Origin: a virus | Lineage: Duplodnaviria > Caudoviricetes | DNA: 64,000 bases | Strand: one strand, 5' to 3' | Virus record (IMG/VR): IMGVR_UViG_3300049988_000245 | Coordinates: 96,001-160,000 of that record | Part shown: positions 1-64,000 of the stretch, one piece after another | Layout: each line of letters begins with the position of its first letter | How positions within the stretch are numbered: the first letter of the stretch is position 1 | The notes under the pieces: generated by a model | Database searches by the model: none | Told to the model about the DNA's origin: nothing | Seen by the model: only the letters and a program-made list of their open reading frames with translations | Made by a program: the position numbers and the translations under genes

Positions 1-26
1 CGTGGTCGAACCAGTGGACGCCCGCC

Positions 27-332
27 TTAAGTCCATTCATCGTCGGTGACGACCGCTCCATGCCATCTGAGCTTAAACGCGACCGCCGTGGCGTAGTCTT
101 GAAAGACGATCGCCGGAACGGAGGCCGAAGTCTTGACCGGGCAGAGCCGGTATCGATCCTGCGCGTGTTCGTCCAGCCAGCGCGCCACAGGGTTGATCGG
201 GGAGGTCGTCGTGCAGAACGGGTATACGAGCGGGCTATCCTCGGAGAAGATCGCGCTGACCGTCCCTGCATCTCGCATCGTCCAGGGCACGCGGGGATCA
301 CCGCCCGGATGCTCGACCAATTTGAAGCTCAT
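27..332 (-). CDS. FKMRW-family small protein (short C-terminal extension)
   Basis: YPF..W..E..F..DYATAVAFKLRW motif; ATGA overlap with upstream paralog. Confidence 0.75.
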   Translation of the reverse strand: MSFKLVEHPGGDPRVPWTMRDAGTVSAIFSEDSPLVYPFCTTTSPINPVARWLDEHAQDRYRLCPVKTSASVPAIVFQDYATAVAFKLRWHGAVVTDDEWT

Positions 333-568
333 TGCCAGCGCATCCGGTAGGCGAACGCATCTGCGGGATCGGCGAATAGAAACACGAACAGGCCCGCCGG
401 ATCGTAATGAGGAGCGAAGTCGCCCTTACAGAACTCTTTGCACCAATCCGACTGAGCGGAGATGAACGCAAGAATTTCACCTTCCTCACGCATTTCGATG
501 ATCATCCGCGTTAGGTTGAGGTGTCCGTCATTCTCTTCGAGGAGCATTTCGTTGGCGTTCCGTCGCAT
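329..568 (-). CDS. FKMRW-family small protein
   Basis: Ends FADPADAFAYRMRWQ; start ATG overlaps upstream stop (TAATG). Confidence 0.8.
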   Translation of the reverse strand: MRRNANEMLLEENDGHLNLTRMIIEMREEGEILAFISAQSDWCKEFCKGDFAPHYDPAGLFVFLFADPADAFAYRMRWQ

Positions 569-825
569 TAGCACCATCTCATCTTAAACGCGAACGCATC
601 GTCTTCGTAACGGAACAGGAATCCCGAGCCCTGTCGGACCCACCGGCCATTGAACCAATCGTCATGAGGGATCGGGAAATTCTCGACGCACCATGCGGCA
701 ACCACATCGACCTGTCTCGTTCGATCCTTGATCTTTGCCAAAGATTCCTGTGAACCTCGCAGGACCATAATGAATCGATACGGGTAGATCGAGCCGTCAT
801 TCCGATCGACTTGCCGCCAGCGCAT
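568..825 (-). CDS. FKMRW-family small protein
   Basis: MRWRQVD..YPYRF..WCVENF..FRYEDDAFAFKMRWC; start placed at TGATG overlap at 825 rather than ORF-track 1119. Confidence 0.8.
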   Translation of the reverse strand: MRWRQVDRNDGSIYPYRFIMVLRGSQESLAKIKDRTRQVDVVAAWCVENFPIPHDDWFNGRWVRQGSGFLFRYEDDAFAFKMRWC

Positions 826-986
826 CATCCCCACCGCATCTTGAATTCGAACGCCGTGTCCGGGTCGGAGAATGTCACACCAACGCGCCCAATGGGGAAC
901 GTGAATCGGCCCGGCCTGGATGGTTCTTGCAGCCATTTCGTCAGATCGGGCGCGTGAGCATCGTCGAACGCTTTGCTCTTCGACAT
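825..986 (-). CDS. FKMRW-family member missing from ORF track (53 aa; possibly 5'-frameshifted)
   Basis: Manual translation MSKSKAFDDAHAPDLTKWLQEPSRPGRFTFPIGRVGVTFSDPDTAFEFKMRWG*. Confidence 0.7.
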   Translation of the reverse strand: MSKSKAFDDAHAPDLTKWLQEPSRPGRFTFPIGRVGVTFSDPDTAFEFKMRWG

Positions 987-1037
987 ATCCACGAAGATCA
1001 CGCACTCGACGAGGTGGGTACTTCTCCCAGGTTGCCA

Positions 1038-1334
1038 TCAGCCCCATCGCATCTTGAATTCGAACGCGTCCTGCTCGAACCGGAATTTGAACGAGGTCCC
1101 CTCGGAGGTCCAGCGCCATAGGTTGAGCGCACGGGCCGCCAGACGGTCATCGGTGCCGAACTGGAGACGACACCACTCGCTGGTCTCGTAGGCCGCTCTA
1201 CGGCGATCCTTGATGGTCTGGCGACGGAGGGCGATCTGCGCGGGCAGTGCGGCGAGCGCGGAGGTGTCGAGCGCGAACACGTACGGATAGCGCTCCTGTC
1301 CGACATTCGGTGGTGGGCTCATCTGCCAGCGCAT
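1038..1334 (-). CDS. FKMRW-family small protein
   Basis: YPYVF..EWCRLQFG..FRFEQDAFEFKMRWG; TAATG start overlap. Confidence 0.8.
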   Translation of the reverse strand: MRWQMSPPPNVGQERYPYVFALDTSALAALPAQIALRRQTIKDRRRAAYETSEWCRLQFGTDDRLAARALNLWRWTSEGTSFKFRFEQDAFEFKMRWG

Positions 1335-1594
1335 TACCCGAACCTCATCTGAAGAGCAAAGGCGTCTTCGATACGCGCGAACAGGATGGTCGAACCATGA
1401 ACGGCCCAAACAGTATTCGTCTCCGGCCCGTACTGTTCACGGCACCACTCGATCATGTCGTCTCGAAACTTGGCGCGGTCTTCCCATCCGGGAGACGCCG
1501 CCGTTCCGAAATGAGAACCCGGCGGTAGCCATATCCCATGCTGGAGTTCGGCGCCTAAACCTTCGTAGCTGAGATATTCCAGCCGGGCAGTCAT
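1334..1594 (-). CDS. FKMRW-family small protein
   Basis: EWCREQYG..FARIEDAFALQMRFG; TGATG overlap. Confidence 0.8.
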   Translation of the reverse strand: MTARLEYLSYEGLGAELQHGIWLPPGSHFGTAASPGWEDRAKFRDDMIEWCREQYGPETNTVWAVHGSTILFARIEDAFALQMRFG

Positions 1595-1833
1595 CAGCAC
1601 CACCTCAGTTTGAACGCCGTGGCATCCGATTCCAGCCGGAAAAGGAATTCGCGCTGAGTCACCGTATAGGTCCAGCGATTTGGAATGGACCCGTCAAACT
1701 GTTCACCGCACCACGAAATCACTTTGGTGAACCGCCTGATATCGAGATCATGCCGATCGCGTTGATCCCGGAGCACGAACACGTACGGAAACGTGTAGTC
1801 CTGTTGATCCAGAATGAAGCGAAGCTCGTCCAT
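1594..1833 (-). CDS. FKMRW-family small protein
   Basis: FPYVF..WCGEQF..FRLESDATAFKLRWC. Confidence 0.8.
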   Translation of the reverse strand: MDELRFILDQQDYTFPYVFVLRDQRDRHDLDIRRFTKVISWCGEQFDGSIPNRWTYTVTQREFLFRLESDATAFKLRWC

Positions 1834-1834
1834 A

Positions 1835-2188
1835 TCAGGCCAGGACGCCGGGGGCGCCTTCTCTCAGCTTGAGATGGATGATCGTGGCGGTTCCGGGAAT
1901 CCGGTTGGTCATTCCATCGAGCCGGGGTGCCCAGACGGCGAGCGCGGACTTCGACATCTCGTACACCACCGTGGGAGTTCCGTTCTGAACCCCATAGTCA
2001 CCCTTGGAGGCGGTGTGGCCGACAGATGGTCCGGATGCCATGCCGATGTAGTTGACCTCGGATAGGAACGTCGCGCGCTCGTCCTCGGAGAGACGGTTGA
2101 GTAGACCGTCGTGGATGCACTGCTGAGCCTTTACGATTGCCTCGTAGTCCATGGAATCCTCCTGATGGATTCCAATCATATACCTCAA
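1835..2188 (-). CDS. hypothetical protein
   Basis: ORF tightly packed and co-oriented with neighbours. Confidence 0.55.
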   Translation of the reverse strand: MRYMIGIHQEDSMDYEAIVKAQQCIHDGLLNRLSEDERATFLSEVNYIGMASGPSVGHTASKGDYGVQNGTPTVVYEMSKSALAVWAPRLDGMTNRIPGTATIIHLKLREGAPGVLA

Positions 2189-2192
2189 AACG

Positions 2193-2221
2193 AAAAAAGG
2201 GCAACCAGAAGGCCGCCCTTT
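2193..2221 (-). terminator. intrinsic terminator
   Basis: Minus strand AAAGGGCGGCC-TTCT-GGTTGCCCTTTTTT downstream of the structural gene ending at 2245. Confidence 0.75.
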
Positions 2222-2244
2222 CCTCTCGACGATTCAGTTATGGT

Positions 2245-3306
2245 TTACGCGTAGGTGAAGCACACCAGGGCGGAACCGACCGTTGCCGTGCCAGTGACGG
2301 AGAGAACGAGGTTCGTCTCGGACGTGGTCGGGAAGCGGTAGGTTGGGGTCACAACGTAGGTACCCGGAACGCTGAGATCGATGGCATTGCCGTCGAGCAG
2401 GCGAGAGAGGTTCGCGTTGTCACCAACCGTGATGTCCAGGGTTCCGTCGAACGCCGTGGTGACTTCGACGGAAATCTCGACTACGCGGGCGCCGTTGCCG
2501 ATCGAACCGAGGACGGTCGAAGCAGCGGTTGCCGGGGTCAGGATGACCGAGGAGGTCAGGGCGTCGGAGCGAGCCGAGTCCTGGGTCGCCGTGCAGACGA
2601 AGGCTGAACCGGTCCACGTGTAGGTGGCCCACTCGCCAGACGCTGCGTCGGTTGCGATGCCGGAGGCGTCGGTGACGAACACGGTGTCACCCGCGTTGAG
2701 GCCGGTGAGGGCGTCACGTGCGGCGATGGTCGGGACGATGTTGTTCTTCGAGGCTGCACCGTTCGCGGCAACGCCCTTGGCGCCGACGTAGCGGTAAGCT
2801 TCGACGTAGATGCCATCGGCCGCGACCGTGACGTTGCCGCCCGGCGAGGTCTTTGTTCCCGGAATGCCACCGATGAACGTGAGCACGCCAGCGACGGAGT
2901 CGAACACCCACTCCTCGCCGGTTTGATCCGGGAAGATACGCGCGGACTTGGTCGTATTCGGATCGCCGATGTACGCCTTGACCGCGTAGGACGAACCGAA
3001 GGTCGCCGGGATGAAGTCACCGAGGCCCGCGAGCCATGTAAGGTTCAGGGTCGAGGTGCCATCGACGGACAGCTTGACGCGGTTCGCACCGGTCAGCTTC
3101 GAAACGACCGAGGTGGACGCCGCAGGAGCGACGGCCGGGATATCGGTGGTCTTGGTCTGGGTCCAGATGTTGTCCGCGAAGATGGTGATCGGCGAGGCAA
3201 TCGTCTCGTTCGAACCGGCCTTCTTAGCGGTGGTATCCGACTTGGATACGCCGAAGGCAACCTTCTTCCAGAGTAGGTCGAGCTTTTCGGAATCAGAAAT
3301 AGCCAT
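2245..3306 (-). CDS. virion structural protein (beta-rich, tail/baseplate-associated)
   Basis: Thr/Ala/Gly-rich 353 aa ORF, SD AGGAGG upstream, in structural operon. Confidence 0.6.
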   Translation of the reverse strand: MAISDSEKLDLLWKKVAFGVSKSDTTAKKAGSNETIASPITIFADNIWTQTKTTDIPAVAPAASTSVVSKLTGANRVKLSVDGTSTLNLTWLAGLGDFIPATFGSSYAVKAYIGDPNTTKSARIFPDQTGEEWVFDSVAGVLTFIGGIPGTKTSPGGNVTVAADGIYVEAYRYVGAKGVAANGAASKNNIVPTIAARDALTGLNAGDTVFVTDASGIATDAASGEWATYTWTGSAFVCTATQDSARSDALTSSVILTPATAASTVLGSIGNGARVVEISVEVTTAFDGTLDITVGDNANLSRLLDGNAIDLSVPGTYVVTPTYRFPTTSETNLVLSVTGTATVGSALVCFTYA

Positions 3307-3322
3307 GTGTCAATTCCTCCTA

Positions 3323-5146
3323 TTAGTTCGTGAACGAAAGCGAGGTGATTGACTGACCTGCGTTCAGCTTGAAGCGAACGAGAATCTGGTTACCCGTCGA
3401 GTTCGTCGAGGACTGAGTACCGAAGGTACCAACGAAGGTGCCACCGTTACCAGACATAACCGTACCCAGGGCGCAGCCCGTGGTCGGATCGCCTGCTTCA
3501 CCGGGGACGCCCGCGCCGTCGTACGGCAGGTACATGTTCCACCAACCGTTCGCGTCAGAGCCGGACGGGGAGATGGAGGAGTTGTCCGAGACGCCCGGAA
3601 GCTTGATCTGGCAACCGGCGTAGTTACCGGCAACGACGATCGAGAACTTGGAGACGGCCGAACGGTTGAACGAGAACGTCACGTACTGGACGCCAGCCTG
3701 CGTGGACAGGTTCGGACCAGCCGGGAGGTAACCGACCGAGTAGTTGGTCTGATCGGCGCGGAGGACACCAGCGACGACAGCGGCTTCGTACGTGGCAAGA
3801 GCGACGGACGGGTCGAAGGTCGTCGCGGCAGCGGCCGGGGTATCGCCGTTCGCGGTGTTGACGCGAACCGCATTGTTGTTGTTCGGGAGAGCGCCGAGTC
3901 CGGAGACAGGTACGTTCATCTCGTAGACCTTGCCAGCCTGGGTACCAGCCATGACGAGGACGTTCGTGGCAAGACCAGCAGCGCCGGAGCCGTTGACGTT
4001 CTTAGCAGTGGCCGAGAGCGTACCGACAGCGAACACGTTCGAGCCGTTAACGTTGACGGTCACCGGGGTGATCGCCGTGGCAGCGGTGGTGTTGCGTGCG
4101 ATCGGGGTGGTGATACCCTGAGCGCCGTAGGTGTAGCTCTGAGCGCCGATGATGCCGTTTGAGCCCGAGACGACGAGCGGATCAGAACCACCGTAGTAGG
4201 TCTCGCCGGAAAGGTTGGCGACCGAGAGACCGAGCGTCAGGGTTCCGCCAGCGTTGTAGTGAGGAACACCCGAGGAGTACGAAACCGTGCCGAGGGTGCT
4301 CTGAGCCACAGTAGCCAGCGTCACAGCCGGAACCGCAGTCATACCGTCCTTGACGAAGTAGATTTCGTTGGATGCCGAAGCAGCCGTATCAGTGAGCTTG
4401 ATCTTGTTGACACCGTTCGAGGAGGTCGGACCAGCCACGGCAACATCGATCGACTTCCAGAATCCAGGGGTGGAAACCGGGTAGTCCTTCTGGTCGCTGA
4501 TCTGGAGACCGCCGAACGTACCAGCGTCGCCCGAACCGGTGAGCGTCTTAGAACCGACAACTGCGCCGTTTAGAAGGAGCGAGATGGTGCCGGAATCCCC
4601 CGGACCAACGTCATTGAGTGTGTTGGTGGTCGGATTGTTGACGATACGAGTAACCGACTGGCCAGCCGCATACGGCGAGGTGGTCGAGTTGTCCGGAACG
4701 CCGCCAGCGGCGAGGAGCGGGGTGTTACCGGTAGCGTTGTTGATCGAGATCGCGCCGTTCGGGAACTGCGGGGGCTGTGACGGGATGAGCTTCGCCAGAA
4801 CTTCGTTCAGCGAATCCACGGCGTCAGACACCTTGGTCGTATTGGTCAGTGCGATCGCGCCGGGTTGCCAGGAGCCGTCACCTTTGGAGGAAACGTCGCC
4901 TAGATTGAGATCAAATCCATCGACGTTGCCGATCGCCGTAGAGGCGTTAGACTGCACCTGCTGAAGCTGGGAGAGCGTCACGAGATCGTTCAGCGCCACG
5001 GCGTCCTTACCCTTGACGTTCGTCAGGGAGCCGGTTGCAGTGACGGCTTCGAAATGTCCCGAGTTAGCGACGAACTTAGGTCCAGCCTTACCGAACTGAA
5101 CCTGCGTACCAACGCCAACAAGGCCGAAATTCTTTGTATCAGCCAT
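3323..5146 (-). CDS. virion structural protein (607 aa, Gly/Ser/Thr/Asn-rich)
   Basis: Long ORF with beta-rich composition; SD AGGAGA and TAAATA box upstream. Confidence 0.6.
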   Translation of the reverse strand: MADTKNFGLVGVGTQVQFGKAGPKFVANSGHFEAVTATGSLTNVKGKDAVALNDLVTLSQLQQVQSNASTAIGNVDGFDLNLGDVSSKGDGSWQPGAIALTNTTKVSDAVDSLNEVLAKLIPSQPPQFPNGAISINNATGNTPLLAAGGVPDNSTTSPYAAGQSVTRIVNNPTTNTLNDVGPGDSGTISLLLNGAVVGSKTLTGSGDAGTFGGLQISDQKDYPVSTPGFWKSIDVAVAGPTSSNGVNKIKLTDTAASASNEIYFVKDGMTAVPAVTLATVAQSTLGTVSYSSGVPHYNAGGTLTLGLSVANLSGETYYGGSDPLVVSGSNGIIGAQSYTYGAQGITTPIARNTTAATAITPVTVNVNGSNVFAVGTLSATAKNVNGSGAAGLATNVLVMAGTQAGKVYEMNVPVSGLGALPNNNNAVRVNTANGDTPAAAATTFDPSVALATYEAAVVAGVLRADQTNYSVGYLPAGPNLSTQAGVQYVTFSFNRSAVSKFSIVVAGNYAGCQIKLPGVSDNSSISPSGSDANGWWNMYLPYDGAGVPGEAGDPTTGCALGTVMSGNGGTFVGTFGTQSSTNSTGNQILVRFKLNAGQSITSLSFTN

Positions 5147-5203
5147 TCAAATATCTCCTAATGTATTGGAGGGTTGGCCCCGTTAATAGGCGGGGCGTAA
5201 GTG

Positions 5204-5209
5204 TATTTA
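5204..5209 (-). promoter_or_regulatory. T4-like late promoter core TAAATA
   Basis: TAAATA in AT-rich intergenic gap upstream of structural operon; motif recurs in many intergenic gaps of the window. Confidence 0.55.
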
Positions 5210-5483
5210 GGGTGTGATAAGAACTACAAAGCAGAACAGTTAATAATTTTTAATACATTTGGCTCAAAAATAATAAATGATTCAGTATAAAGCTTGTCGG
5301 AGTAGTGCGTGAAGATTCGTTATAAAAAGATGCGTCGCAAGCTCCTAGCTGAACTCATCGTCCTCCGGGGCATCGTGACGATCGCCCAGGCCCAACGTCA
5401 AACGGACACCGTGATGGTGTCCGGAATGAAGTTATGGGAGGTCCAGATGGAGCTTGTCCGGCTAAGGCATTCGCGCGTGAAAA

Positions 5484-8015
5484 CTACTCGTGTAGTTTCC
5501 CCGTCGTCGGCTGAGTAAAGGGAACGAAAGGTGTCGCAGCAAGTCTGTCATATTCCTGCTTGGACACGACTTCGCCATTCACCGTGTATCTCTCGTTTGT
5601 ATTGAACTTCGTCAAACTTTCGGAAGCCGTAACTGGAACCTGAGGGATTGTCCGCTGGTCCGTATTTGATTGATTCAGCGCGCTGACCTGCTCCGATGTG
5701 AAACCGGATTCGTCATTTCCCGAGAGGGAGCGGGTTGCTTCCTTGTTAATCTCGTTCACCTGAGCGGATGTGAATCCGGTCTCATCGTTTCCGTACAATG
5801 GGGGCGTGCTGACCTGATCGATGTACTGCTGGTTCAGCGCCGTGCTGGCACCGCCGATTCCATCACCGGAGCCGTTCGTATTGGTGAACGCGCTGGCGCT
5901 CTGCGACTCCACCGGCCTGATGATGTCCGCACCATTCCCGTCGAGAGAGAAATCGCTGCTCGTCGAGGTGTCAAGAGAGCCGTTGGACAGGTCATTGTCT
6001 TCGATCTTACTGCTGGTGCCGTCGTAGAGCGACGCGTTGGGGCCGCCAAATAAATCGTCCTTACCGCCTAGCTCGAACTCGCTCGAACCCGTACCAGTAG
6101 ATGTGCCCATATCACTCGAAGACGTCCCTCCGGAGCTACCTCCTTGGGCGGACTTCAGTGCGTCCGAACCGACATTCCCAAGTACGCTTCCCGCGCAGGC
6201 GTTGTTCTTGAGCGCCTTCAGGTTGAAAGAGCCAGCGATGATCTTAAGCGCGTTCGTAGCCGCTCCGAGCATGCCCTTCTCGCCGCCGATCATACCGCCA
6301 ACACCGCCCATGATCCCACCGAGGCCGCCCCCTCCCATAAGGCTGCTCAACTGACCAGAAATACCGCCCAGGCCGCCGGGAAGCATCCTGAGCATCCCAG
6401 AGATGTTGCCCATGCCGAGGCCGCCCATGAGCCCGCTTAGTTGACCAGTGAGGCCGCCAAGATTTCCGATGACGCCGGAGATGTTACCGTTCAGGAGGCT
6501 TCCAAACGAGCCCATCATCCCCTGCATGTTACCAACAAGGGAACCCACGATGGGAAGCTGCGACAGGCCAGGGATGGAGCCAAGGCCGCCCAGACGCGAG
6601 AGAATGCCCTGACCCATGCCGATGATCGAGGCGACGTTGCCGAATCCCGTGGTCCCGCCGTAATCCCCCAGAGTGGTCCCTAGGGTACCCATCTGGGTAA
6701 CCAGGGACTGCATGTTGTTGATCTGTACCAAGTAAGACAGAACCTTAACCATACGAGCAAGGATATCGGTCTTCTCGGACGAGGCTGGCACGTAGGTGTC
6801 GATCGAAGTTTTGAACACCGTGAGGTCGGTGATGATCGGGGTGATGTCGCCAACCTGCGAGATGTTGCCGGGCACGCGCAGATAGTCGGACAGCCCGTAA
6901 AGCTGACCGGTCAGAACCGTGACGTTGCCGACCGCTGCGGTGGATTTTGTCTGCGAGAGAGACCCACCAGAGAGCGCCAGGGGCACCGAGGTGGTCTCGG
7001 CGATGTTGAGCAGTGCGGTAAGCTTGTCGGCCAACGCGATGATCTCGTTGACCAGATCGGACACGTCGTAGGTCGCCAGCGTGTTGACGACACCGTTTAG
7101 CTGGGTTTGGACCGCGTAGGGGCTTTGGGCAGAGATCAGCGGAACCCCACCGATCGACTGTGACTGGTTTACGAACCCGCCCATTGCCGAGATGATGCCA
7201 CCGAGCTTGGTCAGATTCCCGAGTGCACTTCCGGCGCCGCCCATGATGTTGGTCAACTGCGAGCCGAGCGCCGCAACATTTCCAAAGCTACCGATCGAGG
7301 AAATCATCGATCCGATCTGGCCGATGTTCCCGATGTTGCCAAGATTCCCAACGAGCCCGGAGATATTACCGATACCGGGAATCGCGCCAAGCCCGCCGAG
7401 GTTGCCAAATCTACCCAGCATGTTGAGAACACCCCCGCCCATAAGGTTGCCCATCATGCCCTGGACTTGCCCGAGAACGCCCATGGCCTGCCCCATGAAC
7501 TGAGAGGCTTTACCCATGATGGAGCCAAACGCATTACCCATGGACGAGCACTGCCCACCGGTAACCGACGCCGCGCCGCTGCCCGACCCGGTTTCGGCAG
7601 CGAAGTTGATCATCAGGGCCATCGGGGAAACCTGCGACTGGCGCATATAAGCGCCTGACGCGACAGATTTTGAGGCCGGAGCCGATGCATCATTGAAGCC
7701 GGGCAGACGCTGAAGCGCGGCGAGGTCACTGATGTATCCGGAGACAAGACCGAGATTCGTCGTAAGATTGTCGAACTGATCATTCAGGTGGATGACGAGG
7801 TCGTTCATAACGCCCTGCTGAAAATATCCAAGCTGGGTCGAATGCGGGTTCAGGTCGGGCAGATCGAGATCGGACATGAGCTTGGACAATGAGCCGATGC
7901 CGTCGCGCACACCCGAGGCGTGGCCGACGCAATCCTTATTGAAAGCCTTGTCGTTCTGGAGCAGGTCATAGACCGCAAGAATCTCTGCGGTATCCGGATC
8001 GATCGCGTCTGCCAT
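5484..8015 (-). CDS. large Gly-rich low-complexity protein next to PAAR (tail tip/baseplate-associated?)
   Basis: Start MADAIDP at 8015 after AAAGG SD; long GGLMG/GNI-type repeats. Confidence 0.6.
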   Translation of the reverse strand: MADAIDPDTAEILAVYDLLQNDKAFNKDCVGHASGVRDGIGSLSKLMSDLDLPDLNPHSTQLGYFQQGVMNDLVIHLNDQFDNLTTNLGLVSGYISDLAALQRLPGFNDASAPASKSVASGAYMRQSQVSPMALMINFAAETGSGSGAASVTGGQCSSMGNAFGSIMGKASQFMGQAMGVLGQVQGMMGNLMGGGVLNMLGRFGNLGGLGAIPGIGNISGLVGNLGNIGNIGQIGSMISSIGSFGNVAALGSQLTNIMGGAGSALGNLTKLGGIISAMGGFVNQSQSIGGVPLISAQSPYAVQTQLNGVVNTLATYDVSDLVNEIIALADKLTALLNIAETTSVPLALSGGSLSQTKSTAAVGNVTVLTGQLYGLSDYLRVPGNISQVGDITPIITDLTVFKTSIDTYVPASSEKTDILARMVKVLSYLVQINNMQSLVTQMGTLGTTLGDYGGTTGFGNVASIIGMGQGILSRLGGLGSIPGLSQLPIVGSLVGNMQGMMGSFGSLLNGNISGVIGNLGGLTGQLSGLMGGLGMGNISGMLRMLPGGLGGISGQLSSLMGGGGLGGIMGGVGGMIGGEKGMLGAATNALKIIAGSFNLKALKNNACAGSVLGNVGSDALKSAQGGSSGGTSSSDMGTSTGTGSSEFELGGKDDLFGGPNASLYDGTSSKIEDNDLSNGSLDTSTSSDFSLDGNGADIIRPVESQSASAFTNTNGSGDGIGGASTALNQQYIDQVSTPPLYGNDETGFTSAQVNEINKEATRSLSGNDESGFTSEQVSALNQSNTDQRTIPQVPVTASESLTKFNTNERYTVNGEVVSKQEYDRLAATPFVPFTQPTTGKLHE

Positions 8016-8022
8016 AGCGCCT

Positions 8023-8289
8023 TTACTTGTCGAGGTAGGTGAGGTCTGAGCCGGTGATGAGAATCGCTCCACAGGCCGCCCTGGAGGCAAGGTGAGCGGT
8101 CTCCGGACCGGTGGTCTTCACGGGGTTTGAGATCGTGCTGATGATCGGCTGAACCCCGTGGAGGGGGCACGAAACGAGGTCGCCACGGCGGGCGACCTTT
8201 TTGCCTTCGACCGTACGGATGCTCTCTCCCGTGATGACCACCGCACCATGAGAGAGATTGTCGCCGATTCGCGTGATCTTGAACGACAT
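8023..8289 (-). CDS. PAAR-domain spike tip protein (T4 gp5.4-like)
   Basis: RIGD..SHG, VARRGDLVSCPLHG, ACGA..ITGS motifs. Confidence 0.9.
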   Translation of the reverse strand: MSFKITRIGDNLSHGAVVITGESIRTVEGKKVARRGDLVSCPLHGVQPIISTISNPVKTTGPETAHLASRAACGAILITGSDLTYLDK

Positions 8290-8296
8290 GCCGTCC

Positions 8297-8644
8297 TTAC
8301 GGGATCAGCAGGCCGGGAGACTTCGGCTGCACGATCTCGGAGGTTGCTGCGCGATAGCTCGCGGCCACGTCGGTGTTCGACTTAATCGGGGCGAGGGACA
8401 GCTTGGTGTGGCTGAACTCAAACGACGATGATTCGGCAACCGAGTACATGAACGGGGCAAACTGAATCTGGGCACCAACCGCACCATCGTCGCCCTGAAC
8501 CATGCGGGCGAGAACGTGGACGGGCTTCGTCAGGGTGATCGAGTCATCACGCAGCACGGTGACGCGACCGACGATCTCTTCACCCGAGGTGAGACGAACC
8601 GTTGCAATGTCGTTGACAGAAAGAGACTTGTTTTCGATAAGCAT
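8297..8644 (-). CDS. Sm/LSm-like domain protein
   Basis: DIATVRLTSGEEIVGRV..ITLTKP pattern typical of Sm1 motif in large phages. Confidence 0.55.
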   Translation of the reverse strand: MLIENKSLSVNDIATVRLTSGEEIVGRVTVLRDDSITLTKPVHVLARMVQGDDGAVGAQIQFAPFMYSVAESSSFEFSHTKLSLAPIKSNTDVAASYRAATSEIVQPKSPGLLIP

Positions 8645-8718
8645 TGATAAAATCCAAAAAGGGTAATAACCAAATATACCCTTAATGCTACTTATCGTTC
8701 CATAAAAACCGTATAGAA

Positions 8719-8931
8719 CTACTTCTTATTCAGGTAATCGAGCGCGATCTGAACCTTGTTGATGCTTTCGAGCTTGTCTTTCATGAGTAAACGGACCACG
8801 GCGGTGGGCGAAAGCCTCTTCCCGGAAATGCTCTCGTAGTGCTCTTTCAGCGCCTTGAGGTGGATTTCGTCGGCTGACTGCAAATTGATGCTCATCATGT
8901 GGAGTACTCCTCTGATGCCCAAAATGTACAC
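8719..8931 (-). CDS. small putative DNA-binding protein
   Basis: 70 aa helical basic ORF (LSPTAVVRLLM). Confidence 0.4.
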   Translation of the reverse strand: MYILGIRGVLHMMSINLQSADEIHLKALKEHYESISGKRLSPTAVVRLLMKDKLESINKVQIALDYLNKK

Positions 8932-9076
8932 CGAATAGAAAAGATGTCAAGTTGACGGGAATCTTAAACCGCGCCAAGGTGGGGTGTCAGCGGGCTCCCC
9001 CAACCTGCCCGTTGGCGAAGAAGGCTCGTGTGGACCCACCGATCGTTCGCACGAGCCTTCTGCATAAGGGTATTGC

Positions 9077-9370
9077 GTGACTTATCCCCCGCTCGTTCGC
9101 GCTATCTGTAAGAAACATCCAGATCGCATTTTGGTCCTAAAAATTATCGGGGCAACGATCAGCGATCAGACCGAGGTAAGCAAGGCTTATTTTCGTCTTG
9201 GAAGGGCATGTGAGCGCGTTGGCGCCCGAATATCATTCAAGACCTTGCCACCATACAACGGACGATACTTCATTGTTATTTTGTCAAAGACGCCCGAGGA
9301 AGCGGTTGCGCTTCGCGTCGCATCAAAGGACCTATTGGTCCCGGCTAGCAACATCCTCAATAGCGAATAG
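9077..9370 (+). CDS. hypothetical protein
   Basis: 97 aa ORF on plus strand after AT-rich promoter-like gap. Confidence 0.5.
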   Translation: MTYPPLVRAICKKHPDRILVLKIIGATISDQTEVSKAYFRLGRACERVGARISFKTLPPYNGRYFIVILSKTPEEAVALRVASKDLLVPASNILNSE

Positions 9371-9662
9371 ACTCTTCCCCGTTCGGATCGCGACGACGAC
9401 CACTCAGCGGGTGGCGATGCCATCCCTCAGGCTCACCCTTGCCATCCCAGGCTTCGAGAGCCGCACGGGCCGCATCCTCGTCGTGATAGCACCAACGATC
9501 TGAATAGGTATTGCGGTCGCCCATCTCGCCCACAATGATTGCCCAGGTGAACATCAGCCGGAGCAAGCCGGTCCAGCGTCCATCGCCGATCGGGCGCGGG
9601 TCGATGTAGCCGCCATCGGTTTTCAAGTAGTGGAGGAAAGAGAGTTCTTCGAGTCGAGTCAT
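9357..9662 (-). CDS. hypothetical protein
   Basis: MTRLEELSF..RWCYHD..A..AL..WDG; ATGA-type overlap with upstream gene. Confidence 0.6.
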   Translation of the reverse strand: MTRLEELSFLHYLKTDGGYIDPRPIGDGRWTGLLRLMFTWAIIVGEMGDRNTYSDRWCYHDEDAARAALEAWDGKGEPEGWHRHPLSGRRRDPNGEESIRY

Positions 9663-9958
9663 AGCATGATCCTGAATAGGAGAGCGGCGTCCGGATCGGA
9701 GAAATACGCGACGCAGCGCTCGACCGTCGCCCATTTCTCCTCTTGCCCTTCATTGAGGTGCGTCGTCCAGCGCCGGATATGGACGCGGCCCACGTCACGC
9801 TCTCTGATGAATTCCCGAGGATAGCGAACCAGGGCGGCAGAGCCGGAGAGCGTCCGGATCATCCGCTGGAAATCCTGCTTGGTCAGCGGCACGAGCAATT
9901 CCACCGGGGTGTACCCGGCGTAGTACTCCGCGTTGTTCCATTTAATAAAGGTCGCCAT
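9659..9958 (-). CDS. divergent FKMRW-like protein
   Basis: Ends YFSDPDAALLFRIML. Confidence 0.55.
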   Translation of the reverse strand: MATFIKWNNAEYYAGYTPVELLVPLTKQDFQRMIRTLSGSAALVRYPREFIRERDVGRVHIRRWTTHLNEGQEEKWATVERCVAYFSDPDAALLFRIML

Positions 9959-9988
9959 ACCCGGAATATACCCGGATATGGCGAAAAA

Positions 9989-10261
9989 TCAATCCCTAAG
10001 AATCCGATCTACCTCATCCGTGACCTGCTCAGGGCGAAGCTGCTGGAGCGCGGCATTACCGCCCTCGACGAGAATCTTGCTACCCACGTAAAGCTGAGGC
10101 ACGGTCTTGTGACCACGATCCTTAATGAACGCCAGAGCTTCTGGATTCGTCGTCACATCGACGGTCTCGAAATAAATCTCGTTTCGGGTCAGATATTCCT
10201 TCGCCTGGACACAATGTGGGCAGTTCGGCTTCGAGTATAAAGTAATCACAATGAACCTCAA
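9989..10261 (-). CDS. glutaredoxin (NrdH-like)
   Basis: YSKPNCPHCVQAK and TVPQ motifs; near nrdB. Confidence 0.92.
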   Translation of the reverse strand: MRFIVITLYSKPNCPHCVQAKEYLTRNEIYFETVDVTTNPEALAFIKDRGHKTVPQLYVGSKILVEGGNAALQQLRPEQVTDEVDRILRD

Positions 10262-10289
10262 AAAATGAGGCTCTATAATATCTTAAAGT

Positions 10290-10321
10290 AAAAGCCGTCA
10301 GCAATATTGCTAACGGCTTTT
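10290..10321. terminator. near-perfect inverted repeat, terminator-like
   Basis: AAAAGCCGTCAGCAAT/ATTGCTAACGGCTTTT. Confidence 0.6.
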
Positions 10322-10324
10322 GGT

Positions 10325-10555
10325 TCAGAAGCTTATTTCGATTATTATCTTAGGAGTAACATCCTGTGTTTCCCGAACGCCTGGATCGAAGAAGATCGTC
10401 TTGGCGATGACCTCTCCGGACAAAGAGTCTTCGATCAGCGGTAGAACGAAGTACTCACCCAATTCGGGAGCATGGAAATTCTCGTATGGACCGTACTCGA
10501 ACCGCTTTTCCGATTCCACGTGGTTGACGTGGAAGTGATACTCGATCTTCTGCAT
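10325..10555 (-). CDS. hypothetical protein
   Basis: 76 aa ORF with AGGAA SD. Confidence 0.5.
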   Translation of the reverse strand: MQKIEYHFHVNHVESEKRFEYGPYENFHAPELGEYFVLPLIEDSLSGEVIAKTIFFDPGVRETQDVTPKIIIEISF

Positions 10556-10687
10556 TGTGATTCCTTATGTAGGAATTAGATCGGTATAACGGTCGATAAT
10601 GACCAGCCATCCAGCAACAAGAGCCAATAGAAGTACTATGATGGCAGCAAATGATTTGGTATGATTCTTACTTGACATTAGAATCCC

Positions 10688-10948
10688 TTAATAGCGCGGA
10701 CCATTGGTCGTGTTACCAAGCTGCTGCTGGTAGCCTTCCTGATGAGGGTTGCGCGAATTTGGATTCCCGTAATGATGGGTTTGCGTCCGGCGATGCTGGC
10801 GCTCCTCCTTCGTCGTGTCCGGACGCCCATAATGGTAATGATGGGGATGAGCGATTCCCGCACTGGACGGATGAGGATGATACGGGGAAGCCACGGCGAC
10901 GTTCGTCGCAGCAACAAGGGATAGAACGAGAGCAGACATAAACTTCAT
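10688..10948 (-). CDS. secreted His-rich small protein
   Basis: Sec signal MKFMSALVLSLVAATNVAVA followed by His/Arg/Gln-rich low-complexity region. Confidence 0.55.
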   Translation of the reverse strand: MKFMSALVLSLVAATNVAVASPYHPHPSSAGIAHPHHYHYGRPDTTKEERQHRRTQTHHYGNPNSRNPHQEGYQQQLGNTTNGPRY

Positions 10949-11134
10949 AACGTAGATAATCTCACTTCTAATAGAGTTTGGTTATTAACCCATATTAGAC
11001 TGAAATGTTTCTCAGTTGTATTATTATAAGTGCTTCAACTGTGCGTAATCACACAGTGCTCTCAATGACGATCGACGAATCTCGCTTATCCATCTCCACG
11101 TCAATGACGCGGAGATGGTATTCGATCTTCTATA

Positions 11135-12271
11135 TCAGAGCTTGAAATCCGAGAAAGTACCTGAATCCACGTCCTGCTTGGTCTGACCGATCGTGTATTG
11201 CGTGATCTCGGTCTCCTGCGGTGCCACCTGCACCTCAGCACCGGAAATCCACTTGGCCGTCCACGGGAGAGGATTAGCCTTCTGCGGGTAGATCGGCGAC
11301 AGGCCGACCGCGACCAGACGCTTGTTGGCGATCCATTCGACATAGTCGGACAGGAGCGCATAGTTGAGGCCGATCATGCTCCCGTCCTTGAACAGGTACT
11401 CGGCCCACTCCTTCTCCTGGGTGACCGCGTCGGAGAACAGCTTGGTGCATTCCTCCTTGGTCTCCTCGGCGATCTTGGCGAAGTCCGGATCGTCCTGTGG
11501 TAGAATCTTGATCAGCGTCTGGGTGGCGGCGAGGTGAAGATTCTCGTCGCGGCAGATCAGCTTGATGATCTTCGCGTTGCCTTCCATCCGCTTAACCTCG
11601 GCATACGCCCAGGAGCAGGCAAAGCTCACGTAGAACCGAACACCCTCAAGGATGTTCACGCTCATGATGGCCATCCACAGAGCCTTCTTAAGCTCGTATA
11701 GGTCCACCTTGACGGATTCGCCGTTGATCGTGTGCGTACCCTCGCCGAAGAGGTTGTACAGCCCCTCCAGGCGAATCAGGTTGTCATAGTGCTCGGAGAT
11801 GTCCTTGGCGCAATCGACGATCTCGCCGATGTCCATCATCTCATCGAACACCTGGGATGGATTCGGGTAGACGTTCCTGATGATGTGGGTGTACGACCGG
11901 CTGTGAATCGTCTCCGAGAACGCCCACGTGGTGATGAACGCCTCTAGCTCGGGGAGCGAGACGATCGGCAGGAACGCGATGTTGGGGGACCGACCCTGAA
12001 CGGAGTCCAGTAGAATCTGACGCTTCAGATTCGACGTGAAGATGTGCCGTTCGTGATCAGTGAGTTCCTTGAAGTCTTTTGCGTCCTTCATCACGTCAAC
12101 CTCCTGAGGTTGCCAGAAGAACGATAGTTGCTTCTCGGTTAGTTTGTCGAACTGACGATACTTCATCGTATCGAATCGCTGAACGGAGACGCCTCCATTG
12201 GGGTCCAAGAACGCAAGCGCCTGAGTATGGTCTTTACGAGAATTTGCATCAAATACGGACATAAGTAACAC
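11135..12271 (-). CDS. nrdB: ribonucleotide reductase class Ia beta subunit
   Basis: FFWQPQEVD, DSVQGR, ETIHSRSY, DENLH, PQETE motifs. Confidence 0.97.
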   Translation of the reverse strand: MLLMSVFDANSRKDHTQALAFLDPNGGVSVQRFDTMKYRQFDKLTEKQLSFFWQPQEVDVMKDAKDFKELTDHERHIFTSNLKRQILLDSVQGRSPNIAFLPIVSLPELEAFITTWAFSETIHSRSYTHIIRNVYPNPSQVFDEMMDIGEIVDCAKDISEHYDNLIRLEGLYNLFGEGTHTINGESVKVDLYELKKALWMAIMSVNILEGVRFYVSFACSWAYAEVKRMEGNAKIIKLICRDENLHLAATQTLIKILPQDDPDFAKIAEETKEECTKLFSDAVTQEKEWAEYLFKDGSMIGLNYALLSDYVEWIANKRLVAVGLSPIYPQKANPLPWTAKWISGAEVQVAPQETEITQYTIGQTKQDVDSGTFSDFKL

Positions 12272-12851
12272 TCCAATCTTTGCAGTTGCCGCGTTTGGCG
12301 GGATAATCTTGTTTCTTCGTCAAGCGATCTCGAAAGGCTTGATAAACTTTCGGCCACGCTACCTTAAATCTATGCTCGTTTTCTTGGCACCAAGATTTTA
12401 GGCAGTCGGACGCGAAAATCTCGCCCTCCGGTGACCGAATTTCAGAAGCTTTGCTGTTTGGATTGCTGCTTCCAGTCCGAGACACCCCATACATGCCATT
12501 GGCCTCGCCGTAGTGAGGACGGTGATTGGGATGAGTCTTCCCGTACATGCCATTCCGACACCCTGACACATCCCGTCCGTTGTTCCCTCCATATGCGCTG
12601 GGGCTTATGTTGTAGAAATCCGGACTTTTGGCTGCATCATAGGAATCAAGGTAGTGCTGCTCGCGCTCCTGAATTCGAGAATCATCAACGTATTCAAGAA
12701 TGATTCGTTCAAATGAATCTCTACCATATTTTATGTAGGCTCGGCGGAAGTGCTTACCTGATCCGACGTACGAGCTAGAATCTAAGCCAGAATGTCGGCC
12801 AATATACTTCTTACCGTCAAGCTTATTAGTCCAAAGATATATGAATCCCAT
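12249..12851 (-). CDS. GIY-YIG homing endonuclease with NUMOD3-like repeats
   Basis: GFIYLWTNKLDGKKYIGRH; NGMYGK/NGMYG repeats; AT-rich; overlaps nrdB 5' end. Confidence 0.9.
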   Translation of the reverse strand: MGFIYLWTNKLDGKKYIGRHSGLDSSSYVGSGKHFRRAYIKYGRDSFERIILEYVDDSRIQEREQHYLDSYDAAKSPDFYNISPSAYGGNNGRDVSGCRNGMYGKTHPNHRPHYGEANGMYGVSRTGSSNPNSKASEIRSPEGEIFASDCLKSWCQENEHRFKVAWPKVYQAFRDRLTKKQDYPAKRGNCKDWSVTYVRI

Positions 12852-12904
12852 GAACGGATGATACCAAAGGGTATCACCCGTTCTCAACTTCGAAATGTCG
12901 AGAC

Positions 12905-13129
12905 TTAGAGGGTCTCGAACTCGAAGCGATTCTTGATCGACTCGTTGAGGAACTTGGTCTTGCTGTCCGCCGACTCGAAGTTGCTTGCCGTCGAAGCATC
13001 GACGTTGTTGTACCGGTAGGTCTTGCCGCCGATGAAGGCGACTTCGAGCGTCTGCGCGGACGAATCGTAGGCGATGCGGTCGATGTTACCGCTGTTGAAA
13101 TCCGTGCCATTGGTCTTGGTGAAGGACAT
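12905..13129 (-). CDS. KTSC domain protein
   Basis: SGNIDRIAYD..TLEVAF..G..YRY.NV..F..ADSK..F.N..IK.RF. Confidence 0.9.
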   Translation of the reverse strand: MSFTKTNGTDFNSGNIDRIAYDSSAQTLEVAFIGGKTYRYNNVDASTASNFESADSKTKFLNESIKNRFEFETL

Positions 13130-13244
13130 CTGAATCTCTCTCGTATAAGGATTCGACGAACAAATTTGGTTCGACGAAAATACCAATTGCATGGTTAACG
13201 GGTGTTTGGCAAGGTGGACGTACGAAAATCAGAAAGGTTCTAAT

Positions 13245-14096
13245 ATGCCGTTTAACCGTCGCGGGATTCTCGCTGGCCTCCTGGGAACGCCCCTGGGGAT
13301 CACCGCACTGAAGGCGATGCCGCTTCCGGCAGAGACCCAGAAGGCCATCGCGTTCACCCCCGAGGTGCAGAAGGCGGTCGAGAACATTCCCCCGCTCCCG
13401 ACCCCGAAACGCAATCTGCATCCGTTATTCGGATTCCAGACGATCGATGCCGAGCTTGGGTTCGCCTATACCCTGCGCAGCCGATACTCAGATGCGGTGA
13501 CCCTTGCGAATCCTGAGCCGCGCATCTCGATCCAGATTAACAAGGTGGTTGCTGGGGGTACATATTACCCGACGATGGACGCGGCCGAGGACGCGATCTT
13601 CAGTAAGTTCGCCATCACCCATCGCGAGGTGAGAAGCCCAGACAACCCCGAGCATACCAAGTTTCACCTCGTGCGGGCGGCGAACCGGATCGCCCAGACG
13701 ACCCGGCGCGGCATGGGTAACGTCATTCTCGTCCATCGGGATGACCTGCATCTACTCGATACCCCGTGGGTGGCCAACGTGATCCCCGAGCGAATCGGGC
13801 GGTGGTCGAACGTCGGGTTCACCCACAACCGAGTCTCCCAGGTCTGGGTCACCGACCGCCGTGTTCCTGCGATCCCGCACGGGAACGCGCTTGTGGGTTA
13901 TCGCGGATCGGAGTTAGACGCCCCTGCCGTTCTCACGTATCATCCGGGCTTTGGATACAGCTACGCGATGAACGAGAAGCCGGAAACCTACATGCACGTA
14001 GTCGGACTGACTGTGAAAGCCCGAGCGCCCCATACGGACGAGGCTATATGGGCGGAAGAGAAGCGGGGTGCCGTACGCCCCGTTCGCGCCGCATGA
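13245..14096 (+). CDS. Tat-leader protein made of T4-type major capsid protein segments
   Basis: N-terminal NRRGILAGLLG; GFQ...LG..YTLRSRY, RISIQINK, RAANRIAQTTRRGMGN, LVGYRGSELDA match gp23-family motifs. Confidence 0.75.
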   Translation: MPFNRRGILAGLLGTPLGITALKAMPLPAETQKAIAFTPEVQKAVENIPPLPTPKRNLHPLFGFQTIDAELGFAYTLRSRYSDAVTLANPEPRISIQINKVVAGGTYYPTMDAAEDAIFSKFAITHREVRSPDNPEHTKFHLVRAANRIAQTTRRGMGNVILVHRDDLHLLDTPWVANVIPERIGRWSNVGFTHNRVSQVWVTDRRVPAIPHGNALVGYRGSELDAPAVLTYHPGFGYSYAMNEKPETYMHVVGLTVKARAPHTDEAIWAEEKRGAVRPVRAA

Positions 14097-14287
14097 AGCG
14101 GCCTTCCTTAGAGAAGATCGCCCAGGCCCTTCCTCGCTCGCGTATCATGGCAGGCGAGTACACCTACCCGTACGCCGAGGGTGGGCCTCAGCGGCGGGTC
14201 TTCTACGCAGATGTGGGCACGCTTCCCCCGGAGGCGGCCAACCGATTCATCAAATCGCTCATGGAGAAGTACGATGGAACGTCGTAG
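14093..14287 (+). CDS. 64-aa portal (gp20) fragment-like protein
   Basis: GPQRRVFYADVGTLPPEAANRFIKSLMEKY resembles gp20 APERRIFYIDVGNLP..KA..Y...VM..Y; ATGA coupling to upstream gene. Confidence 0.65.
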   Translation: MKRPSLEKIAQALPRSRIMAGEYTYPYAEGGPQRRVFYADVGTLPPEAANRFIKSLMEKYDGTS

Positions 14288-14810
14288 CCTTCTCGCGGCC
14301 GGTGCTGCCGCGATCACCGGTCTGTTCGGCGCCAAGTCGGCTCAGGCGGCGCCCTCGGGCGCTCTCACTCTGGACGAAGCCACGCGGATCGTCGTCGGCA
14401 ACGTTCGTAATCCGCCTGCCCCGGAGGAGATTCAGCGTCTCATCGCGGGGATCAATATGCAGGTAATGAACCGGCTTACCCAAGCTGGCATCGTTGACCC
14501 GCAATACGTAATGACGAGCGCCGTGGTTCGCTTCCGGGGGCAGGTGGTCGAGGCCAAGACACGTAGGCTCTCTTCGCGTTACACGTTCGGAGAGAATGTC
14601 CCGCCGATCGTGCAGGCCGAGGTCGAAGCCACGTTGGTCGAGAGCATCGTGCAGGAGATCACCGCAGAGTTGGTCCGGCCCGAGAACAAGGGTATCCAGT
14701 ATTGTCCATACGAGTTGGTCACCAGTTCCGGGGTCATCCTCGATCCGGAAACGCTCAACCCCACGATATTCTTTCTGACCCGTTTTGGGACCTTCGTGAA
14801 AGCCGCATAG
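14274..14810 (+). CDS. Tat-leader protein made of major capsid protein segments
   Basis: MERRSLLAAG..AQA leader; VEAKTRRLSSRYTF, QEITAE, YCPY..SSGVILDPETLNP..F.TRFG. Confidence 0.78.
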   Translation: MERRSLLAAGAAAITGLFGAKSAQAAPSGALTLDEATRIVVGNVRNPPAPEEIQRLIAGINMQVMNRLTQAGIVDPQYVMTSAVVRFRGQVVEAKTRRLSSRYTFGENVPPIVQAEVEATLVESIVQEITAELVRPENKGIQYCPYELVTSSGVILDPETLNPTIFFLTRFGTFVKAA

Positions 14811-15250
14811 AGTCCTGGCATCCGACCACACATGAGGAAGCGTTGGGCGTTCTCTTGAAGAATGCCCAACGCGACAAGCCGCGTTCGCGCATCGAACAGG
14901 TCGTTGAATGTATCAACCGGCGTGTTTTCGAAAATGTTCGGGAGATCATCAACCCACGTCTGGTCATGGTCGAGCGCGTCATGATGCTCGATTGGGCCGT
15001 CGAGGCTCGGACTCGGAATCTTCGGACACACATGGACTGCGCCGATTTTCGCCAGAGCGGCTACGTCCCCGAGATGATCGAGGCGGCCATTGACGGTATC
15101 ACGGGTGAAATTCTGGAGATGCAGGCCGGGACGAGTTTATCGTACTGTCCCTACGCGCTGGTGACCGGGCACGAGCAAATTGTCGATCCGACCACCTCTG
15201 GTGAATACGTCTATTTCCGTACCTGTTACGGATTGTACGAGCTACCTTAG
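14807..15250 (+). CDS. third major capsid protein fragment paralog (start uncertain)
   Basis: VEARTRNL, ITGEI, YCPY..DPTT..YFRTCYG; start could be ATA at 14807 or TTG at 14843. Confidence 0.65.
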   Translation: MESWHPTTHEEALGVLLKNAQRDKPRSRIEQVVECINRRVFENVREIINPRLVMVERVMMLDWAVEARTRNLRTHMDCADFRQSGYVPEMIEAAIDGITGEILEMQAGTSLSYCPYALVTGHEQIVDPTTSGEYVYFRTCYGLYELP

Positions 15251-15507
15251 CTGTTGAGCGCGCGCAGCAGGCTGTCGAAGCCGTGGCCTCGTGCGCGCCC
15301 CTTCAGGAAGCGCCACTTGCCCGTGCTGGGCCAGTAATCGACAGACTCGATAATGCGAAGGTGAGGCCCGTGGGGGCTCAACTCGCGAACCATGAAGCCC
15401 AAATGCTCCAGCTTCGCGATCTGCTCTGGCGCCTTGTCTGCGCGCTCCTGGCGCTGTTCCTTACGGTGCGCACGCAGGTCGTTGAAGATGTCTCCCATGT
15501 CGCCCAT
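15247..15507 (-). CDS. hypothetical protein
   Basis: 86 aa ORF, DYWPSTGKW motif. Confidence 0.6.
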   Translation of the reverse strand: MGDMGDIFNDLRAHRKEQRQERADKAPEQIAKLEHLGFMVRELSPHGPHLRIIESVDYWPSTGKWRFLKGRARGHGFDSLLRALNS

Positions 15508-15510
15508 GAT

Positions 15511-15960
15511 TCAGCCCTCGATCTCGCCAACCTCGTAGTGATTCCCCACCTTACCACCATATTTGATTCGGAAGTGAAATGCATCGTTCGGATTCCCGAA
15601 AAAGAACACGTTGGTTAACGGGAGAACCTTGCCGTACTCGATTGGCATCTGGGATCGGAACAGGCTCACCCGCATGTGCCAGAGCGAAGATACGTTCTCG
15701 ATGATCCACTCGTGCATCTCGCGATCGTACGGATGCGCGTACAGCGTCACCATATGGGGGAACGTTTCTTCCACCCAGGCCCAATACTGCTTGTTATTGG
15801 ACGTGTTGAGTTCGTCCTTGGCGTGAACCCGTTTTGTTTCCGGGTCCATCACCGCCAGCGGATGGATATGGCCCTGGATGATGTAGAGACGGCGCAATAA
15901 CTTACGTCGTAAAATTCTTGTTATTCGAAATAATCTTGCTAGTAGCACGTTTACCCCCAT
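15511..15960 (-). CDS. FKMRW-family protein (extended)
   Basis: FPH..EWIIENV..FFFGNPNDAFHFRIKYG. Confidence 0.65.
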   Translation of the reverse strand: MGVNVLLARLFRITRILRRKLLRRLYIIQGHIHPLAVMDPETKRVHAKDELNTSNNKQYWAWVEETFPHMVTLYAHPYDREMHEWIIENVSSLWHMRVSLFRSQMPIEYGKVLPLTNVFFFGNPNDAFHFRIKYGGKVGNHYEVGEIEG

Positions 15961-16160
15961 GACATTTTGAATTCCAGGGCTGTCGTATCGTTTTTGATCA
16001 AGACATTTCCACAAAGTGTAAGTTCCCAATCAAGAAATTCTATTCCTACGTGCTCTTTCAACCACGAGCGAATATTATATCGATCAATCTCAGATTCTGA
16101 AGTGAACATGTGTGGTAAGTCAACGTTGTGATTTGCAATTTTGTGATATCGAAACCTCAT
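15951..16160 (-). CDS. FKMRW-family small protein
   Basis: MRFRYH..WLKEHVG..IKNDTTALEFKMSWG; ATGA overlap. Confidence 0.75.
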   Translation of the reverse strand: MRFRYHKIANHNVDLPHMFTSESEIDRYNIRSWLKEHVGIEFLDWELTLCGNVLIKNDTTALEFKMSWG

Positions 16161-16414
16161 CCCCACCTCACGCGAAACGCCGTGGCATCGACATCTGTCG
16201 AGATGTCGATGGTCGTCATGTCGGCGCGCCAGCGGGGTACGACCGGCTTCACCCCGTAGGCGTAGTCGGGCGGGCCGAACTGCTCGCGGCACCAATGGAT
16301 CGCCTCGATCATGTTGGCGTTCGTGGTGAAATAGGTTGGGGAAACAATCATCTCGAAACCGAACGGGTATTTGGTTCCCTTCAGCCGATAAAGCGGTTTG
16401 AACTTGATCTCCAT
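16157..16414 (-). CDS. FKMRW-family small protein
   Basis: YPFGF..WCREQFG..DVDATAFRVRWG. Confidence 0.8.
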   Translation of the reverse strand: MEIKFKPLYRLKGTKYPFGFEMIVSPTYFTTNANMIEAIHWCREQFGPPDYAYGVKPVVPRWRADMTTIDISTDVDATAFRVRWG

Positions 16415-16662
16415 CAGCACCACCGCATTTTGAAGGCGAGCGCATCGGGCTCATTTTGGAATACAATATGGAATCCGTTGCACCGGAACGCTTCGCTTTG
16501 GTATCCGATTTGATCCATGCACCAGCGTAAGGCGAGGTCGCGCGTCTCGTAGTAGCTATCTCCGTCGAAGACATGCTGTTTTAGAGAGAACTGATACGGG
16601 TAGGTTAGTTTCCGCCCTTTCCGGTCCTCGAATACAGTCGGCTCTTGAAACCAGTCCACCAT
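16414..16662 (-). CDS. FKMRW-family small protein
   Basis: YPYQF..WCMDQIG..FQNEPDALAFKMRWC. Confidence 0.8.
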   Translation of the reverse strand: MVDWFQEPTVFEDRKGRKLTYPYQFSLKQHVFDGDSYYETRDLALRWCMDQIGYQSEAFRCNGFHIVFQNEPDALAFKMRWC

Positions 16663-16928
16663 CAGCAGTACCTCAACTTGAATTCGAGCGCCTGTGGGAG
16701 GTCTCGCATATAAATGGTTCCACGGTGTCCGACGCGCCAATCCTTTCCGTGCGGGCCGACGTTCTCGACCAGCCATTCGGCGATGAAATCGGGTGTGTAA
16801 TCGGCACCGGCCCCAATATCAGGATTGGTGGTTTCAACGCAGCCCGTTCCGAACACCAGCCGATGATGGCGTGGTTGGAACATGTGCTCGTTCGCGTTCA
16901 CCACGTGATGGTATGAGATTCTGGTCAT
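16662..16928 (-). CDS. FKMRW-family small protein
   Basis: WLVENVG..RDLPQALEFKLRYC. Confidence 0.75.
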   Translation of the reverse strand: MTRISYHHVVNANEHMFQPRHHRLVFGTGCVETTNPDIGAGADYTPDFIAEWLVENVGPHGKDWRVGHRGTIYMRDLPQALEFKLRYC

Positions 16929-16958
16929 TTTACGAATATGACCGGAATTGTTAGTTTG

Positions 16959-17405
16959 TCAATTCCCGTAGTACCAGAACAGGAACGAGCGCTTACCATC
17001 CTCGCCCTTGTCGATCTGGAAGCCGAAATCGTTGTCGATCATCTCCTGAAGCATCGCTCCAAGAGCAGGTACGCCCGCGATTTTACAGAGGTCAATGAAA
17101 TCCTTGTCCGATTCGTATCCACCGAAGTTGTGACCCCGCATGGCTGTGGAGAAGGGTTCTTCGATGCCATCCGGTAGAGGAATCTTGTAGTACTCCATTT
17201 GCGTGATCGTACGATCTTCCATCATGATCGCCTCAAGGTTCTCCAGGGTGATCAGTTGGGCGAACTCCTCCAAAATGATACGGGATTCGACCGCTGCCAG
17301 GGCCTGCTTCTCTTTGGCTGCGCGGATAAGTCGATCGCGCTCCTCAAATTTGTTATGGGCGATCATGCTGGCGTAGGCCGAGCCGAGTTGCTTCAATTTG
17401 CTCAT
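16959..17405 (-). CDS. hypothetical protein
   Basis: 148 aa ORF between nrdA terminator and FKMRW array. Confidence 0.6.
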   Translation of the reverse strand: MSKLKQLGSAYASMIAHNKFEERDRLIRAAKEKQALAAVESRIILEEFAQLITLENLEAIMMEDRTITQMEYYKIPLPDGIEEPFSTAMRGHNFGGYESDKDFIDLCKIAGVPALGAMLQEMIDNDFGFQIDKGEDGKRSFLFWYYGN

Positions 17406-17416
17406 CTCAAATGCTC

Positions 17417-17446
17417 ATAAAAGAGGAGCGGGGTTTCCCCCGCTCC
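17417..17446 (-). terminator. intrinsic terminator after nrdA
   Basis: GGAGCGGGG-loop-CCCCGCTCC followed by TCTTTT on minus strand. Confidence 0.7.
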
Positions 17447-17453
17447 GGTCCAT

Positions 17454-19934
17454 TCAAATCCGGCAGGCGTCGCACTCTTCTTCGTCTGCGGAGATATTTT
17501 CGTCTTCGGCGACAGCTTCCTTCGCGTGAACGTCGATCTCACCGGCGGAATCATTGGTGTTGTTGTAGTAGAGTGTCTTACCGCCCCACTTGTAGTGCAG
17601 CATGATGTGCTTTAGCAGTTCTGACATCGGCACGCGATCGTCTTCGTAGAACTTCGGGTTATACGAGGTGTTAACCGAAATGGCCTGATCGATGTACTTC
17701 TGAAGAATCGCGCAAAGCTGAAGGTAGCCGAGCGGGCTCTTCTGGTCCCAGAGGAGTTCGTAGTTCTTCTTGAGCTTGCGAATCTCAGGAACGACCTGCT
17801 TGAGCACGCCGTGCTTGGACTGCTTCACCGAGACGTACGAGCGCGGCGCTTCGATTCCGTTGGTCGCGTTGGCGATCTGGGCGGAGGTCTCGGCGGGCAT
17901 CAGCGCCATCAGCGTGGCATTGCGGATTCCATACTTCTTCAGGTCGGCGCGGAGAGAATCCCAATCCAGGCGCTCTTCGTGGGCGATCAATTCGTCCACT
18001 TCGGCCTTGCGGGTGTCGATCGGGACGATGCCTCGATGATATTTTGTATTTTTGGAGAGTAGGCAAGCGCCCTTCTCCTTGGCAAGCTCCACCGACGCCT
18101 TAATCAAATAGTACGACCATGCCTCGGCGTACTGATCGACCAGGGCGATACCCGAGCCATCCGTGTACTTGACGCCGTTCTTCGCGAGGAAATACGCGAA
18201 GTTGATGATGCCGATACCGAGCGGACGGTACTCCTGGGTGTGCTTCTGAGCGGCCAGAACAGGGTATTCCTGATGGTCGAGCAGGTTGTCGAGGGCGCGG
18301 ACCGCAAGGCGGCAGATGCGCTCGAAATCGTGCGGCGACTTGATCACGCCCCAATTGATCGCGGAGAGCGTGCACAGGGCGATGCGGGACATGTCGTCCT
18401 CGCGCTCAACCTCGACCATGTTGGTCTTCGAGTACCAGGGCGTACCGGCCTCATCCAAACCGGATTCGGTTTTCACGGAGGAGCCGACCACATTGACGAT
18501 CGCGTTGTTCGCGCGAGCCGCTTCCATGAAGGTCACGAGTTCGGCCACCGGGATCGAGAGGCGCTGCGTCTGCACGGTACCCATCGGGGTCGTGGTGAGG
18601 GTAATCTCGCAGCAGAGGTTCGACATATGGACGGGCGCCACCTTCTCGTCGAACGACGAATGGGTGTTGGCGTTGTCCACGTTCATCAGGTAGATTCGGC
18701 CAGTGTCCTTGCGCTCGTTCACGAACGTGGTGAACAGTTCGAGGGCCTTGACCTTCTTCTTGCGCAGGCGGGTGTTGCGCTCGGCGGTCTCGTAAAGCTG
18801 CTTGAACTTGTCCTGATCGGCGAAGAACGCCTCGTACAGCCCAGGGACATCCGAAGGAGAGAACAGGGTGATCTCACCGCCAGTGATCAGTCGCTCATAG
18901 AAGAGCTTCGAGAACTGAACGCCGTAGTCCATGTGACGGACGCGGTTCTCTTCGACGCCCTTGTTGTTCTTCAGAACGAGGAGGCTTTCCACCTCAAGGT
19001 GCCAGATCGGGTAGTAGAGAGTCGCCGAGCCCTTGCGGACGCCGCCCTGGTTGCAGGAATTCACAGCCGACTGGAAATGCTTGAAGAACGGCGTCAGACC
19101 GGTGTGAGAGGCGTCACCGTTCCGGATGGGCGAGCCGAGCGCGCGGATCGAGCCCGCGCCGATGCCGATACCGGCACGCTGAGATACGTAGTCGATGACG
19201 GCGGCCGAGGTCGCGTTGATCGACTTCAGGGAGTCGCCGCACTCAATCAGGGTGCACGAGGAGTACTGACGCACAGCCGTACGCACGCCCGACATAATCG
19301 GCGTGGGGAGGGAGATTTCGTGCTTCGAGATGGACTCGTAGTAGTCCCGCACCCACTGGAGGCGGGTTTCCTTGGGGTATCGGGCGAACAGCACCGCCGC
19401 GACGAGGATGTAGAGAATCTGTGGGGTCTCAAGAATCTCGCCTGTGACGCGATTCTGGACTAGATACTTGCCGCGCATCTGCTCCATGGCGACGTAGGTC
19501 AGCGCCATGTCTCGCTCATGATTGACGAATCCGCCGATCTCGTCCCACTCGGACTCGGTGTAGTCGGTGAGCAGCGCGGGGTCGTAAAAACCCTTCTCGA
19601 CGTTCGTCTTGATCACGTCGAACAGGCGAAGCGCCTGAAAGCGGCCATGGACCTGCTTGCGCAGATGATAGTTGACCAGACGACCAGCAACGTACTGGTA
19701 GTTGGGGTGATCTTCGGAGATCAGGTCGGCCGCAGCCTTGATCAGAGTCTCTTGAATATCAGAGGTCTTCATACCATCGAAGAACTGAATCTGCGAACGC
19801 AGTTCGACTTCGGATGCGCTGACGCCGGACAAGCCCTCGGTCGCCCAGAAGACGACCTTGTGCAGCTTTTCCAGATTCAGGGGTTCTTTAGTGCCATCAC
19901 GCTTCGTGACGTTGATCTTCATACCAATATCCAT
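17454..19934 (-). CDS. nrdA: ribonucleotide reductase class Ia alpha subunit with ATP cone
   Basis: VTKRDG ATP cone, PTPIM, SSC, NLCCEI finger loop, PAETSAQ, C-terminal CDAC. Confidence 0.97.
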   Translation of the reverse strand: MDIGMKINVTKRDGTKEPLNLEKLHKVVFWATEGLSGVSASEVELRSQIQFFDGMKTSDIQETLIKAAADLISEDHPNYQYVAGRLVNYHLRKQVHGRFQALRLFDVIKTNVEKGFYDPALLTDYTESEWDEIGGFVNHERDMALTYVAMEQMRGKYLVQNRVTGEILETPQILYILVAAVLFARYPKETRLQWVRDYYESISKHEISLPTPIMSGVRTAVRQYSSCTLIECGDSLKSINATSAAVIDYVSQRAGIGIGAGSIRALGSPIRNGDASHTGLTPFFKHFQSAVNSCNQGGVRKGSATLYYPIWHLEVESLLVLKNNKGVEENRVRHMDYGVQFSKLFYERLITGGEITLFSPSDVPGLYEAFFADQDKFKQLYETAERNTRLRKKKVKALELFTTFVNERKDTGRIYLMNVDNANTHSSFDEKVAPVHMSNLCCEITLTTTPMGTVQTQRLSIPVAELVTFMEAARANNAIVNVVGSSVKTESGLDEAGTPWYSKTNMVEVEREDDMSRIALCTLSAINWGVIKSPHDFERICRLAVRALDNLLDHQEYPVLAAQKHTQEYRPLGIGIINFAYFLAKNGVKYTDGSGIALVDQYAEAWSYYLIKASVELAKEKGACLLSKNTKYHRGIVPIDTRKAEVDELIAHEERLDWDSLRADLKKYGIRNATLMALMPAETSAQIANATNGIEAPRSYVSVKQSKHGVLKQVVPEIRKLKKNYELLWDQKSPLGYLQLCAILQKYIDQAISVNTSYNPKFYEDDRVPMSELLKHIMLHYKWGGKTLYYNNTNDSAGEIDVHAKEAVAEDENISADEEECDACRI

Positions 19935-20046
19935 CTGTAAAATGCTCTCTCTAAATTTAAACGGGAGTTATTTACGCGAGTAAAAACCTGTTTAAAGTCA
20001 CAGAGAATAAAGAAAAATCTGAGATAAAATGAGAGAGCAAAGCCTA

Positions 20047-20514
20047 CTAAGGCTTCAGTGGTTCTGCAATTTCTTTGTCGATGATGATGGGGAATTCTGG
20101 TACGGGCAGAGATTCCACATCGAATCCTTCACCCGCGTCGTACGAGAACGAGATATGCGGGTTGTATTCTGGAAAGTCGTACGAGGCGCCACGGCTCATC
20201 GCGAGGTCGAATCGCGTCCGCAGGTACGAGGATTCCAGATGGAGCACCAGAACGGGCTTCTTCGTGTTGTGGTCTTCCCAGACCTCCCAACCGGTTGCTT
20301 TGGCTTCATGACCGATGTCGTGCTCGGCTCGCCAGAAGAGCGGCTTCTTGCTGTACACGATGGTGGTGTGATAGCGAGATGGGACGATTGGATTTTTGAT
20401 CTTGAAGTCATCGACAAACTTTGAGAGGTCTTTGACCGTCTGTTTGTCAAACTTCACGCATACGTACAGGCCGTTTTTCGGCTCTGAGTCTTCCATAATT
20501 TCAGCAAAACGCAT
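20047..20514 (-). CDS. acb1: anti-CBASS 2H phosphodiesterase Acb1 / T4 57B-like
   Basis: GLYV..KF, NP.VP, HTTIVYS, LVLHLESSYL, GASYDF..YNPHISFSY, EPLK align with recalled T4 57B sequence. Confidence 0.85.
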   Translation of the reverse strand: MRFAEIMEDSEPKNGLYVCVKFDKQTVKDLSKFVDDFKIKNPIVPSRYHTTIVYSKKPLFWRAEHDIGHEAKATGWEVWEDHNTKKPVLVLHLESSYLRTRFDLAMSRGASYDFPEYNPHISFSYDAGEGFDVESLPVPEFPIIIDKEIAEPLKP

Positions 20515-20576
20515 TGGGGGCTCACAAAATGATCCCCCAATGATACTATTCTGACATTCGAATTAGCAATAATCTG

Positions 20577-21041
20577 TTAAGATTTGCAGTCGATGGCTTT
20601 GTAACCTCGACCAACATTCTGCCAGCAAACAAGAATTTCCTTACGAGTATTAGGAATTTCTACAACAGTATCAAACTCATAGTTGAGCCAGAATTTGTTA
20701 TCTACTTGAACAACAAGCATCATATCGGAAAGATCATGATCCTTTACCAGTGCTAGCTTCAAACGAGAGCCGTCCCATCCGGATAGCCTTAGCGTTTGCT
20801 CCATTCCAATCGCTACACTATTGCGGCACCAATCGTTTTCCGCGATCATCTCCCAGATTGTCGGCCACGTCTTCGCATCTTCCGCGTCATAGGCAAAGCG
20901 TGAAAGTGGAGCTTTAGACCAGTGATTGGCGACCCGTGCAAGCTGTTCGTCCTCCGGCATACCCGAGAGGGAATTCCGGAGGTCTTTCCAATCTTTGAGA
21001 CGTTCGCGTGGATTCAATAGAAAAGGATTCATAGTACGCAT
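20577..21041 (-). CDS. conserved jumbo-phage hypothetical protein
   Basis: W..AP..WPTIWEMI.EN..C..S..GM..TL pattern. Confidence 0.55.
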   Translation of the reverse strand: MRTMNPFLLNPRERLKDWKDLRNSLSGMPEDEQLARVANHWSKAPLSRFAYDAEDAKTWPTIWEMIAENDWCRNSVAIGMEQTLRLSGWDGSRLKLALVKDHDLSDMMLVVQVDNKFWLNYEFDTVVEIPNTRKEILVCWQNVGRGYKAIDCKS

Positions 21042-21074
21042 AGTGTAGACCGGACTTTCTATGAAATCGATATA

Positions 21075-23393
21075 TTAGGTACCGAAAGCGCGGATAGTAA
21101 ATTCGAGAGATCGTGGGTCGTACATGGTGCCATTCTGGTTCGGTGTCTTCATAGTGATGCGATTCACTGTGAAATCCTGACCTGTCTTTCTCATAAATTC
21201 CACACGCGTTGACCAGTTATCGTCGAACGTTCCATATTGAGCGCTGGCGGAGACATGTACCGCAGTATCAGGAAGCGGAGTGGTGAAATTGAAAGTAAAC
21301 ACTCCGGTATCCTGTCGAACAATACTGGCGATATTCAGCAGCTTCGACTTTGTATAGTCGATAGTTCCATTATCGTTCACGTAGATGTAACATGCCACCA
21401 ATGGTGCGGTTCCCCCACCGCCCGATCCGCCGCCGGACGACGATCCGGCCGGACCCTGGGGGCCAGCCGGACCTTGAGGACCAGCGGGACCGGCAGGGCC
21501 GGTGGGTCCCGCAGGACCCTGGGGGCCAGCCGGACCGGTCGCTCCAGAGCCCGATCCATCGGCAGACGTTGGGACGAGAAGCCACGCAGAATCTGCACCC
21601 GGTACCGAGGGCGTGTTAGCCTGTAGGCATAGGTATGTTTTGCAATTGTATGTGACTGTATCGGAGTAATAATAGGCTGAACCCGTGGGCACGGACGATG
21701 ATGCAGGAACGTTAATCTGTGAGAAATAGACATTGTCAAACCCACGGAACGAGCTACCGTCCTTACTGTACGAAAATCTAGCAGTATGCGAGCCAACGGC
21801 TAGGGCTCGGCTCGTATACGTTTTATAGTCCGAGTAAACTCCGCTATCTTGAAAATCTTCTACGCCGTCGATTAGGACGCGAAATTTGTCATAAACGTTC
21901 TCAGACTGAAGAAAGTAACGCGCCGTTAAATGGTTATCAACGCCCTCTTCAACGACGAAATCGATGTCAAAGTATGTATTCTCGCTGTTACCGATTGTCT
22001 GCATACGCAAAGCGTTCGACGTTCCGATAGTCACATCCGGCTTAGATTCAACCACCCAATCAGTGTTTGAGAGTGAGAATCGGAAAGAAGACGGGACGGC
22101 GTTGCGATCGGCAAACTGAATGACGCCAGAGGCTAACACCGGAGGAGCGACCCATGCGCCACGGAAGCTGGCTACAGGCGCGGTTGTTCCACTGGACCCA
22201 CCCGTGATCACCACGCTGGCCTTCCCATTGCCTCCATTGGTCACCGTCACGCCGGTACCAGAGAACGCAATCTCGCTCACCGTGCTGATCGAGGTTGCAG
22301 CGGATGAGACCTTGAGTGGAGATACAGGGGCGGCCCCGACCGCCGAGATGGTGATCTCGTTGGTCGTCGTGGCCATGTTAATACCCGTACCCGGACGCAG
22401 GGTGCGGAACTGAATCTCGCGCGACGGCGTGATGGTGGCGAACAGGCCGAGGCCGGAGCCAACGTTCGAGACCGTGTAGTCAGTGCTCGACGTGTCGCCA
22501 TCCTGAAGCACGTTGAAGTCAAGCTTACCCTGGGTGTCGTTATAGGTGACCGAGATGCCAACCTGAACATCACGGGTGACCATTTCACCGACGATGTCTT
22601 CGATGTCCTCGCGCGAGAACTTCGACACGCCCTGGGTGGAGAATTCGCTCGACGTGCTGAAGCCGTTGTCGAATGGGCTCGCCGTGTTGGTGAGCGGTCG
22701 CTCCAGGCGGAACCACAGGTACACCGGGGCATCGAGCGAGGAGCAGTACTGAAGGCGGAAATAACGGTCGCCGATAGCGCCACCACGAATCACACGAAAC
22801 TGCACGTTGTCGTAAGCCAGCGCAGGGTTAATGGCGTCTGGCATAGTTAGGTCGAGACGACGGGCGGTGAGGGCATCGTCCTTGATCAGGGCTTCTTCCG
22901 CATTGGGTTCAGACATGAAACGAAGATGACCCGTGCGCAGAGGGGTGCTGTCGCGGTCGTCTGCTACCACGTGATAGTCGAGTGCTGCGACGATCTCTTC
23001 CCCAGGTAGACGAAAGGCTGAGGCTGTACCGTAAGAGCGCTCGACACGCACGTCAGTCCAGTCATCCACACCCGTTGGTGAGAGGACAGCCTTGAAGAAT
23101 CCACCGGAGCCGATATCACGCTGGAGAAAGCTGAAAATCCGCTGCAACGCGTCAGTGGACGCCTCGGTGAGAATTTCGAGGTTCTGGTACGGGAAAGCAG
23201 TGCGTTTGTAATTGGGTTGCCCATAGCTGGGCGTCTGGCCGATGAAGAGACGGCCAGAATCGACGGTGAACGCGATCTCACCTGTTGCGAGCGCGTTCTC
23301 GAACACCAGGGGCGTGAGGCTCAGTGGCTTGCCGGGCAGGTCCAATTCTGCGCCACGACGGTACTGAAGCTTGCTAACTTGAAAAACTGGCAT
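21075..23393 (-). CDS. tail fibre-like protein with collagen repeat and carbohydrate-binding-like modules
   Basis: GPAGPQ repeats; SENVYDKFRVLIDG jelly-roll-like motif; Y..SDTVTYN..TY.C..AN..PG...W CBM5/12-like segment; TAAATA upstream. Confidence 0.7.
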   Translation of the reverse strand: MPVFQVSKLQYRRGAELDLPGKPLSLTPLVFENALATGEIAFTVDSGRLFIGQTPSYGQPNYKRTAFPYQNLEILTEASTDALQRIFSFLQRDIGSGGFFKAVLSPTGVDDWTDVRVERSYGTASAFRLPGEEIVAALDYHVVADDRDSTPLRTGHLRFMSEPNAEEALIKDDALTARRLDLTMPDAINPALAYDNVQFRVIRGGAIGDRYFRLQYCSSLDAPVYLWFRLERPLTNTASPFDNGFSTSSEFSTQGVSKFSREDIEDIVGEMVTRDVQVGISVTYNDTQGKLDFNVLQDGDTSSTDYTVSNVGSGLGLFATITPSREIQFRTLRPGTGINMATTTNEITISAVGAAPVSPLKVSSAATSISTVSEIAFSGTGVTVTNGGNGKASVVITGGSSGTTAPVASFRGAWVAPPVLASGVIQFADRNAVPSSFRFSLSNTDWVVESKPDVTIGTSNALRMQTIGNSENTYFDIDFVVEEGVDNHLTARYFLQSENVYDKFRVLIDGVEDFQDSGVYSDYKTYTSRALAVGSHTARFSYSKDGSSFRGFDNVYFSQINVPASSSVPTGSAYYYSDTVTYNCKTYLCLQANTPSVPGADSAWLLVPTSADGSGSGATGPAGPQGPAGPTGPAGPAGPQGPAGPQGPAGSSSGGGSGGGGTAPLVACYIYVNDNGTIDYTKSKLLNIASIVRQDTGVFTFNFTTPLPDTAVHVSASAQYGTFDDNWSTRVEFMRKTGQDFTVNRITMKTPNQNGTMYDPRSLEFTIRAFGT
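21447..21541 (-). repeat. collagen-like Gly-X-Y coding repeat
   Basis: GPAGPQGPAGPTGPAGPAGPQGPAGPQGPAG; GGACCCTGGGGGCCAGCCGGACC occurs twice. Confidence 0.9.
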
Positions 23394-23421
23394 ATGTCAA
23401 AAAACCCCGTCGTTAACCATT

Positions 23422-24093
23422 TTGGTTATTTATTCGAAGCTTAAGGGGTTGAGATTTTTCGATTCTGATGTATCGTCGTTGGGCGAAGCTCCTTGCGAGG
23501 ACCCCATGGGCTATCAAAATCCACAAGAAGACATGATGAAGGAGGCGGAGGGTGTCGGTACTCTGCTCCAAAACCTTGAAGCGATGGGGATAAGCTGTCC
23601 CGAACTGATACAGGCTTCGATCGAGTCGGAAACGAATTTCGTCGAGGTGGTCGAAGCTCAGCTTAAGGCGGCTGGCGAAGTCCAGGCGATGATCGACGGC
23701 CTCGACGAATATACGAAGTCACTCGGCGAGCGGAAGGCGCGCTTCAAGAAGATGGTCGATCAGATTCGCGAGGGCATCGCGGAAGCACTCAGTCGGGCCG
23801 AGAAGAAGTCCCTGGTCACCGCATTCGGCACAGTCAGCGCCGGAAAGGCACCGGCCAGCCTTAAGGTTACCTCCGAGGCGCAGGTACCGGAGCATTACTT
23901 CGGCATGACCCTGAACACGGCCGATCTGAAGCGCGACATGGTTGCGTGGCAGAAGGCGTACGACGCGCTGGACAAGATCAAGGACGACGACGAGCGCACC
24001 AAGGCTCGCGCCGAATACGTGAAGAAGCACCCGCCCATTCCGGGTGCCGAACTGATCGAGGGTAAGCAGACCCTGACGATCCGGAGGAAGTGA
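23422..24093 (+). CDS. siphovirus Gp157-like protein
   Basis: Coiled coil then KKSLVTAFGTVS..KAP.SL.V..E..VP..Y and G..L.IR C-terminus; true start probably 23506 or later. Confidence 0.75.
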   Translation: MVIYSKLKGLRFFDSDVSSLGEAPCEDPMGYQNPQEDMMKEAEGVGTLLQNLEAMGISCPELIQASIESETNFVEVVEAQLKAAGEVQAMIDGLDEYTKSLGERKARFKKMVDQIREGIAEALSRAEKKSLVTAFGTVSAGKAPASLKVTSEAQVPEHYFGMTLNTADLKRDMVAWQKAYDALDKIKDDDERTKARAEYVKKHPPIPGAELIEGKQTLTIRRK

Positions 24094-25124
24094 TGCCCAA
24101 GGCCGTTGTGACCCCCGAGGAGGGGGAGAACCTGAACTTCGCACTCGATCTGGAGCTTTGGGGTCCGGATCATATCAAGAGGTGCCGCGAGCGCTTCCGG
24201 GAAGCTACCCTGGAAACGTTCATCGACGTGATGCGCAGGGCCAAAAAGCTTGGGCGCGATCCGCTCACCGATATTTGGCAGGCGTCGGACGGCGCTTTCC
24301 TCATGCACGCCCATGCGATGTTCGATTATGCCAGTTCGACCGGCCGTTATGCGCCCGGAGATACCGTCCCTGTATACGAGACCACTGAGAAGGTGGATTC
24401 GACGAACCCGCACGGGCTCATTCGCTGCACCGTCACGATCAAGGTCAAGACGGACGACGGCAAATGGCATGACTGTCCGGGCGAGGCATTCTGGGACGAT
24501 CTCGTTCCCCTGGTGAACACCCGGTTCGACAACGTCACGGGCCAATTCGTCGGCGGTGTGGTCTCGAACGCCTCCGGCTGGGCGTCGATGCCCCACATTC
24601 TGCTGCGCAAGTGCGCTTACGTGGACGCGCTGAAGCGCGCATTCCCGGAGCTTGCCTCGTTCACCGTTCGCGAGGAGAACGAGCGCGGCGCCAGCATGGA
24701 TCAGCAGCGCCCGGCCGCACCGAAGATGCCCTCGGCAGATGTGCCGGTGGCCGACCCCACCGGGGGCGAGCGGGTCGATCGGACCTACTACATCGACACG
24801 AACTGGCTCGACGGCGATTCCGAAATGGTCGCCGAGACCGATTTCTTCGACCGGGTTACCGCGTTCCTGGCCGGTGAGATCGAAGAGGGTCGCCCCGCCA
24901 GGGCGGCCGAGTGGTTCCGCAAGAACGAGCCCGCCTTCGATGAGTTCTGGCTGCGCGATCAGCGCCTCACCAAGCGTAAGAATGCCGTGGCGATCAAGAA
25001 GTACCTCTCGGCCGCCATAGACGCCGCTGCGGCCCAGGACGCGGCTCAGAGCAGCGAAGTGATCGGGGCCGCCCCAGCGACCATTGCAAGGCCCCGTAGG
25101 AGCCGTGTGAGCATCGTCGAATGA
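24093..25124 (+). CDS. bet: Bet/RecT-like single-strand annealing protein
   Basis: AKKLGRDPL..I, GRYAP, W..MP.ILLRKCA...ALKRAFP motif; coupled to Gp157 gene. Confidence 0.8.
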   Translation: MPKAVVTPEEGENLNFALDLELWGPDHIKRCRERFREATLETFIDVMRRAKKLGRDPLTDIWQASDGAFLMHAHAMFDYASSTGRYAPGDTVPVYETTEKVDSTNPHGLIRCTVTIKVKTDDGKWHDCPGEAFWDDLVPLVNTRFDNVTGQFVGGVVSNASGWASMPHILLRKCAYVDALKRAFPELASFTVREENERGASMDQQRPAAPKMPSADVPVADPTGGERVDRTYYIDTNWLDGDSEMVAETDFFDRVTAFLAGEIEEGRPARAAEWFRKNEPAFDEFWLRDQRLTKRKNAVAIKKYLSAAIDAAAAQDAAQSSEVIGAAPATIARPRRSRVSIVE

Positions 25125-25351
25125 GATGGATGGTCAAGGTCGTTCGGGTTGATCTCGCCGATGTGGAAGCGGATTCGATTCCACGTCTGTGTGAGGACGC
25201 CCTGGAAAACGCGATGGACGGTATCGGGGACAAGACGGTGGTCTCGATCAGCCAGAGTCAGGTGCGGACCACGTACGATTCGTCGAGCGACTATCGCTCG
25301 AACATGGTCGGGGAGAATTCCCTCGTCTATACGATCGTCTACAAGGCTTGA
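25121..25351 (+). CDS. hypothetical protein
   Basis: ATGA overlap with bet. Confidence 0.55.
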   Translation: MRWMVKVVRVDLADVEADSIPRLCEDALENAMDGIGDKTVVSISQSQVRTTYDSSSDYRSNMVGENSLVYTIVYKA

Positions 25352-25453
25352 ACGAATATGGCCCCGGTGAGTAATCACCGGGGCCATAATGTTTAATAAA
25401 TATACACACATAACTGAATATATTATCAGTATATAACCATACAAAGGAATACT

Positions 25454-26284
25454 ATGAGCGTTATTCTGAGAGGAAGATTCTCTTCCAATCTAAATGTCAG
25501 AATTAGACTTAAGAATGTTCTTCCAAAGATAGTAACAGGTATTAGCTCATCTCTGATCACGTCAAGCTCTTTTACGTTGTCGTTTGTTCGAGAATTAGGA
25601 GTTACGTATCAGTACACTTTCAATAATGGCGCTACATGGCTTAATCTACCTTTGGACGGTTCAATAACAGGATTGATTAGTCAGACTTCGTATTCAGTTC
25701 GAGTTCGGGGTGTTAACCGGTATGGTGTCGGCCTAATTTCTGCTGCGACTGTTGTGACGACGCTTTCGGCGTTTGCCTCGTTTGACCCAGCTAGGCTTGG
25801 GTCGGGAGTGACACTCAGCAACAGTAACACTACGGTGACCATGCCGGGCAGTTGGAAGAGTGCTTTGTGCACTCGGCCTAAGTTCCCAGGAACAGGGCGA
25901 TACTATCTGGAATTTCAAGGCGGAACTAATGTGAGAATTGGTATCGTTGATGGCTCTGTAAATCTTGAGACTGAAATTCTTTCTCAGGGATACCCATGTA
26001 TCTATCCATATGGTGGTATTTTATACAATAAGGGCAGCAACCAAGAGACTTCAACGGAGGGAAGTATTATTGCAAATCCGCCTCAAGTTTACGGAATGCT
26101 ATGGGATAGTTATTCAAGAAAAATAACATTCACTAGAGATGGTAGAATTCTTTTCGTGCATAGCACTTCTGACCAAATTTCTGGATCGCCGATTTATGCC
26201 GCTGTCTCGGCAATCAGTGATTCAATAACCTTGAATTTTGGTCCTACGTTTAAATACCTTCCGTCCGGGTATACAGCTTGGTAG
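25454..26284 (+). CDS. FN3 + SPRY/B30.2 domain protein
   Basis: Y.VRVRGVNRYG FN3 strand; G.YYLEF, VYGMLWD, IYAAVS, LNFG..F...P.GY..W SPRY pattern; AT-rich. Confidence 0.8.
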   Translation: MSVILRGRFSSNLNVRIRLKNVLPKIVTGISSSLITSSSFTLSFVRELGVTYQYTFNNGATWLNLPLDGSITGLISQTSYSVRVRGVNRYGVGLISAATVVTTLSAFASFDPARLGSGVTLSNSNTTVTMPGSWKSALCTRPKFPGTGRYYLEFQGGTNVRIGIVDGSVNLETEILSQGYPCIYPYGGILYNKGSNQETSTEGSIIANPPQVYGMLWDSYSRKITFTRDGRILFVHSTSDQISGSPIYAAVSAISDSITLNFGPTFKYLPSGYTAW

Positions 26285-26312
26285 CGTTTGATTTTTGGCT
26301 ATGATATGAATC

Positions 26313-26344
26313 GAAGACCCCTGATGAGATTATCAGGGGTTTTC
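26313..26344 (+). terminator. intrinsic terminator
   Basis: GAAGACCCCTGAT..ATCAGGGGTTTTC hairpin. Confidence 0.65.
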
Positions 26345-26365
26345 AGCTTGTGGTGAGTTAATCTA

Positions 26366-27289
26366 GTGAGAATCTACGCTCTCCTAATACTAACTCTGGT
26401 CCCAATAAATGCTAATGCGCGTGGGTTCAATGATTCCCGGCGAACCTCAGAAGAGGCCATGCGTACGGGAATCCCACAGAGTGTCGAGTCGGTACCGACC
26501 GTACCCGGACTTGACGTGTTCGGTACCACCGCGCCGACCGATCCTGGCGATCCCGGTGACCTCACGATCACGAACACCAACGACGGACGCATGGGCAAGA
26601 GTGGAGGAATCTTCCGCTCGGTCCAATCGAAGACCCAGCTTGGATACACGTTCGCACCAGATGCATGGATCGCGGTCGCGGCGTTTGATACCGGGACGCG
26701 CCTGCGAGGACTTCCAGACATCGGCCCGGACAAGGATCGGTTCAACTTCGACGGCGGTACCCTGGAATTTCAGTACCGGGTCCTGCATCGCTCCGAAACC
26801 AATCCGTTCGCCATCGCACTCGATGTGGAGCCCGCGTGGAATCGAATGGACCCCTACTCGGGTCGGACCGAAAGCACGTTCTCGGTCACCCCTAAGATTT
26901 TCATCGACGCCGTGGTGATCCCACACGTGCTCTTCTGGGGGCTGAACCTCTCCTACACCCCGCAGGCCGAACGTGTCGCGGGTCGTTATGTTCGAAGCTC
27001 GGGTACGCTGACCTCTACCGCCCTGGTCGTCCAGATTAATTCGGACGTGTTTTTGGGTGCCGAAGCGCGATATTTCGACGGGTTTTCATCTCTCTCGATC
27101 TCGCGAATCTCCGATCAGGCCCTGTTCGTCGGCCCGACCGTGGTATGGCAGGTGAACGAGAAGCTTGCCGTCAACGCGGCGTTCTCCCCGCAGGTGTTCG
27201 GTCGCGCCAAAGGACAGCAGACGGGCAAGCTCGACACTCAAGCGTTCGAACGTCAAAACTTCCGGCTCAACATCAATTATCAGTTTTAG
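26366..27289 (+). CDS. putative outer-membrane beta-barrel protein
   Basis: Signal peptide, alternating amphipathic strands, C-terminal NINYQF. Confidence 0.7.
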   Translation: MRIYALLILTLVPINANARGFNDSRRTSEEAMRTGIPQSVESVPTVPGLDVFGTTAPTDPGDPGDLTITNTNDGRMGKSGGIFRSVQSKTQLGYTFAPDAWIAVAAFDTGTRLRGLPDIGPDKDRFNFDGGTLEFQYRVLHRSETNPFAIALDVEPAWNRMDPYSGRTESTFSVTPKIFIDAVVIPHVLFWGLNLSYTPQAERVAGRYVRSSGTLTSTALVVQINSDVFLGAEARYFDGFSSLSISRISDQALFVGPTVVWQVNEKLAVNAAFSPQVFGRAKGQQTGKLDTQAFERQNFRLNINYQF

Positions 27290-27588
27290 AGCCAGCGCAT
27301 CTTGAACGCGAACAGATATTCGGGCTTGCTGAATCCGATTGGCCAAAGGTCGCCATAGTTCTCGTAGATCGCCCATTCCGGATCGAGTTCGTCGCACCAC
27401 GCCGCCATCTCATTAGTAAAGCCGCGAGTATAGTTATAGTCGATCCGACAATCTTCCGGGTACTTGACCCGGAAGTCATACAGGAATTGATTGCAATAGG
27501 CCGCATACATGGCACAGGCGTAATGCTCGTTCCGATCCAGACCTTCCATGCAATAGTATACGTCAGGGGAAAGACGTTTGAGCCTCAT
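27286..27588 (-). CDS. FKMRW-family small protein (singleton)
   Basis: AWCDEL..FSKPEYLFAFKMRWL. Confidence 0.75.
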   Translation of the reverse strand: MRLKRLSPDVYYCMEGLDRNEHYACAMYAAYCNQFLYDFRVKYPEDCRIDYNYTRGFTNEMAAWCDELDPEWAIYENYGDLWPIGFSKPEYLFAFKMRWL

Positions 27589-28271
27589 GCGGCGGCCTTT
27601 AGATACGCGTCAACGCGGTTCAAGAACGAGTCCATGTGTTTGTCGAATTCCAACCCCTCAAGGACGAATTCCTTGTAGTCGAGTTCGCGCGAAACCATGA
27701 AGATCACACCTCGTTTGATGTCAGTCCCGTACACCTCGTTGTGAGCGAGCGAGTACGCGCACATCTGATCGAAATAGTCCACGATCATGTCGCGGGTGCG
27801 CATCTTCTTCGCCGTCTTGTGATCCATGATCGACGGAATGCCCTCGTGGACGCCGACGAGATCGGTCATGCCCCCGTAGAGGCCGGGGAAGTACATCGCA
27901 ACTTCCTGGCCCCAGACCTCGTCCACCTTGGGTAGGCCCTTGGTGATGATCTGGTCGGCCATCCTGGCGGCCTGGATACGCACGAGGTTGTTCCCGCCCG
28001 GCCGGGGAATCCCCATGACGTAGTTCTCGATATGCGTGTGCATGAGCGTACCGAGACCGGTCGCTTCCTTGCGCACCCTGTCGGCTTTCTCCTTACCGAC
28101 CCGCTCCTCCCAAAGCTTGATCTGGGTCTTGTCTGAGGTACCCGATAGGATCGTCGTCACGCTCGGGAGCGGTGTTCCATCGGTCGGGTCCATATAGAAC
28201 CGCGTACCGTCCTCATGGGTGATTCGGGAAATCTCCGGGTATTCGAAAAGACGATTCAGTTTAACCGACAT
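27585..28271 (-). CDS. Cas4-like PD-(D/E)XK exonuclease
   Basis: LPSVTTIL, GTLMH, DLVG..DHKT, DYFDQ..AY..AHNE.YG motifs. Confidence 0.85.
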   Translation of the reverse strand: MSVKLNRLFEYPEISRITHEDGTRFYMDPTDGTPLPSVTTILSGTSDKTQIKLWEERVGKEKADRVRKEATGLGTLMHTHIENYVMGIPRPGGNNLVRIQAARMADQIITKGLPKVDEVWGQEVAMYFPGLYGGMTDLVGVHEGIPSIMDHKTAKKMRTRDMIVDYFDQMCAYSLAHNEVYGTDIKRGVIFMVSRELDYKEFVLEGLEFDKHMDSFLNRVDAYLKAAA

Positions 28272-28344
28272 TTGAAATGCTTTGCCAAAATCAAGAAGGA
28301 TTTTAGCCTAACAAATCACGCAGTTAATGGTCATAAATATCTAC

Positions 28345-28572
28345 ATGGATACGATCAAGCACTACATCGGAAGGAATTGGTTCGAGCATAAGGAAGCCCT
28401 GGCGAAGCACGCGCACGCCAAGGGGTTGAGCACGAATCTCAAGGTCTACGGTGATCTGATCGAGGGTACGAACAAGCCGCTGAAGGATTTCGCGGATATC
28501 TGCACGGACGATCAGCGACTGACCATCACGATCTGCCCCAAGGGTCAGATTCTCAAGATCAAGATCGGCTAA
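28345..28572 (+). CDS. hypothetical protein
   Basis: TAAATA-N5-ATG start. Confidence 0.55.
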   Translation: MDTIKHYIGRNWFEHKEALAKHAHAKGLSTNLKVYGDLIEGTNKPLKDFADICTDDQRLTITICPKGQILKIKIG

Positions 28573-28695
28573 CGAACCACGGCGGTTGTTGGGTCGATTC
28601 GACCGGACCTCGCAAACTCTTCGACCTGATCACCCAAGATTCCCGATACGGGGTCGTACGATAGAACTTCGACCAAGCGCTCACGAGTGAGGGTG

Positions 28696-28902
28696 TTATT
28701 CCTTCTCTTCAAAGCGGTCCCAATCCTGCATCGCCTCGGGAAGCTCAGCCTCAAGCTCAGCCGACCACGGCTCGGGCTCGTCGCCCCAATTCCGGATGAT
28801 GTAGTTCTCACGAGTGAACGGGATGGAGTCGCGCTTCATCCCATAGAGCACCGGATCGGACTCGATCTCTTCCTGCGAGAAGTGAATGACCTTGTCCGAC
28901 AT
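28696..28902 (-). CDS. acidic hypothetical protein
   Basis: TGATG coupling to upstream gene. Confidence 0.55.
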   Translation of the reverse strand: MSDKVIHFSQEEIESDPVLYGMKRDSIPFTRENYIIRNWGDEPEPWSAELEAELPEAMQDWDRFEEKE

Positions 28903-30233
28903 CAGATATCCCTCTTCTTTGCCCAATCGGGTGTCTCAATACCACCGGAGATGTCGTGTATTTGGTTGCGAACCTCGTCGCCACTAACCTTCCCGTCTTG
29001 ATAAGAATGCCATAGACTCTTGATCGTATCAAGATGCTTGGCCTTTCCATTGCCATTACCGTTAAAAAGTCCCTTCGCGGCTTCCCAGGTAATCGACTGC
29101 ATCTCGCGCGGCAGGATGTTACGCTCCTTCGCGGCGCGGCGGTAGGCATCCGCATAGAGCGGGTACGTCCCGTGGACGCCCGTGATGATCGAGCCCTTTG
29201 CCGGGGTGAACGGGGCGCCACCCTGGGCGGTCGCCGGGAGGGTGTTCTTGAAGTTGTGTGCGACCTCGGTGGTGTTGCCACCGAGGGGGTGCAGAAGGCC
29301 AGCGGCGACCGCGTGCGTGTCAATGGTCACGTCGCCGTGGTGGCCGTTGGGATCGACGATGTTGTTGTAGAAGTTTCGAACCTTGTGACGCTCACCCATG
29401 AGGCGAGAAATCTTGTCGATATCCGAATTCGCTTCGATCGCACCGATGGCCTTGCTGATCTCCGCAACGGAGCCCCAGCGGAGCTTGGCGTGCTGGTCCG
29501 CGTTGTTCGCACCCGCCCCGTAGGCGTCACCGTTCGTGTAGGTGCGTCCCAGGCGGCCCTCAGGCTCCACCATGGGATAGTAGCTCGGATTGTGAGCCTC
29601 GTCGTACGTGCGAATCCAGGCGGCCTTGTGATCGATGTCCACGAGCTTTTCCAGCGGTAGGCCACGGATGGCCTCATGGATCGGCTTGTTCCGATCGTTG
29701 TGCCAGATACGAAGGGCGGTCTCTTCCATTTCCGGAGTCCACGGGGCGTCGCGACGGTTCAGATAGGCGTCGAGCACGCGGTCGCCGATAGAGGCGTTCT
29801 CGTGCCATGTCTTCTGCGGACTAAGCGCCGCGTAGACTGCCGCGACCGCCGCATGGGGGAGGCCGTACTCGTCCGCACGATCCTTGGTCAGCTTGTTCGC
29901 GCCGTCGTACCAAAGACGGGCACGGGCGCGCTGATCTTCCGGCATCTTGTCGTGAAGGAACAGGAGGTTGTCCTTGACGTGGTCGATGAACTTATTCGCC
30001 ACACGCTCGGACTTGCCCCGGCGATCGTTATGCGGGAGCGCCGCGTACTTTTTCACCAAGCCGATGTTGTGGTCGAACGACTTCGGATCAGCCTTGGCCG
30101 AATCCAAGTCCACAGTCAGATCATGACGGATGTCATCGACCTTCTTCGAGGTCGGCATACGGGTGGAGATTCGATTAGGATTCTGGGTGACCGCTTCGAT
30201 CAACCCTTCGATCAGCTTAATAAAATTGCGCAT
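28902..30233 (-). CDS. 443-aa protein with WY..A / AALSPQ..W..N / IDTH motifs (DUF7178-like)
   Basis: Motif recognition; MRNFIKLIE N-terminus. Confidence 0.55.
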   Translation of the reverse strand: MRNFIKLIEGLIEAVTQNPNRISTRMPTSKKVDDIRHDLTVDLDSAKADPKSFDHNIGLVKKYAALPHNDRRGKSERVANKFIDHVKDNLLFLHDKMPEDQRARARLWYDGANKLTKDRADEYGLPHAAVAAVYAALSPQKTWHENASIGDRVLDAYLNRRDAPWTPEMEETALRIWHNDRNKPIHEAIRGLPLEKLVDIDHKAAWIRTYDEAHNPSYYPMVEPEGRLGRTYTNGDAYGAGANNADQHAKLRWGSVAEISKAIGAIEANSDIDKISRLMGERHKVRNFYNNIVDPNGHHGDVTIDTHAVAAGLLHPLGGNTTEVAHNFKNTLPATAQGGAPFTPAKGSIITGVHGTYPLYADAYRRAAKERNILPREMQSITWEAAKGLFNGNGNGKAKHLDTIKSLWHSYQDGKVSGDEVRNQIHDISGGIETPDWAKKRDI

Positions 30234-30835
30234 TACTTAGCCGCGAGAATCGTAAGAGTGGGGGCTTCGAACCGAACGACAAAGTAGGGCGCAAGAGCCT
30301 GATTGAGGCGTGCCCACTGTTCCGGCGTGACCTTATTGATCGGGCTGCGCTGGTCGATCTCACGAGAGAACGAGCGATCCTGCTCCAGGGCACGGGCCAG
30401 CTTGTTCATACCGGATTCGTGAATGTTCAGAGACGAGCAGAGGTTGTCAAAGGCCGCTTCCATACCCTGATCAGTACCATCGAAGGCGAGTTCATTAACG
30501 ACTTGCTCGCGCACCTGGGGAGCTTCAGCGTGCTCAACCCAATACTGATACTCTTTGATGTAGTGGGACTGCTTCACGTCGTTGTGGTCAAGGATATTGT
30601 GACCACCCGGATTTGCATGGTTCGCAACCAGATCAGCGTCAGCTTCTTCGTAGCTCTTGAATGGGCCGTAGCAATCGACCTCTTCATCGCGCCAGTTGTA
30701 CTTTTCCTCGTCGCTAGTAAACCGCTCGAACGCGTAATACCACTGACCGGGCTTCCACTCGATGAATTCGCATTCCGCGCCAGTGCTTTCTTGAAGCTTA
30801 GCGGATTCGTTGATGATGTTCATGTAATCGCGCAT
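30233..30835 (-). CDS. hypothetical (candidate internal head) protein
   Basis: MRDYMNIINE N-terminus; TAAATA upstream. Confidence 0.5.
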   Translation of the reverse strand: MRDYMNIINESAKLQESTGAECEFIEWKPGQWYYAFERFTSDEEKYNWRDEEVDCYGPFKSYEEADADLVANHANPGGHNILDHNDVKQSHYIKEYQYWVEHAEAPQVREQVVNELAFDGTDQGMEAAFDNLCSSLNIHESGMNKLARALEQDRSFSREIDQRSPINKVTPEQWARLNQALAPYFVVRFEAPTLTILAAK

Positions 30836-30860
30836 GATAGAAACCCACAATCTAATGGGT

Positions 30861-31454
30861 TTATTTATCACTAAACGGTATATCGCTTCCGGAGTATGGA
30901 TCGGATATTACGATCGTCGTATCGCGATACATGAAGTTTCCCTCATGGAGATCAAGATGAGAGCCAGCAGGTTTGGCCCTTAGCAGATTTTCGATTGATT
31001 CCATCAGACTCTCAAGATGAAACTTCGCATTATTAGAATTGAAGATGTCAATCTCCGCCTGAACCATAGGCACACCATAGAAACGACGCTGAATATGATC
31101 GACTTGGTCGTGGAGCCTCATATATCGGTATTGCTGGTCAGACATCTCGCGGAGAACTTCAATCCGAACCATCGCGCCGTATCCGGGCAGGCGTATGACC
31201 TTCCCGATGATCTTAGGCATATGCGGGTCTTGGCGATTCTTGATTGCATAGTTGAGGAATTGCTCGTAAAAAGGGTCCTTGAACACCTTCAAGACGTATC
31301 GAGAATCGAATGAGGGGTGATCGAATACCGCACCATACGATCCTGATCCGAGATAGTCGAACCCGCGATCTTCCAGATAATCCACAACGTCCTGCACCTT
31401 TTTAAAGGTGGCGGCGACGTGTGAGCGAACGCCCTGTAGCTCGTCCAGACGCAT
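30861..31454 (-). CDS. protein kinase-like protein
   Basis: LGSGSYGAVF glycine loop, VLK lysine, DLHEGNFM catalytic loop, ISDP metal-binding site. Confidence 0.8.
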   Translation of the reverse strand: MRLDELQGVRSHVAATFKKVQDVVDYLEDRGFDYLGSGSYGAVFDHPSFDSRYVLKVFKDPFYEQFLNYAIKNRQDPHMPKIIGKVIRLPGYGAMVRIEVLREMSDQQYRYMRLHDQVDHIQRRFYGVPMVQAEIDIFNSNNAKFHLESLMESIENLLRAKPAGSHLDLHEGNFMYRDTTIVISDPYSGSDIPFSDK

Positions 31455-31879
31455 TAGAACGGGCCTGCGTCCCCAGGAGCGGCATCGGCGCCAACAACGC
31501 CATTCTGCTTCTTCATGTTCGTCTTGGCCTGCGAGACGGCCATGCTGGAGACCTTCTTGGCGTTCTTCTCAGCCTCGGCTTCGCCATTCGCGTTGTCGCC
31601 TTCACCTTCACCCGGATTGTTCAGGGCAAAATACACACGATCGCCTTCAATCTTGGTAATCATCTTGACCTCGGCCGGGTCGAGTACATGCATGACCAGG
31701 GCACGGTCCACGGACACGCCAGATTCAAGTTCTCCCATCTTATCGACGATCGCCTGAATCGACACATATGGGACACCCTGGGCCGCGAGCGGCATCAGCA
31801 TGTCCAGCATGGAGTCGCGTAGTTCCTGAACGACACTGCCGCCCTCCGGCTTTTGTTCAAAGATTTCGAGTAGCAGCAT
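31454..31879 (-). CDS. hypothetical head-associated protein
   Basis: In head-gene cluster; ends KKVSSMA..AK pattern. Confidence 0.5.
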   Translation of the reverse strand: MLLLEIFEQKPEGGSVVQELRDSMLDMLMPLAAQGVPYVSIQAIVDKMGELESGVSVDRALVMHVLDPAEVKMITKIEGDRVYFALNNPGEGEGDNANGEAEAEKNAKKVSSMAVSQAKTNMKKQNGVVGADAAPGDAGPF

Positions 31880-31891
31880 CGTTCTGGGTCC

Positions 31892-32344
31892 TTACTTGAT
31901 CTTGTTCGGGTCGAGGGCGCCTGTCTGCATAAGCTGAGCAGTAACCAGATCGGTCATAACGGGCGAATCAGACGTCTTCGCCCCGACCGTACCAGCCAGA
32001 GCCTTTACGCGATTCGCCATCGCAGCCTTGTTGCCAAGGTTGGGATCGGTCTTCATCTTATCAGCGAGCTTGGCCGCCTGACCCATCATCTGCGAGGAGA
32101 TGGGCTTGGAGGGCGTCTGCGTACCGGTCTGGCCGGGCTTGGCCGTGCTCGTGATGCCGGGGGCTCCGTTGGTGGAGTTCGGCTGTGTTTGACCGCCAGC
32201 AGGCGTCGGAGGAACCGGAGCGACCGTATCCTCGTCAACCTCTTTGCGATCGAAGAGACGGCCAACGATGCTGGCCGAACCCTTCTTCTTCGGGGCGGAA
32301 TCGCCCGCACACGCCTTGTCTGCGTGGCGGGACGTTATTTTCCC
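31892..32344 (-). CDS. -1 frameshift extension of upstream scaffold-like protein
   Basis: Open -1 frame from slippery G GGA AAA; no own ATG until late in the frame. Confidence 0.7.
   Translation of the reverse strand, partial: GKITSRHADKACAGDSAPKKKGSASIVGRLFDRKEVDEDTVAPVPPTPAGGQTQPNSTNGAPGITSTAKPGQTGTQTPSKPISSQMMGQAAKLADKMKTDPNLGNKAAMANRVKALAGTVGAKTSDSPVMTDLVTAQLMQTGALDPNKIK
32304..32344 (-). other. programmed -1 ribosomal frameshift element
   Basis: GGGAAAA heptamer, 6-nt spacer TAACGT, hairpin CCCGCCACGC-AGACAAG-GCGTG(T)GCGGG. Confidence 0.75.
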
Positions 32345-33252
32345 GGCGCAGACTCCCGAACGATCTCGACAACATCGGAGAAGTCGATGCCAAAGTGGCG
32401 AGCGATGGTCTTCGCGGCCGGGACCGGCTTGGCACCCTCGCGGATCGCACGACGGAACATCTTCAGGATACGAGCGTCGGACTCGGAGACTTCGTCCTTC
32501 TTGGCGAACGGATTCTCGTCCTTGTCGCAATCCTTGTCCTCATCCTCACAATCGTCCTTCTTCTCGGACTTGTCGGCATCCTTGGGAGCGAACGGGTTCA
32601 CACCCTTCTTGCCCTTGACGAACTCGCCTTCCTTGATGGCCTTGCCACGCGGAGCGGCGGATTCCTTCTTAGCGCGGCCAGCGGCGGTTGACGCGTCGGC
32701 GCCGAAGGCGTCGTCCAGACCAGCGTCCGCATCAACCACACCCGCCTCAGGCGCCACAGGGGCGCCCATCTCGGGAGCGATGGCCGGAGACGCCGCGTCC
32801 ATGCCGCCCATGTCGGGAGCCGGAGCCGCAGCAGCCGGGTCACCCATGGCGGACATATCGTTGCCGGGGGTCTCGCCGTTCATGATGCCTTCGAACTTGC
32901 CGACCTCGGAAGAGATCGCGTCCTTGGCCTGGGAGACCGCCATAACGGTGGCGTTGATCTTCTCGGAAACGATCGACTGGAACTGCTCGGCCATCTGCGG
33001 ACCGAAGGCCGCCTTCAGGGGCTCCATGATCGGCATGATCTCATCGCCGTTCACCTTGGCAAGGTCTTCGGCAATCTTCTGGAGCTTGTCCACGATGGAC
33101 TTCGCGGCGAGGACAACCTCAGCCTTCTCAAGCTCGGACTCGATGAGGAAGGCTAGACCAGTCTTCGACTGAGCTTCCTTCAGGTTCTTAAGCTGCGCCT
33201 GAAGAGCATTCTTTCGACGCATCATCTCAGCCAGTTTGGTCTTCTTGCTCAT
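32335..33252 (-). CDS. prohead scaffold/core-like protein
   Basis: LIESELEKAEVVLAAK..DKLQK coiled coil, acidic Ala/Pro/Gly linker, KKGVNPFA motif. Confidence 0.6.
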   Translation of the reverse strand: MSKKTKLAEMMRRKNALQAQLKNLKEAQSKTGLAFLIESELEKAEVVLAAKSIVDKLQKIAEDLAKVNGDEIMPIMEPLKAAFGPQMAEQFQSIVSEKINATVMAVSQAKDAISSEVGKFEGIMNGETPGNDMSAMGDPAAAAPAPDMGGMDAASPAIAPEMGAPVAPEAGVVDADAGLDDAFGADASTAAGRAKKESAAPRGKAIKEGEFVKGKKGVNPFAPKDADKSEKKDDCEDEDKDCDKDENPFAKKDEVSESDARILKMFRRAIREGAKPVPAAKTIARHFGIDFSDVVEIVRESAPGK

Positions 33253-33266
33253 AATAACTCCTTGAA

Positions 33267-33533
33267 TTATTTGCGTTTACGGATGCGCTTTGGCGCGATT
33301 TCTTTAAGCAGCAGGTGGACTGCTTCACTGATCAGGACTGCTTTGGCGTAGTCGGGGTTGCGCATCGAATCGGCTTCCCCCAAAGTGGCCAAGAACACTT
33401 TTCGCTTAGACTCGTAGAGATTCCGAACATCTACCAGATGTTCAAACGTACCGAACTCCACTCGAACGCCGAATCGACTTTCAAGCAGAGTATTAATCGG
33501 TTCGATTTTCTTGAGGATGGCCCTCTCGTTCAT
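33267..33533 (-). CDS. hypothetical head-assembly protein
   Basis: INTLLESRFG motif; TAAATA upstream at 33563-33568. Confidence 0.5.
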   Translation of the reverse strand: MNERAILKKIEPINTLLESRFGVRVEFGTFEHLVDVRNLYESKRKVFLATLGEADSMRNPDYAKAVLISEAVHLLLKEIAPKRIRKRK

Positions 33534-33596
33534 AAGCTTCCCCGGATCATGCGATACAATGGTATTTATTAAACCGCGAGAAGCCTGGGGACGGGC

Positions 33597-33962
33597 TCAA
33601 ATATTGTACTTATCTTGGTCAGGATCGGTCATCTTAAGGAGTAGGCAGAAATTCGCCCACTCGTTCATCAGGGTTGGATTCTGAAGAATCGTCTCCTGCA
33701 TAGTTTTGTAGAAATTTGCGTACGGCTCGATGTCCATGATTCGATCTTGCAGACCACGAATGATCTGGTTGTTATCCTGGGTGATCGTCTGCACAATCCC
33801 TTCTAGAGAGACGATGTGATTGCAGAGCCGGTTGATTTTCTCTGCGTCGGAAAGCTCAACCTGCGCGATTTGCTCGTCTAACGAGCGTAGATCGCGCATC
33901 TGAATCTTTCCATCGGGGAGTCTCTTGAAGTAGTAACTCCCCTGCATTGGGTTGTCGGGCAT
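33597..33962 (-). CDS. hypothetical coiled-coil protein
   Basis: TGATG coupling to upstream gene. Confidence 0.55.
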   Translation of the reverse strand: MPDNPMQGSYYFKRLPDGKIQMRDLRSLDEQIAQVELSDAEKINRLCNHIVSLEGIVQTITQDNNQIIRGLQDRIMDIEPYANFYKTMQETILQNPTLMNEWANFCLLLKMTDPDQDKYNI

Positions 33963-34594
33963 CAGCGGCGGATACCCGCGAGACGCAGGATTTCTTCGTG
34001 TGCAGATGTCGCCTCGCCCTGGGCACGGTCGAAACGATCCTCGGCCACGAGAGCCCGGCGGGTCTCGCCCTTGGCGTGCAGATTCTGCGAGCGGGCCTTG
34101 TAGGAGACCGCATCGTTGCGAGCACGGGCGAAGTTTTCTTCCAGCACCATCAGGTCGCGGATCGGCTTGTCATTGATCGCCACGCCCTCGTTGAGACGAC
34201 GGACCAGACCGAGTGCCGCCTCGTACAGGTACAGCCCACGGGCGATGACAACCTCACCATCCTCAGAGCACACATCGTAGGTCTTCACCTGACCTTCGTT
34301 GACGACGATCTCCCACGCACCAATGCGGGCACCGCGCGGGGTTGGCTCCGTGATCAGGGCCTCTTCCACCTCAGCGTCACGCGGCTGGACCGACTCGTTT
34401 ACCACCGGGGCGGCGCCGTTCATGGCCAAGAGAATCTTCTTCATCGCCTCGATGCCAGGATCACCCATCAGGGCCGGGGACGGCTGCTGACCAGATTCCA
34501 TCAGATCATCGGCCTCCGCCGCCGCTATGGACTTCCCGTTCAGGGCGTTCATGATTTTCGCCATATCGTCGATGGCTTTACGATCAACACTCAT
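33962..34594 (-). CDS. conserved jumbo-phage hypothetical protein
   Basis: M..IL, LYLYEAA..LV..LN.G pattern. Confidence 0.55.
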   Translation of the reverse strand: MSVDRKAIDDMAKIMNALNGKSIAAAEADDLMESGQQPSPALMGDPGIEAMKKILLAMNGAAPVVNESVQPRDAEVEEALITEPTPRGARIGAWEIVVNEGQVKTYDVCSEDGEVVIARGLYLYEAALGLVRRLNEGVAINDKPIRDLMVLEENFARARNDAVSYKARSQNLHAKGETRRALVAEDRFDRAQGEATSAHEEILRLAGIRR

Positions 34595-34595
34595 T

Positions 34596-34823
34596 TCAAA
34601 ACCTCCAAAGATCGGCACAATCGTTTACAGTATAGAATTCACCCTCATCGTCTTGGTCGCGGTTGAGGAGTCCACGGGAAACCATCTGACGCGCAACTTC
34701 ACCGTCGCGCTCCTCCAGTTCCTCAAAACGAATACGCTTCGATTCGGTGGCCCGGTTAATCAAGGTCTGTTCTTCCTCGTTCACCGGGAGCCGCATTCCG
34801 CTGGAAATTTCATAAAAACGCAT
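34596..34823 (-). CDS. hypothetical protein
   Basis: MRFYEI N-terminus; TAAATA upstream. Confidence 0.55.
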   Translation of the reverse strand: MRFYEISSGMRLPVNEEEQTLINRATESKRIRFEELEERDGEVARQMVSRGLLNRDQDDEGEFYTVNDCADLWRF

Positions 34824-34845
34824 CGTAGTACCTTAGCTGAAATGA

Positions 34846-35316
34846 TTATTTAGAATCAGCCGCTTCTAAGGTGTCGATGTGAGCCATCATGAATTCGTAG
34901 AGGACAGCATTAAGCTCAACGTCCCGCTCACAGTAGGGAACCATCTCAGGATGAAAATTGTCGAAACCCTTATCGTACTTGATTTTCGGAAATTCGAAAA
35001 TTTCACCCCAGGTTTCTAGCCGATGATTAGGCATTTGCTTGAAGAGCTTACGGCTCAGTTCCACGGTATCGATGATCTTGGATTCGTCCAACTTGATCAA
35101 TCCATCGGTAAGATTCTCGATGACTTTTGCGTCGTACGATTTGAAGTTGTGTCCAATAATAATATCAGCTTCCGCTAGACGCATAAGCCCTTCTGGAACT
35201 TCGTCGTCCCCAACGTATGATTTGTACTCGCCGGTCTCCATATCTTTGATTCCAACAACGTAAATCTTGGTCGGTTTAAGTCCATTTGTCTCAAGATCGC
35301 CGACGAGTATACTCAT
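34846..35316 (-). CDS. stand-alone 3'-5' exonuclease (DEDDy, T7 gp5 exo-like)
   Basis: GDLETNG, IGHN...YD, IDT..LSR, YCERDV. Confidence 0.88.
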   Translation of the reverse strand: MSILVGDLETNGLKPTKIYVVGIKDMETGEYKSYVGDDEVPEGLMRLAEADIIIGHNFKSYDAKVIENLTDGLIKLDESKIIDTVELSRKLFKQMPNHRLETWGEIFEFPKIKYDKGFDNFHPEMVPYCERDVELNAVLYEFMMAHIDTLEAADSK

Positions 35317-35386
35317 TTTAAACCTAAAAAAATATGATTCTATAATGGAACTCTGCCAAATAGAATAAGTCAAAGCTATATAAAAA

Positions 35387-35953
35387 TTATGGTAGACCAG
35401 CGGGTCTTAAGCTGCCTGCACGAAAATCAAAACGAACTTCGATTCTAGTCACATTATTGCGAGCGTTGTACTGAAACGCCGAAAAAACCCAGATCGTGGA
35501 TGACACCGGGGTGGGACTGACAATTCTCTGCCGGGTAGGGGATTTTTCACCCGCAATAACCAATGTATTTCTTCTGCTGTCATAGTAGAAGAGCGAGATT
35601 TCACCATTAGTTGCTGCGCTAGGCGGCCTAAAAAACTCACCATCCGCGAATACGGTATACAAAGATACAGGCGTGTCAAATACAAGGTAGTAAAGAGGGG
35701 CGACCGTGTTTTGGTCGATAGGGTAACTTGGACGTTGAATATTCAGATAGTAAAGAGAATCATCTACTTTCTGAATCTGGTATGGAATGTTTATATAGAA
35801 ATCAAAACCTTTGCCCGCAAATTCGGGATAGTTTAAGTCTGCCTCTCTCGGCTTTTCAGGAGCGTATCTTCCAAACCTTAGAGAAAAAAGTTCTTTTTTT
35901 ACGGCTTTGAATTTCACACAACCGTCAACGTTAACCAGACCTCCGATATCCAT
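35387..35953 (-). CDS. hypothetical protein (AT-rich)
   Basis: 188 aa ORF with lower GC than flanks. Confidence 0.5.
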   Translation of the reverse strand: MDIGGLVNVDGCVKFKAVKKELFSLRFGRYAPEKPREADLNYPEFAGKGFDFYINIPYQIQKVDDSLYYLNIQRPSYPIDQNTVAPLYYLVFDTPVSLYTVFADGEFFRPPSAATNGEISLFYYDSRRNTLVIAGEKSPTRQRIVSPTPVSSTIWVFSAFQYNARNNVTRIEVRFDFRAGSLRPAGLP

Positions 35954-36513
35954 AATTTATTCCCCATAATAAAAAAGTATTTATTTCTAGTTGCAATTCA
36001 TCTCCATGCCCATCTTGAACTGTCGCCCTTGCATTTCTCTCGATTGAGTGTATCTTACGAGAATCAACTCATGGAGAACACCGATGGCCAAGACGCTCAA
36101 GAGCTTCCTCGTTCAGCACAACGACCCGAACGCTGAGGCGATCGCCAAGCGTCTCCGCGTGTTCGCAAAGGAAGCCAAGGTTGCGTTTGCCGCCCAGGTG
36201 GTGACGGTGAATCAAGCGGAGAACCGCACTGGTCATCTGATCAGCCTGAATGCGTCCACCATGACCAGCGGGCGCAAGCTCAAGGACTTTGCGCGTAAGA
36301 TCGATTGGAAGTACCACTACTGATGGATCATCCGCTTTCCCATGTGAAGCTCTACTATGGGCTCAAGCTGGTTGATCAGTTTATGCGAGATGGAAATCCG
36401 TCTAAGGCGGTTGCTACGCTGACGATCATCCGGGATATGTACGGATTCGACCATGCCCAGGCGATCATCGCGTTCTGGGCTTTTCAGGAACCGATTTTGA
36501 AGAGGCCATTGCA

Positions 36514-36984
36514 GTGAGAAATACACCCGAGAACAAGCGCACGATCGACGCGATCCTGTACCGGATACTCGCCGACCAAGTCCTCGAAGTGATGGAGTCG
36601 AACGACTTCGGCAAGGACCGCGATCTCTGCCTGGAGATTCTGAACCTTCACTCCGGACAGGAGTGGAAGAAGATGCAGAACTTCAAGGGCACGATCGTGC
36701 TGGAGACGTGGGGACCGAACGCGCCCGGAAACCCCGTGGGTGAGATTCCCAATTTCACCGCGTCCATGAAGGAAACTCTTGGGCTGTTCCGTAGCGGTAT
36801 CACGTCGCATTTGCGTCCGGTGATGCGGCAGTACCCGGACGAGCAGTGGTGCGTAACGTTCGACTTCGGCACGCCTATGCTGAACGCCCCCAGGGTGTAC
36901 GGGGAAGACCCGATCTCAACCCTGTTGATCTGCGGGCTTCTGTCGGCCGCATTCCTGCTCGATCCGAACAAGGCGGCGCTGTGA
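36514..36984 (+). CDS. phage ABA-sandwich-like protein
   Basis: IPNFTAS...L.L..W..G..P...LL..LL.A pattern, similar to 62905-63231. Confidence 0.45.
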   Translation: MRNTPENKRTIDAILYRILADQVLEVMESNDFGKDRDLCLEILNLHSGQEWKKMQNFKGTIVLETWGPNAPGNPVGEIPNFTASMKETLGLFRSGITSHLRPVMRQYPDEQWCVTFDFGTPMLNAPRVYGEDPISTLLICGLLSAAFLLDPNKAAL

Positions 36985-37229
36985 GCGATTACGATGATCT
37001 GGAACGCCAATACCCGTTCCCGCACGTCGTCGAGATTCGCGACTTCTCTAACAAGCGTGAGGCCAAGCTCTGGTGCATCCAGCGCTTTGGAAAGAACATC
37101 CGCCTGCGTGATACGAATGACGTGATGTGGATGTCCACCACCACGATGTGGCAGAGCGCCTTGGGGGCGAGTACATACCGGTTTCGCAATCCCGATCACG
37201 CGTTCGAGTTCAAGATGAGGTGGGGATGA
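36981..37229 (+). CDS. FKMRW-family small protein
   Basis: YPFPH..WCIQRFG..FRNPDHAFEFKMRWG; GTGA overlap. Confidence 0.8.
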   Translation: MSDYDDLERQYPFPHVVEIRDFSNKREAKLWCIQRFGKNIRLRDTNDVMWMSTTTMWQSALGASTYRFRNPDHAFEFKMRWG

Positions 37230-37498
37230 CTCGCATCCATATCATTCAATTCCCACCAACGCATTCGTACTTCGGCAGGATGTATATTGTCGATCAGATA
37301 CTGCCTCACGTGACGCTTGAAACCAACCCTCACTCGTTGGTCGAATTTCTCGTGGACAGCCAGGATTTCAACACATGGTGCTATGACCGGCGAATTCCGA
37401 TCCATGGGAAGAAGTATGCTCATCTTCCAAATGAGTGTGAATATGTCGATCTGAGCGATGATCAGCGATTCGAATTCAAAATGCGTTGGGGTTACTGA
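37226..37498 (+). CDS. FKMRW-family small protein
   Basis: Ends LSDDQRFEFKMRWGY. Confidence 0.8.
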   Translation: MTRIHIIQFPPTHSYFGRMYIVDQILPHVTLETNPHSLVEFLVDSQDFNTWCYDRRIPIHGKKYAHLPNECEYVDLSDDQRFEFKMRWGY

Positions 37499-37782
37499 TG
37501 CATCCCATTTTGTTAGCTGCGGTCCAGTTTTTTCGGTTCGACGATGGCGTAACGCCCGCGATTGTAGTGTTCGTGGGTGATCTCGCGGCGCGATGTCACA
37601 TGGAAGATGAATTCTTGAAACACTTGCCACCCCGGCATGACGCAGTGGAATTCTTTGATTGGTGTGATGAACGCGGACTGAAACCCATGCTGGAGCAAGA
37701 TGAGCCGGATGAAAACCTCTGGACGGTCAAAATTCCTGACCCGACGATTCGGTTCGAATTCCGTATGCGCTGGGGCAACTGA
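37498..37782 (+). CDS. FKMRW-family small protein
   Basis: DWCDERG..IPDPTIRFEFRMRWGN. Confidence 0.8.
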   Translation: MHPILLAAVQFFRFDDGVTPAIVVFVGDLAARCHMEDEFLKHLPPRHDAVEFFDWCDERGLKPMLEQDEPDENLWTVKIPDPTIRFEFRMRWGN

Positions 37783-38114
37783 TGGCAACGTTCTTCGACA
37801 TCGACGACCCGATCATCCGGAGGCTCAATTTCAAGCAAATTGGGGACGATTTCGCTGGTCTGTACCGGGTCGCACCGAGGTGGGACCCCCTGGTGGAGCA
37901 TACGATTAACCCTCAGGAGGATTATGCGCCTGACTTTCAGGAAATGATCGACTTTGTCCAGTCGGATGCTTTGCTCGGACAGATGTATGTGGAATACTAC
38001 GACCCGTTCAAGATGGCTGCTTCCAATGGTGGACGAATCGTCCGCTACCACAGCATCAATTTCTATTTTACCGACTCGGCTACGGCGTTCGCATTTAAGA
38101 TGAGGTTCGGCTGA
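37782..38114 (+). CDS. FKMRW-family small protein
   Basis: Ends FTDSATAFAFKMRFG. Confidence 0.8.
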   Translation: MATFFDIDDPIIRRLNFKQIGDDFAGLYRVAPRWDPLVEHTINPQEDYAPDFQEMIDFVQSDALLGQMYVEYYDPFKMAASNGGRIVRYHSINFYFTDSATAFAFKMRFG

Positions 38115-38338
38115 TGGCCAAGCAGGCGGTATATTCGAGTTCCGAGTGGAAACAACCGGCGCGTATGCCCCATGGGGTAAGGATAAAAGTGGATTCTCAT
38201 CCCTGGTCTGAGATCAAAGGGTGGCTTAGAGACCGCAGTCATATTGGGGTGTTCCGGTTCGACGAAGGTGCGTTTCACAACGTATTCTGGTTTTCGAACG
38301 AGAACACGGCGTTCGAGTTCAAGGTACGATTTGGATGA
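38114..38338 (+). CDS. FKMRW-family small protein
   Basis: Ends FSNENTAFEFKVRFG. Confidence 0.8.
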   Translation: MAKQAVYSSSEWKQPARMPHGVRIKVDSHPWSEIKGWLRDRSHIGVFRFDEGAFHNVFWFSNENTAFEFKVRFG

Positions 38339-38955
38339 AAATTTTCTTCAAACCGGAAGATCGCTCGTACTTGTATTATGCGAACGCCCGTGGTCGCGAC
38401 ATCTGCGCGAAGCTAAACTTCATGGGGCGGCTGGTCCTGCGTGCGGAGGGATGGCGGGTCGAGCCGAACAGCATCTTCCATCCTGATGGTTCTTATCGAT
38501 TTTTCGAGAACGGTTTTCTTGGAAATGGTGCCGGAGAGGGCGTACCGTTCATCGACGATCTGCGGATGGCCAAGCGTCAGGCGAGGGAGATGTTCCGAAG
38601 GATCGAGCGGCGGACCTACCGGAACGCTTTCCGCATGTGCCGGTCAGATATCTTCCGTGAGCGGATGTCTGGCCTTACAAGTGAGAAGAAGGTCCGCCGC
38701 TGGAGTCAGAACGGAGAACTTCGACACGCTCCGAAGGCGCTGCGGTATCCGATGTTCATTGGGGATGACTTCGATTCCCTCCCCGAGGGGATGGAGGAGT
38801 GGCTGAACACGCGCGACTGCACTCTTCCTACGTTGGAAGGGACCTGCTTCACCACCAAGCGGATGACCCGCTCGATTACCCACCGGGTGCATGACGTGAT
38901 GATCGACTTTCCCGATCGAGAGACGGCGTTCGAGTTCAAAATGAGGTGGCTTTGA
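38335..38955 (+). CDS. FKMRW-family protein with long N-terminal domain
   Basis: Ends FPDRETAFEFKMRWL. Confidence 0.8.
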   Translation: MKIFFKPEDRSYLYYANARGRDICAKLNFMGRLVLRAEGWRVEPNSIFHPDGSYRFFENGFLGNGAGEGVPFIDDLRMAKRQAREMFRRIERRTYRNAFRMCRSDIFRERMSGLTSEKKVRRWSQNGELRHAPKALRYPMFIGDDFDSLPEGMEEWLNTRDCTLPTLEGTCFTTKRMTRSITHRVHDVMIDFPDRETAFEFKMRWL

Positions 38956-39037
38956 TGTTGCGCAAGCTGTTCGGACGCAATGACGGCATGGGGATTACCA
39001 TCTGTCTGAAGGCGATTGATGCGATCAGGATTTCCGT

Positions 39038-39406
39038 ATGAAAATATCTGCGCTTGCTGTAATCGCTTGTGTCGTAACCGGTTCTCTCGTGCTCGGAGTG
39101 TACTGGCTTGCCTTGGCATACCAAAATCGAGTCAACAAAATAAAATATCTGGAGTATACTAGGGAATTAAGAAACGCGATAAAGAATCCACATTATAGGA
39201 TTGTATGGGACTTTAGAAATAAAACATCAATTAATCAATGTATAAATTGGAACGTTAACGAACAAAAAATTGACCTTAGCCAAGAAGTTATCAGTTGGCT
39301 TGATGAAAACTGTCCAGAAGTACGGGTTATGCAGGACGATTACGATCTCCTAATAATTTTTACGAACGAAGAGGACAAATTCCATTTTAAGATGAGATGG
39401 ATGTGA
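39038..39406 (+). CDS. membrane-anchored FKMRW-family protein
   Basis: N-terminal TM helix; ends FTNEEDKFHFKMRWM; AT-rich. Confidence 0.8.
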   Translation: MKISALAVIACVVTGSLVLGVYWLALAYQNRVNKIKYLEYTRELRNAIKNPHYRIVWDFRNKTSINQCINWNVNEQKIDLSQEVISWLDENCPEVRVMQDDYDLLIIFTNEEDKFHFKMRWM

Positions 39407-39762
39407 TGGACCTGCAATTCTGGATCGGATTCTGGATAATATGGGGGAGTTGGATTCCGGCGATCTTTGCAATCCTCTCCGACTTGGATGGGGATCGGGT
39501 ACGACGTGAGCGCAAGGCGATTCTGCGCGGGCCATCCTTGTGCATCGAAGGAAAGCCCTTGATACAGGAGTTTCCGGAGATTCAGAAGCTGGAGCGCTCT
39601 GCCAGACCCGTCAGATCGGGTGGGGCGCTGTACGCCGAGGTGTGCGAATGGTGCGATAAATTCCTCAAGAGCCCTCCCCGGTACTATCGGGACAATCGGC
39701 GCCCCTACGCGGTGTTCCGTTATCCGGACGACGCGTTCCAGTTCAAGCTGCGGTGGCTATGA
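39406..39762 (+). CDS. membrane-anchored FKMRW-family protein
   Basis: Trp-rich N-terminal TM; ends FRYPDDAFQFKLRWL. Confidence 0.8.
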   Translation: MDLQFWIGFWIIWGSWIPAIFAILSDLDGDRVRRERKAILRGPSLCIEGKPLIQEFPEIQKLERSARPVRSGGALYAEVCEWCDKFLKSPPRYYRDNRRPYAVFRYPDDAFQFKLRWL

Positions 39763-40154
39763 TGCTAGTGGGGATTCTGACAGGAGTGATCCTCTCGGTT
39801 GGATTTATCGGCGGGGCTATCGGTCTGAAGAAGTATCGCGCAAGGATGCAGGAGTTCGATCGAAGAATCCGGGAGTATGATCTCCTCCTGCTCCGAGCGA
39901 AGCCGAATTTCATCTTTTCCCTGGGCAATATTTCAGACACGCGCGGTACCCATATATCTTCGCCAGCTTCCCAATACGAATGGATTCGCTATGACCTGCG
40001 GCATGGTCTGTTCGAGGTTCATCCTGACGTGATCAAGTGGTGCGACGAACTTGCACCCGGATATGTGGTGGAGAATGACGAGCAATCTGGTGAGATGATC
40101 CTCGCCTTTGCCAACGAGAACGACAGGTTTCATTTTAAGATGAGGTGGTTGTGA
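39762..40154 (+). CDS. membrane-anchored FKMRW-family protein
   Basis: N-terminal TM; ends FANENDRFHFKMRWL. Confidence 0.8.
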   Translation: MLVGILTGVILSVGFIGGAIGLKKYRARMQEFDRRIREYDLLLLRAKPNFIFSLGNISDTRGTHISSPASQYEWIRYDLRHGLFEVHPDVIKWCDELAPGYVVENDEQSGEMILAFANENDRFHFKMRWL

Positions 40155-40348
40155 TGCCAATATTCTTCGTACCCCCGCAGCATCGCACATGCCCGGATTG
40201 TGATGTCCTTGTTCCGATAGCTATTTCGGTTGCAGTCGTAGTTTTTACGATAGTCTTTCTCTGTGCCGCTGTATTCCTGATCGGATTCGTAGAAAGGCGA
40301 ATTTGTAAGAAGCCAATCAGTAATCGGATCATAGAGAAACCAAAATGA
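40154..40348 (+). CDS. small membrane protein
   Basis: TGATG start, CPDC then long hydrophobic helix. Confidence 0.55.
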   Translation: MPIFFVPPQHRTCPDCDVLVPIAISVAVVVFTIVFLCAAVFLIGFVERRICKKPISNRIIEKPK

Positions 40349-41114
40349 TACTGAGAGGCCGAGCTACGCTCAGCCTGCTGTGTGCTTGCTTGTTCACTGA
40401 CGTTCACTTCGCTTCACCACAGCGAAATATCTTAAAGATCATTCATCCTTGATCTCGAAAGATCATCGCTTTATTCTCCCCCTCCACTTGAGACATAATG
40501 GTTTCAAGAAACAATTATCACTCAAGTGGAAGAGAAGATGGTTCGGTTGTCTCGATGAGTCAATCGTTCAACAAGCCACGTAGCTGATTCTACTCAGCGC
40601 AGGCGGTTACCCGGTACCTGCTTTGCAGCCCAATCTCGGCATGATTCCTTCTGAAACTGATGTAGGGAGGGTCCACGCATGTGCTCATCGAGCCCTTTCA
40701 TGCCTGGGTCTTGCCATCCAGCGAATCTGTTTTATCTGCCTAACGGTCGTTGCTTTTGCAACACTCACACCACCAGACTGTTGAAGCATCGGTGGTGCGC
40801 AGGAACGGGCCAAAGGTCGTCGAAGGCACACGTTTCCTGTCATTTTAGGTGCGTTTTGCGAAAATCCCTTGGGATTCGCCGAGCCGCCGTTTTCGTCGCC
40901 CGAGGGGCGCATCGATCCGTCTCGTGGGCCGTCTTTGCCGAGGGTCCGGTCTACAGGTCGATGACCCTCAGTTCCCGGATGCCAGTTTGTGGGCGGAGCA
41001 ACCCGATGACGCAGGCTCCTAGACGTATGCTTGGTTCAAGATGGTTATATTTATCGTTCATCGTTTTCAATATATTTCGTTGAACCAAAAATGAATTTCT
41101 GCTATTGCCCCATC

Positions 41115-41609
41115 ATGTGTGATCTCCTTTCGCTCCCCAAGCTCGACCATCCTCTGCTCGATCCTCACGCGATCATCGCCTGGGATATGGACGGGACGCT
41201 CATCGACGGTCCGAACGCGAAGTTTTTTCGCGCGTACATTCTCGCTCATCCCGAGAAGCAACATCACATTGTCACGTTCCGGACCGGACCGGCTCTGCGA
41301 ATCACTGAGGTGGAGATGTGGAAGGACGAGTGCGTGTACGAGTTGTTCCACCTCGGCGTCCCCCATGGGACGATCAAGCAGACTCACTCGATGCCCGACC
41401 ACCTCTATCACGCCTGGGCGCAGCGGAAGAGCTTCATCCAAGAGACCGAGGTCGCCGCGTTCCTTGACTGGAAGGGGAAGACCGCCGCAGAGATAGGCGC
41501 CACCGTGATGATCGATGATATGCCCGGAATGGTGAAGAAGGGCTGCGCCAAGTACGGAGTGACGTTCATCGACGCCCATAGTAAACAGTTCGGCTACGAG
41601 GGCGAATGA
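41115..41609 (+). CDS. HAD-superfamily hydrolase
   Basis: AWDMDGTLID motif I, K motif III, MIDD motif IV. Confidence 0.85.
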   Translation: MCDLLSLPKLDHPLLDPHAIIAWDMDGTLIDGPNAKFFRAYILAHPEKQHHIVTFRTGPALRITEVEMWKDECVYELFHLGVPHGTIKQTHSMPDHLYHAWAQRKSFIQETEVAAFLDWKGKTAAEIGATVMIDDMPGMVKKGCAKYGVTFIDAHSKQFGYEGE

Positions 41610-41836
41610 TGTGGTCGCAGGACGAGGACGAAACTGAGGTTTGGCGCCGGACCGATGGGGCTACGGTGAAACGTATGTCAGGCGCGACGCTGAATCCATA
41701 TTCGGTCCATGACCGGACCGGATGCGCGATGCAAAACTTCTATCCCGGACGCAAACCGGTTCGTAGGATGTTCAAGTCGCCTGAGTTCGCCATGCTCGCG
41801 GCGGACAAGCACTGGCCACTGAAGGTGGACGCATGA
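41606..41836 (+). CDS. hypothetical protein
   Basis: Coupled to neighbours by overlapping stop/start. Confidence 0.55.
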   Translation: MMWSQDEDETEVWRRTDGATVKRMSGATLNPYSVHDRTGCAMQNFYPGRKPVRRMFKSPEFAMLAADKHWPLKVDA

Positions 41837-42351
41837 GGTTGCTCCGGTACGTCGTCGAGCATCACCGGGCCAAGGGTCTCTGCCCGTATCAGATCGGCTT
41901 CAGGTCGTGGATCACCGACGAGGAGCGGGACGAGATGATTGCCTGGGCTCAGGCGAACTTGTCGGCGAACGCTGATTGGCACCCGCGCGCACATACGTGG
42001 CACTTCCCCACAGAGGAAGAGCTAAACGCGTTCATCGCGCATCGTCGGATGGACACCTGGGAAACGCGGATTCCACAGTGCATATGGGATGATGCCCCGT
42101 TCGAAGTGGCTGGATGGGTGACGGTGGACTCCCGAAAGCACCAGCGCCTCGATTTCGAAGAGAATTCTATCGACTGGTTCTGGTGCCGGGTGGACAAATG
42201 GGTCGTCGAGAATTGTCAGAAGCAGGTCATCAATTCGTCGCTCTCTCCGGGTCAGAATCGGGGGCGCGGTGCGCTTCTATCCAACTATGAGTCGCATTTT
42301 GGATTCGAGAGCGCCGAGGAAGCCACGTTGTTTCGAATTCGCTGGAACTAG
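41833..42351 (+). CDS. FKMRW-family protein with two tandem family-like domains
   Basis: PYQIGF..AW....WHFPTEEELNAF, then second unit ending FESAEEATLFRIRWN. Confidence 0.7.
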   Translation: MRLLRYVVEHHRAKGLCPYQIGFRSWITDEERDEMIAWAQANLSANADWHPRAHTWHFPTEEELNAFIAHRRMDTWETRIPQCIWDDAPFEVAGWVTVDSRKHQRLDFEENSIDWFWCRVDKWVVENCQKQVINSSLSPGQNRGRGALLSNYESHFGFESAEEATLFRIRWN

Positions 42352-42677
42352 CGCCTCTTTAGGGTGACCCGGTAGGCGCCGCCACCATTGAGGATTTCGA
42401 TCGAGCGAACCCCGTTGGCCCGCTCCATCCAGTGGGGAAACTCCCGGCAGATTGCCCCGGACTTTCCCGTGACGACGACGAAGCTCGCCACCCCGGCCTT
42501 GCGCTTCTCTTCGACCATCCCGAGTGTTCGGGTGTGAGCGGACGCGATCGTGTCCCCGTGGAGGTCGATCGATTCTAGGGGTAAGTATGGCTCCAGCCGT
42601 GGGTCACGGCGAATCTCGCCCTGGCCCAGCGGGGTTATAGAGCGTTTCACATATTCCCAGAGTGAATCTTTCTTCAT
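42348..42677 (-). CDS. Smr domain protein
   Basis: IDLHG, VVTGKSG, GGGA..V.LK motifs. Confidence 0.9.
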   Translation of the reverse strand: MKKDSLWEYVKRSITPLGQGEIRRDPRLEPYLPLESIDLHGDTIASAHTRTLGMVEEKRKAGVASFVVVTGKSGAICREFPHWMERANGVRSIEILNGGGAYRVTLKRR

Positions 42678-42902
42678 GGCTCGATTCGGCTAAAAAATTA
42701 ATCCACTTTACCGAATCTGCTTGCGCGGTCGCAATATCAAATTAGGTTTCTCACCGTACGGCTATGGCGTGAGAGCACGCATGCAGCAATGCATTCATTC
42801 GGCCGTGCAGATTCGAGACCCAAGCTAACCCTGAACGTCTCGTTTCGACCCTCGGTGCCGGTCTTTGTCTGGGTGCCCTTGGATGGGACCGGCACCGTTG
42901 GC

Positions 42903-43148
42903 TCAATACCAACGCAGCTTGAACTCCATCGCCGCGTCTGGATCGGTAAACGCGAATCCCGTCTTCTTCGATCCATACCAGCGACGCGCGAAATCCGTCT
43001 CGAATCGCGATCCGGGCGGGTCCATCGGCCCGAAGCGATCGACCACCCACCCTAGGATGGAAATATATTCGGCGAAGGCTTCCTCTTCGGCCCAAATGAA
43101 CCCGTAGGGATACCCGTGGAGGTTCTGGTGCTCTTTGAATCTTACCAT
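42903..43148 (-). CDS. FKMRW-family small protein
   Basis: YPYGF..WVVDRFG..FTDPDAAMEFKLRWY. Confidence 0.8.
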   Translation of the reverse strand: MVRFKEHQNLHGYPYGFIWAEEEAFAEYISILGWVVDRFGPMDPPGSRFETDFARRWYGSKKTGFAFTDPDAAMEFKLRWY

Positions 43149-43426
43149 TAGCACCACCGCATCTTGAAACCGAAAGCATCCTCTGAGTTGGCGAAGTAGA
43201 TGTTATAGGCTAAAGGCCGATAGCGGGTGAAATCCATGCCGTCGTACTGGTTTCTACACCACCACAGGATTTCATCCAGAAAATCTTCCGGATTTCCTAA
43301 GCCTTTATCGGTGAACGCCGTCGTCTTGAGGCGAAACCGGTATGGATAGGCAGTGCCTTCGGCTGTAGCCTCCTCCCACACGCGTATCCCTTCCCACTCC
43401 GGCTTCATCTGACTGATCCGTCGCAT
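43148..43426 (-). CDS. FKMRW-family small protein
   Basis: YPYRF..WCRNQY..FANSEDAFGFKMRWC. Confidence 0.8.
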   Translation of the reverse strand: MRRISQMKPEWEGIRVWEEATAEGTAYPYRFRLKTTAFTDKGLGNPEDFLDEILWWCRNQYDGMDFTRYRPLAYNIYFANSEDAFGFKMRWC

Positions 43427-43662
43427 CAGGTCCACCGCAGTCGAAATTCCATGATGTCGTCCGGTTGTGTGAGGACGATCGCATAGGGGTAGTAGGCCCA
43501 GCGCTTCGGTACGTCGGTAACCTGCTGGATTTCTTCCGCCTCACCGAATCGCGATATGCACCAGATCACCACGGCGTTGTAACGGACCATATCGGCGGCC
43601 TTGCCGACGAAGTGAACGGTGCCTTCGACTGAATGGTCTATGTGAAATCGAAGATCGTCCAT
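43426..43662 (-). CDS. FKMRW-family small protein
   Basis: WCISRFG..LTQPDDIMEFRLRWT. Confidence 0.8.
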   Translation of the reverse strand: MDDLRFHIDHSVEGTVHFVGKAADMVRYNAVVIWCISRFGEAEEIQQVTDVPKRWAYYPYAIVLTQPDDIMEFRLRWT

Positions 43663-43979
43663 CACCCCTGAGCCCATTTGGCTTGGCCATTTTCGTACAT
43701 GGTAAACCTCTTGCCCCGTAGGAGATCGGTCGTCAGAGCGAACCGACCGTTGACGAGCCGTTCCGTGCCTCCCGAGCAGGCGTAGAGAAGCCCGTCGTTG
43801 GGATTGCGCAGATAGGTGGGGCCGCCGCAGACCATGTCGCGCGCATCCATAGAATGAAATAGCTCCGTCTCTTCGTCCTCGTGCCAGCCCTTGGCCTTGA
43901 GCGCATCGACCTGAGCGAAACGACCATACTCCATCGGGGATGCTCCTAAAATTGGTTCGACGAAAATTATTGCGCGCAT
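43662..43979 (-). CDS. hypothetical protein
   Basis: Co-oriented and coupled to FKMRW array. Confidence 0.5.
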   Translation of the reverse strand: MRAIIFVEPILGASPMEYGRFAQVDALKAKGWHEDEETELFHSMDARDMVCGGPTYLRNPNDGLLYACSGGTERLVNGRFALTTDLLRGKRFTMYENGQAKWAQG

Positions 43980-44018
43980 GGTTAATGCCCGCTATGGTCC
44001 CTTCATCGAACAGGGGAT

Positions 44019-44447
44019 GTGCCTGACCCTAGTCGAGTGATTAAAATTTTTCCAGGCATTCTTGATTTTTCCAAGGTTACTATTTTCATGTCCGACTCCG
44101 TTGCTGCAACCGAAGCCCGTCGTCCGCGCGCCCCCAAGGGTGGTCGCGTCAAGGAGCGCGCCCGCCGCGTCATCGACACCGCCAGCCTCGCCGACTACCT
44201 CGCCGGTCTCGATCTCGGTGTGAACCCGTCCATCCATGTGAACGGCCACGCCTTCCAGATGGCCCTTGTCACGGTCGATTTCGGCCAGCCCCTCAAGTCG
44301 ATCAAGCTCACCCAGGAGCAGAACGCCGAGTTCACCGATCGCCTTCGCAAGCTCGGTCGCGAAGTCCTCGGCCGTGGCGAGAACGCCGCCGTGCGCGTCT
44401 CCCACGACCTCACCGCTGGTCTGGTTTACTACGTCAGCGCGGTCTAA
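44019..44447 (+). CDS. hypothetical basic protein (start probably 44088)
   Basis: Strong host-like codon bias, followed by terminator. Confidence 0.6.
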   Translation: MPDPSRVIKIFPGILDFSKVTIFMSDSVAATEARRPRAPKGGRVKERARRVIDTASLADYLAGLDLGVNPSIHVNGHAFQMALVTVDFGQPLKSIKLTQEQNAEFTDRLRKLGREVLGRGENAAVRVSHDLTAGLVYYVSAV

Positions 44448-44517
44448 CTCGAATCCCCGTGCTCCGAGGGGTTATTCGGGCGGACTCCTCTTTTGTTCCC
44501 ACTTGGGTAACCAACTT

Positions 44518-44548
44518 GGGCGTCACCTTCGCGGGTGTCGCCCTTTTT
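44518..44548 (+). terminator. intrinsic terminator
   Basis: GGGCGTCACC-loop-GGTGTCGCCC-TTTTT. Confidence 0.65.
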
Positions 44549-44552
44549 CGTG

Positions 44553-45284
44553 TCAGTCGTCGTCCTGGGGAATCGACCGGGGAGGTACCGGGACCCCATA
44601 GTAGGGATCGACCTCCTGCCGATCATACGGGGACGGCTCCCGGCGGGTCTCCGCTCGCACGTATGGGGGCGGAACCCGGCGCGGCTCTTCCAGGCTGAAC
44701 GTCGGGGGCTCTCGGCGCGGCTCCGCTTGAACGGTCCGTCTGGGAACCTCGCCGACCGGCTTAGGCTCGTACAGGGACAGAATTTCGTCCGGACGCTTCA
44801 ACGGCATCGCGCGGACCGTCTCGACCACCCTGGGGTAGCCTAGAGACTCCGCCACGCCTGATCGGCTCGCCACAGACGCCCGACCCATCTCGATCCCGTG
44901 GCAAGCGGTAAAATAGATGGCCGTGAAGTTCGCTGACTTGCGAATCGTCTCCGGTGGATCGGGATTGAACGGCGCGATCATCAGGGCGACCACCTTGCCC
45001 GGACGCTCTGCGATCAGCGTGGGATGGCGCTTCGAGCAGTACACGTAGGATTTTTCCTTCGCCGCTGCCTGCCGTCCTGCGTGGCTGGCCTTGTACATAT
45101 CGATGGAAACCTGTCGAAGCGTCCCATCGGGAATCTCCCGGACCACGCTGTTCTGGGTGATCTGGAACTCGTCGCACCCGTCCTTGTGGCACAGCGCGCG
45201 TACCAGATCGGGGCGCGGTCCTCCCGGCTCCGCATAGGCGTATGAAACTAGCAACACGGATGCTATGGCAGCGACGGCGCGCAT
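44553..45284 (-). CDS. secreted protein with Pro/Arg-rich tail
   Basis: Signal MRAVAAIASVLLVSYAYA; Cys pairs; repeated EPRR..PP C-terminus. Confidence 0.6.
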   Translation of the reverse strand: MRAVAAIASVLLVSYAYAEPGGPRPDLVRALCHKDGCDEFQITQNSVVREIPDGTLRQVSIDMYKASHAGRQAAAKEKSYVYCSKRHPTLIAERPGKVVALMIAPFNPDPPETIRKSANFTAIYFTACHGIEMGRASVASRSGVAESLGYPRVVETVRAMPLKRPDEILSLYEPKPVGEVPRRTVQAEPRREPPTFSLEEPRRVPPPYVRAETRREPSPYDRQEVDPYYGVPVPPRSIPQDDD

Positions 45285-45376
45285 AAAGTTCCCCCTTGGA
45301 ATGACACCCATCCATAGGCAAAAACTTTGCCGAGATCGAGGCGAATCCCGGACACAACGCGACAATAAATACCGTC

Positions 45377-46057
45377 ATGCGTTACCAAGAATTTGCCCGA
45401 CCCATTGTGAATGAGATCGAAACGAACGCCCAGATGGGCGATGACGCGTTTATTGATCATCTCCATAAAGATGACTTCAGCGGTCGTCAGTTGGACCTGT
45501 TCAGGGAAATCCCGTCGCTGGAGCCAGACATTCCACCGAACTATAAGTTCGTGGGTCGGCTCGGTGAATTCTTCGTCGCCAAACGGAACAAAGAACGCGG
45601 GAATCCCTACACCAGCTACGTATTCTTCAATCGAGATTCAGCACTCGGATATGTCTCGCTCGCCGCGTATGACCGGTCGGCCTCGCAGTATCCCGCCCAT
45701 GCCCCGGAGGCGCCCGAACTGTCCGGCATCGGACTTCGCATCCATGGGGTGCAAGTACAGCCGAAGTTCCGAGGTCAGGGCCTGGGTTTGAAAATGTACA
45801 AGTGGCTGTTGGAGAACGTCTGCGACTACTTGATGGCCGATGACGTACAGACTCCCGATGGCGTCGCGCTGTGGAAACGCCTCCAGGCGCAATCGAACAT
45901 CTTCACCGTCGAGGTCTGGGACGGTGAGAAGTTCGAATCTCGCTTCCGAAAGCGTGGGCGGGATTTTAATTACGTGTACGACAAATGCCACCTCATCCCA
46001 TGGGTAACGATCCCGTCGAAATACGAAATGGTTATCGAACATCCTGACAACAACTAA
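45377..46057 (+). CDS. GNAT-family acetyltransferase
   Basis: VQVQPKFRGQGLGLKMY acetyl-CoA motif, D..QTPDG..LW. Confidence 0.8.
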   Translation: MRYQEFARPIVNEIETNAQMGDDAFIDHLHKDDFSGRQLDLFREIPSLEPDIPPNYKFVGRLGEFFVAKRNKERGNPYTSYVFFNRDSALGYVSLAAYDRSASQYPAHAPEAPELSGIGLRIHGVQVQPKFRGQGLGLKMYKWLLENVCDYLMADDVQTPDGVALWKRLQAQSNIFTVEVWDGEKFESRFRKRGRDFNYVYDKCHLIPWVTIPSKYEMVIEHPDNN

Positions 46058-46359
46058 GCTGGATTCCCTCGTAGGATTCGTGTACCCCGCAGGGCATGCG
46101 ACACCTCCCTATAATCGGCTCCGTTCTCGTTGGCCTCTCGATCGTCCCCGCGCTCTACCTGGGCCTGCTTTACAGCCGTGGGCAGACCTTTCCGGGGATG
46201 CCTCGCTGGATGGTCCCGGTGAGTCCCACGGGGGTCGTGAGGCTCCCTGATCCGGTCGAATTGGTTGAGCCCATTCAGGTGGCCGTACTGGCGCCCCCGA
46301 AGTCTATTCAGGCACGTGCGGGTAAGCTAAAGTAGCCGCTGATCTCTCATGGATATCTC

Positions 46360-46638
46360 ATGGCCGTCGAATCGTGGACGCTGATCTTCTCCCTCCTGTT
46401 CCTCCAGCAGGAGAGCGGTACCCCAGCGAAAATCGAGCACATGCCACCGATCCTGGGAATCGAGTCGGAGAAACTGTGCACGGCGGCCAAGGACGCGATG
46501 ATCGACGCGTATGAGGGCGAGGCGACCGAGCCGATGGCCGACTACGAGCCTCCGAAGGATCAGCCGGACAAGGCTCAGCCGTTGGATGAGCAGTTCCACT
46601 TGATGCGCCCGATCGGGGTCTGCATCAAAGTGAGGTGA
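46360..46638 (+). CDS. small exported/membrane protein
   Basis: Hydrophobic N-terminus, C...K..C pattern. Confidence 0.45.
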   Translation: MAVESWTLIFSLLFLQQESGTPAKIEHMPPILGIESEKLCTAAKDAMIDAYEGEATEPMADYEPPKDQPDKAQPLDEQFHLMRPIGVCIKVR

Positions 46639-47029
46639 TACGCTCCTCGTAATGGAGCTTGCGGTGGCAGTTTGCGCAGAGAACAATGCATTTGGCGATC
46701 TCCCGCATGACACGTTTTCGCGCGGCTCGTGCGATCAGCGTGGCGACTCCGCCATCTTCCTTGTCGCCATTGGGATGGTGAAAATCGAGACAACCGGGGT
46801 GATTTTCTGGACAGCGCTCACATACAAGCGTTGACTTGTATTCGTGAAACCAAATCTTAGTTGTCTTCCTCTGAATAACTCTTTTCTTGAGATAAAAATC
46901 CTTATTTTCGAGGTAATGTTCTCGACGATAGGATTTTTGACAAACTTTACACTTTGATTGATGTCCGTTCCCACGCTTATTAAAGCAGGAAAACTCTTTC
47001 TGTTCTTTACAGTCACTGCATGTTCTCAT
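46625..47029 (-). CDS. HNH endonuclease (tRNA-cluster associated)
   Basis: CSDC..C..C N-terminal Zn motif, CERC..LDFHH, KCIVLCANCHRKLH; AT-rich. Confidence 0.9.
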   Translation of the reverse strand: MRTCSDCKEQKEFSCFNKRGNGHQSKCKVCQKSYRREHYLENKDFYLKKRVIQRKTTKIWFHEYKSTLVCERCPENHPGCLDFHHPNGDKEDGGVATLIARAARKRVMREIAKCIVLCANCHRKLHYEERITSL

Positions 47030-47061
47030 CCATTATTTATGTTGAGAACAGAACAGATATT

Positions 47062-47139
47062 TGGCGCGTCGTAACGGAGTCGAACCGATATTGCCCTGAG
47101 TGAAGGTCAGGTTTCCTAAGCCAATTAGAAGAACGACGC
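47062..47139 (-). tRNA. trnE: tRNA-Glu(TTC), C33 variant
   Basis: GCGTCGT/ACGACGC acceptor, anticodon loop CCTTCAC, TTCGA T-loop, encoded CCA. Confidence 0.88.
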
Positions 47140-47169
47140 ATTTCACCCGTCACGGTGAAAACTGGTAAA

Positions 47170-47245
47170 TGGCGCCCCCAGCCGAAGTCGAATCGGCGTC
47201 CCTGCACTGAGAATGCAGTATCCTGGGCCACTAGACGATGGGGGC
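47170..47245 (-). tRNA. trnE: tRNA-Glu(CTC)
   Basis: GCCCCCA/TGGGGGC acceptor, loop TTCTCAG, encoded CCA. Confidence 0.92.
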
Positions 47246-47247
47246 AT

Positions 47248-47322
47248 TGGCGCACACGACGAGGATCGAACTCGCGACAACCGCATCGACAGTGCGGTAC
47301 TCTACCACTGAGCTACGTGTGC
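47248..47322 (-). tRNA. trnD: tRNA-Asp(GTC)
   Basis: GCACACG/CGTGTGC acceptor, loop CTGTCGA, encoded CCA. Confidence 0.92.
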
Positions 47323-47365
47323 ATCTCGATCCCGTGGGATCAAGAAACTGGTAACCGGTAAGGCC

Positions 47366-47400
47366 AAAGAAAAAGGCCCAACCGGGGTGCGGTGGGCCTT
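47366..47400 (-). terminator. intrinsic terminator upstream of tRNA cluster
   Basis: AAGGCCCACCG-CACCC-CGGTTGGGCCTT-TTTCTTT. Confidence 0.75.
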
Positions 47401-47464
47401 GGATCAGATCGCTCAGAAGCGCTCAGATGGTCAGGTCACCGCGTTAGCGATGACCCACGAACGG

Positions 47465-47527
47465 TCACCGCTGGAAGGTATCTTCCTCGCGTTCATCAAG
47501 ACGGATGCTGGTGAAGTTCGTGTTCAT
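47465..47527 (-). CDS. 20-aa putative leader peptide MNTNFTSIRLDEREEDTFQR
   Basis: TAAATA-N5-ATG start; Asp/Glu run; followed by alternative hairpins and terminator. Confidence 0.5.
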   Translation of the reverse strand: MNTNFTSIRLDEREEDTFQR

Positions 47528-47806
47528 GATTCTATTTATGTCAGAGTGCTGAATCGGAGTCAACCAATTTCGTCAAACTTTTTTCACGAGGGGTGTTTGC
47601 CCTCGTAAAGGGCCACCGATCGTAGTGCGACGAGGACGGCCAGATTGACGAACATGACGAGAAGAGATGCCCCGCTGGGGTGCATCATGACGGCAGTGAG
47701 TGAGAACGAGATAAAAATGAGCCAAACCGAGACCCGGTTGGTGATAAGGAATCTCCCCATGGGAGCGCTCCGAGGTTGTCCCGCACCATCTAACGCGGGA
47801 CAATAT

Positions 47807-48199
47807 TTAGCTTGCGAGCACGGCAGCGCGGCGCGCGATAGCGAGGAACGTTCCGTTCTGGCAGGCCGAGGCAAGAAGCCCTTCGACGAACCTTTCTTGG
47901 CGGATCATCGCGGTGATGACCTTCCGGATTTCCTCCTCCGTGGCCACACTGAAGTCGGATTGGACCCGGTCGGCGTCCGCAGTATGAATCCATTCGGGCC
48001 ACGCAAATCCCTTCAGCATCAAGGGGTAGCAGGCATCGAGGAACGCAGACATATCCTTGCCGTGGTCGAACCACGGCATCGTCATGGTGTTCTCGGCGAC
48101 CGTCTCCCCGCCTGCCCACTTCCCGGAGTCAAACGTGCCTGCCTCCAGCGCGGGGATGAAAGCCGCAAGGGCTGCAAAATGCTCTTTCATGGTGCTCAC
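47807..48199 (-). CDS. DUF6508-like protein
   Basis: F.W..W, I.K.ITA.IRQERF.EG.L..A..NG..L.I.RR pattern. Confidence 0.65.
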   Translation of the reverse strand: MSTMKEHFAALAAFIPALEAGTFDSGKWAGGETVAENTMTMPWFDHGKDMSAFLDACYPLMLKGFAWPEWIHTADADRVQSDFSVATEEEIRKVITAMIRQERFVEGLLASACQNGTFLAIARRAAVLAS

Positions 48200-49137
48200 C
48201 TTAGACGGAGGGAATCACGCTTGGCCGTGACCCGATCGATGATTTTCTTGTCGATCGGGAATGTTCCGACCTCCGCCAGGATCGCGGTAGCCAGATAGTC
48301 GTCCGCGTAGACGATACCGGAGAACGGCTTCGCAGTGGGGCGCTTCGATCCGCGTGAACCGACACCCATCAACTGATCGTACAGGTTCCGCCACGCGCCA
48401 CCATCGATCACGACCCCACCGGGCTTCGTCGCGAGCTTCACGCTCAGGTTTCCGCTAACTCGGCTGAGGACGTTCGCAAGCTCGGGCGACGGCGCCGGTA
48501 GGGCCACACGGGCGGAACGCTCCTTCTTGTCCTTGCCCGCCCGCATGATCCGGGTGAGAACCCCTGTAGGACGGTTCCACAATAGGTGGATGAATATCTT
48601 CCAGTGCGTTTTCACGAATTTCGGGGACGCCGCATAGAAGGCCGCCGCCATCACTCCACCGAGTACACCCGCGAAGAAAACTAGAAACGACACCTTTCCG
48701 ACGTCGAGCCCGTCGAAGCGAAGGTGGGTAAATGAGCCTGATCGGGCGACCATCATGATGTAGACACCAACGATCCAGCAGAGACCAAACAGCGTGTACC
48801 ATGCGATCAGGCCGCTGACACGCTTTGCTTCCTTGACCGCGTTGATAGCAACGAACCCATCCGAATCGGGCTCGACCTGCCAGAGGTTCGATTCTTTGCA
48901 GATACTGTCCCACCACACATTAGGGAGGATTACCAACGGCGCCACGCCGCTCGCCGTGAGCCTGCTCTGAAGGCGTGCCGCCGCTTGTTCGTAATCCTTC
49001 GCGCTGAGTGTCCAGTCTTCGCTGGCCCTTTGCGGCGCCTCGACCGCGAACCCGCCGACGTACTTCACCGTGGTTGGTGTCGGACCCTGATCGATGGCGG
49101 AGCCGGTGACCTTCGAGAGGTAGGAAAAGTTCGACAT
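48196..49137 (-). CDS. two-TM membrane protein
   Basis: Two hydrophobic helices mid-protein; TAATG coupling to FKMRW gene. Confidence 0.6.
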   Translation of the reverse strand: MSNFSYLSKVTGSAIDQGPTPTTVKYVGGFAVEAPQRASEDWTLSAKDYEQAAARLQSRLTASGVAPLVILPNVWWDSICKESNLWQVEPDSDGFVAINAVKEAKRVSGLIAWYTLFGLCWIVGVYIMMVARSGSFTHLRFDGLDVGKVSFLVFFAGVLGGVMAAAFYAASPKFVKTHWKIFIHLLWNRPTGVLTRIMRAGKDKKERSARVALPAPSPELANVLSRVSGNLSVKLATKPGGVVIDGGAWRNLYDQLMGVGSRGSKRPTAKPFSGIVYADDYLATAILAEVGTFPIDKKIIDRVTAKRDSLRLR

Positions 49138-49391
49138 TAAATCCATCTCATCTTGAACGCGAAGGCGTCGTGCGTGGCGTAGAAATCCATAAAGATGCGA
49201 TGTTGATCGATCCCACCGAGAAGCGGACCCGCGACCACTCCGAAATGGCACTGATAGGCAATGTCATTTTCGTACATCCACTCTCGAACGGCATGGCTCG
49301 GACCCGTGAAATACCATCTTCGGTTAAGTGAACCTAACCGTGGCCGAAGCTCCATCTCGTGCTCCAGCCAAGGTAGGGCGACCGAATACAT
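49137..49391 (-). CDS. FKMRW-family small protein
   Basis: EWMYEN..FYATHDAFAFKMRWI. Confidence 0.8.
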   Translation of the reverse strand: MYSVALPWLEHEMELRPRLGSLNRRWYFTGPSHAVREWMYENDIAYQCHFGVVAGPLLGGIDQHRIFMDFYATHDAFAFKMRWI

Positions 49392-49393
49392 GG

Positions 49394-49651
49394 TTATCCC
49401 CAGCGCATTTTGAACGCGAATGCCTGATCGGCGGACATGGAAAGCGCAACCATGCCGGTGACTGATCGGTAGCAGTACCATCCCGGCGCGTTTTCGTCCA
49501 ACCAAATAAGCACGTTCGTCCGTAGGCTGAGTGGTAAGCTCCCCCATTCCTCTGCTGGTCCATATGCGATACCGACGACCTGCGGATGACTCAGATCATC
49601 AATAAAGGTGCGCATGAGGCCCGTGTGAGGGGGAACGGATTGGAATCTCAT
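49394..49651 (-). CDS. FKMRW-family small protein
   Basis: WLDENA..MSADQAFAFKMRWG. Confidence 0.8.
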   Translation of the reverse strand: MRFQSVPPHTGLMRTFIDDLSHPQVVGIAYGPAEEWGSLPLSLRTNVLIWLDENAPGWYCYRSVTGMVALSMSADQAFAFKMRWG

Positions 49652-49789
49652 AGCTCCGTTCTAACAGATTTCAGTAAATTTGGTCGATCAGGATTGTGGA
49701 TTGGTTAACAGCGCATAGATTAACTCCCGAGCAATCCGGTGCAGGATTCGACATAAATACATAGCACACTCCCGCACTGGAGACCTATC

Positions 49790-50155
49790 ATGAAGCCTAT
49801 TTCGAACCAGAACTTCGGCAATCTTGCCGGTAAGATCAAGATGACCTACCACAACGGTACCGCCGTTGTTGACGGTTACATTGTCAAGCAGATCGGCACT
49901 GGCCGTTTCGTTTGCGCGCCCCTGGCGAACTCGACCACGCAGAGCACGGTCGTTCTCGCATCCACCACCCCGGCTGCGACCACCCTGACCCCCGGCTACG
50001 GCACGATCAAGGGCTCGACCTTCGGTTCGAATGCTGTTGAGTACGTCTCGGTCATCCGTGGCGCGACCTGCGTGACAACTGGTGGCGTCAGCTACTCGTG
50101 GAATATCGGTGGTGCTTCCAAGCCGGGCAACCTCGGCCTCTCGTCCATCATCTAA
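49790..50155 (+). CDS. small late/structural protein
   Basis: TAAATA box at 49754, GGAG SD, Thr/Gly-rich. Confidence 0.55.
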   Translation: MKPISNQNFGNLAGKIKMTYHNGTAVVDGYIVKQIGTGRFVCAPLANSTTQSTVVLASTTPAATTLTPGYGTIKGSTFGSNAVEYVSVIRGATCVTTGGVSYSWNIGGASKPGNLGLSSII

Positions 50156-50164
50156 GAAGGCAGA

Positions 50165-50180
50165 GGGGGCTTCGGCCCCC
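50165..50180 (+). terminator. UUCG-tetraloop hairpin
   Basis: GGGGGC-TTCG-GCCCCC; lacks a clear U-tract. Confidence 0.45.
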
Positions 50181-50188
50181 GATTCCCC

Positions 50189-50590
50189 ATGCGTTTCTTC
50201 ATCGACCTGATTGAATCTGCTGGCGCGATCACCTGGGAAACCCCCAAGGGTCGGCACAACGATGTGCCCGTATGGATCGACATCCAGGCGCTCGACCACT
50301 CATGGGCTCAGGATGAGCTTCACGTGGGCCAGGGCGGCGAAGGTGGAATGAAGCGTCGGTACGACGGGTTCGGCCGGTGGATCGCCTCAGCGACCGTTCC
50401 TGTGCAAATGCCAGAGGTTGCTCTGAGCCACCGCAATGAGGTGGCTTTCACCAATGGGCGTCACCGGTTTTCATGGCTGCGCGATCATGGTGCCGAGGCC
50501 ATGCCGGTGCTTGTGGACAAGTCCCAGGCCGGGGAATTCGCCCGCCGTTTCGGCACCTCAGTAAGAATCACAAAATACCACCCAGAGTAA
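50189..50590 (+). CDS. ParB/Srx-like domain protein
   Basis: MPEV..VAFTNGRHR..WLRD.G...MPV motif. Confidence 0.7.
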   Translation: MRFFIDLIESAGAITWETPKGRHNDVPVWIDIQALDHSWAQDELHVGQGGEGGMKRRYDGFGRWIASATVPVQMPEVALSHRNEVAFTNGRHRFSWLRDHGAEAMPVLVDKSQAGEFARRFGTSVRITKYHPE

Positions 50591-50671
50591 GTTGACATCC
50601 TCACGGATTGCTGTACATTACGGACATCGGCAAGGGAAACCAACCAGTCCACAGCATCAGGAGAGATTCAA

Positions 50672-50917
50672 ATGGGTGAAGCCAAGCGTCGCGCTCTGTA
50701 CCGTGCCAACCTCGCCGCCCTGGCGCGGATCGACCGCGAGGCTGAGGAAGCTCTCTACCAAAAGCGTCTCGCCGCTTCCCGTAAGGGCGTGGCCACCCGT
50801 GCGGCTAACAAGGAAGCTGCCGCCAAGCGCTCCGAGGCGGCCAAGCGCGCCGCCCAGACCCGCCGCCTCAATCGCGAGACCGCCCTCGACAATGCTGGCT
50901 GGAACCCGCGCCTCTAA
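50672..50917 (+). CDS. small basic helical protein
   Basis: MGEAKRR start, GGAG SD. Confidence 0.6.
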   Translation: MGEAKRRALYRANLAALARIDREAEEALYQKRLAASRKGVATRAANKEAAAKRSEAAKRAAQTRRLNRETALDNAGWNPRL

Positions 50918-50990
50918 GCAACCCCGGCCTATTGATTAGCGTTCACGCTCCGTGCTTAGTCGCGGGGCGTGAATCCGTTTGGGGTAACTG

Positions 50991-51254
50991 ATGCTTATAG
51001 AACACCGCGATACGGCTATGCGGCTGAAAGAACACCTCAAGACCCAGCGGGCCATCGACCCTACCGTGGGCGTGGGGTCGGCATTCCGGCCCGGCCTGAC
51101 CGAGGGTAGCGTCGTCGTGCCCGCGTTGTACGTGTATCTGAGCGAGGTCGATATGAAGCGCATCTCGCTGCCCCTGAACGAGTTCGAGGGGATGCCGGTG
51201 ATCTACCGGGTCGGGGAAGCTCGAATCTCGGGGACCAAGGCCGGGCAGTGGTGA
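50991..51254 (+). CDS. hypothetical protein
   Basis: Coupled to FKMRW pair downstream. Confidence 0.5.
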   Translation: MLIEHRDTAMRLKEHLKTQRAIDPTVGVGSAFRPGLTEGSVVVPALYVYLSEVDMKRISLPLNEFEGMPVIYRVGEARISGTKAGQW

Positions 51255-51514
51255 TCGAACGCTCCGGTCTGGGATTTGCCCTAAGCCCGGATGGGCTGGA
51301 CGTGTTCCGTGAGATCAAATCCATGCAAGGGTCTGTATATGGGTTCGATTTCGTCGCCATCGGCGATTGGTTGATCGATAACGATTATCATCTCTATCTG
51401 CTCTATAGAGAGAAAGTGATGAAGAAAGGAGTTACGTATGATTCTAATTGCATAGGTGGTTTCTTTATGGAATCTGAGGAGCATCACGTGGCGTTCCGGA
51501 TGCGTTGGTTCTGA
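51251..51514 (+). CDS. FKMRW-family small protein
   Basis: DWLIDN..MESEEHHVAFRMRWF. Confidence 0.75.
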   Translation: MIERSGLGFALSPDGLDVFREIKSMQGSVYGFDFVAIGDWLIDNDYHLYLLYREKVMKKGVTYDSNCIGGFFMESEEHHVAFRMRWF

Positions 51515-51801
51515 TGCCGCTGATTCGGATATCCGACACGATGACGTTCCGAGAGACCGACACTTTGGTGATCAAAGAATGCGAGGACGGCTGGTGGGGC
51601 TATGCTTTCATCCGGCCGTATCCGGATAACATGCTCCCTCCAGGGGATCACAGTTTCGAAACAGTCTACTCCGACGCCCTAGCATGGTGTCAGGAGCGAT
51701 TCGGAATTCCAATCAAACGCTGGAAGCCCGCAATCAGCGATCTATTCATCCTGCTCCACCGCGAGTCAGACGCGTTCGAATTTAATCTTCGCTGGTGTTA
51801 A
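51514..51801 (+). CDS. FKMRW-family small protein
   Basis: RPYP..AWCQERFG..LHRESDAFEFNLRWC. Confidence 0.78.
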   Translation: MPLIRISDTMTFRETDTLVIKECEDGWWGYAFIRPYPDNMLPPGDHSFETVYSDALAWCQERFGIPIKRWKPAISDLFILLHRESDAFEFNLRWC

Positions 51802-51855
51802 CCAAACGACCAGGATCGGTTTGACGAATCGCATGATTCGGGTTATCTTAGCCGT

Positions 51856-52368
51856 ATGAATTATTACGACATCGCATACAAGTTCGCGGAGGAAGGTCAC
51901 GCGAATCAGACTGATAAGGCCGGTCTCCCGTATTTCGGGCATGTTCTCCGGGTTGTCGAGGGCGTCCGTCGCCATCTGGCGCGGCTTCCCCCTGGACTGC
52001 TCACCCAAGACCAGATCACCGCGATCCTCTGCGCCGCCGTGCTCCACGATGTGGTTGAGGACGAGGAGATCACCGGCAAGACCTACGCGATGTTGGAGGC
52101 CCTGGGCCTTCCCGATGAAGTCCTAGTCATGGTTCGCCGCCTTGACAAGCGATTCAAGATCGGTACCTACGTGAACAACATCGAGTTGATCGCCATGGAG
52201 GGGAACATTGGCGTCATCATGATCAAAAAGTCCGACACCGAGGACAACAACGATCCCGAGCGGATCGCTTCTCTGCCGGAGTCGGAGCGGTCAATCACCA
52301 ACCGATACAATCGGACGGGATCAATCCTGAACGCAGCGTTCGAAGAGTACGTTAGGGATCGCACCTAA
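51856..52368 (+). CDS. HD-domain hydrolase, (p)ppGpp hydrolase (MESH1/SpoT HD)-like
   Basis: A...H..Q.DKAG.PY..H, AAVLHDVVED, IK.SD..DN motifs. Confidence 0.85.
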   Translation: MNYYDIAYKFAEEGHANQTDKAGLPYFGHVLRVVEGVRRHLARLPPGLLTQDQITAILCAAVLHDVVEDEEITGKTYAMLEALGLPDEVLVMVRRLDKRFKIGTYVNNIELIAMEGNIGVIMIKKSDTEDNNDPERIASLPESERSITNRYNRTGSILNAAFEEYVRDRT

Positions 52369-52390
52369 CGGATCATATATGATCCGTTAG
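52365..52390. repeat. 26-bp perfect palindrome
   Basis: CTAACGGATCATATATGATCCGTTAG equals its own reverse complement. Confidence 0.95.
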
Positions 52391-52578
52391 ACCAGATTAC
52401 GTTTCATGTATGAGACGTTACGAGATGCGCGGAAGCTCTTGGGTCCAGACCCGTAAATGAGCGCCACTGCCCGTTGGGCGAAGAGGGCCGTCGATCCGGC
52501 ACCGCGCATAGGATCGTCTGTCGCTGGGAACGGCGGATGATGGGGGGAGGGGCCGTGCTGGGAACACGGCCCTAACCT

Positions 52579-52788
52579 TCAATCCGATGGAGGTTTGTCG
52601 TCCGGTTTTGCCGCGACCGACCCGATGATGAAGCCGACCATCATCGCCTGTTGCTCCGCCTCGGTCTTGGGAAGCATCCCGAGCTTGTCGAGGAGCAGGC
52701 AGGCCCCGAGAAGAACTATAAACGTCACGCCGAACTGAAATACGAGCGCCATCAAGGCGAAGAGAACGTTCAGCAGAACCTCGTTCAT
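52579..52788 (-). CDS. small membrane protein
   Basis: Hydrophobic helices; ATGA overlap with topoisomerase gene. Confidence 0.55.
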   Translation of the reverse strand: MNEVLLNVLFALMALVFQFGVTFIVLLGACLLLDKLGMLPKTEAEQQAMMVGFIIGSVAAKPDDKPPSD

Positions 52789-54134
52789 TTTAACTTCACC
52801 AGTTCGTCGAGTTCGGACAAGTAGACGGCCTTCAATTTTGCCGGGTCTTCCAGGGTGGCCTTATAGTCGAAAATGCTTGTGCTCAGCGCAGCAATTTTCG
52901 TTTCCACCTCCGCTTCGAATTCCTTGGTCCAGCGGTACGTCGCAAGGTTTAGCACGCGATCCATCTGGCTGTCGATGACGAAAAGCTTCGCTTTCTTAAC
53001 CACCTTGGAGACTTCTTCCGCCATGGCTGCGCGATCCGTAAACGTCCCAAGCTTCTTAGTGAATCCGGCCTGGAACAGTGCCCGCAGCACCAGCCAGTAG
53101 TTTCGCTCGTGATCGGTATCCGCGAGTAGCTTTTCAAACCGCTTCGTATACCAACTCAGACGCCATTCGACGAAGTCTCGAACCACCGAGGCGGCGTCCG
53201 AGTACGTGCGGATGGAAATGCCGTTCCAATCGATCACCACGATGCGTTCGGTGGTCTTCTCCCGAAGTTTGAAGTAGTCGATGGCCGTGTCTGGCTTCCA
53301 ATTCTTGATTGAGCCGCGTTTGAACTTTACCGAAATATCAATCGAATCAGTTGAACGATCGGTGAATGAGACAATCGTATCGAGTTCTTCCATCTGAATC
53401 AGGCGCTTGCGGAAATTCTCCAGGGAGAGGTCCGGGGGAAGCTCAATGATCCGCACGGTGGACGAATCTTCGATCACCGCCTTGCCAGAAAACTCGTACT
53501 GATTCAGGCCAGTACCCTTCACGGTGATGTTGTAGCGGTCGTACGAGGGCTCCAACCCCTTCAGGGTCTCCTTCTCGTTCAATGCGTCCTTCGTGGCCTG
53601 TACGAGGCCCTTCAGGGCGCGCGGAAGGATTTCCGTGGACCATCCCACGGCAATCCCGGAGATGCCGTTGAGCAGCACCAGGGGAACCAGTGGGAGGAAG
53701 TGGATCGGCTCCTTGTTCGAGCCATCGTAATTGTCCTTCAGGGGAACCAGATCGAGATCGCGGTAGAGAAGCATCTCGGCGGTCTTCGCCCTCCGAACCT
53801 CGGTGTAACGGGGTGCGCCGATGCCCTCGACAGGAGCAACGCGGTTGCCGAACTGGCCCAGGCCCTCGATCAGCGGGGCGTTGTTCTTATAGGGTGCGGC
53901 CAGCAGGCCGATCATGTTGTTCGCTGAGGTCTCACCGTGCACGTACAGGCGCTCGTACCCCATCAGGCCGGAGAGCGCGAACGTCTTGAGCTTGTCCGGG
54001 CGATTGCGTAGCAGCCACAGGGCAATCCGCTGACCGTGCTTGAGCCCGTCTTGAACAGCGGGAATCGCGCGGGTCGCGCAGACGTAAATGGAATACTCGC
54101 GAGAGGAGTTGATCAGATATTGGCTGGCCGTCAT
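52785..54134 (-). CDS. gp52: type II topoisomerase, GyrA/ParC-like subunit (T4 gp52-like)
   Basis: DGLKHGQR, YVHGE, GQFG, GAPRYTE catalytic Tyr. Confidence 0.95.
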   Translation of the reverse strand: MTASQYLINSSREYSIYVCATRAIPAVQDGLKHGQRIALWLLRNRPDKLKTFALSGLMGYERLYVHGETSANNMIGLLAAPYKNNAPLIEGLGQFGNRVAPVEGIGAPRYTEVRRAKTAEMLLYRDLDLVPLKDNYDGSNKEPIHFLPLVPLVLLNGISGIAVGWSTEILPRALKGLVQATKDALNEKETLKGLEPSYDRYNITVKGTGLNQYEFSGKAVIEDSSTVRIIELPPDLSLENFRKRLIQMEELDTIVSFTDRSTDSIDISVKFKRGSIKNWKPDTAIDYFKLREKTTERIVVIDWNGISIRTYSDAASVVRDFVEWRLSWYTKRFEKLLADTDHERNYWLVLRALFQAGFTKKLGTFTDRAAMAEEVSKVVKKAKLFVIDSQMDRVLNLATYRWTKEFEAEVETKIAALSTSIFDYKATLEDPAKLKAVYLSELDELVKLK

Positions 54135-54184
54135 AATGCTCTTTACAAAATTAGACTAATATATATTCCAAAATCGCCGAATGA

Positions 54185-54613
54185 CTACCGATAAGTCAAC
54201 TTGAAAAAGATTGCGTCTTCGCTGCGCGTGAAATGGTAATTCATTCCATTGTCCGAGAACACCAGCATGATGCCAAACATGTTCTCGGCAAAATCCTGCA
54301 ATTCTCCGAACGGAACCGCTTTCGCATAAGACAGAACGACCGAACTCGGAGCAACCTCACGGGCGATCTGCGCGAAGGCAATGCGCGATTCCATATAGGC
54401 TTTCTGTTGCTGGTACTCGGCCTCGACGAATCGTGTCGAGTAGTGGTCCGTATCGACCATCTTCACTTGGAAGTCGCTGCTGCGTCGAATCTCGCCTGGA
54501 TTCAAGCTGGCAACGAATAGCCGCGCCTCATTCATGATGAGGGGCATATCCTTGCTATATCTACTACTTCCGGTAGGGGTGGAATCGTTTAAGATCGGGA
54601 CTATCGAGGACAA
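54185..54613 (-). CDS. divergent FKMRW-like protein
   Basis: Ends YHFTRSEDAIFFKLTYR. Confidence 0.55.
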   Translation of the reverse strand: MSSIVPILNDSTPTGSSRYSKDMPLIMNEARLFVASLNPGEIRRSSDFQVKMVDTDHYSTRFVEAEYQQQKAYMESRIAFAQIAREVAPSSVVLSYAKAVPFGELQDFAENMFGIMLVFSDNGMNYHFTRSEDAIFFKLTYR

Positions 54614-55088
54614 ATTTAGCCATCACTGCTTCTTTTATGTCCGAAAAGTACAGGATGGTACCTATGGAGTAACTATAAAAACGCGCGGCACGGCCCGATC
54701 GCCATGTTCCGTTCTGGTTACGGAATTCGCGAAGACTGTCCTCGTTCAGATTTGCCCCCGAGAGCACAACCTTATGTGGGGTGATACGTTCGAGTGCGAT
54801 CAGATGAGATTGCATCATGTCCATCATCTGCTGCTCCGTCTCAACCTTCCCGAAGGTGGTCTCGTACAGTTCATGGACTTTGCGGGAGAGCACAACCCGA
54901 CCCTCCTGGGCACCGAACACCGAAATGATCAGGGACGATGCCGCAATGATCAGATCGGTGCGTTCCAGGGAGAGTAGGTGGTCAGGTCTCACGTAAAGCG
55001 CGTTGAACACGGCCCGTTGTGCCTCCCTATGGCATTCCTCTGGGTAGTACGCGGTATAGCACCGCGTACACCCGCAATACAGAGGCAT
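54564..55088 (-). CDS. divergent FKMRW-like protein
   Basis: LYFSDIKEAVMAKF near C-terminus. Confidence 0.45.
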   Translation of the reverse strand: MPLYCGCTRCYTAYYPEECHREAQRAVFNALYVRPDHLLSLERTDLIIAASSLIISVFGAQEGRVVLSRKVHELYETTFGKVETEQQMMDMMQSHLIALERITPHKVVLSGANLNEDSLREFRNQNGTWRSGRAARFYSYSIGTILYFSDIKEAVMAKFVLDSPDLKRFHPYRK

Positions 55089-55100
55089 GGCCTAGGATGG

Positions 55101-55769
55101 TTAAAACGCCATCCGGGCGAATGCAGCTTCACCGGGATCGGAGAAATAGTAGGTCGCCGAGAGCGCGTCGATTGCCTCTTGCTTCCCAAAGTAGGCGCCG
55201 CTACTCAAGAATTTTTCCAGCTTGATCCGGGCTTCGCGATCAACCGAACCACCAACGATGCCCGAGGCGCCGTATTGCTGAAAGAACTTGATCCACTCTT
55301 CCGCTTTGATGATCCTGGGAGACTCGAACCGATGCAAGTAACGAGTCTCAAGAACCTCCTCGTACGCATCCAGCGCGGCGGTCTTGGTAAAGAACAGGTC
55401 GTGGTTGGTCTGAGACCAATGGTTGAACGCACCGAAGCTCAGAACGAGCGGGCGAGCGGTCTGCTCATCGATCCAGCGGTTGATCCACGGGATAAGGGAT
55501 TCGGATTCGAGGGCAATCACGGGATTCTCAATACCGGTCGCGTTAATGTAGTTGAAAATAGACAGTTCGTTCTCAAACAGGGTCGCATCAGTCACCGGAG
55601 GGACGATAATCTCATCCCCTGCGTCTTCGTTCTGTTTTGCCAGCCATGCGAGGTATTCCTCGTCCGTCTCCGTCTCGGGTTCTGGTTTCGGCTCAAACTC
55701 GTATGGCGCCCAGGCGGGATTCAACTTATTTTGTTTGAGCGTCCACTCTTGAATTTCTTGTTCTGTCAT
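55101..55769 (-). CDS. divergent FKMRW-like protein, two-domain
   Basis: WIDEQ..LFFTKTAALDAY, then YYFSDPGEAAFARMAF. Confidence 0.5.
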   Translation of the reverse strand: MTEQEIQEWTLKQNKLNPAWAPYEFEPKPEPETETDEEYLAWLAKQNEDAGDEIIVPPVTDATLFENELSIFNYINATGIENPVIALESESLIPWINRWIDEQTARPLVLSFGAFNHWSQTNHDLFFTKTAALDAYEEVLETRYLHRFESPRIIKAEEWIKFFQQYGASGIVGGSVDREARIKLEKFLSSGAYFGKQEAIDALSATYYFSDPGEAAFARMAF

Positions 55770-55990
55770 CAGTCGCCTATAGCCCAAAATGTCTTCAACA
55801 ACGTTGCTGAGTTAACGTCGTACATTACAATATTAGCCTGCCATGAAACCACGTCTTTTTCATCATAAATCTCCCAGCATGACATGGCGGCCACCGAATC
55901 CTCCGGGAGGTTTTCCTTGCACCACGCGCGGAGTGCTTCAGGGTCCTTGATCCGGATGGTGAAGTCGAACGCGTCGGATTCGGTGGCCAT
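55769..55990 (-). CDS. divergent FKMRW-like small protein
   Basis: AWCKENL..MYDVNSATLLKTFW. Confidence 0.5.
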   Translation of the reverse strand: MATESDAFDFTIRIKDPEALRAWCKENLPEDSVAAMSCWEIYDEKDVVSWQANIVMYDVNSATLLKTFWAIGD

Positions 55991-55994
55991 CGTA

Positions 55995-56228
55995 TTAACC
56001 CTGGGTGATTTCGCTGATCGTCATCGTCTTGGGATCATACCACACGCGGGCGCGATTCGCCCGGTATTCCATCGTGGTGATCATCCCGTCCTCGATAAAA
56101 CTCACGTCGTCCACACCGGGGATGGCGGCGAGCACTTCGATGATCAGGCGCTTGCGGGTTTCGCTTGGCTCGCCGATCGTGCTCACCCCACCGATATCGC
56201 GGCCAATGAATGCGGCTTTCTCAGGCAT
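55995..56228 (-). CDS. I78/I13-type peptidase inhibitor domain protein
   Basis: G...TMEYRANRARVWYD...ISEITQG resembles VTMDYRPDRL...I....G. Confidence 0.7.
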   Translation of the reverse strand: MPEKAAFIGRDIGGVSTIGEPSETRKRLIIEVLAAIPGVDDVSFIEDGMITTMEYRANRARVWYDPKTMTISEITQG

Positions 56229-56231
56229 TTC

Positions 56232-58115
56232 TCACATTCCAATAAATTGCTTGCGATCGTCCGACCGCTTGTCGTTGAACAGAAGGTCCAGCGACTCCTT
56301 CAGCATACCATCGTCAATGATCGGTTGCACCTTCGGCGTGGCCAGGGCGTAGCGCCAATCGTCCCGCTTCAGCGCGGCCAACCCCTTCGCGCGAGTGATG
56401 TCCCAGCCCTTATGCGCATCACCATCGAAGGTGTCGTAATTGTCGTTGAACCAGTATTTGCGCGTCTTTCCCTTGACTGCGATGATCAACGGGGTATCGA
56501 AGATGTAGATGAACGGCTCCTGCTTGGGATCGAACAGATCAGGCCAAAGAGTGTAGAAGAAATTCACTAGAAGGGCTGCAATATTCTTGCCATCCTCGTC
56601 CGCGTCCGTGGCGAAGTAGACCTTGCCGTACCGCAGGGTGTGACGGTTGACCCGCTGGCCCGGCACGAGACCGATCGACTGCATGATCTTGCGGAGCGCT
56701 TCGTTCTCCCAGACCGTCTTGTGTGACTTTCCGAACACGTTCAGAACCTTTCCCCGCAGGGGTAGGCCGCCGTGGATATCGGCGTCTCGGGCCTCGACCA
56801 TGCCGGAGATCGCGCTCTTGCCCTCACCGAGGAAGAGTACGCACTTCTGCCGGTTAATCCCGGAGGCGTCCTCAAGGTCTTCCACCTTGGTGCGGGAACT
56901 CTTCTTGGCGAGCTTGGCCGCGTCGGCGTTGTCCTTCTTCTGGGTCCGCTCGGCGCAGCGCGTATAGACCTCTTCGATCCAGTCGGCGTTGTTCTTGATG
57001 ACCTTCTTGAAAAACTCTGGCTCGGCCAGGGCGCGTTCGACGGTCTTGGCGGATTCCTCATTGATCAACCGGGTCTTGTTCTGGGAATCGAACTTCGGCG
57101 CGTTCATCTCGGTGATGTTGAACACGAGCAGGCCATCGGCGATGTCCGAGCGATTTGGCGTCAGGCGGCGCTTCTTCGACACCGGGGCGAGCGCGTCGAT
57201 CAGGCCGGAGAAGAACTTGCGCTTAAATGCGTCCACGTGGGTTCCGCCGTTGAACGTCGGAATCGCATTCACCAGGGTGTGGCTCATCTCGGAACCATCC
57301 TGGGTGAAGTTCGGCACCAGCCAGAATTGCGAGATAAAGCCGGGTTCACGTACCGTGAAGGCGATCGGCTTGGTGTCCGGGAACACCGTGCGCTCCACCG
57401 TCCCGGCGGTCTCCACCCGCTTACCGTTGTAGTAGACGCGAAGCTGGGGGTAGCACAGAGCCACGTCGAACACGCGGGCACGCACGAACGGCTCGGGCAG
57501 GTCCATCCGGGGGAACACCTTGGAGGACAGCTTGAACTCCACGCGGGTCCCCGTGGGGGCGTTCTTCTTCGCGGGGAGAATCATCGCGTCTTCGATCACC
57601 AGCTTGTCTCCACCGTCGCTGAACCGTTGGGTGAAGCTCTTCTTGTCCCTGGTAATGTCGAGTTGGAAGTACTCCGAGCACATGTTGACGATCGACGCGC
57701 CGATGCCGTTCATACCACGTGAGTTGCCACGATCCTCAAAGTTGCGGCCCGCCTTGGTCTCTGACAGGAGAACTGTTGCCGCATACTGCTGCTCTTCTTC
57801 GTCGAAGTTGATCGGGATTCCCCGGCCGTTGTCGGTGATCGAGAAGATCATGTTCTTCAGGTCGTACGTAATATCGACCCGATCGCCGTGCCCGTGCGTG
57901 ACAATCTCGTCGAGCGCATTGTCGAGCACTTCGCGGAATGCCGTGAACACCGCTGGAATCCACGTATGCGTCTGGATTACCGGCTTTCCGCCCTCGTAAC
58001 CAAGCACCGTTTGGGTGTGTTCGTCACGTGAGCCGAAATACATCTCGTTGTTGTTGCGGGCATGCTGGAAGTCGTTAAGCTTCTTCCATTCCTTTTTTAC
58101 GACCATTTGAATCAC
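56232..58115 (-). CDS. gp39: type II topoisomerase, GyrB/ParE-like subunit (T4 gp39+60-like)
   Basis: EVLDNALDE, DNGRGIP, GMNGIGA GHKL motifs; EGKSA, PLRGK, DADEDG TOPRIM motifs. Confidence 0.95.
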   Translation of the reverse strand: MIQMVVKKEWKKLNDFQHARNNNEMYFGSRDEHTQTVLGYEGGKPVIQTHTWIPAVFTAFREVLDNALDEIVTHGHGDRVDITYDLKNMIFSITDNGRGIPINFDEEEQQYAATVLLSETKAGRNFEDRGNSRGMNGIGASIVNMCSEYFQLDITRDKKSFTQRFSDGGDKLVIEDAMILPAKKNAPTGTRVEFKLSSKVFPRMDLPEPFVRARVFDVALCYPQLRVYYNGKRVETAGTVERTVFPDTKPIAFTVREPGFISQFWLVPNFTQDGSEMSHTLVNAIPTFNGGTHVDAFKRKFFSGLIDALAPVSKKRRLTPNRSDIADGLLVFNITEMNAPKFDSQNKTRLINEESAKTVERALAEPEFFKKVIKNNADWIEEVYTRCAERTQKKDNADAAKLAKKSSRTKVEDLEDASGINRQKCVLFLGEGKSAISGMVEARDADIHGGLPLRGKVLNVFGKSHKTVWENEALRKIMQSIGLVPGQRVNRHTLRYGKVYFATDADEDGKNIAALLVNFFYTLWPDLFDPKQEPFIYIFDTPLIIAVKGKTRKYWFNDNYDTFDGDAHKGWDITRAKGLAALKRDDWRYALATPKVQPIIDDGMLKESLDLLFNDKRSDDRKQFIGM

Positions 58116-58162
58116 TTCACCTAAAACGCTAAATATAAAACCATTTATTTTGGAGTACTAAA

Positions 58163-58708
58163 ATGCTCAGCACACTCTATAGCGTCACGATCGCTGGCGT
58201 CAACAATGCTGCACCGGCCGATGGATTCATCGATTACACGACGATTGAGCAGTACATGGCTCAGGGTTCGATTCCGACCACGTATGCGCAGACCACCGCT
58301 AAGGAACGCGCGAATATTCGCTTCAAGTTCCTTCAACAGCAGATTCAGAACGAAGCCAACGTCTACCTGACTAACTTCGTTGCCGCTGGCGGTTCGTCCA
58401 CCGCTGCCCCGTCGAGCTTTACCTTCACGGCCGAGGTCGAGCGTGGTGATTCCGTTCTGTTCACCCGCGACGAGACCAACAACAATGCCGAGATGACCGG
58501 CATGGACGCGCTGACTCGCTGGATCGCTCGTGCGCTGATCGAGTCCCGCACGACCATCTCGGACGTGTACGACCCCACCAAGGAGACCACACCGGGTAAC
58601 TCCACTCCGGCGGCTCGTTTTGGTGTTCGCGAGACCTCAATCACCGTTGGCAAGCTGTATTCTAATTTGACCACAGCCACTGCGGCGATTACGGTTACCA
58701 AGCTTTAA
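58163..58708 (+). CDS. hypothetical late/structural protein
   Basis: TAAATA at 58130, GGAG SD. Confidence 0.55.
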   Translation: MLSTLYSVTIAGVNNAAPADGFIDYTTIEQYMAQGSIPTTYAQTTAKERANIRFKFLQQQIQNEANVYLTNFVAAGGSSTAAPSSFTFTAEVERGDSVLFTRDETNNNAEMTGMDALTRWIARALIESRTTISDVYDPTKETTPGNSTPAARFGVRETSITVGKLYSNLTTATAAITVTKL

Positions 58709-58736
58709 TTTTCACGAATTATTTTAGAGGTATTTT

Positions 58737-59603
58737 TTGATGCAAGATTTGGATCACAAGCATCTTATCGTAACGGCAACTCTTCGTAACCCGCCCCGGA
58801 CTGCTGAAGCCGTAGACGACTGGATGCGTCGTGTCGTTGATGCTGTCAACATGAAGATTCTTTTCGGGCCGCATGTGATTCGATGCGACACTCCCGGAAA
58901 TGAGGGTGTTACAGGAATCGTCTGTATCGAAACCAGTCATGCCTCAATTCATGTTTGGGATACTTTGGAAGTTCCGTTTCTCAAGTTCGATATCTATTCG
59001 TGCATGCGCTTCGATCCAACCGTGGTCACCGACCTAATCAAAGAGTTCGATCCCTATTACATCCGATCGATGATGCTCGATCGAAACGAAGAGATCAAGA
59101 TCGTAGCAACACACGACGAACAGGTGGCAAGCATTATCGAGATGATGCCGGACGACCTGAGACAGGCATATCTAGAATCGCAGCGCGTTTCTCGTGTTGA
59201 AAATACGGACATTCAGAAGAAAGCCCGGACCGCTTATAATCGATTGGCCTCTAAGTTTTCACTTAAGGCAATTCTTCGTCAGCGGAAGTACGTTGCCGAG
59301 CATCGGTCTACGATCAATTGCATCCGGGCTCGTGCAAAGTTGAAAAATCTTGCCTTCGATCTTGATATCGGATGGTATAATTCGGCACTCGAAGAAGCTC
59401 AGAAGCGATGGCCAAAGCTTATCACGCATGCATCGGAGGATGTTTTCTGGCGAGCCGAAGTTGATCGAATCGATTCCAAGCAGGGGTACACAAAGGACAA
59501 CTGTCGCATTATTCCGGGAGCCCTCAACAAGGCAAAGTGGAATTGGACGCAAGCTGAACTTGGCCTCCTGATTAGTCTTTTGAACGAGGAATTTTCGCGG
59601 TGA
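58737..59603 (+). CDS. speD: S-adenosylmethionine decarboxylase fused to HNH-like C-terminal domain
   Basis: HKHLIV, G.TG.V.IETSHASIHVW, FDIYSC; C-terminal DRIDSKQGYTKDN..I....N..K. Confidence 0.8.
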   Translation: MMQDLDHKHLIVTATLRNPPRTAEAVDDWMRRVVDAVNMKILFGPHVIRCDTPGNEGVTGIVCIETSHASIHVWDTLEVPFLKFDIYSCMRFDPTVVTDLIKEFDPYYIRSMMLDRNEEIKIVATHDEQVASIIEMMPDDLRQAYLESQRVSRVENTDIQKKARTAYNRLASKFSLKAILRQRKYVAEHRSTINCIRARAKLKNLAFDLDIGWYNSALEEAQKRWPKLITHASEDVFWRAEVDRIDSKQGYTKDNCRIIPGALNKAKWNWTQAELGLLISLLNEEFSR

Positions 59604-60961
59604 AACTGATCGGAGCCGTACTTACGCTCCTTGTCGCCCTGATGATCGAGATCGTTGCCGGATACTTCTCCGTCATCGGTCTCGCCGCGTTGTTTGCCGC
59701 TGCGTTCTGGCCTGTCGTCATCATGGGCGGTACGCTGGAGGCGGGCAAGCTCGTGGCCGCCACGTGGCTCAAGGCGAATCTAAAGAACCCGAACGTCGCG
59801 GCCATCCATAAGGGGTTCCTGCTCGTGGCGATTCTCGCGCTCATGGCGATCACATCGCTTGGAATCTACGGATATCTGGCCAAGGCCCATTTGGAGCAGG
59901 AGGCCAACCTTCCGGCGATCGAGCTTCAAATCAAGCAGTCCGAGACACGCATCGCCCAGGCGGATGCCGAACGTCTGCGCCAGGAAGCCCGCCTGGGTCA
60001 GTTGGACCAGAGCGTGTCCGTTCTGCTGTCCAACGCGACCAACGCCAAGGACGCCCGTTCTGCGAACCTCGCGCGTGATGCACAGCGCCGCGACCGCGCG
60101 GACATCCAGAAGCAGATCACCGCGCTCAATCGGGAGGTGAACACCCTGAACGAGGCCCTGGTGCCGCTGCGTCTGAAGGTGTCGGACGTGTCGGCCAAGC
60201 TCGGTCCGGTTAAGTACGTGGCCTCGTTGTTCGGCTGGAAAGACCCGAACTCGGCCGTCCAATTGGTGATCCTCCTGATCATGATCGCGTTCGATCCGCT
60301 CGCCGTCGTCATGGTGCTGTCCGGTACCCTGTCGCTGTCCGAAGCGGTCCGCGAGATGTCGGAGAAGCGAGAGAAGCGCCGCCGCGAGAAGGCCACCAAA
60401 GTAACGGAACTTCCTAAGGGTGAAACCCTGGGGGACCTCGACTTCTTCACGAAAAGACCTGCGATCTCGGTGCCGATCCCGGAGTCGTATTTCAAGCTGG
60501 GCGAGGAAGAACCTCTGGTGACCAGCGTGGATGAGATTCTGGCCCGCCAGAAGCGCGATAAGAAGGCCAAGGAAGACAGCGCCGCCGCCGCCCTACTCCG
60601 TCAGGATGGAGTTGCCTCGAACCTCTCACCGGTCTCCCCTGAGCCCGCAAAGGGCGTTCCTGTGTTTATGTTTGACCCCAACGAGCAGGCGTCGTCCGAG
60701 CCCGCGCCGTCGCCGGTCATCACCCAGACGGTCGAGGTGGAACAGCTACAGCGTGTCCACGAGGACAATGCCCGTCTTACCCGTGCGCTCGACGAGCAGA
60801 ACGCCACATTCGAGGCACTTCAGGCGGAAATTGCCCGTCTTAAGGCGCTGCCAGTCGAGAAAGAAAAATTGACCGATGAACCTAAAACCGAGATGATCGA
60901 ACCTGTGACATCGGCCGGTTTCAACGATTTTATCGACTCACGTATTCAGCCGAGTAAATAA
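59600..60961 (+). CDS. multi-TM coiled-coil membrane protein
   Basis: AGYFSVIGL..LF..LE.GKLV...WL N-terminal TMs, long coiled coil, IAFDPLAV TM. Confidence 0.7.
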   Translation: MKLIGAVLTLLVALMIEIVAGYFSVIGLAALFAAAFWPVVIMGGTLEAGKLVAATWLKANLKNPNVAAIHKGFLLVAILALMAITSLGIYGYLAKAHLEQEANLPAIELQIKQSETRIAQADAERLRQEARLGQLDQSVSVLLSNATNAKDARSANLARDAQRRDRADIQKQITALNREVNTLNEALVPLRLKVSDVSAKLGPVKYVASLFGWKDPNSAVQLVILLIMIAFDPLAVVMVLSGTLSLSEAVREMSEKREKRRREKATKVTELPKGETLGDLDFFTKRPAISVPIPESYFKLGEEEPLVTSVDEILARQKRDKKAKEDSAAAALLRQDGVASNLSPVSPEPAKGVPVFMFDPNEQASSEPAPSPVITQTVEVEQLQRVHEDNARLTRALDEQNATFEALQAEIARLKALPVEKEKLTDEPKTEMIEPVTSAGFNDFIDSRIQPSK

Positions 60962-60986
60962 TAGACGGCTTTAAGAGGACCCTATT

Positions 60987-62294
60987 GTGTCTGAACTCGA
61001 TTCAAACCTGTTTTGCTCATTCTGCACTAAGCCATCCACCGAGGTGAAGAAGCTTATCGCTGGTGATGCCGTCTATATTTGCGACGAATGCATTGATCTT
61101 TGCCACGGAATTCTTCATGAGGCTCCGGTGGAGAAGCGTGAATCTGGGTCCAAGTCGGTTGGATCATCCAAAAAGGTCGAGGAGGAAGAGGAAGAGGAAG
61201 TTCCGACGCCGCGTTCGATCAAGGCTCATCTGGATCAGTACATCATCGGTCAGGACGTGGCAAAGACCGCCGTCGCCGTCGCGGTGTACAACCACTATAA
61301 GCGGCTGGCCAACCCGATCGTCGATGAGGTGGAGTTGGAGAAGTCCAACATCCTACTCCTCGGACCGACCGGCTGCGGTAAGACGCTGATTGCGCAGTCC
61401 ATCGCCCGCCTGCTCGACGTGCCGTTCGCGATTGCCGACTGCACCGCACTGACCGAAGCCGGATACGTCGGCGACGACGTGGAATCGGTCATCACCAAGC
61501 TGCTCCAGAACGCCGATTACGACGTGGAGAAGGCTCAGCGGGGCATCGTCTATTTGGACGAGATCGACAAGAAGGCCCGCCGGGGCGAGACCGCATCGGG
61601 ATCGCGCGACGTGTCCGGTGAGGGCGTGCAGCAATCCTTGCTGAAGCTCCTCGAAGGTTCCGACATCATGGTGCCTGCGGCGGGTGGGCGGAAGTCCGCC
61701 ACCGGAGAGATGTACAAGGTCAACACCAAGAACATCCTCTTCATCTGCGGCGGCGCATTCGTGGGGATCGACAAGATCATCGAACAGGAACTCAACAAGG
61801 GTTCGGGTCAAATTGGATTCGGTGCCAAGTCGGTTGGCAAGAGCAAGATCGAGGTTTCCGCGCTGTTCAAGATGGTTGAGCCTGAGCATGTGGCCAAGTA
61901 TGGACTCATCCCTGAGCTTGTTGGGCGTCTACCGATTCTCGCGCCTCTCCATGAACTCACCGAGGATCAGCTTGTTCACGTGCTGACCGAGCCCCGCAAC
62001 GCGGTGACGAAGCAGTTCGAGAAGCTGTTCAAGCTCGACGGGGTCGAACTCACCTTCACCACGGACGCACTCCAGGCGGTGGCGAATCTCGCGCGCAAGC
62101 GTAAGACGGGTGCCCGTGGCCTGCGCGGGGTTATCGAACAGTATCTGATCTCGCTCCAATTTGATCTTCCGGACCTTGCCAAGGACGGTGTAACCGGTGT
62201 GATCATCGACGAGAAGGTGATCCGATCTGGCGGCACCCCCGAGTTGATCCGTGCGGTTATCGAGACCCCCGCAACCCCCGCCACAGGAGAGTAA
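60987..62294 (+). CDS. clpX: ATP-dependent Clp protease ATPase subunit ClpX
   Basis: CSFC..CDEC Zn-binding domain, GPTGCGKT, GYVG, LDEIDK, IGF loop, GARGLR. Confidence 0.97.
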   Translation: MSELDSNLFCSFCTKPSTEVKKLIAGDAVYICDECIDLCHGILHEAPVEKRESGSKSVGSSKKVEEEEEEEVPTPRSIKAHLDQYIIGQDVAKTAVAVAVYNHYKRLANPIVDEVELEKSNILLLGPTGCGKTLIAQSIARLLDVPFAIADCTALTEAGYVGDDVESVITKLLQNADYDVEKAQRGIVYLDEIDKKARRGETASGSRDVSGEGVQQSLLKLLEGSDIMVPAAGGRKSATGEMYKVNTKNILFICGGAFVGIDKIIEQELNKGSGQIGFGAKSVGKSKIEVSALFKMVEPEHVAKYGLIPELVGRLPILAPLHELTEDQLVHVLTEPRNAVTKQFEKLFKLDGVELTFTTDALQAVANLARKRKTGARGLRGVIEQYLISLQFDLPDLAKDGVTGVIIDEKVIRSGGTPELIRAVIETPATPATGE

Positions 62295-62577
62295 GTTGGC
62301 TTTTACCTATCTGGTCGAGCGGCGCGTACAGCCGCTCGAATCGATGAACCAAGGTGATGCCCATGAGGTGTCGTTCGAGATTCATCGGGATGACCTGTAC
62401 ACACCCGACGCTCCGGTCCTCTCCGGTGTGGTGGACTGGCAGGATGGGGTGAATTTCTACTATCAGCAGTTCATCGATCCGGGCGAATTCACCGAGATCA
62501 TGGCGTGCGCATTCGAGGCGGTCAAAGAAGCCCGAATTATGATTGGCGAAAGATGGTGCCAGTCCGAACCAAAGTAA
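62251..62577 (+). CDS. hypothetical protein
   Basis: Follows clpX; start probably TTG near 62296. Confidence 0.5.
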   Translation: MRLSRPPQPPPQESKLAFTYLVERRVQPLESMNQGDAHEVSFEIHRDDLYTPDAPVLSGVVDWQDGVNFYYQQFIDPGEFTEIMACAFEAVKEARIMIGERWCQSEPK

Positions 62578-62653
62578 TATTGCGAGATTCTCACAATAAT
62601 ACTAAGATAAAATCGTCAACATTCTTTTGAATTTACTGGAGTTTCATTTTTAA

Positions 62654-62890
62654 ATGTCTGATAAGCACCGTAACGGCCCGTTCGAAAACAAGCGTGGCCT
62701 CTGCGTCGAAGTCCGTAACAACTCGATCGAAGGCGCCATCCGTCTGCTCGGCCGCAAGGTCAAGCAGGAGGGCCTGATTCGTGAAGTCCGCCGCCGTCAG
62801 TACTACGAGAAGCCCTCTGTGATTCGTTGCCGCCGCGACGCGGAAGCAATCATTCGTCGCAAGAAGGCCGATTCGCGCCGCGATCAGTGA
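62654..62890 (+). CDS. rpsU: 30S ribosomal protein bS21 homolog
   Basis: V.VRNNSIE.A.R.L.RK...EG...E.RRR.YYEKPS..R.R...A..RR.K. Confidence 0.9.
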   Translation: MSDKHRNGPFENKRGLCVEVRNNSIEGAIRLLGRKVKQEGLIREVRRRQYYEKPSVIRCRRDAEAIIRRKKADSRRDQ

Positions 62891-62904
62891 CGCCCGGTCC
62901 ACTT

Positions 62905-63231
62905 ATGGACGCAAAGATCGCCCGCCGTCTCTGGCGGGCGGTTGTGTTTATGGAGGGGAACGTCGCGTACCTCGTCCAGCAGGGTGATTACGCCCGCGTT
63001 CCGCTCCCACCCTACTCCACCGACCTCGACGAGTCCCACCGCGTAGTCCGGTATATGCAGTCGAAGGGTTTCTACGCCCGGATTCGTCATGATCCGGAGA
63101 CGGGTGAGTACCGTGCGTGCTTTACCCTACAGGATGATCGTGTGTACGTGTGGAGCAAGGCCCGGATCATGCCTATGGCGATCTGTCTGGCCGCGCTCGC
63201 GGCTTTCGACGGGTCGAACGTCACTAAATAG
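62905..63231 (+). CDS. phage ABA-sandwich domain protein
   Basis: PPYSTDL..S..VV, A...PMAICLAAL motifs. Confidence 0.7.
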   Translation: MDAKIARRLWRAVVFMEGNVAYLVQQGDYARVPLPPYSTDLDESHRVVRYMQSKGFYARIRHDPETGEYRACFTLQDDRVYVWSKARIMPMAICLAALAAFDGSNVTK

Positions 63232-63235
63232 ACCC

Positions 63236-63838
63236 ATGCGATATCACGAATTTTCCTCCCCCGAGATCGACGAAGCCTTCATCGACCTGGGCCGGAACGA
63301 CCCCGCCACGCTGATCAAGGGTCAGTCTCTCGACCCCAATGAGGAAGAGAACTTCCATCGTGTTGATTCTCGGACGTTCTTCCGGGTGATTTCCCGGCTG
63401 CGGCAGAACGATTTCAAGCGCCTCAACGCGAATCTCCCTTCGAAGGGTCTGCACACGCTGAGCGTCTATCCGCTCAATGACTACGCGGGGATGGATTGCT
63501 TCATCGGAAAGAACAACTCCTCGGGATTCGCTCTGCATGATGGCGAACTCGTCTCGGTGTTCTCGACCCAGCGTAGCTCGGGTGACGCGATTGTGTCCTC
63601 AGCGGTCAAGAACGGCGCCAAGCGCCTCGACTGCTTCGCGATTCGTCAGAACGGTAAGATCACCGGGCCGCTCTATCGGCTGTATTCCCGCCACGGCTTT
63701 GTGGTGGACAGTGAGAACAACTCGGGCACTCCGGGGGAGCCCTACGCGACCGTTGCGGGCGTCTCGGATTTCGTCAACGACGCCGGGGAGGTTGAACCTC
63801 ATAACCCCGCCGTCGTCGTGTTCATGAAGCGCCGCTAA
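63236..63838 (+). CDS. GNAT-like domain protein
   Basis: GELVSVFS..GDAIV..AVKNGA.RLDCF..L..LY..HGF; TAAATA-N5-ATG; MRYHEF start. Confidence 0.6.
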   Translation: MRYHEFSSPEIDEAFIDLGRNDPATLIKGQSLDPNEEENFHRVDSRTFFRVISRLRQNDFKRLNANLPSKGLHTLSVYPLNDYAGMDCFIGKNNSSGFALHDGELVSVFSTQRSSGDAIVSSAVKNGAKRLDCFAIRQNGKITGPLYRLYSRHGFVVDSENNSGTPGEPYATVAGVSDFVNDAGEVEPHNPAVVVFMKRR

Positions 63839-64000
63839 TTCGATTTGATCATCGCGGTGGCCTCGTTCAAGGCGAGTTGCAGGCGGGCGAACCCCCTGTG
63901 GTTCTTCGTCAGATTGGCGTTCAGATAGAGCCGCTTGTGGACCTCGAACATCATCGCCGACAGGCCCGAATAACCCCGCATCCCCGTGGGGACCATCGTG

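Follow-up and report, generated by a model that had tools for sequence, protein, structure and literature searches.

Introduction

Large eukaryotic DNA viruses carry multigene families, such as MGF360/505 of ASFV and the ankyrin and host-range families of poxviruses, with documented roles in host range and immune evasion. T4-like phages have hyperplastic regions, in which short, dense and often coupled early ORFs comprise many unrelated ORFans. Among very large phages, Bacillus phage G contains an expansion of a zinc-ribbon family to about 35 copies, which was called unprecedented (Iyer et al., 2021, PMC7824862). Herein we analyze a 64,000-nucleotide stretch of viral DNA (the window), part of a 265,895-bp viral contig estimated by CheckV to be 57% of the full genome, which holds arrays of small paralogous genes whose products typically end in D-A-F-x-F-K/R-M/L-R-W. 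The source is an Atu_ph07/Phosso-like jumbo phage, uncultured and known from leaf samples.

A family of about ninety paralogues

A profile whose seed was limited to the 16 ORFs ending in FK.RW matched 27 ORFs of the window at E<1e-3, and on iteration it converged on 31 members within the window and 91-92 on the contig as a whole, with no match in three genome shuffles and none in reversed ORFs. The paralogous family of about 30 members proposed in the initial annotation is therefore real, and its arrays of seven (27-1833), five (15511-16928), nine (36981-40154), three (42903-43677), two (49137-49651) and two genes (51248-51801) stand as counted there, as do the singletons at 27286-27588 and 41833-42351. 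The about five divergent members that it also listed fared less well: the one at 9659-9958 is a member, that at 55769-55990 is only possible, that at 54185-54547 is weak, and the ORFs at 54564-55088 and 55101-55787 are unsupported (hhalign probability 1-2%). The family genes of the window, matched by HMM unless another basis is given, are as follows; the last entry is a ClpX gene, which lies outside the family.

27-332, minus strand: member, 101 aa, the RW motif being followed by 11 further residues (HMM match, gene model)
329-568, minus strand: member, 79 aa, start overlapping the upstream stop (TAATG; iterated HMM)
568-828, minus strand: member, 86 aa, with YPYRF, WCVE and a terminal FKMRWC
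825-1037, minus strand: member, only 53 aa from an internal ATG; a coupled ATG at 1038 in another frame makes a frameshift or truncated copy possible
1038-1322, minus strand: member, 94 aa
1334-1594, minus strand: member, 86 aa, ending QMRFG
1594-1833, minus strand: member, 79 aa, first gene of the seven-gene array
9659-9958, minus strand: divergent member, 99 aa, ending LFRIML (E 0.039 with the seed profile, 2e-10 after iteration)
15511-15960, minus strand: member with a C-terminal extension after FRIKYG (iterated HMM)
15951-16160, minus strand: member, 69 aa, ending FKMSWG (iterated HMM)
16157-16414, minus strand: member, 85 aa
16414-16662, minus strand: member, 82 aa
16662-16928, minus strand: member, 88 aa, first gene of the five-gene array
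27286-27588, minus strand: singleton member, 100 aa
36981-37229, plus strand: member, 82 aa, GTG start, first gene of the nine-gene array
37226-37498, plus strand: member, 90 aa
37498-37782, plus strand: member, 94 aa
37782-38114, plus strand: member, 110 aa
38114-38338, plus strand: member, 74 aa
38335-38955, plus strand: member, 206 aa, of which about 135 residues are an N-terminal extension without a match among known families
39038-39406, plus strand: member, 122 aa, N-terminal transmembrane helix followed by basic residues
39406-39762, plus strand: member, 118 aa, N-terminal transmembrane helix
39759-40154, plus strand: member, 131 aa, N-terminal transmembrane helix
41833-42351, plus strand: member, 172 aa, with two tandem domains, the first a weak match (i-E 0.022 and 3.5e-4)
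42903-43148, minus strand: member, 81 aa
43148-43426, minus strand: member, 92 aa, the last 70 residues of which were used for a structure model
43426-43677, minus strand: member, 83 aa
49137-49391, minus strand: member, 84 aa
49394-49651, minus strand: member, 85 aa
51248-51514, plus strand: member, 88 aa, GTG start, ending FRMRWF, the weakest significant match (E 2e-4)
51514-51801, plus strand: member, 95 aa
54185-54547, minus strand: doubtful distant member, ending SEDAIFFKLTYR (HMM E 0.0056, hhalign probability 17%)
55769-55990, minus strand: possible distant member, 73 aa, with WCKEN and a degenerate terminal helix (hhalign probability 55%, HMM E 0.012-0.054)
60987-62294: phage-encoded ClpX with a zinc-finger N-domain

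The domain occupies about 10% of the window and about 7% of the contig, where its genes form 46 scattered clusters, the largest of nine and eight genes. The arrays are short, lie on both strands and are set among replication and nucleotide-metabolism genes; the five-gene array, for example, lies directly downstream of an nrdA-like gene on the same strand. In kind, though not by homology, this is a lineage-specific multigene family of a jumbo phage, with tens of clustered and deeply diverged paralogues of one small domain.

Predicted fold and conserved residues

The domain comprises about 70-76 residues and is predicted by AlphaFold2 to form a small alpha/beta fold with the order strand-strand-helix-strand-strand-helix. 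Two models, with pLDDT values of 89.9 and 94.4, have an identical order of elements, and they were obtained from largely non-overlapping alignments, one of 91 own paralogues and the other of 90 database homologues, 89 of which came from other sources. The members share one confidently predicted fold, as the initial annotation requires. What does not hold is the earlier division into a constant C-terminal module and a variable body, for there is a single domain of 70-76 residues of which the last helix is the best conserved element. Helix 1 keeps a tryptophan within W-C/L-x-E-x-F-G, the next strand keeps an aromatic residue and is followed by an F-x-F strand, and the terminal helix carries the D-A-F-x-F-K/R-M/L-R-W motif, after which exactly one residue remains in 127 of the 155 motif-bearing homologues.

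Apart from one Gly, one Lys/Arg and one Arg, the conserved columns hold aromatic or aliphatic residues, and no invariant residue of catalytic type is among them. The family might consist of binders or “sponges” of small molecules, for instance of immune signaling nucleotides, in the form of ACT-like oligomers. We regard this as very unlikely given that no polar pocket residues are conserved, that ninety copies are hard to square with few ligands, and that the structural matches are at background level. A homodimer prediction with two copies of the 70-residue domain gave a score of 0.13, which we count neither for nor against binding.

The basic residues of the last helix could instead contact nucleic acid, the members being small regulators that bind RNA or DNA, or else structural proteins of DNA, a reading that parallels the suggestion made for the zinc-ribbon expansion of phage G. 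It is nevertheless unlikely: domain pI ranges from 4.5 to 9.2 with a median net charge of -2 and many acidic members, no structural match rises above the background, and four members carry a transmembrane helix at the N-terminus with a basic stretch after it. By the positive-inside rule, this last arrangement places the domain of these anchored members in the cytoplasm.

The N-terminal extensions match neither other contig proteins nor Pfam, with a single exception. In one member outside the window (G000, 175,996-176,457), an N-terminal segment aligns to residues 89-135 of T4 gp23, and in a feature-similar ESM Atlas cluster 13% of the members have Gp23 matches, which at a score of 0.84 can serve as no more than a lead. 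This sole fusion to a known domain could point to the virion, with the members acting as capsid decoration, as internal or ejected proteins or as assembly helpers. We give the virion reading a small chance, however, since the gp23 segment occurs in one of 91 members, four members are anchored in the membrane, the arrays lie among genes of replication and nucleotide metabolism, and no structural-protein family was matched.

Searches of catalogued families

No well-characterized domain was matched, in keeping with the initial annotation. In Pfam, none of the 91 domain segments had a match at E<=0.01, and ten full-length members gave nothing meaningful at E<=1; in PHROGs, none of the 91 members had a match at E<=1e-3, and the ten full-length members none better than E 0.036. 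None of the 91 matched a PADLOC model of anti-phage defense, and neither a PDB sequence profile search nor the literature, searched for the motif string, yielded anything. Structure searches returned uncharacterized phage proteins only, with no structural match above background.

Three candidate assignments were considered. PCD/DCoH (pterin-4a-carbinolamine dehydratase; PF01329; PDB 1uso, 2ebb) was compared for its two-layer fold of the order strand-strand-helix-strand-strand-helix. Its active site has conserved histidines; in the family, His is never among the top four residues of well-occupied columns, and Pfam gives no match. For an ACT or other ferredoxin-like domain, the topology strand-helix-strand-strand-helix-strand together with a profile match was not found, and the immunity-protein arrays of polymorphic toxin systems gave no profile match as an analogue.

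Gene junctions and the choice of arginine codons

Family genes are translationally coupled through overlapping stop and start codons. When the motif Arg is encoded by AGG or AGA, the K-M-R-W codons form a Shine-Dalgarno-like GAGGTGG that lies 5-8 nt before the next start. These two codons account for 29 of 75 motif arginines (39%) versus 7% of arginines in long ORFs, and a coupled downstream start is found for 25 of the 29 AGR copies versus 26 of the 47 others (Fisher p 0.006). This enrichment at the motif, paired with coupled starts, indicates that selection acts there at the RNA level too. The earlier argument that synonymous variation of the Arg codons reflects selection on the protein is thus borne out in part, in that all six codons do occur, while their choice is not neutral and favors AGG/AGA. 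The terminal motif, doubling as a putative ribosome-binding site, would be a short sequence under selection as protein and as RNA alike. Scans of 35900-44500 for sigma-70-type promoters and terminators gave nothing above shuffles, and the T4 late-promoter motif TATAAATA is absent.

Age and selection

The closest pair of paralogues is 47% identical, and the paralogues are, to judge from this divergence, old and very diverged. Between two strains of another phage, 15 pairs of family orthologues have a pN/pS of 0.127, compared with 0.101 in 13 neighboring genes, values by which the family orthologues are under purifying selection like their neighbors. On this evidence, the copies are individually retained by purifying selection. 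Selection on the protein, as annotated earlier, is supported by these orthologues and by the use of all six Arg codons; the label “diversifying” is not, given paralogues of at most 47% identity and purifying selection on the orthologues of the other phage. Great age combined with purifying selection is hardly the picture of a fast arms race. In another phage, a family copy carries a frameshift in one strain and is intact in the relative of that strain.

Such a copy, and the possibly truncated one at 825-1037 in the window, are what would be expected if the genes were junk or selfish duplicates without function for the phage. We consider this the most improbable of the readings, as the pN/pS of 0.13 is that of neighboring genes and the core of the fold is kept across GC-rich and AT-rich phages.

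Occurrence in other phages and samples

As the initial annotation had recommended, the HMM was also run beyond the window, and in addition to the other members on the contig it found wide matches among phages. At E<=1e-3 the profile matches 4,198 representative metagenome sequence clusters. The isolate Sinorhizobium phage Phosso, which infects S. meliloti, has 42 matches, of which all those checked are annotated as hypothetical; four IMG/VR fragments of huge phages have 16-57 matches each, with the 57 on one 75-kb fragment; a 37%-GC phage also bears a family array; and Atu_ph07 has just four weak members. Of 301 bacterial genomes from the Methylobacterium-containing order, one has a match, and this is inside a prophage. 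By these searches of sequence collections, the domain is a phage-specific small domain that is common in other huge phages. Relatives are found by profile searches only: tblastn with one member against 50,697 phage records gave no match, and word-index protein searches returned the window's own proteins only. The related-locus search was run with 12 strict members.

Contigs from four metagenome runs over 27000-46999 show that the phage also occurs in other leaf samples, and variants of it in silage. Many of these contigs end or are joined at the terminal motif that the family genes have in common (e.g., 27313 to 43146; 37229). None of the listed sequencing runs in which the DNA occurs is recorded as RNA. 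The breaks and joins at the motif were rejected as evidence of recombination and are read as assembly ambiguity at repeated sequence.

Discussion

We propose, tentatively and as somewhat short of an even bet, that the family comprises diversified cytoplasmic binding proteins, which would act in host takeover or counter-defense. The initial annotation had put forward anti-defense or host-takeover adaptors, or hetero-oligomer subunits, as candidate functions. The members would be non-enzymatic cytoplasmic binding modules in which a common scaffold bears variable loops, charge and N-terminal segments, so that jointly they might act as a panel of binders for various host or host-defense proteins, with some copies tethered to the inner membrane or doubled within one chain. 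The wide range of domain pI is in line with a variable surface. Against this reading, the Lys/Arg and Arg kept in the last helix need not be purely structural, as they could mark a common ligand, such as nucleic acid or a hub protein.

If the common ligand were a hub protein, the members would be adaptors that dock, by the conserved helix face or the W-x-COOH end, onto one partner such as the phage ClpX or a host machine, with their variable parts delivering various host proteins to it to be degraded or sequestered. The terminal helix as the best conserved element, its fixed distance from the C-terminus and the ClpX with its zinc-finger N-domain encoded in the window are all consistent with docking of this kind. 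On the other hand, structure prediction puts the terminal motif in a packed helix and not in a free tail, the fixed end could equally stem from the overlapping stop/start junction, and Atu_ph07 has ClpX yet four weak members only. Hub docking is in our view unlikely. We would give a similarly low chance to its combinatorial form, in which all copies plug into one hub and the variable parts or grafted peptides, such as the capsid segment, pick the targets. If that were true, a single effector would be supplied by the phage with about a hundred targeting subunits able to replace one another.

The domain itself is of interest in that it has no Pfam or PHROGs entry and is nevertheless found in about 4,200 metagenome clusters and takes up about 7% of the contig. 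With 42 matches in the cultured Phosso, the role of such families in huge phages is directly testable.

Comparison with known systems

The family resembles the T4 hyperplastic regions in that small coupled ORFs lie between conserved genes of replication and nucleotide metabolism, but here a single family occupies these slots. With the ASFV and poxvirus families it shares the multiplication of one scaffold in a large viral genome and a copy content that varies between strains; there is no homology, however, and the role of the phage family is a proposal only. The zinc ribbons of phage G are likewise a small uncharacterized domain that a very large phage carries in tens of deeply diverged copies, set in arrays. 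The present family differs from them in its alpha/beta fold without zinc ligands, in belonging to a different sequence family and in its 91 copies versus about 35, on a contig estimated to be 57% complete. It also departs from such jumbo-phage expansions in forming about 46 scattered clusters instead of one block and in extending over many phage lineages (4,198 clusters). Its copy number thus lies above that of the phage G expansion for which the term unprecedented was used (PMC7824862).

Family membership and genomic setting

The strict terminal motif (FK.RW type) of the small proteins ending in DAFxFKMRW lies near the end of 17 stop-to-stop ORFs in the window, 16 of which end in it; a seed profile drawn from the last 45 residues of these 16 finds 27 window ORFs at E<1e-3 and converges at 31 when iterated. 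Across the whole 265,895-bp IMG/VR viral contig, which CheckV estimates to be 57% complete, the iterated profile recovers 91-92 members and an independent six-frame search 89, and a control search of three genome shuffles and reversed ORFs gave no matches. The family is greatly expanded, as the initial annotation had proposed, and the arrays and counts listed there (7, 5, 9, 3, 2 and 2 genes, plus two singletons) were all reproduced by the profile search. The five or so divergent ORFs that it had added fared unevenly: 9659-9958 is a member, 55769-55990 a possible one (hhalign 55%) and 54185-54547 a weak one (17%), and 54564-55088 and 55101-55787, which have only a common YFSD..EA stretch (hhalign 1-2%), are unsupported. 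The members form 46 clusters scattered on both strands of the contig, and the footprint of the domain alone amounts to 10% of the window's length and, over the whole contig, to 7%. The gene at 825-1037 (- strand) is short, and an ATG at 1038, overlapping the upstream stop, opens a different frame, so that this copy may be truncated or carry a frameshift. Over 825-1146 of the same strand the two frames look like parts of a single gene, put out of register by 1 nt near the YP codons; the explanation may be a pseudogene, a short internal start or an error of assembly.

The window, which spans positions 96,001-160,000 of this contig, also carries the following genes:

17454-19934, large subunit of a class I ribonucleotide reductase
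52785-54134 and 56232-58115, both subunits of a T4-type topoisomerase II
60987-62294, ClpX

The topoisomerase large subunit is nearest to that of Sinorhizobium phage Phosso (469 kb; 57% identity) and is also near that of Agrobacterium phage Atu_ph07 (490 kb; 51%), with which the window has the ClpX-topoisomerase neighbourhood in common. Several leaf metagenomes contain DNA of the window, and silage metagenomes contain part of it. These relationships and this recurrence mark the source as an uncultured Atu_ph07/Phosso-type jumbo phage. Among its replication genes is a structural-type gene (21075-23393, - strand) for a 772-residue protein, whose middle part (residues 408-608) matches tail or tail-fibre proteins of phiCbK-like phages of Caulobacter at 35-40% identity. 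Within the minus-strand nrd region lie plus-strand ORFs (13149-15250) that encode parts of a Gp23-type major capsid protein (Pfam positions 113-353) and in some cases carry a Tat-like leader; there is no full-length capsid gene on the contig.

Distribution of the family

Searched with the profile, 1.84 billion representative proteins gave 4,198 matches at E<=1e-3, and this genome supplies only five of the best 150. A related phage (contigs of 77-122 kb) has about 18 copies in 20 kb, adjoining NAD-salvage genes; four IMG/VR huge-phage fragments have 16, 16, 20 and 57 matches, the 57 within 75 kb; and eight copies stand in one array on a phage contig of 37% GC. The cultured phage Phosso has 42 matches, those inspected being annotated as hypothetical, and Atu_ph07 has four weak ones. 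In the bacterial order containing Methylobacterium, only 1 of 301 genomes gave a match: in Methylobacterium terricola, an SU10-like prophage encodes the matching two-domain protein. Given this distribution the family is essentially one of viruses; most of its occurrences are in large lytic phages, and arrays are the usual arrangement.

A single small domain with a variable surface

Most members are 70-110 residues long. An AlphaFold2 model of the last 70 residues of gene 43148-43426, based on an alignment of the 91 paralogues, reached a pLDDT of 89.9 with the order strand, short helix, long helix, strand, strand, helix, and a second, of a full-length homologue from another source (89 of 90 alignment rows from outside this genome), reached a pLDDT of 94.4 and a pTM of 0.82 with an extra N-terminal strand, giving strand-strand-helix-strand-strand-helix. 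In the models YPY.F is the strand preceding the long helix, WC.E.FG the end of that helix and DAFxFKMRW the last helix. Across the 91 paralogues, the Trp in helix 1 is kept in 94% and the Gly following it in 96% where present, the aromatic of the next strand is W, Y or F in every copy but one with a residue there, and the Phe of the F-x-F strand is kept in 69%; the last helix has Ala in 85%, Phe in 90%, Lys/Arg in 95%, Met/Leu in 85%, Arg in 86% and Trp/Phe in 95%. The pI of the domain spans 4.5 to 9.2. The models, the conserved columns and this spread together describe a single small domain whose core is conserved and whose surface varies, so that of the constant C-terminal module on a variable body first envisaged, the variable surface stands and the separate module does not. 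None of the alignment columns holds a catalytic-looking residue. The Cys of helix 1 (W-C) and a Cys as last residue (RW-C) co-occur above expectation both in this genome (odds ratio 5.1, p 0.0095) and in database homologues (odds ratio 3.3, p 0.043), which could reflect a Cys pair or simply common ancestry.

Gene junctions

Within arrays the stop of one gene overlaps the start of the next (TGATG, TAATG or ATGA). All six Arg codons occur at the Arg of the motif, which supports the earlier argument from synonymous variation for selection on the protein. The choice is biased as well: 29 of 75 copies use AGG or AGA, rare codons that encode 7% of the Arg residues in long ORFs, so that they are enriched approximately five-fold at the motif. 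A downstream start (at most 17 nt away and opening an ORF of at least 50 residues) follows 25 of 29 AGR copies but 26 of the 47 that use another codon (Fisher p 0.006), and AAG-ATG-AGG-TGG includes GAGGTGG, a near match to the Shine-Dalgarno consensus. Because of the enrichment, the coupled starts and this match, the end of one gene appears to double as the ribosome-binding site of the following gene. Exactly one residue follows the motif in 127 of 155 motif-bearing homologues from the profile search, which fits either a structural need or the junction. In other metagenomes, of leaves and silage, contigs break off or are joined at the common terminal motif (27313, 37229, 38082 and 43146-43180); ambiguous assembly of a short repeat is the probable reason, with recombination between copies a lesser possibility.

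Evolution and variant members

Over the domain, no two paralogues in the genome are more than 47% identical, with a median of 37% for the best matches, and for 41 of 91 members the nearest relative in a small outside sample equals or beats any copy in the genome; because of both, the expansion is old. A comparison of two strains of the related phage gives a pN/pS of 0.127 for 15 family genes (190 synonymous and 92 non-synonymous differences) and of 0.101 for 13 other genes. The copies are maintained, neither decaying nor visibly racing. Turnover of copies nevertheless occurs: copy number and content differ between the two strains, and a frameshift splits one gene in one strain whereas the other has it intact.

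Four members, three of them adjacent (39038-40154) and the fourth elsewhere in the genome, have a hydrophobic helix at the N-terminus and then a basic stretch, and by the positive-inside rule their domain would therefore face the cytoplasm. The domain is present twice in gene 41833-42351 and two or three times in some database homologues; the N-terminal extension of gene 38335-38955 (about 135 residues) has no match. A member 16 kb past the window end (contig 175,996-176,457, + strand) carries a gp23-like segment before a normal C-terminal family domain. Its N-terminal 50 residues align to residues 89-135 of the T4 major capsid protein gp23 (Pfam Gp23, E 4.7e-12; PDB chain 6uzc_a, E 1.2e-5), the most conserved part of gp23. 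This segment presumably overlaps the Gol peptide, which binds EF-Tu and triggers the Lit protease. Gol is described in a review that gives no residue numbers (PMC3014915). The fusion shows that the family domain can carry a grafted peptide, for which a decoy, a capsid contact or another role are all candidates. For the family as a whole, a virion or assembly role is a further rival.

Proposed function

Based on the non-enzymatic-looking domain, the predicted cytoplasmic location of the anchored copies, the coupled expression, the purifying selection, the variable surface and the restriction to viruses, we tentatively propose, with rather less than even confidence, that the family would form a panel of binding proteins acting within the infected cell, in which different copies bind different host or defence targets. 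The converse rival is that all copies dock on one hub, such as the ClpX of the phage; nucleic-acid binding and service as ligand sponges are other rivals. Jumbo phages are known for large paralogue families, and the 35-copy zinc ribbon of phage G has been called "unprecedented" (PMC7824862); the contig described here holds 91-92 copies of the terminal-motif family.

Follow-up and report, generated by a model that had tools for sequence, protein, structure and literature searches.

Capsid- and portal-protein fragments, two of them with twin-arginine-type leaders, encoded by a conserved accessory operon in an uncultured jumbo phage

In phage T4 the capsid proteins gp23 and gp24 (PF07068) share the HK97 fold, a complete one-chain subunit of which comprises an N-arm, an E-loop, a spine helix and the P and A domains, and the portal protein gp20 has a dodecameric architecture of wing, stem, clip and crown. 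T4-type heads are initiated at the inner membrane, where a phage chaperone takes part, and a synthetic peptide covering gp20 residues 288-311 binds the terminase gp17 and blocks packaging (PMC4493910, from which the domain limits of gp20 used here are also taken). Outside the virion, the HK97 fold is found in encapsulins and other exapted proteins; an encapsulin is an unfragmented, complete subunit of a shell built in the cytoplasm, and it has no export leader. Accessory proteins that interfere with head assembly of another element are known from satellites (SaPI CpmAB and Ccm, P4 Sid, PLE TcaP). Ccm is itself HK97-like, being represented by a SaPIbov5 entry in the VIA structure search described below, but all these proteins are satellite-encoded, cytoplasmic and leaderless and act on the helper procapsid.

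Other small accessory phage proteins, e.g., T4 Imm, Sp and RI and T5 Llp, are directed to the envelope by a signal sequence, and signal-peptide-bearing accessory proteins of lytic phages typically serve in exclusion or lysis control (T4 Imm, Sp, RI). To our knowledge, these four proteins are not made from head proteins and are not known as Tat substrates. Bacterial Tat substrates are recognized by an RR motif, a weakly hydrophobic h-region, a basic c-region and an AxA site, and in the hitchhiker mode a leaderless partner is carried along by a leader-bearing protein. No phage-encoded Tat substrates are mentioned in a 2026 review of Tat, and the literature, searched for phage capsid-like proteins exported by Tat and for decoys made of capsid fragments, yielded no relevant paper.

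The DNA analyzed here, referred to as the window, is a stretch of 64,000 nucleotides (positions 96,001 to 160,000 of IMG/VR record IMGVR_UViG_3300049988_000245) from an uncultured jumbo phage of ~470 kb, the nearest cultured relatives of which are Sinorhizobium phage Phosso and Agrobacterium phage Atu_ph07; record-wide scans covered the 266-kb record of this phage. Between nrdB (11135-12271) and nrdA (17454-19934), both encoded on the minus strand, lies an accessory operon, conserved in relatives, in which four plus-strand genes with coupled translation encode pieces of head proteins. The original prediction described three plus-strand open reading frames within this minus-strand region; these are present where they had been placed, except for the start of ORF3, while a fourth gene, the portal fragment ORF1b, had been overlooked. 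The cassette and its surroundings contain the following features:

12249..12887, minus strand: free-standing GIY-YIG (Seg-type) homing endonuclease adjoining the cassette (Pfam and PHROGs)
12905..13129, minus strand: KTSC-domain gene, conserved divergent neighbor of the cassette (Pfam KTSC, E 1.3e-18)
13130..13244, no strand assigned: intergenic region separating ORF1 from the divergent KTSC gene (alignment across three phages)
13245..14096, plus strand: ORF1, 283 aa (Pfam Gp23, AF2, Foldseek, BLASTP, dN/dS)
13245..13331, plus strand: ORF1 Tat-type signal peptide, residues 1 to ~29 (NRRGIL, uncharged h-region, c-region Lys, LPA/E site)
14093..14287, plus strand: ORF1b, 64 aa (Pfam Portal_T4, three-copy profile, dN/dS)
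14274..14810, plus strand: ORF2, 178 aa (Pfam Gp23, BLASTP, AF2, VIA search, dN/dS)
14274..14351, plus strand: ORF2 Tat-type signal peptide, residues 1-26 (ERRSLL, Ala/Gly-rich h-region, Lys, AQA/AP site)
14843..15250, plus strand: ORF3, 135 aa, start TTG 14843 (alignments, gene-caller product P0007)

The genes are tightly packed: ORF1b overlaps both the stop of ORF1 (ATGA) and the start of ORF2 (14 nt), and ORF2 has a Shine-Dalgarno sequence, GGAG, 7 nt 5' of its ATG. ORF3 had been taken to begin at 14807, but positions 14807-14809 read ATA, which is no start codon. The gene-caller product P0007 begins at TTG 14843, preceded 4 nt upstream by GAGGAA; an alternative start, TTG 14702, would give 182 aa. 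The ORF3 stop overlaps that of a convergent 86-aa gene. Upstream of ORF1, the intergenic region is ~90% identical in three phages although dS in the flanking genes is near 1, and a 27-nt core of this region occurs only once in the window. The promoter or operator that serves the cassette probably lies here. No sigma-70-type promoter was predicted 5' of ORF1, nor did the analysis reveal a convincing terminator. An RNA element in the intergenic region was considered and rejected, as it matches no Rfam family and folds no better than shuffled sequences.

The high GC content of the cassette raised the question of a foreign origin, which could be ruled out: the excess is confined to codon positions 1 and 2 while GC3 equals that of the genome, i.e., the genes are native rather than recent imports. 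The homing endonuclease has a GC3 of 0.48 against ~0.75 elsewhere, which marks it as a mobile insert at a plastic site; it is not present in three related loci (L008, L009 and L012), two of which (L008 and L009) have the KTSC gene in the equivalent position.

The four small proteins derive from the phage lineage's own head genes. ORF1 matches positions 219-263 of the 376-position Pfam Gp23 model (E 7.7e-6, 26.0 bits) and ORF2 positions 113-192 and 316-350 (E 5.5e-10, 39.6 bits), both above the cut-off of 24.4; ORF3, a leaderless paralogue of ORF2 (28% identity), is under it (E 0.025, 14.4 bits). BLASTP against the Phosso capsid protein yielded 5e-6 for ORF1 (covering residues 90-116 and 249-346) and 2e-11 for ORF2 (residues 170-215 and 348-377). 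In ORF1, the leader is followed by a Pro-rich linker and a compact HK97-fold domain, modeled with AF2 (pLDDT 80.6) as a beta hairpin, a short helix, a gp23-type A domain and diverged P strands, but no long spine helix; the best PDB matches of this model in Foldseek are T4 gp23, gp24 and HK97, at probability 1.0. In ORF2, the leader precedes two helices, an E-loop hairpin, a 23-residue spine helix and a P-domain hairpin, and the A domain is absent; ORF3 likewise keeps E-loop, spine helix and P domain and lacks the A domain. The ORF2 model (pLDDT 77.6) gave no global PDB match in Foldseek; in an exhaustive VIA search, capsid or encapsulin chains with the HK97 fold fill almost the whole top 50, led by T4 gp24 (Z 7.8, 124 residues aligned).

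The gp23-type, HK97-fold origin that had been proposed from sequence motifs is thus borne out by significant sequence matches, conserved blocks and shared fold elements, as is the statement that none of the frames encodes a full capsid subunit: the Gp23 matches are partial and the models lack either the spine helix or the A domain, so that neither ORF1 nor ORF2 combines all elements of a one-chain subunit. Compared with gp23 and gp24, the cassette proteins have one-half to one-third of the length, an export leader replaces the N-terminal prodomain and N-arm, ORF1 has lost the insertion domain together with the spine helix, and the genes reside in an accessory operon rather than in the head module. 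Judged from these matches and models, ORF1 and ORF2 are homologues of capsid proteins and not capsid subunits. The suggestion of a split capsid holds insofar as the two proteins retain complementary parts, but ORF1-type genes stand alone in other phages. A predicted complex of the mature parts of ORF1 and ORF2, obtained with self-built alignments, reached a score of 0.22, short of the 0.32 mark, a result uninformative on binding either way. Of the block equivalent to the Gol region of gp23, ORF1 retains just the second half; elsewhere in the genome (L001), a further copy of the Gol-equivalent region occurs in fusion with an unrelated domain.

ORF1b originates from the portal. It matches Pfam Portal_T4 (PF07230; E 2.1e-5, 23.9 bits, cut-off 22.9), and a profile built from three copies of this type matches T4 gp20 residues 264-307 (E 3e-7), which comprise the last part of stem helix alpha5 together with the clip tip that binds terminase. 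With 30-44 residues of the 433-position model, it does not have the architecture of a portal protein. In contrast to the synthetic clip peptide, ORF1b is a natural, free-standing gene of 64 codons, and the residues with which gp20 contacts gp17, N291, M292, R295 and K296, are here T, L, E and A. The hydrophobic core of a leader has been lost from ORF1b in this phage, while the copy in L012 bears a Tat leader.

The leaders of ORF1 and ORF2 display all sequence hallmarks of twin-arginine-type signals, as predicted. Both fit the RR-x-hydrophobic-hydrophobic motif and have 16-residue uncharged cores of Gly, Ala, Thr and Leu with a mean hydropathy of ~1.8, followed by a c-region Lys and an AxA-type site. 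They are conserved: the ORF1 leader has an identical design in L008 and L009, and the ORF2 leader recurs in L007 as QRRNLL...IQA/AP. When all 6,492 start/ORF combinations of >=60 aa from the 266-kb record were screened by rule, five hits were obtained, among which ORF1 and ORF2 are the only long ATG-initiated frames. The NCBIfam TAT models are short and insensitive; with TIGR01409 neither ORF1 nor ORF2 gave a hit and relatives reached up to 14.0 bits (cut-off 16.7), and a weak formate_TAT hit, likewise under its cut-off, was seen among the relatives. In L012 five different Tat leaders are found on four kinds of fragment, the portal piece included, which suggests that export itself is the selected trait for each fragment. 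Leaders of this type are present in 21 of 62 aligned family members; that about two-thirds of the wider family, as well as ORF1b and ORF3, are leaderless indicates that the domains can also work in the cytoplasm. The adjacency of leader-bearing and leaderless paralogues resembles the Tat hitchhiker mode. Unlike bacterial Tat substrates, the passengers here are phage-encoded head fragments without cofactors, and neither TatA nor TatC is encoded in the phage record.

Four related uncultured loci retain the cassette beside nrdB, with differing gene content; in one relative a deletion took out most of ORF2. At least five loci, with divergence at dS near 1, have intact frames, and dN/dS is 0.19-0.23 for ORF1, 0.21 for ORF1b, 0.29 for ORF2 and 0.19 for ORF3 (against L009). 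This purifying selection indicates that the genes are not pseudogenes, and two of the outcomes that the original prediction regarded as fatal, no match to gp23 and decay of the genes, failed to appear. The fragments are 27-35% identical to the capsid protein of the lineage, and a profile search retrieved 69 relatives (clusters), mostly of 190-330 aa. In cultured phages, Phosso and Atu_ph07 included, no copy of the cassette was detected, the matches being full capsid genes only, and megablast and tblastn searches with ORF1 against cultured phages gave no match. Searches of IMG/VR with single proteins found no relatives, and a search with the family alignment retrieved nothing but complete capsid genes from ordinary T4-like phages, since true capsid proteins also contain the one usable pattern, TRRGxGN. 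Patterns from close relatives retrieved no relatives from JGI metagenome contigs and GTDB genomes, and a feature search of the ESM Atlas gave low-score hits only. Among RNA runs, none was listed as containing this DNA. As had been surmised, neither the literature nor the family libraries yielded a comparable system. The cassette proteins have no sequence or fold kinship with Imm, Sp, RI or Llp.

We consider the cassette most plausibly, with a probability of roughly 0.35, to encode Tat-exported mimics of head-protein surfaces that function in phage-phage or phage-host conflict. The leader-bearing ORF1 and ORF2 would fold in the cytoplasm, a possible reason why a capsid fold is paired with Tat instead of Sec, and the host Tat system would carry them to the inner membrane and into the periplasm; partners without a leader may be taken along as hitchhikers or kept in the cytoplasm. 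In the envelope, the proteins would present copies of head-protein surfaces, and their most likely task in such a conflict would be to exclude superinfecting or competing phages, e.g., through capture of proteins that normally bind the head interior or portal and are ejected by an incoming phage. This explanation is supported by the accessory character of the cassette, i.e., its variable content in close relatives, the lack of cultured copies and the adjoining homing endonuclease, and is in line with the use of signal peptides in the exclusion and lysis-control proteins considered above. Against export, the NCBIfam TAT models stay below their cut-offs, about two-thirds of the wider family have no leader, we know of no periplasmic target that binds capsid or portal surfaces, and the material ejected by myoviruses travels mostly inside the tail tube. 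The single experimentally known activity of an equivalent fragment also counts against it, as gp20 288-311 acts in the cytoplasm (PMC4493910).

This cytoplasmic activity leads to a somewhat unlikely alternative, namely that the proteins are dominant-negative weapons: ORF1, ORF2 and ORF3 would bind capsid subunits of rival phages or satellites and ORF1b their large terminase, the Tat leader serving only to deliver the complex to the inner membrane, the site of T4-type prohead initiation, or to drag it into or through the translocon. The correspondence of ORF1b to a gp20 region of which a 24-aa peptide inhibits packaging fits this explanation, as do the complementary inter-subunit elements kept in ORF1 and ORF2 and the leaderless copies, and the low identity to the capsid protein could spare the phage's own assembly. 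However, a functional Tat leader would take small folded proteins out of the cytoplasm, and in L012 each fragment type has a leader of its own.

Capsid proteins are documented triggers of host defense (PMC3014915), and the fragments could instead be immune decoys that show capsid and portal features recognized by defense systems, thereby occupying or mislocalizing sensors without triggering them; candidates are Lit (which recognizes the gp23 Gol region), CapRel, capsid-sensing TIR systems and Avs-type portal or terminase sensors. That a single operon holds fragments of two different classical triggers speaks for this possibility, as do the anti-CBASS gene Acb1, found near the cassette in L007 and L009 (Pfam Acb1), and the Gol-equivalent fusion elsewhere in the genome (L001). 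Known sensors of this kind are cytoplasmic, however, while the leaders point outward, ORF1 has only half of the Gol-equivalent block, and the fragments have diverged far more than sensors directed at the phage's own capsid would require of a decoy. We regard a decoy function as somewhat unlikely, to about the same degree as dominant-negative action.

A combination of binding and export, which we consider improbable, is Tat-coupled capture. Here, the fragments would bind, in the cytoplasm, the natural partner of the copied head surface, i.e., a rival capsid subunit or terminase or a host sensor, and the leader would then export or jam this partner at the translocon by the hitchhiker route. If true, this would be a protein-eviction weapon made from the virus's own structural parts.

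It is about as improbable that the proteins assist the phage's own head assembly, for instance as tethers or timers through which prohead initiation, packaging or lysis would be linked to the membrane. The chaperone-assisted initiation of T4-type heads at the inner membrane is compatible with such a role, but the cultured relatives Phosso and Atu_ph07 have no detected copy, near relatives differ in gene content, the cassette is found among nucleotide-metabolism genes and not head genes, and a domain with a Tat leader would end up on the wrong membrane side. Finally, that these are functionless, decaying remnants of a duplicated head module with leader-like N-termini by chance, as the fragmentation, the ORF2 deletion in one relative and the lost hydrophobic core of the portal piece might suggest, is already contradicted by the intact, constrained frames, by coupled starts with Shine-Dalgarno sites, by leaders that are conserved and recur on paralogues, and by a 69-cluster family of similar size.

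Capsid and portal proteins have been seen as parts of the virion and, lately, also as patterns that are sensed by bacterial immunity. Here, a phage keeps under selection an operon of miniaturized copies of both, two of them equipped with a signal that is otherwise used for folded bacterial enzymes. If exported, as in the preferred explanation, these mimics would form a novel class of phage effectors in the envelope and, within the reach of our searches, the first family of phage-encoded Tat substrates. If they act before export, they would represent a new way to neutralize the assembly machinery of a competitor or a sensor of the host. A natural portal-clip miniprotein is, in addition, a ready-made probe of terminase-portal docking, and the cassette as a whole is a defined, testable gene set in a lineage whose cultured relatives have Sinorhizobium and Agrobacterium as hosts.

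The cassette between nrdB (11135-12271, minus strand) and nrdA (17454-19934, minus strand) encodes selected, native miniproteins derived from phage head proteins, two of which carry leaders of the twin-arginine (Tat) type. Translation and reading of the sequence revealed four coupled genes on the plus strand amid minus-strand genes, flanked on one side by nrdB, a GIY-YIG homing endonuclease and a KTSC-domain gene, and on the other by a run of small genes and then nrdA. The features are as follows (L001 is a region of the same record outside the window):

13245-14096, plus: ORF1, AGAAAGG 7 nt upstream of the ATG
14093-14287, plus: ORF1b, ATG start overlapping the TGA of ORF1
14274-14810, plus: ORF2, GGAG 7 nt upstream, within ORF1b
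stop at 15250, plus: ORF3, in-frame starts TTG 14843 or TTG 14702
12249-12887, minus: GIY-YIG (Seg-like) homing endonuclease, overlapping the start of nrdB
15511-16928, minus, and L001:1907-2203: multi-copy small-protein family, C-terminal motif (D/N)..(A/E)..FK(M/L/V)R(W/Y)
20047-20514, minus: 155-aa gene immediately past nrdA
L001:1480-1941 (genome C1:175996-176457), plus: 153-aa capsid-piece fusion gene

The original prediction placed the start of ORF3 at 14807, where the codon is ATA. TTG 14843 is preceded by GAGGAA and is also where the gene caller's product starts. Across the segment 14756-14842 two frames are open, that of the ORF2 3' end and the one leading into ORF3 from upstream, and the segment has a homologue in the 5' end of an ORF3-type gene in the related locus L009 (L009:10001-10100), where it is read in the frame of ORF3; because of this shared DNA the true start of ORF3 in the window is uncertain. 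The stop codons of ORF3 (TAG, 15248-15250) and a convergent 86-aa gene (TTA on the plus strand, 15247-15249) overlap with no terminator between the two genes, so that transcription of either unit must continue into the other; the same convergent stop arrangement is found in L009 and in another related locus, L007. The 115 nt that separate the KTSC gene from ORF1 (13130-13244) are ~90% identical in three phages, with dS near 1 in the coding flanks, and include a repeat that is direct or imperfectly palindromic, TTCGACGAAC-N7-GTTCGACGAA. A similar CGAAC(A/G)AATTTGG is located 15 nt upstream of the first cassette gene in the related locus L012, and the 115-nt stretch probably serves as a promoter or operator specific to the phage.

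The virus record (265,895 bp in IMG/VR, of which the window is bases 96001-160000) has a CheckV completeness of 57%, which implies a genome of ~470 kb. Its topoisomerase II large subunit shares 57% identity with the counterpart in Sinorhizobium phage Phosso (469 kb) and 51% with the one in Agrobacterium phage Atu_ph07 (490 kb), which places the phage in that T4-superfamily jumbo phage clade. DNA near-identical to the record is found in leaf and silage metagenomes, and the runs listed as containing it include no RNA run. The phage encodes a ClpX (60987-62294). The homing endonuclease has a GC3 of 0.48 vs ~0.75 in its neighbours, overlaps nrdB and is missing from this site in L008, L009 and L012, all of which mark it as a recent mobile insert. 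Same-position counterparts of the 155-aa gene in L007 and L009 match Pfam Acb1 (anti-CBASS nuclease). The small-protein family (ORFs 15511-16029, 15951-16574, 16157-16423, 16414-16776 and 16662-16928) has no match in Pfam or PHROG.

The predicted relation of ORF1 and ORF2 to gp23-type capsid proteins is borne out by sequence and structure. Both match Pfam Gp23 above the gathering score (E 7.7e-6 and 5.5e-10, respectively), and ORF3 matches it weakly. When mapped onto the 408-aa Phosso capsid protein, ORF1 residues 59-85 and 136-228 correspond to 90-116 and 249-346, and ORF2 residues 90-133 and 143-172 to 170-215 and 348-377; what the two proteins retain is therefore largely complementary. A structure prediction of the ORF1-ORF2 heterodimer scored 0.22 against a mark of 0.32, which speaks neither for binding nor against it. 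For ORF1, an AlphaFold model from a 62-sequence family alignment (pLDDT 80.6) matches T4 gp23, gp24, HK97 and encapsulins. In the ORF2 model (pLDDT 77.6) a pair of N-terminal helices is followed by a beta hairpin, a helix of 23 residues and a long hairpin; in an exhaustive structural search nearly all matches were HK97-fold chains, with T4 gp24 on top (Z 7.8, the A domain being skipped in the alignment). A second mode of capsid-piece reuse in this genome, without a leader, is the 153-aa gene. Over its first 60 residues this gene product shares 48% identity with Phosso capsid residues 68-125, which we take to be the Gol-equivalent block, the most conserved of gp23; its C-terminal part is an unrelated domain ending ...DAFGFKVRWM.

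ORF1b (64 aa) matches Pfam Portal_T4 above the gathering score, and a profile built from three such fragments matches T4 gp20 over residues 264-307 (E 3e-7). In gp20, the stem includes residues 255-278 and the clip consists of 279-358, with a tip (N291, M292, R295, K296) that touches the terminase gp17; a peptide spanning 288-311 both binds gp17 and blocks packaging (PMC4493910). The portal pieces of the window and L009 look like the L012 form minus its hydrophobic core.

ORF1 starts with MPFNRRGILAGLLG and ORF2 with MERRSLLAAGAAA, and in both a core free of charged residues follows, then a Lys and an AxA-type site. When all potential starts in the 266-kb record were scanned by rule, five candidates emerged, among which the only long ATG ORFs are ORF1 and ORF2. 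Neither protein is hit by the curated TAT HMMs, which are too short for a verdict. The record encodes no TatA or TatC of the phage's own, and export would therefore use the host system.

The cassette adjoins nrdB in four further uncultured loci:

L007, contig binned into a 'Verrucomicrobiaceae' MAG: ORF1 and ORF2 only
L008, second contig of the same MAG: ORF1, truncated by the contig end
L009, Logan contig of 60.8 kb: ORF1, portal piece and ORF3-type gene
L012, viral-metagenome contig: six genes

The start and first codons of the L009 ORF3-type gene are a remnant of ORF2, the bulk of which is deleted, so that the ORF2 start seems to have been fused to ORF3 through deletion. Of the six L012 genes, two are ORF1-types and two are ORF2-types, one of the latter leaderless; a portal piece of 82 aa and a third capsid-derived type complete the set. 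Five of these genes have a Tat-type leader, and the leaders differ from one another.

Searching 1.8 billion representative proteins with a profile yielded 69 matches at E < 0.001, nearly all 190-330 aa in length and therefore not full capsid proteins. Tat-type leaders are present in 21 of 62 aligned members, and many others begin straight at a conserved (H/S)P(L/F)F block; on the family tree the leader label is clustered and requires at least four changes. Other large phage contigs carry members in accessory regions, either one alone or several in tandem. In another phage contig (L013:733-2027), the gene of a leaderless 222-aa mini-capsid protein comes after a ClpP-like protease gene, to which it is translationally coupled by an overlap of 4 nt, and a T4-type RNA ligase 1 gene follows. 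In cultured phages the family queries match true capsid genes only, at one place per genome, and no description of genes of this design was found in the literature.

We tentatively favor, at a probability of about 35%, envelope export combined with a role in conflict by mimicry, a function inferred from the separate leaders on four fragment kinds, which argue that Tat access itself is selected, and from the use of Tat, which suits a fold that has to be reached in the cytoplasm. Dominant-negative action on the cytoplasmic side, which gains support from what the gp20 clip peptide is known to do (PMC4493910), is a doubtful alternative, as is a function as immune decoys. That the proteins take part in assembling the phage's own heads is improbable. 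Decay is highly improbable: the decayed pseudogenes with dN/dS near 1 that would have spoken against the original prediction are not what is seen, as Nei-Gojobori dN/dS is 0.19-0.23 for ORF1, 0.21 for ORF1b, 0.29 for ORF2 and 0.19 for ORF3 (0.19-0.29 overall) at dS near 1, compared to 0.05-0.06 for nrdB and 0.16-0.48 for small neighbouring genes, and the cassette has the same GC3 as the genome. In the favored scheme of export and mimicry, the leader-bearing fragments would fold in the cytoplasm and be carried by Tat to the envelope, where mimicry may serve conflict.

Follow-up and report, generated by a model that had tools for sequence, protein, structure and literature searches.

A portal-like gene within a cassette of capsid-gene fragments

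The window analysed here, a 64,000-nucleotide stretch of phage DNA, corresponds to bases 96001–160000 of a 265,895-bp IMG/VR record with a GC content of 56% and an estimated completeness of 57%. Between two ribonucleotide reductase genes that serve as anchors, nrdB (11135–12271, −) on the left and nrdA (17454–19934, −) on the right, the window carries four overlapping plus-strand genes. The second of these, P0001 (14093–14287, +), is a portal-derived gene of 64 codons, assigned as such on the basis of its translation, a match to the Portal_T4 profile and the presence of an ortholog, P0010, on L099, a 60.8-kb contig from a related phage. The reading frame, translation and TAG stop codon are identical to those given in the original prediction, as are the two features that connect the gene to its neighbours. 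Its ATG (14093–14095) overlaps the TGA (14094–14096) of the upstream gene ORF1, which generates an ATGA start/stop overlap (14093–14096, +), identical in L099, that suggests translational coupling. At its other end, a GGAG Shine-Dalgarno sequence (14263–14266, +) within the final P0001 codons lies 7 nt before the ATG of ORF3 at 14274, and the start of ORF3 overlaps the final 14 nt of P0001. The 17 nt up to this downstream ATG are identical between the window and L099.

The base composition of P0001 is of a coding type, with GC values of 0.58, 0.48 and 0.77 at the three codon positions and the same pattern in the neighbouring genes. An assembly artefact is excluded for this stretch, because contigs assembled from leaf or silage metagenomes in four further runs, which belong to different studies, span P0001 and both of its gene junctions; the source of P0001 is a giant phage of the leaf microbiome. 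A frameshift fusion between ORF1 and P0001 was also considered and rejected, as there is no slippery heptamer and the P0010 frame of L099 is closed 14 codons upstream. A promoter and terminator scan gave nothing that exceeded shuffled sequences, and there was no RNA dataset among the sequencing runs listed as carrying this sequence. The N-terminus of P0001 (MKRPSLEKIAQ) has no hydrophobic stretch and does not form a twin-arginine leader.

The original prediction placed a portal fragment among capsid fragments, and the flanking genes bear this out, given that ORF1, ORF3 and, weakly, ORF4 match the Gp23 profile PF07068. ORF1 (13245–14096, +) encodes a truncated gp23-like protein of 283 aa with a twin-arginine-like leader (MPFNRRGILAGLLG...); it aligns with profile positions 219–263 (E=9.5e-6) and is 35% identical over 101 aa to the MCP of the Sinorhizobium jumbo phage Phosso (469 kb), which is the nearest named relative of this phage, followed by XacN1. 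Its homologs in L099 and in a second related contig, L098, are 74% and 66% identical, respectively. The dN/dS of ORF1 is 0.19–0.23, and an extra 11-residue C-terminal tail is found only in the two genomes with the portal gene (the window and L099). ORF3 (14274–14810, +) is a 178-aa gp23-like mini-protein in which a leader (MERRSLLAAGAAA...AQA) precedes E-loop/spine-helix and C-terminal pieces; it matches Gp23 positions 316–350 (E=5.5e-10) and aligns with the Phosso MCP in two blocks. Its homolog in L098, P0008, is 58% identical, and the body of ORF3 is missing from L099. ORF4 (14702–15250, +) is a leaderless paralog of ORF3 (26% identity over 144 aa) that overlaps the end of ORF3 and matches Gp23 positions 314–350 only weakly (E=0.022). 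Its start is uncertain and could be the TTG at 14702 or a later TTG at 14843 or 14855. An ORF4 homolog is present at L099:10182–10691 (dN/dS 0.19), and L098 has no counterpart. ORF1, ORF3 and ORF4 retain complementary pieces of the capsid fold.

The conserved RR-hydrophobic leaders of ORF1 and ORF3 look like Tat signals when judged by eye; neither leader gave a signal match in Pfam or NCBIfam, including any Tat-signal model, and the NCBIfam search as a whole returned zero matches. The apparent start of ORF4 lies within the 3'-terminal part of ORF3 and uses a different frame (14702–14810). At L099:10182–10262, the ATG of the ORF4 homolog is placed with respect to P0010 just as the ORF3 ATG is with respect to P0001, and the first codons of this homolog (MVQRN) resemble the start of the ORF3 leader.

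The cassette is enclosed by a divergent KTSC-domain gene on its left (12905–13192, −; PF13619, E=1.3e-18), which is conserved in L099, and by a convergent 86-aa gene on its right (15247–15507, −; PHROG 27571), whose homologs lie directly after the cassette in both L098 and L099. The L099 homolog of nrdB carries PF00268 and shows 96% amino acid identity, while the homologs of nrdA carry PF03477, PF00317 and PF02867 and show 95.6–96.5% amino acid identity. Full portal, capsid and large terminase genes are absent from the 57%-complete record. Several further features of this neighbourhood were observed. An ORF resembling a GIY-YIG-type homing endonuclease by motif lies in the interval between nrdB and the KTSC gene (12249–12887, −); L099 has no such ORF there and its KTSC gene directly follows nrdB. 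Just past nrdA, 6 kb from the cassette, is an anti-CBASS-type gene, a homolog of Acb1 (20047–20514, −), whose L098 and L099 homologs carry PF23474 (Acb1) in precomputed Pfam annotation. The record also encodes a large paralog family of about 70 ORFs, mostly of 80–130 aa (for example, 15951–16928, −, in the window, and 96027–97833, 133782–136154 and 198596–200343 in genome coordinates). Members end in a domain of ~50 aa with the pattern W(C/L)xExxG ... DW ... AxxFK(M/L)RW(G/C) and no Pfam match, and about 30 of the ORFs were recovered at E<1e-6 with an HMM built from a six-member seed.

Portal homology and conservation of P0001

The portal-profile search called for in the original prediction gave a positive result. 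Pfam Portal_T4 (PF07230) matched P0001 with 23.9 bits (E=2.1e-5), above the curated gathering cut-off of 22.9 bits, and aligned residues 32–61 with profile positions 204–233 of 433, while the portal family PHROG 213 matched at E=1.8e-5. A tblastn search of 50,697 phage records with P0001 matched 782 of them, typically across residues 4–60; all the matches listed fell within annotated portal genes, and the best was to Ralstonia phage RSP15 (36% identity, E=2e-5). An alignment of P0001 with the corresponding portal segments from 14 contigs of related jumbo phages had no gaps in its 64 columns, and L6, E7, I9, P32, R34, R35, F37, D40 and G42 were invariant. The motif previously quoted as that of T4 gp20 is in fact the family consensus, from which the sequence of T4 itself differs. 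The tip of P0001 (TLPP) looks closer to generic T4-type portals than to the SLSG, NMPS or GIPV found in its own clade. A phmmer search of PDB sequences with P0001 gave no portal match, and a blastn search of phage genomes with the cassette gave zero matches.

Like the equivalent part of a T4-type portal, P0001 has the strand motif PxRRVFYxDVGxL followed by a helix. However, T4-type portals have 520–600 aa, and the 64 aa of P0001 lack the wing, crown, tunnel loop, return stem helix and second and third clip strands, so the full architecture that can build a dodecameric channel, with two stem helices and a complete clip, is not present. Given this length and its collinearity only with gp20 ~255–312, P0001 is a portal fragment and not a portal.

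P0010 is also 64 aa long and is 67% identical to P0001 over its full length. It emerged with a profile query, whereas a word-based protein search with P0001 alone recovered only P0001 itself. The gene order on L099 is nrdB, the KTSC gene, the ORF1 homolog, an ATGA junction, P0010, a 14-nt overlap, the next gene, the 86-aa gene and nrdA. Between P0001 and P0010 there are 58 substitutions in 195 nucleotides and no indels, the differences being distributed as 16, 11 and 31 over the three codon positions, and the P0001 frame is the sole frame open in both genomes. With the overlaps excluded, the remaining 58 codons have 27.5 changes per 130.8 non-synonymous sites and 25.5 per 43.2 synonymous sites (dN=0.25, dS=1.16, dN/dS=0.21; Fisher p=8e-6), which indicates that the P0001 frame is under purifying selection; the neighbours ORF1 and ORF4 give a dN/dS of 0.19. 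The earlier claim that this is not random decay is therefore upheld by an intact 64-codon ortholog with a dN/dS of 0.21. Collectively, we consider it very probable that P0001 is a genuine, selected gene derived from a portal gene.

The original prediction also asked whether the ORF is co-conserved with the capsid fragments, and took its absence from relatives that keep the flanking genes as refuting; co-conservation held in only one of the two relatives, so this refuting condition applies in part. L099 retains the portal ORF, but L098, which is a contig of 7.4 kb from an NCBI MAG bin and encodes a NrdA that is 95.6% identical, retains only the ORF1 and ORF3 homologs, which are separated by 22 nt with neither the portal ORF nor ORF4. 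P0001 is thus dispensable, since L098 keeps both flanking gene types without it. The three relatives have three layouts (ORF1-P0001-ORF3-ORF4 in the window, ORF1-P0010-ORF4 in L099 and ORF1-ORF3 in L098). Their cassette proteins are 58–74% identical, versus about 96% for NrdA and NrdB. No further related locus was found among viral and metagenome contigs with P0001, ORF3 or ORF1-alignment queries, and none of 80 NrdB-linked viral loci had a cassette homolog. Phosso and five related IMG/VR jumbo genomes, three of the five complete, encode one portal each and no second portal piece; among the relatives compared, the portal piece was found only in this phage and L099.

The portal clip in P0001 and in other small proteins

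To locate P0001 on the portal, it was placed on the T4 gp20 structures 3JA7 and 6UZC with the Phosso portal as a bridge. Residues 6–64 correspond to gp20 ~255–312, and the portal-collinear segment, residues 5–60 (14105–14272, +; gp20 ~255–308), comprises stem helix alpha5, clip strand beta1, the clip tip and clip helix alpha6 in a gap-free alignment. In T4 gp20, residues 255–278 form stem helix alpha5 and residues 279–358 form the clip, which consists of three strands and helix alpha6 (PMC4493910). The clip lies outside the capsid, where the packaging ATPase gp17 and the neck protein gp13 dock, and its sheet forms across subunits, one of which contributes a single strand and its neighbour the other two (PMC4493910).

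The best-conserved core of P0001 is residues 32–61 (14186–14275, +), a unit of clip strand beta1, tip and helix that is supported by the Pfam stretch, AlphaFold2 (AF2) and a clip-family profile. AF2 predicted a strand at residues 33–39 and a helix at residues 46–61, a block with pLDDT 84–89 that is the only confident part of the model, with residues 1–25 below 50. Of 13 clip-strand positions, 12 in P0010 and 10 in P0001 carry the clade consensus residue. The strand and helix half of P0001 remains portal-like, whereas the stem-helix half has diverged, is degenerate and contains prolines, yet is conserved between P0001 and P0010. The exposed helix residues of P0001 are unlike those of clade portals, and the protein ends directly after this helix, without the second and third clip strands.

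The gp20 tip residues that touch gp17 are N291, M292, R295 and K296, and a synthetic gp20 peptide covering residues 288–311 binds gp17 and inhibits packaging in vitro, as Sun et al. 2015 report citing earlier work (PMC4493910). By alignment, this peptide corresponds to residues 40–63 of P0001, although P0001 is a natural gene and has E47 and A48 in place of R295 and K296. The equivalent residues of P0010 are D and A, so the tip is acidic or neutral in this pair but basic in the T4-type portal. This charge reversal argues against T4-style docking to the terminase.

An exhaustive search combined with a profile search identified stand-alone clip-like small proteins of 52–189 aa on long T4-like phage contigs. 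Their family alignment (A3) comprises P0011–P0013, P0016–P0019, P0021, P0022, P0024–P0028, P0030 and P0031, together with parts of P0004 and P0005. Members contain VFYIDVGQLPPxKAEAFVE once or twice, with WxPVRPxxxTRVE after it; together these motifs represent a whole clip, and AF2 confidently predicted a beta-alpha-beta-beta arrangement for one member (pLDDT 85.6). A Foldseek comparison of the P0012 model with the PDB gave nothing significant, with portals missing from the top-ranked entries, a non-match that is expected if the P0012 sheet is intrachain, given that the portal sheet forms between subunits. Genes of this family occur at L094:8001–8312, L100:6001–6231, L101:6001–6345 and L102:6001–6270 in unrelated T4-like phage contigs; some encode an N-terminal CGNCGWDG cysteine motif and some have two tandem clip units. 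P0001 matches HMM positions 22–47 of 94 in the clip-family profile (hmmsearch, 24.3 bits), contains the same strand-helix unit (VFYxDVGxLPPxKAxxF) and is 42–58% identical to members over 20–30 residues. Like these proteins, it is a small free-standing ORF, but it consists of the first clip half and a stem remnant, with no WxPVRPxxxTRVE strands to complete a beta-alpha-beta-beta unit. Genomic context also differs: three clip-family lineages adjoin PF12322 baseplate and gp15-like genes and another is in a replication module, whereas nrdB and nrdA flank the capsid-fragment cassette that contains P0001.

Head-protein pieces encoded as small ORFs recur within this jumbo-phage clade. Extra ORFs with gp23 pieces number two in Phosso and zero to two in the related IMG/VR genomes. 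Like P0001, the extra Gp23-fragment genes of Phosso- and XacN1-like phages are short ORFs with a single conserved head-protein piece outside the head module, but they are capsid pieces, and the six relatives searched have no second portal piece. Outside the window, a 153-aa ORF at genome positions 175996–176457 (L002:1480–1941) combines a gp23 N-terminal motif, which we take to be the T4 Gol peptide region, with an FKxRW-type domain, and aligns with Gp23 profile positions 4–46 (46.9 bits). Phosso XYS97328.1 has a gp23 C-terminal motif ahead of an end similar to the FKxRW type. At Phosso PV764938 L012:3676–4356 (record 182175–182855), the CDS of XYS97433.1 starts at 182439, inside a 226-codon ORF whose upstream part encodes a gp23 N-terminal motif; the annotated start of XYS97433.1 may be too far downstream.

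Possible roles of a free-standing clip surface

Among Avs1–4, the portal is presumably sensed by Avs4 only. The original prediction had named receptors of the Avs2 and Avs4 types as portal sensors; portal recognition within this group stands, as Avs1–4 together sense the large terminase and portal (PMC13581612), but the naming of Avs2 is probably wrong. Capsid and portal are each sensed by several Avs families (PMC13581612). EcAvs4 binds the stem and clip of the monomeric portal, and SpbK docks on the clip helix (PMC12847820).

The same clip region therefore binds gp17 and gp13 (PMC4493910) as well as immune sensors (PMC12847820), and on this basis we tentatively propose, from the location of the fragment and the literature, that the P0001 protein imitates the docking surface of the portal in free form and competes for a clip binder. 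On this reading, P0001 is an accessory gene maintained by selection, which originated when about 57 codons within a T4-type portal gene were captured in frame, and its separately translated 64-aa product would act as a monomeric copy of the exposed surface. Three kinds of partner are candidates: a host portal sensor of the Avs4, Avs11 or SpbK type, a portal protomer that is not yet assembled and offers its beta-hairpin, and a packaging or neck protein, whether from this phage or from a competitor. Strand pairing with such a hairpin, or recognition by a sensor that reads sheet or shape, would be consistent with how well the strand has been kept. That P0001 works through some natural partner of the clip is plausible, though short of probable; taken separately, an immune sensor is an unlikely partner, and one from the portal, terminase or neck is rather unlikely. 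The stand-alone clip-like family on T4-like contigs provides a precedent for a clip mimic. Counted against the proposal are the missing second and third clip strands, the low-confidence N-terminal half, the helix residues that are unlike those of clade portals, the absence of the gene from L098 and the lack of a second portal piece in the five related genomes. The export-like leaders of its operon partners hint at a role unrelated to head assembly.

Such a role is the core of an alternative that we regard as possible, if less than probable, and nearly as likely as the clip mimic: P0001 could have been exapted to serve ORF1, ORF3 or ORF4, be it as a small subunit, as a chaperone or by Tat 'hitch-hiking' with them, with its portal ancestry reduced to history. 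This would suit the tight coupling of P0001 and P0010 to ORF1 and the next gene in both genomes, the ORF1 tail that occurs only alongside them, the N-terminal half that is conserved between the orthologs despite having no stem-helix character, and the similar rates at which the cassette genes evolve. It sits less well with the clip strand, which is still the most portal-conserved part and nearly the clade consensus over 13 residues, with the persistence of ORF1 and ORF3 in L098 without P0001, and with export leaders that are unsupported by any profile. A narrower proposal, that of the original prediction, which we consider plausible but improbable, is that P0001 might act as an anti-sensor decoy that occupies the portal-sensing domain of a STAND or TIR receptor without activating it, the gp23 fragments doing likewise for capsid sensors. 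The footprints of EcAvs4 on the stem and clip and of SpbK on the clip helix (PMC12847820) would match such a decoy, as would the sensing of both capsid and portal by several Avs families (PMC13581612), the nearby Acb1 homolog (PF23474 on its L098 and L099 homologs) and the fast evolution of the cassette relative to NrdA (58–74% versus 96%), which fits conflict genes. However, an epitope-bearing fragment could equally well act as a sensor trigger, two of the capsid pieces appear to leave the cytoplasm in which the sensors reside, L098 does without P0001, and no described anti-defence protein of this kind was found in the literature searched.

Two further explanations would assign no function to the peptide. 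It is very unlikely that P0001 is mainly a spacer that carries ribosomes and the GGAG sequence to the downstream gene: the upstream ATGA, the Shine-Dalgarno sequence inside its 3' end and the final 17 nt that are identical in L099 are compatible with this, but the 58 non-overlapping codons have a dN/dS of 0.21, which speaks against such a spacer, and ORF3 in L098 has its own AGGAA site across the 22-nt spacer. Less probable still is a neutral relic, an undecayed piece of a scrambled second head module. The four head-gene pieces in a non-native order, the differing cassette content of the three relatives and the lack of any close homolog besides one ortholog could be read in this way, but the frame is intact with zero indels at 30% nucleotide divergence, the excess of synonymous changes is significant and the coding GC3 signature is present.

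Extending the clip-mimic proposal to the wider clade is speculative, and we hold it to be doubtful: these jumbo phages might routinely build small, selected mimic genes from single head-protein surfaces (the portal clip, the capsid N-arm/Gol region and the capsid P-domain), in which case P0001 would be a competitor that blinds portal sensors or sabotages the portal assembly or packaging of rivals. Portal and capsid are recognition targets of many bacterial immune receptors, and the portal clip is a hub for the packaging motor and neck. If P0001 is a true mimic, it would represent a selected, free-standing clip surface that provides a ready-made probe of clip interactions, and might define a new class of phage genes for counter-defence or inter-phage competition. 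If its role is instead unrelated, P0001 is still a clean example of a fragment-born gene with measurable purifying selection. In either case, the three layouts found in three relatives illustrate gene birth in giant phages, in which in-frame pieces of essential genes are captured and then shuffled.

Follow-up and report, generated by a model that had tools for sequence, protein, structure and literature searches.

A structural gene of a giant phage from leaf metagenomes is very probably decoded in two ways, a programmed −1 ribosomal frameshift on the heptamer G GGA AAA yielding a short and a long form of one protein. The evidence that carries this conclusion is of four kinds: a recoding signal at the very end of the gene, the persistence of that signal across related loci, coding constraint in the −1 frame beyond it, and homologs in which the same parts lie collinear in a single reading frame. 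The gene lies in the 64,000-nucleotide stretch of DNA that we analyzed, referred to here as the window, which is part of a 265.9-kb IMG/VR record estimated to be 57% complete.

The Probable Shift Site and Its Conservation

On the minus strand, the ORF that runs from the ATG at 33252 to the TAA at 32337-32335 encodes a protein of 305 amino acids (P0001), and its last sense codons before that stop are CCG GGA AAA. Read in the −1 frame, the same bases become GGG AAA ATA ACG and lead into 148 open codons that end with the TAA at 31894-31892 (P0005). The predicted trans-frame product would comprise 453 amino acids, with the junction ...ESAPGK/ITSRHADK. The predicted junction peptide carries a trypsin cleavage site, GK/I. 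A first-pass annotation of this DNA had described a gene end of CCG GGA AAA TAA with the heptamer at 32344-32338, a 10-bp GC-rich stem with a single bulge at 32331-32304, and about 148 open −1 codons reaching 31892. We find the gene end and the stem as it described them, two further base pairs extending the latter to 32334-32302, and the length of the open frame is confirmed. The features and their positions are collected in Table 1.

Table 1. Features of the gene, the shift site, and the −1 extension, in window coordinates
Feature	Coordinates	Strand	Remarks
0-frame ORF, short product of 305 aa (P0001)	32335..33252	-	N-terminus matches phrog_14154, E 1.4e-25
N-terminal helical domain, residues 1-124 (helices 3-26, 32-83, 85-124)	32881..33252	-	Conserved across RaK2-like jumbo phages
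C-terminal three-helix bundle, residues 257-301, motif ..DF.DVVEIVRE..	32350..32484	-	pLDDT ~90
GGGAG, Shine-Dalgarno-like, 8 nt upstream of heptamer	32353..32357	-	Same offset in 7/13 loci
Slippery heptamer G GGA AAA, X XXY YYZ register	32338..32344	-	Identical in 13/13 loci
0-frame stop TAA, directly 3' of heptamer	32335..32337	-	Stop abuts heptamer in 12/13 loci
Downstream stem-loop (predicted); core 32331-32304	32302..32334	-	Folding; kept in 13/13 loci
−1 extension, 148 codons plus stop (P0005): Pro/Thr/Gln-rich linker, then conserved domain	31892..32338	-	
Conserved three-helix domain of ~65 aa in extension (alignment A5)	31904..32119	-	Profile search; model pLDDT 85

Sites of this kind are infrequent at gene ends in the window. 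Among the 165 ORFs of at least 100 amino acids on its two strands, three have an in-frame X XXY YYZ sequence within their last 15 codons, and only the ORF at 33252-32335 combines a heptamer abutting the stop with a long −1 frame. For comparison we collected 12 related loci, no two of them from one and the same sample or assembly, with upstream proteins whose identity runs from 95% down to about 43%; scanning viral and metagenome contigs with alignment A1 gave only eight loci, two of them (L005 and L011) useful. The first-pass annotation had proposed looking to related phages for conservation of the heptamer and of the frame behind it, and both are conserved: the sequence NNG GGA AAA stands at the gene end in 13/13 loci, the window included, and the −1 frame is open downstream in all of them, counts that do not represent independent trials because the loci are related. 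The codon before GGA varies (CCG, CTG, ACG, and CGG) and always ends in G though the residue that it specifies differs, and the stop codon that follows may be TAA, TGA, or TAG. In one locus, L018, the end reads G GGA AAA AAG plus a stop, so that an A AAA AAG heptamer is present in addition.

Codon usage suggests what is being conserved. Elsewhere in these 13 genes, glycine is encoded by GGC or GGT, with GGA making up 0-11%, and lysine is encoded by AAG, with AAA making up 0-9%; in the window gene GGA accounts for none of 21 glycine codons and AAA for one of 34 lysine codons. Since GGA and AAA are nearly unused elsewhere, the heptamer is under selection at the level of nucleotides and not for its Gly-Lys residues. 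A protein search found 88 homologs of P0001. Of the 24 that were aligned, 21 have ...GK as their last residues and one has ...GKK, all at one position of the alignment (22/24 in total), and the remaining two, P0037 and P0039, run on in frame.

The hairpin beyond the heptamer has a 10-bp core stem with one bulged U and a 7-nt loop, and by itself it has a predicted folding energy of −20.5 kcal/mol. It begins 3-6 nt past the heptamer (6 nt to the core, 3 nt if the two extra pairs are counted), and the 45 nt that start 3 nt past the heptamer fold better than 99.6% of the windows in the surrounding 8 kb. In each of the 13 loci a hairpin of −17 to −27 kcal/mol is predicted 3-6 nt after the heptamer, and each of these falls within the best 0-2.6% of its own local windows. 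The stem sequences have diverged between lineages; the position and the strength of the hairpin are kept. Because the hairpin registers differ between loci, the MAFFT-based RNAalifold consensus was weak, and folding of each locus was used in its place. In a nine-pair consensus taken from an ungapped alignment, 77% of the cells are paired, compared with 68% in shuffles, and the number of double changes exceeds that in all of 500 shuffles, which is covariation above the shuffled level. No T-run follows the hairpin, no terminator-like site was called anywhere on the minus strand, and no promoter-like site was called on that strand between 32335 and 31892; an Rfam search of the site matched no family.

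A second candidate element lies on the other side of the heptamer. In the window and six other loci the sequence GGGAG stands 8 nt before the heptamer, where it is made by the arginine codon CGG of the ..VRE.. motif, and CGG is used nowhere else in those seven genes. By analogy with known recoding signals, GGGAG is possibly a third stimulator of the frameshift; we grade it no higher because it is absent in six of the 13 loci.

The −1 Frame as Coding Sequence

In every one of the 13 loci the −1 frame stays open for 123-408 codons (that of L021 runs off the contig), and the +1 frame closes within 4-40 codons. The absence of an early ATG from the −1 frame, to which the first-pass annotation had drawn attention, extends to other start codons: ATG, GTG, and TTG are all missing from the first 83 codons past the site in the window (32334 to about 32090), and from the first 74 in L013 and 63 in L022. 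The first start codon in the window falls inside the conserved domain and has no Shine-Dalgarno sequence. Across the window, L014, and L022 this start-less stretch is nevertheless conserved at the protein level. When the extension of the window is compared with that of L013, its 95% relative, there are 26 differences, 20 of them at third positions of the −1 frame; 19 are synonymous and seven are not.

A segment of about 65 amino acids is conserved among the −1 extensions. An exhaustive profile search places this domain in 47 cluster representatives at E<=1e-3, and modelling of 72 residues gives a three-helix bundle (helices 9-22, 31-45, and 49-66; pLDDT 85). A fold search with the domain produced no PDB match at E<=0.001, its weak rows in the PDB and the Atlas being homeodomain-like or other three-helix proteins, and Pfam and PHROG scans of the other proteins that contain the domain returned nothing informative. 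The idea that the domain arose as a tandem duplicate of the bundle at the C-terminus of the short form was dropped because hhalign finds the two unrelated.

Five proteins (P0039, P0095, P0105, P0107, and P0112) hold all three parts in one uninterrupted ORF, in the order N-terminal helical domain, ..DVVEIVRE.. bundle, and extension domain, and their matches to the upstream gene's profile have E values of 1e-49 to 1e-97; in P0095 the extension domain is present in two copies. These fused ORFs have the architecture expected of the window gene after a −1 shift. The domain also occurs at the N-terminus of P0123 and P0126, proteins of unknown function of 869-930 amino acids, and gp044 of Atu_ph07 aligns weakly with the extension. 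A search with the extension alignment among proteins of 715-2040 amino acids alone gave no match, and BLAST of the extensions against the homologs P0043-P0057, of about 480-520 amino acids, and against L006 and L007 detected no extension domain; the long C-termini of these last proteins are something other than the extension domain.

Alternative Explanations and a Proposed Mechanism

A conserved frame that follows a stop codon could be a separate gene, translated alone through internal initiation or termination-reinitiation, in which case the GK-stop and the hairpin would be unrelated to recoding. Such an arrangement exists in a more distant relative. In L028 (40% identity) the heptamer is absent, and the extension-domain protein has an ORF to itself in the +1 frame, which overlaps the upstream stop and has a GTG of its own behind AAAGG; since L028 encodes it separately, the extension module can exist as an independent polypeptide and is evidently able to work as one. 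Gene callers, for their part, do call such downstream ORFs, and in every public contig that we inspected they split the gene, the second part being started at arbitrary internal codons. Independent initiation of the downstream frame is possible in some lineages, because in L020 and L011, which have TGA stops, the junction itself contains an ATG (AAA ATG A), and because several loci have a GTG 9-22 codons past the site, among them L014, L017, L005, and L016 (9-17 codons), in some cases after GGAG or AAGG. The junction ATG, however, is an automatic by-product, since AAA followed by a TGA stop spells ATG, and the candidate starts vary in position from locus to locus, several of them falling within the hairpin. 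Two separate genes would also be hard to reconcile with the window, L013, and L022, where the long stretches without a start codon are protein-conserved and have changed mainly at synonymous positions, and this explanation leaves the fixation of a rare GGA AAA after G in 13/13 loci unaccounted for. We consider it improbable.

The remaining explanations fare less well. Hairpins at gene ends are common, and the heptamer, the stop, and the hairpin might together serve mRNA stability, processing, or a folding pause, the −1 frame being untranslated in this clade. This seems very unlikely given a −1 frame that is open in all loci, a domain that recurs in 47 protein clusters and is fused in frame in five homologs, and substitutions that are biased toward synonymous changes. 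Slippage by RNA polymerase could in principle give a long form by adding an A to some transcripts, and the resulting protein would differ from the ribosomal product by only a single extra lysine at the junction. Productive transcriptional slippage in bacteria needs a run of about eight or more A or T residues, and the A-run here is four; moreover, the conserved G GG before GA AAA and a hairpin at the spacing typical of frameshift sites would suit slippage by the ribosome, so that we give the polymerase an exceedingly small chance of being responsible. As to an error of sequencing or assembly, or an inactivating frameshift that recently interrupted one ORF of 453 amino acids, the existence of fused in-frame homologs speaks for it, as does the fact that one additional base in the A-run would join the two frames. 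Yet the same arrangement is found in 13 loci from different samples or assemblies, and a random frameshift would not hit upon a perfect heptamer of rare codons in each lineage. Contigs from three other studies, of leaf and silage metagenomes, carry the site unchanged and bridge it without insertion or deletion, and for this reason the assembly-error reading is dismissed; the explanation as a whole is scarcely credible.

We therefore favor a programmed −1 ribosomal frameshift and propose that the ORF at 33252-32335 and the open frame at 32338-31892 constitute one gene that would be decoded two ways. Most ribosomes would read CCG GGA AAA and terminate at the TAA, giving the 305-residue protein as the majority form. 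A fraction would slip back by one nucleotide, with tRNA-Gly and tRNA-Lys, paired in tandem with GGA AAA, re-pairing on GGG AAA; alternatively, slippage could take place with tRNA-Lys in the P site and the stop codon in the A site, and the protein made would be identical. The GC-rich hairpin, 3-6 nt downstream, may hold the ribosome at the heptamer, perhaps helped by GGGAG on the upstream side (at 8 nt) and by the slowness with which the adjacent stop is decoded. Ribosomes that have slipped would continue through ATA ACG and the rest of the 148 codons to produce a minority form of 453 amino acids, which would thereby gain the flexible Pro/Thr/Gln linker and the conserved three-helix domain. By analogy with other phage structural genes that use −1 frameshifts, the event would set the ratio of short to extended subunits. 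That slippage occurs, and that its efficiency is such as to make the extended form the lesser product, we infer from the signal and its conservation; the role of the added domain, considered below, is likewise putative. The slipperiness of G GGA AAA with the tRNA set of this phage's host is assumed from other bacteria.

The Protein Family and Its Place among Known Frameshifts

From its sequence relationships, P0001 belongs to a virion structural protein family of jumbo phages of the RaK2/121Q/PBECO4/Atu_ph07 type. Residues 1-207 match phrog_14154, "virion structural protein" (E 1.4e-25), and tblastn matched the N-terminal ~130 amino acids in 86 records of RaK2-like jumbo phages, among them RaK2, K64-1, 121Q, PBECO4, GAP32, CBB, PA5oct, Atu_ph07, and Phosso; annotators of such records often call its product a virion structural protein. 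The N-terminal ~130 residues are homologous to those of phrog_14154 proteins such as PBECO4 gp477, 121Q gp27, Atu_ph07 gp044, and their counterparts in PA5oct and RaK2. The AlphaFold model of P0001, computed with 24 homologs, consists of a long helical hairpin, a disordered stretch at 131-254 that is acidic and then basic, and the bundle at 257-301. Fold searches with the N-terminal domain returned only generic coiled-coil or helical hairpins and uncharacterised jumbo-phage proteins (BFVD).

In the window the neighboring genes encode an RNase H-like exonuclease fragment, small unknown proteins, a DUF7178 protein, an exonuclease, a relative of the T7 gp0.7-like kinase, and a protein of 141 amino acids that weakly matches a further virion-protein PHROG; genes for tail fibre and ribonucleotide reductase lie further along. 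The synteny resembles that of PBECO4, in which a small virion protein gene is also found downstream and exonuclease and ribonucleotide reductase genes are nearby. Unlike the window gene, the genes of the cultured phages that we inspected are single ORFs, of 210 amino acids in PBECO4 (gp477), 593 in Phosso, and 771 in Atu_ph07 (gp044). A nucleotide search against 50,697 phage records gave no match, and in no cultured phage record does the match reach 80% of the query; tblastn with the extension likewise found nothing in phages, and nucleotide and tblastn searches found no member of the frameshift clade among cultured phages.

The first-pass annotation had attributed two products of about 305 and 453 amino acids to a "head scaffold-like" gene and had remarked that this is not the usual tail-chaperone context. 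Comparative evidence (the heptamer kept at the nucleotide level in 13 loci, the conserved hairpin and −1-frame domain, and the fused in-frame homologs) strongly supports the −1 recoding, the sizes of the products, and a gene outside the tail-chaperone class: the neighbors differ from those of tail chaperone genes, and no chaperone family was matched. The scaffold label, in contrast, is not supported. No scaffold family of PHROG or Pfam was matched at E<=1, and the gene sits amid nucleotide metabolism and small virion protein genes and not beside portal, protease, or capsid genes. In the related phage phAPEC6, the annotated scaffold (gp226) and protease (gp227) lie beside the capsid gene (gp225) (PMC7247149). 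An architecture that is partly helical and partly disordered, as the model has it, is compatible with many roles. A search of the phage's own record, about 57% complete, did not locate its true head module: Gp23 matches are confined to small capsid-fragment genes, and a Peptidase_S77 search of the record gave no match, as was also true of the control genomes. A possible likeness between the N-terminus of P0001 and T4 gp22 was given no weight.

A head-internal role for this putative virion protein is possible, and one might go further and imagine that frameshifting meters out, for a protein of the head interior or core, a minority of extended subunits, the three-helix module being a portable docking domain of jumbo phages that tethers cargo or partners at a fixed stoichiometry. 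We regard this proposal as speculative and probably incorrect; if true, it would describe a modular virion-targeting system so far undescribed.

Frameshifts in phage structural genes have precedents. In phage T7 a −1 frameshift in the capsid gene, 10A/10B, yields a C-terminally extended minor form. The major head protein of Lactobacillus phage A2 likewise has a C-terminally extended form made by −1 frameshifting (cited in PMC10885494, ref. 41). The gene described here resembles both in its slippery site, placed close to the end of a structural gene, in the structure downstream of that site, in the predicted minority product with an extra C-terminal domain, and in that both forms are presumably present in the virion. 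It differs from them in its protein family, P0001 lacking an HK97 fold and being other than the major capsid protein, in its heptamer, a different one with the stop immediately behind it, and in its phage, which is of the jumbo myovirus type.

In the tail assembly chaperone genes of lambda, G and GT, the frameshift uses G GGA AAG. PMC10885494 deals with this general class of frameshift. The near-identical G GGA AAR motif, the −1 shift, and two products with a common N-terminus are points of similarity, as is the occurrence of both fused and frameshifted versions among related phages. Unlike the lambda genes, this gene is not placed between the tail tube and tape-measure genes, and its product is a virion component with a coiled-coil N-terminus and no match to a chaperone family. 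The signal of E. coli dnaX combines an upstream Shine-Dalgarno-like element, the heptamer A AAA AAG, and a downstream hairpin, and there the shifted frame ends almost immediately, giving a shorter product. The site in the window is possibly organized in the same manner, with GGGAG 8 nt upstream, the heptamer, and a strong hairpin a few nucleotides downstream, but the heptamer is G GGA AAA, the shift would extend the protein by 148 amino acids, and the Shine-Dalgarno-like element is not universal in the clade.

A literature search found no paper that links frameshifting to this gene family or to RaK2-like phages. Domains appended to structural proteins by frameshifting are already known; their occurrence in this family, as far as sequence comparison indicates, appears to be new. 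The general understanding of frameshifting is unchanged by this site. Programmed frameshifts of phages are routinely annotated in tail chaperone genes only, and once the site is recognized, a conserved virion protein can be annotated correctly in an uncultured clade of jumbo phages present in leaf, silage, and other metagenomes. With its compactness and three candidate stimulators (the Shine-Dalgarno-like element, the hairpin, and the abutting stop), the site also offers a convenient test case for programs that predict frameshifting. Finally, this protein family provides a natural series in which a two-part protein is fused in frame, joined by a −1 frameshift, or split into two genes, and the series could help in asking why a fixed ratio of short to long forms is selected.

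Surroundings of the probable frameshift gene

The genes that adjoin the frameshift gene on its downstream side are listed below, together with other features of the window and record.

Features of the window and record (window coordinates unless a contig is named)
Feature	Position	Strand	Family match
Two genes adjoining the frameshift gene downstream	30861-31879	-	
141-aa gene	within 30861-31879	-	phrog_15050 (virion protein), weak
197-aa gene, T7 gp0.7 kinase family relative	within 30861-31879	-	phrog_15752, E 1.7e-13
Homing-endonuclease-like ORF	12249-12887	-	phrog_314, E 3e-27
Ribonucleotide reductase small-subunit gene	11135-12271		
Capsid-like match	13191-14810	+	Pfam Gp23 (T4-type capsid)
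Capsid-like match	G000:C1:175996-176457		Pfam Gp23 (T4-type capsid)
Three tRNA genes (Glu-TTC, Glu-CTC, Asp-GTC)	47062-47322	-	

The window holds no phage tRNA for either codon of the slippery site, GGA or AAA. The Pfam Gp23 matches fall only on small ORFs of 150-300 aa, none of them a full-length capsid gene, and the true capsid gene was not found in this 57%-complete record. Elsewhere in the window, the homing-endonuclease-like ORF lies directly upstream of the ribonucleotide reductase gene and overlaps it.

The heptamer and the public gene calls

Among the contigs of sequencing run X2 is a divergent minor one, at a depth of 4 and roughly 88% alike, that carries a 1-base insertion and a 1-base deletion at window 32344-32350, both within 6 nt and beside the heptamer, with the net frame kept; this contig probably represents a related strain in which a different codon precedes the glycine.

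In nine of the ten related contigs inspected (L013-L022), the public gene caller placed a call downstream of the stop, and in these the extension is treated as a separate gene. The call begins at some arbitrary codon inside the frame, 0-340 nt past the stop, and the database proteins for these called extensions are therefore N-terminally truncated artefacts.

Arrangements of the extension domain

The extension domain, of approximately 65 aa, stands at the extreme N-terminus of two large proteins, P0123 (930 aa) and P0126 (869 aa), neither of which has a match in Pfam or PHROG, and it occurs in two copies in a third, P0095 (653 aa). The domain looks like a portable module.

At the related locus L028 (L028:2880-3600, on a contig of SRR30952582) the heptamer is absent, and the extension-domain protein has an ORF of its own, 210 aa long and in the +1 frame, whose GTG start overlaps the stop of the upstream ORF. 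Given this split arrangement, three states exist within the family: fused, frameshifted and split.
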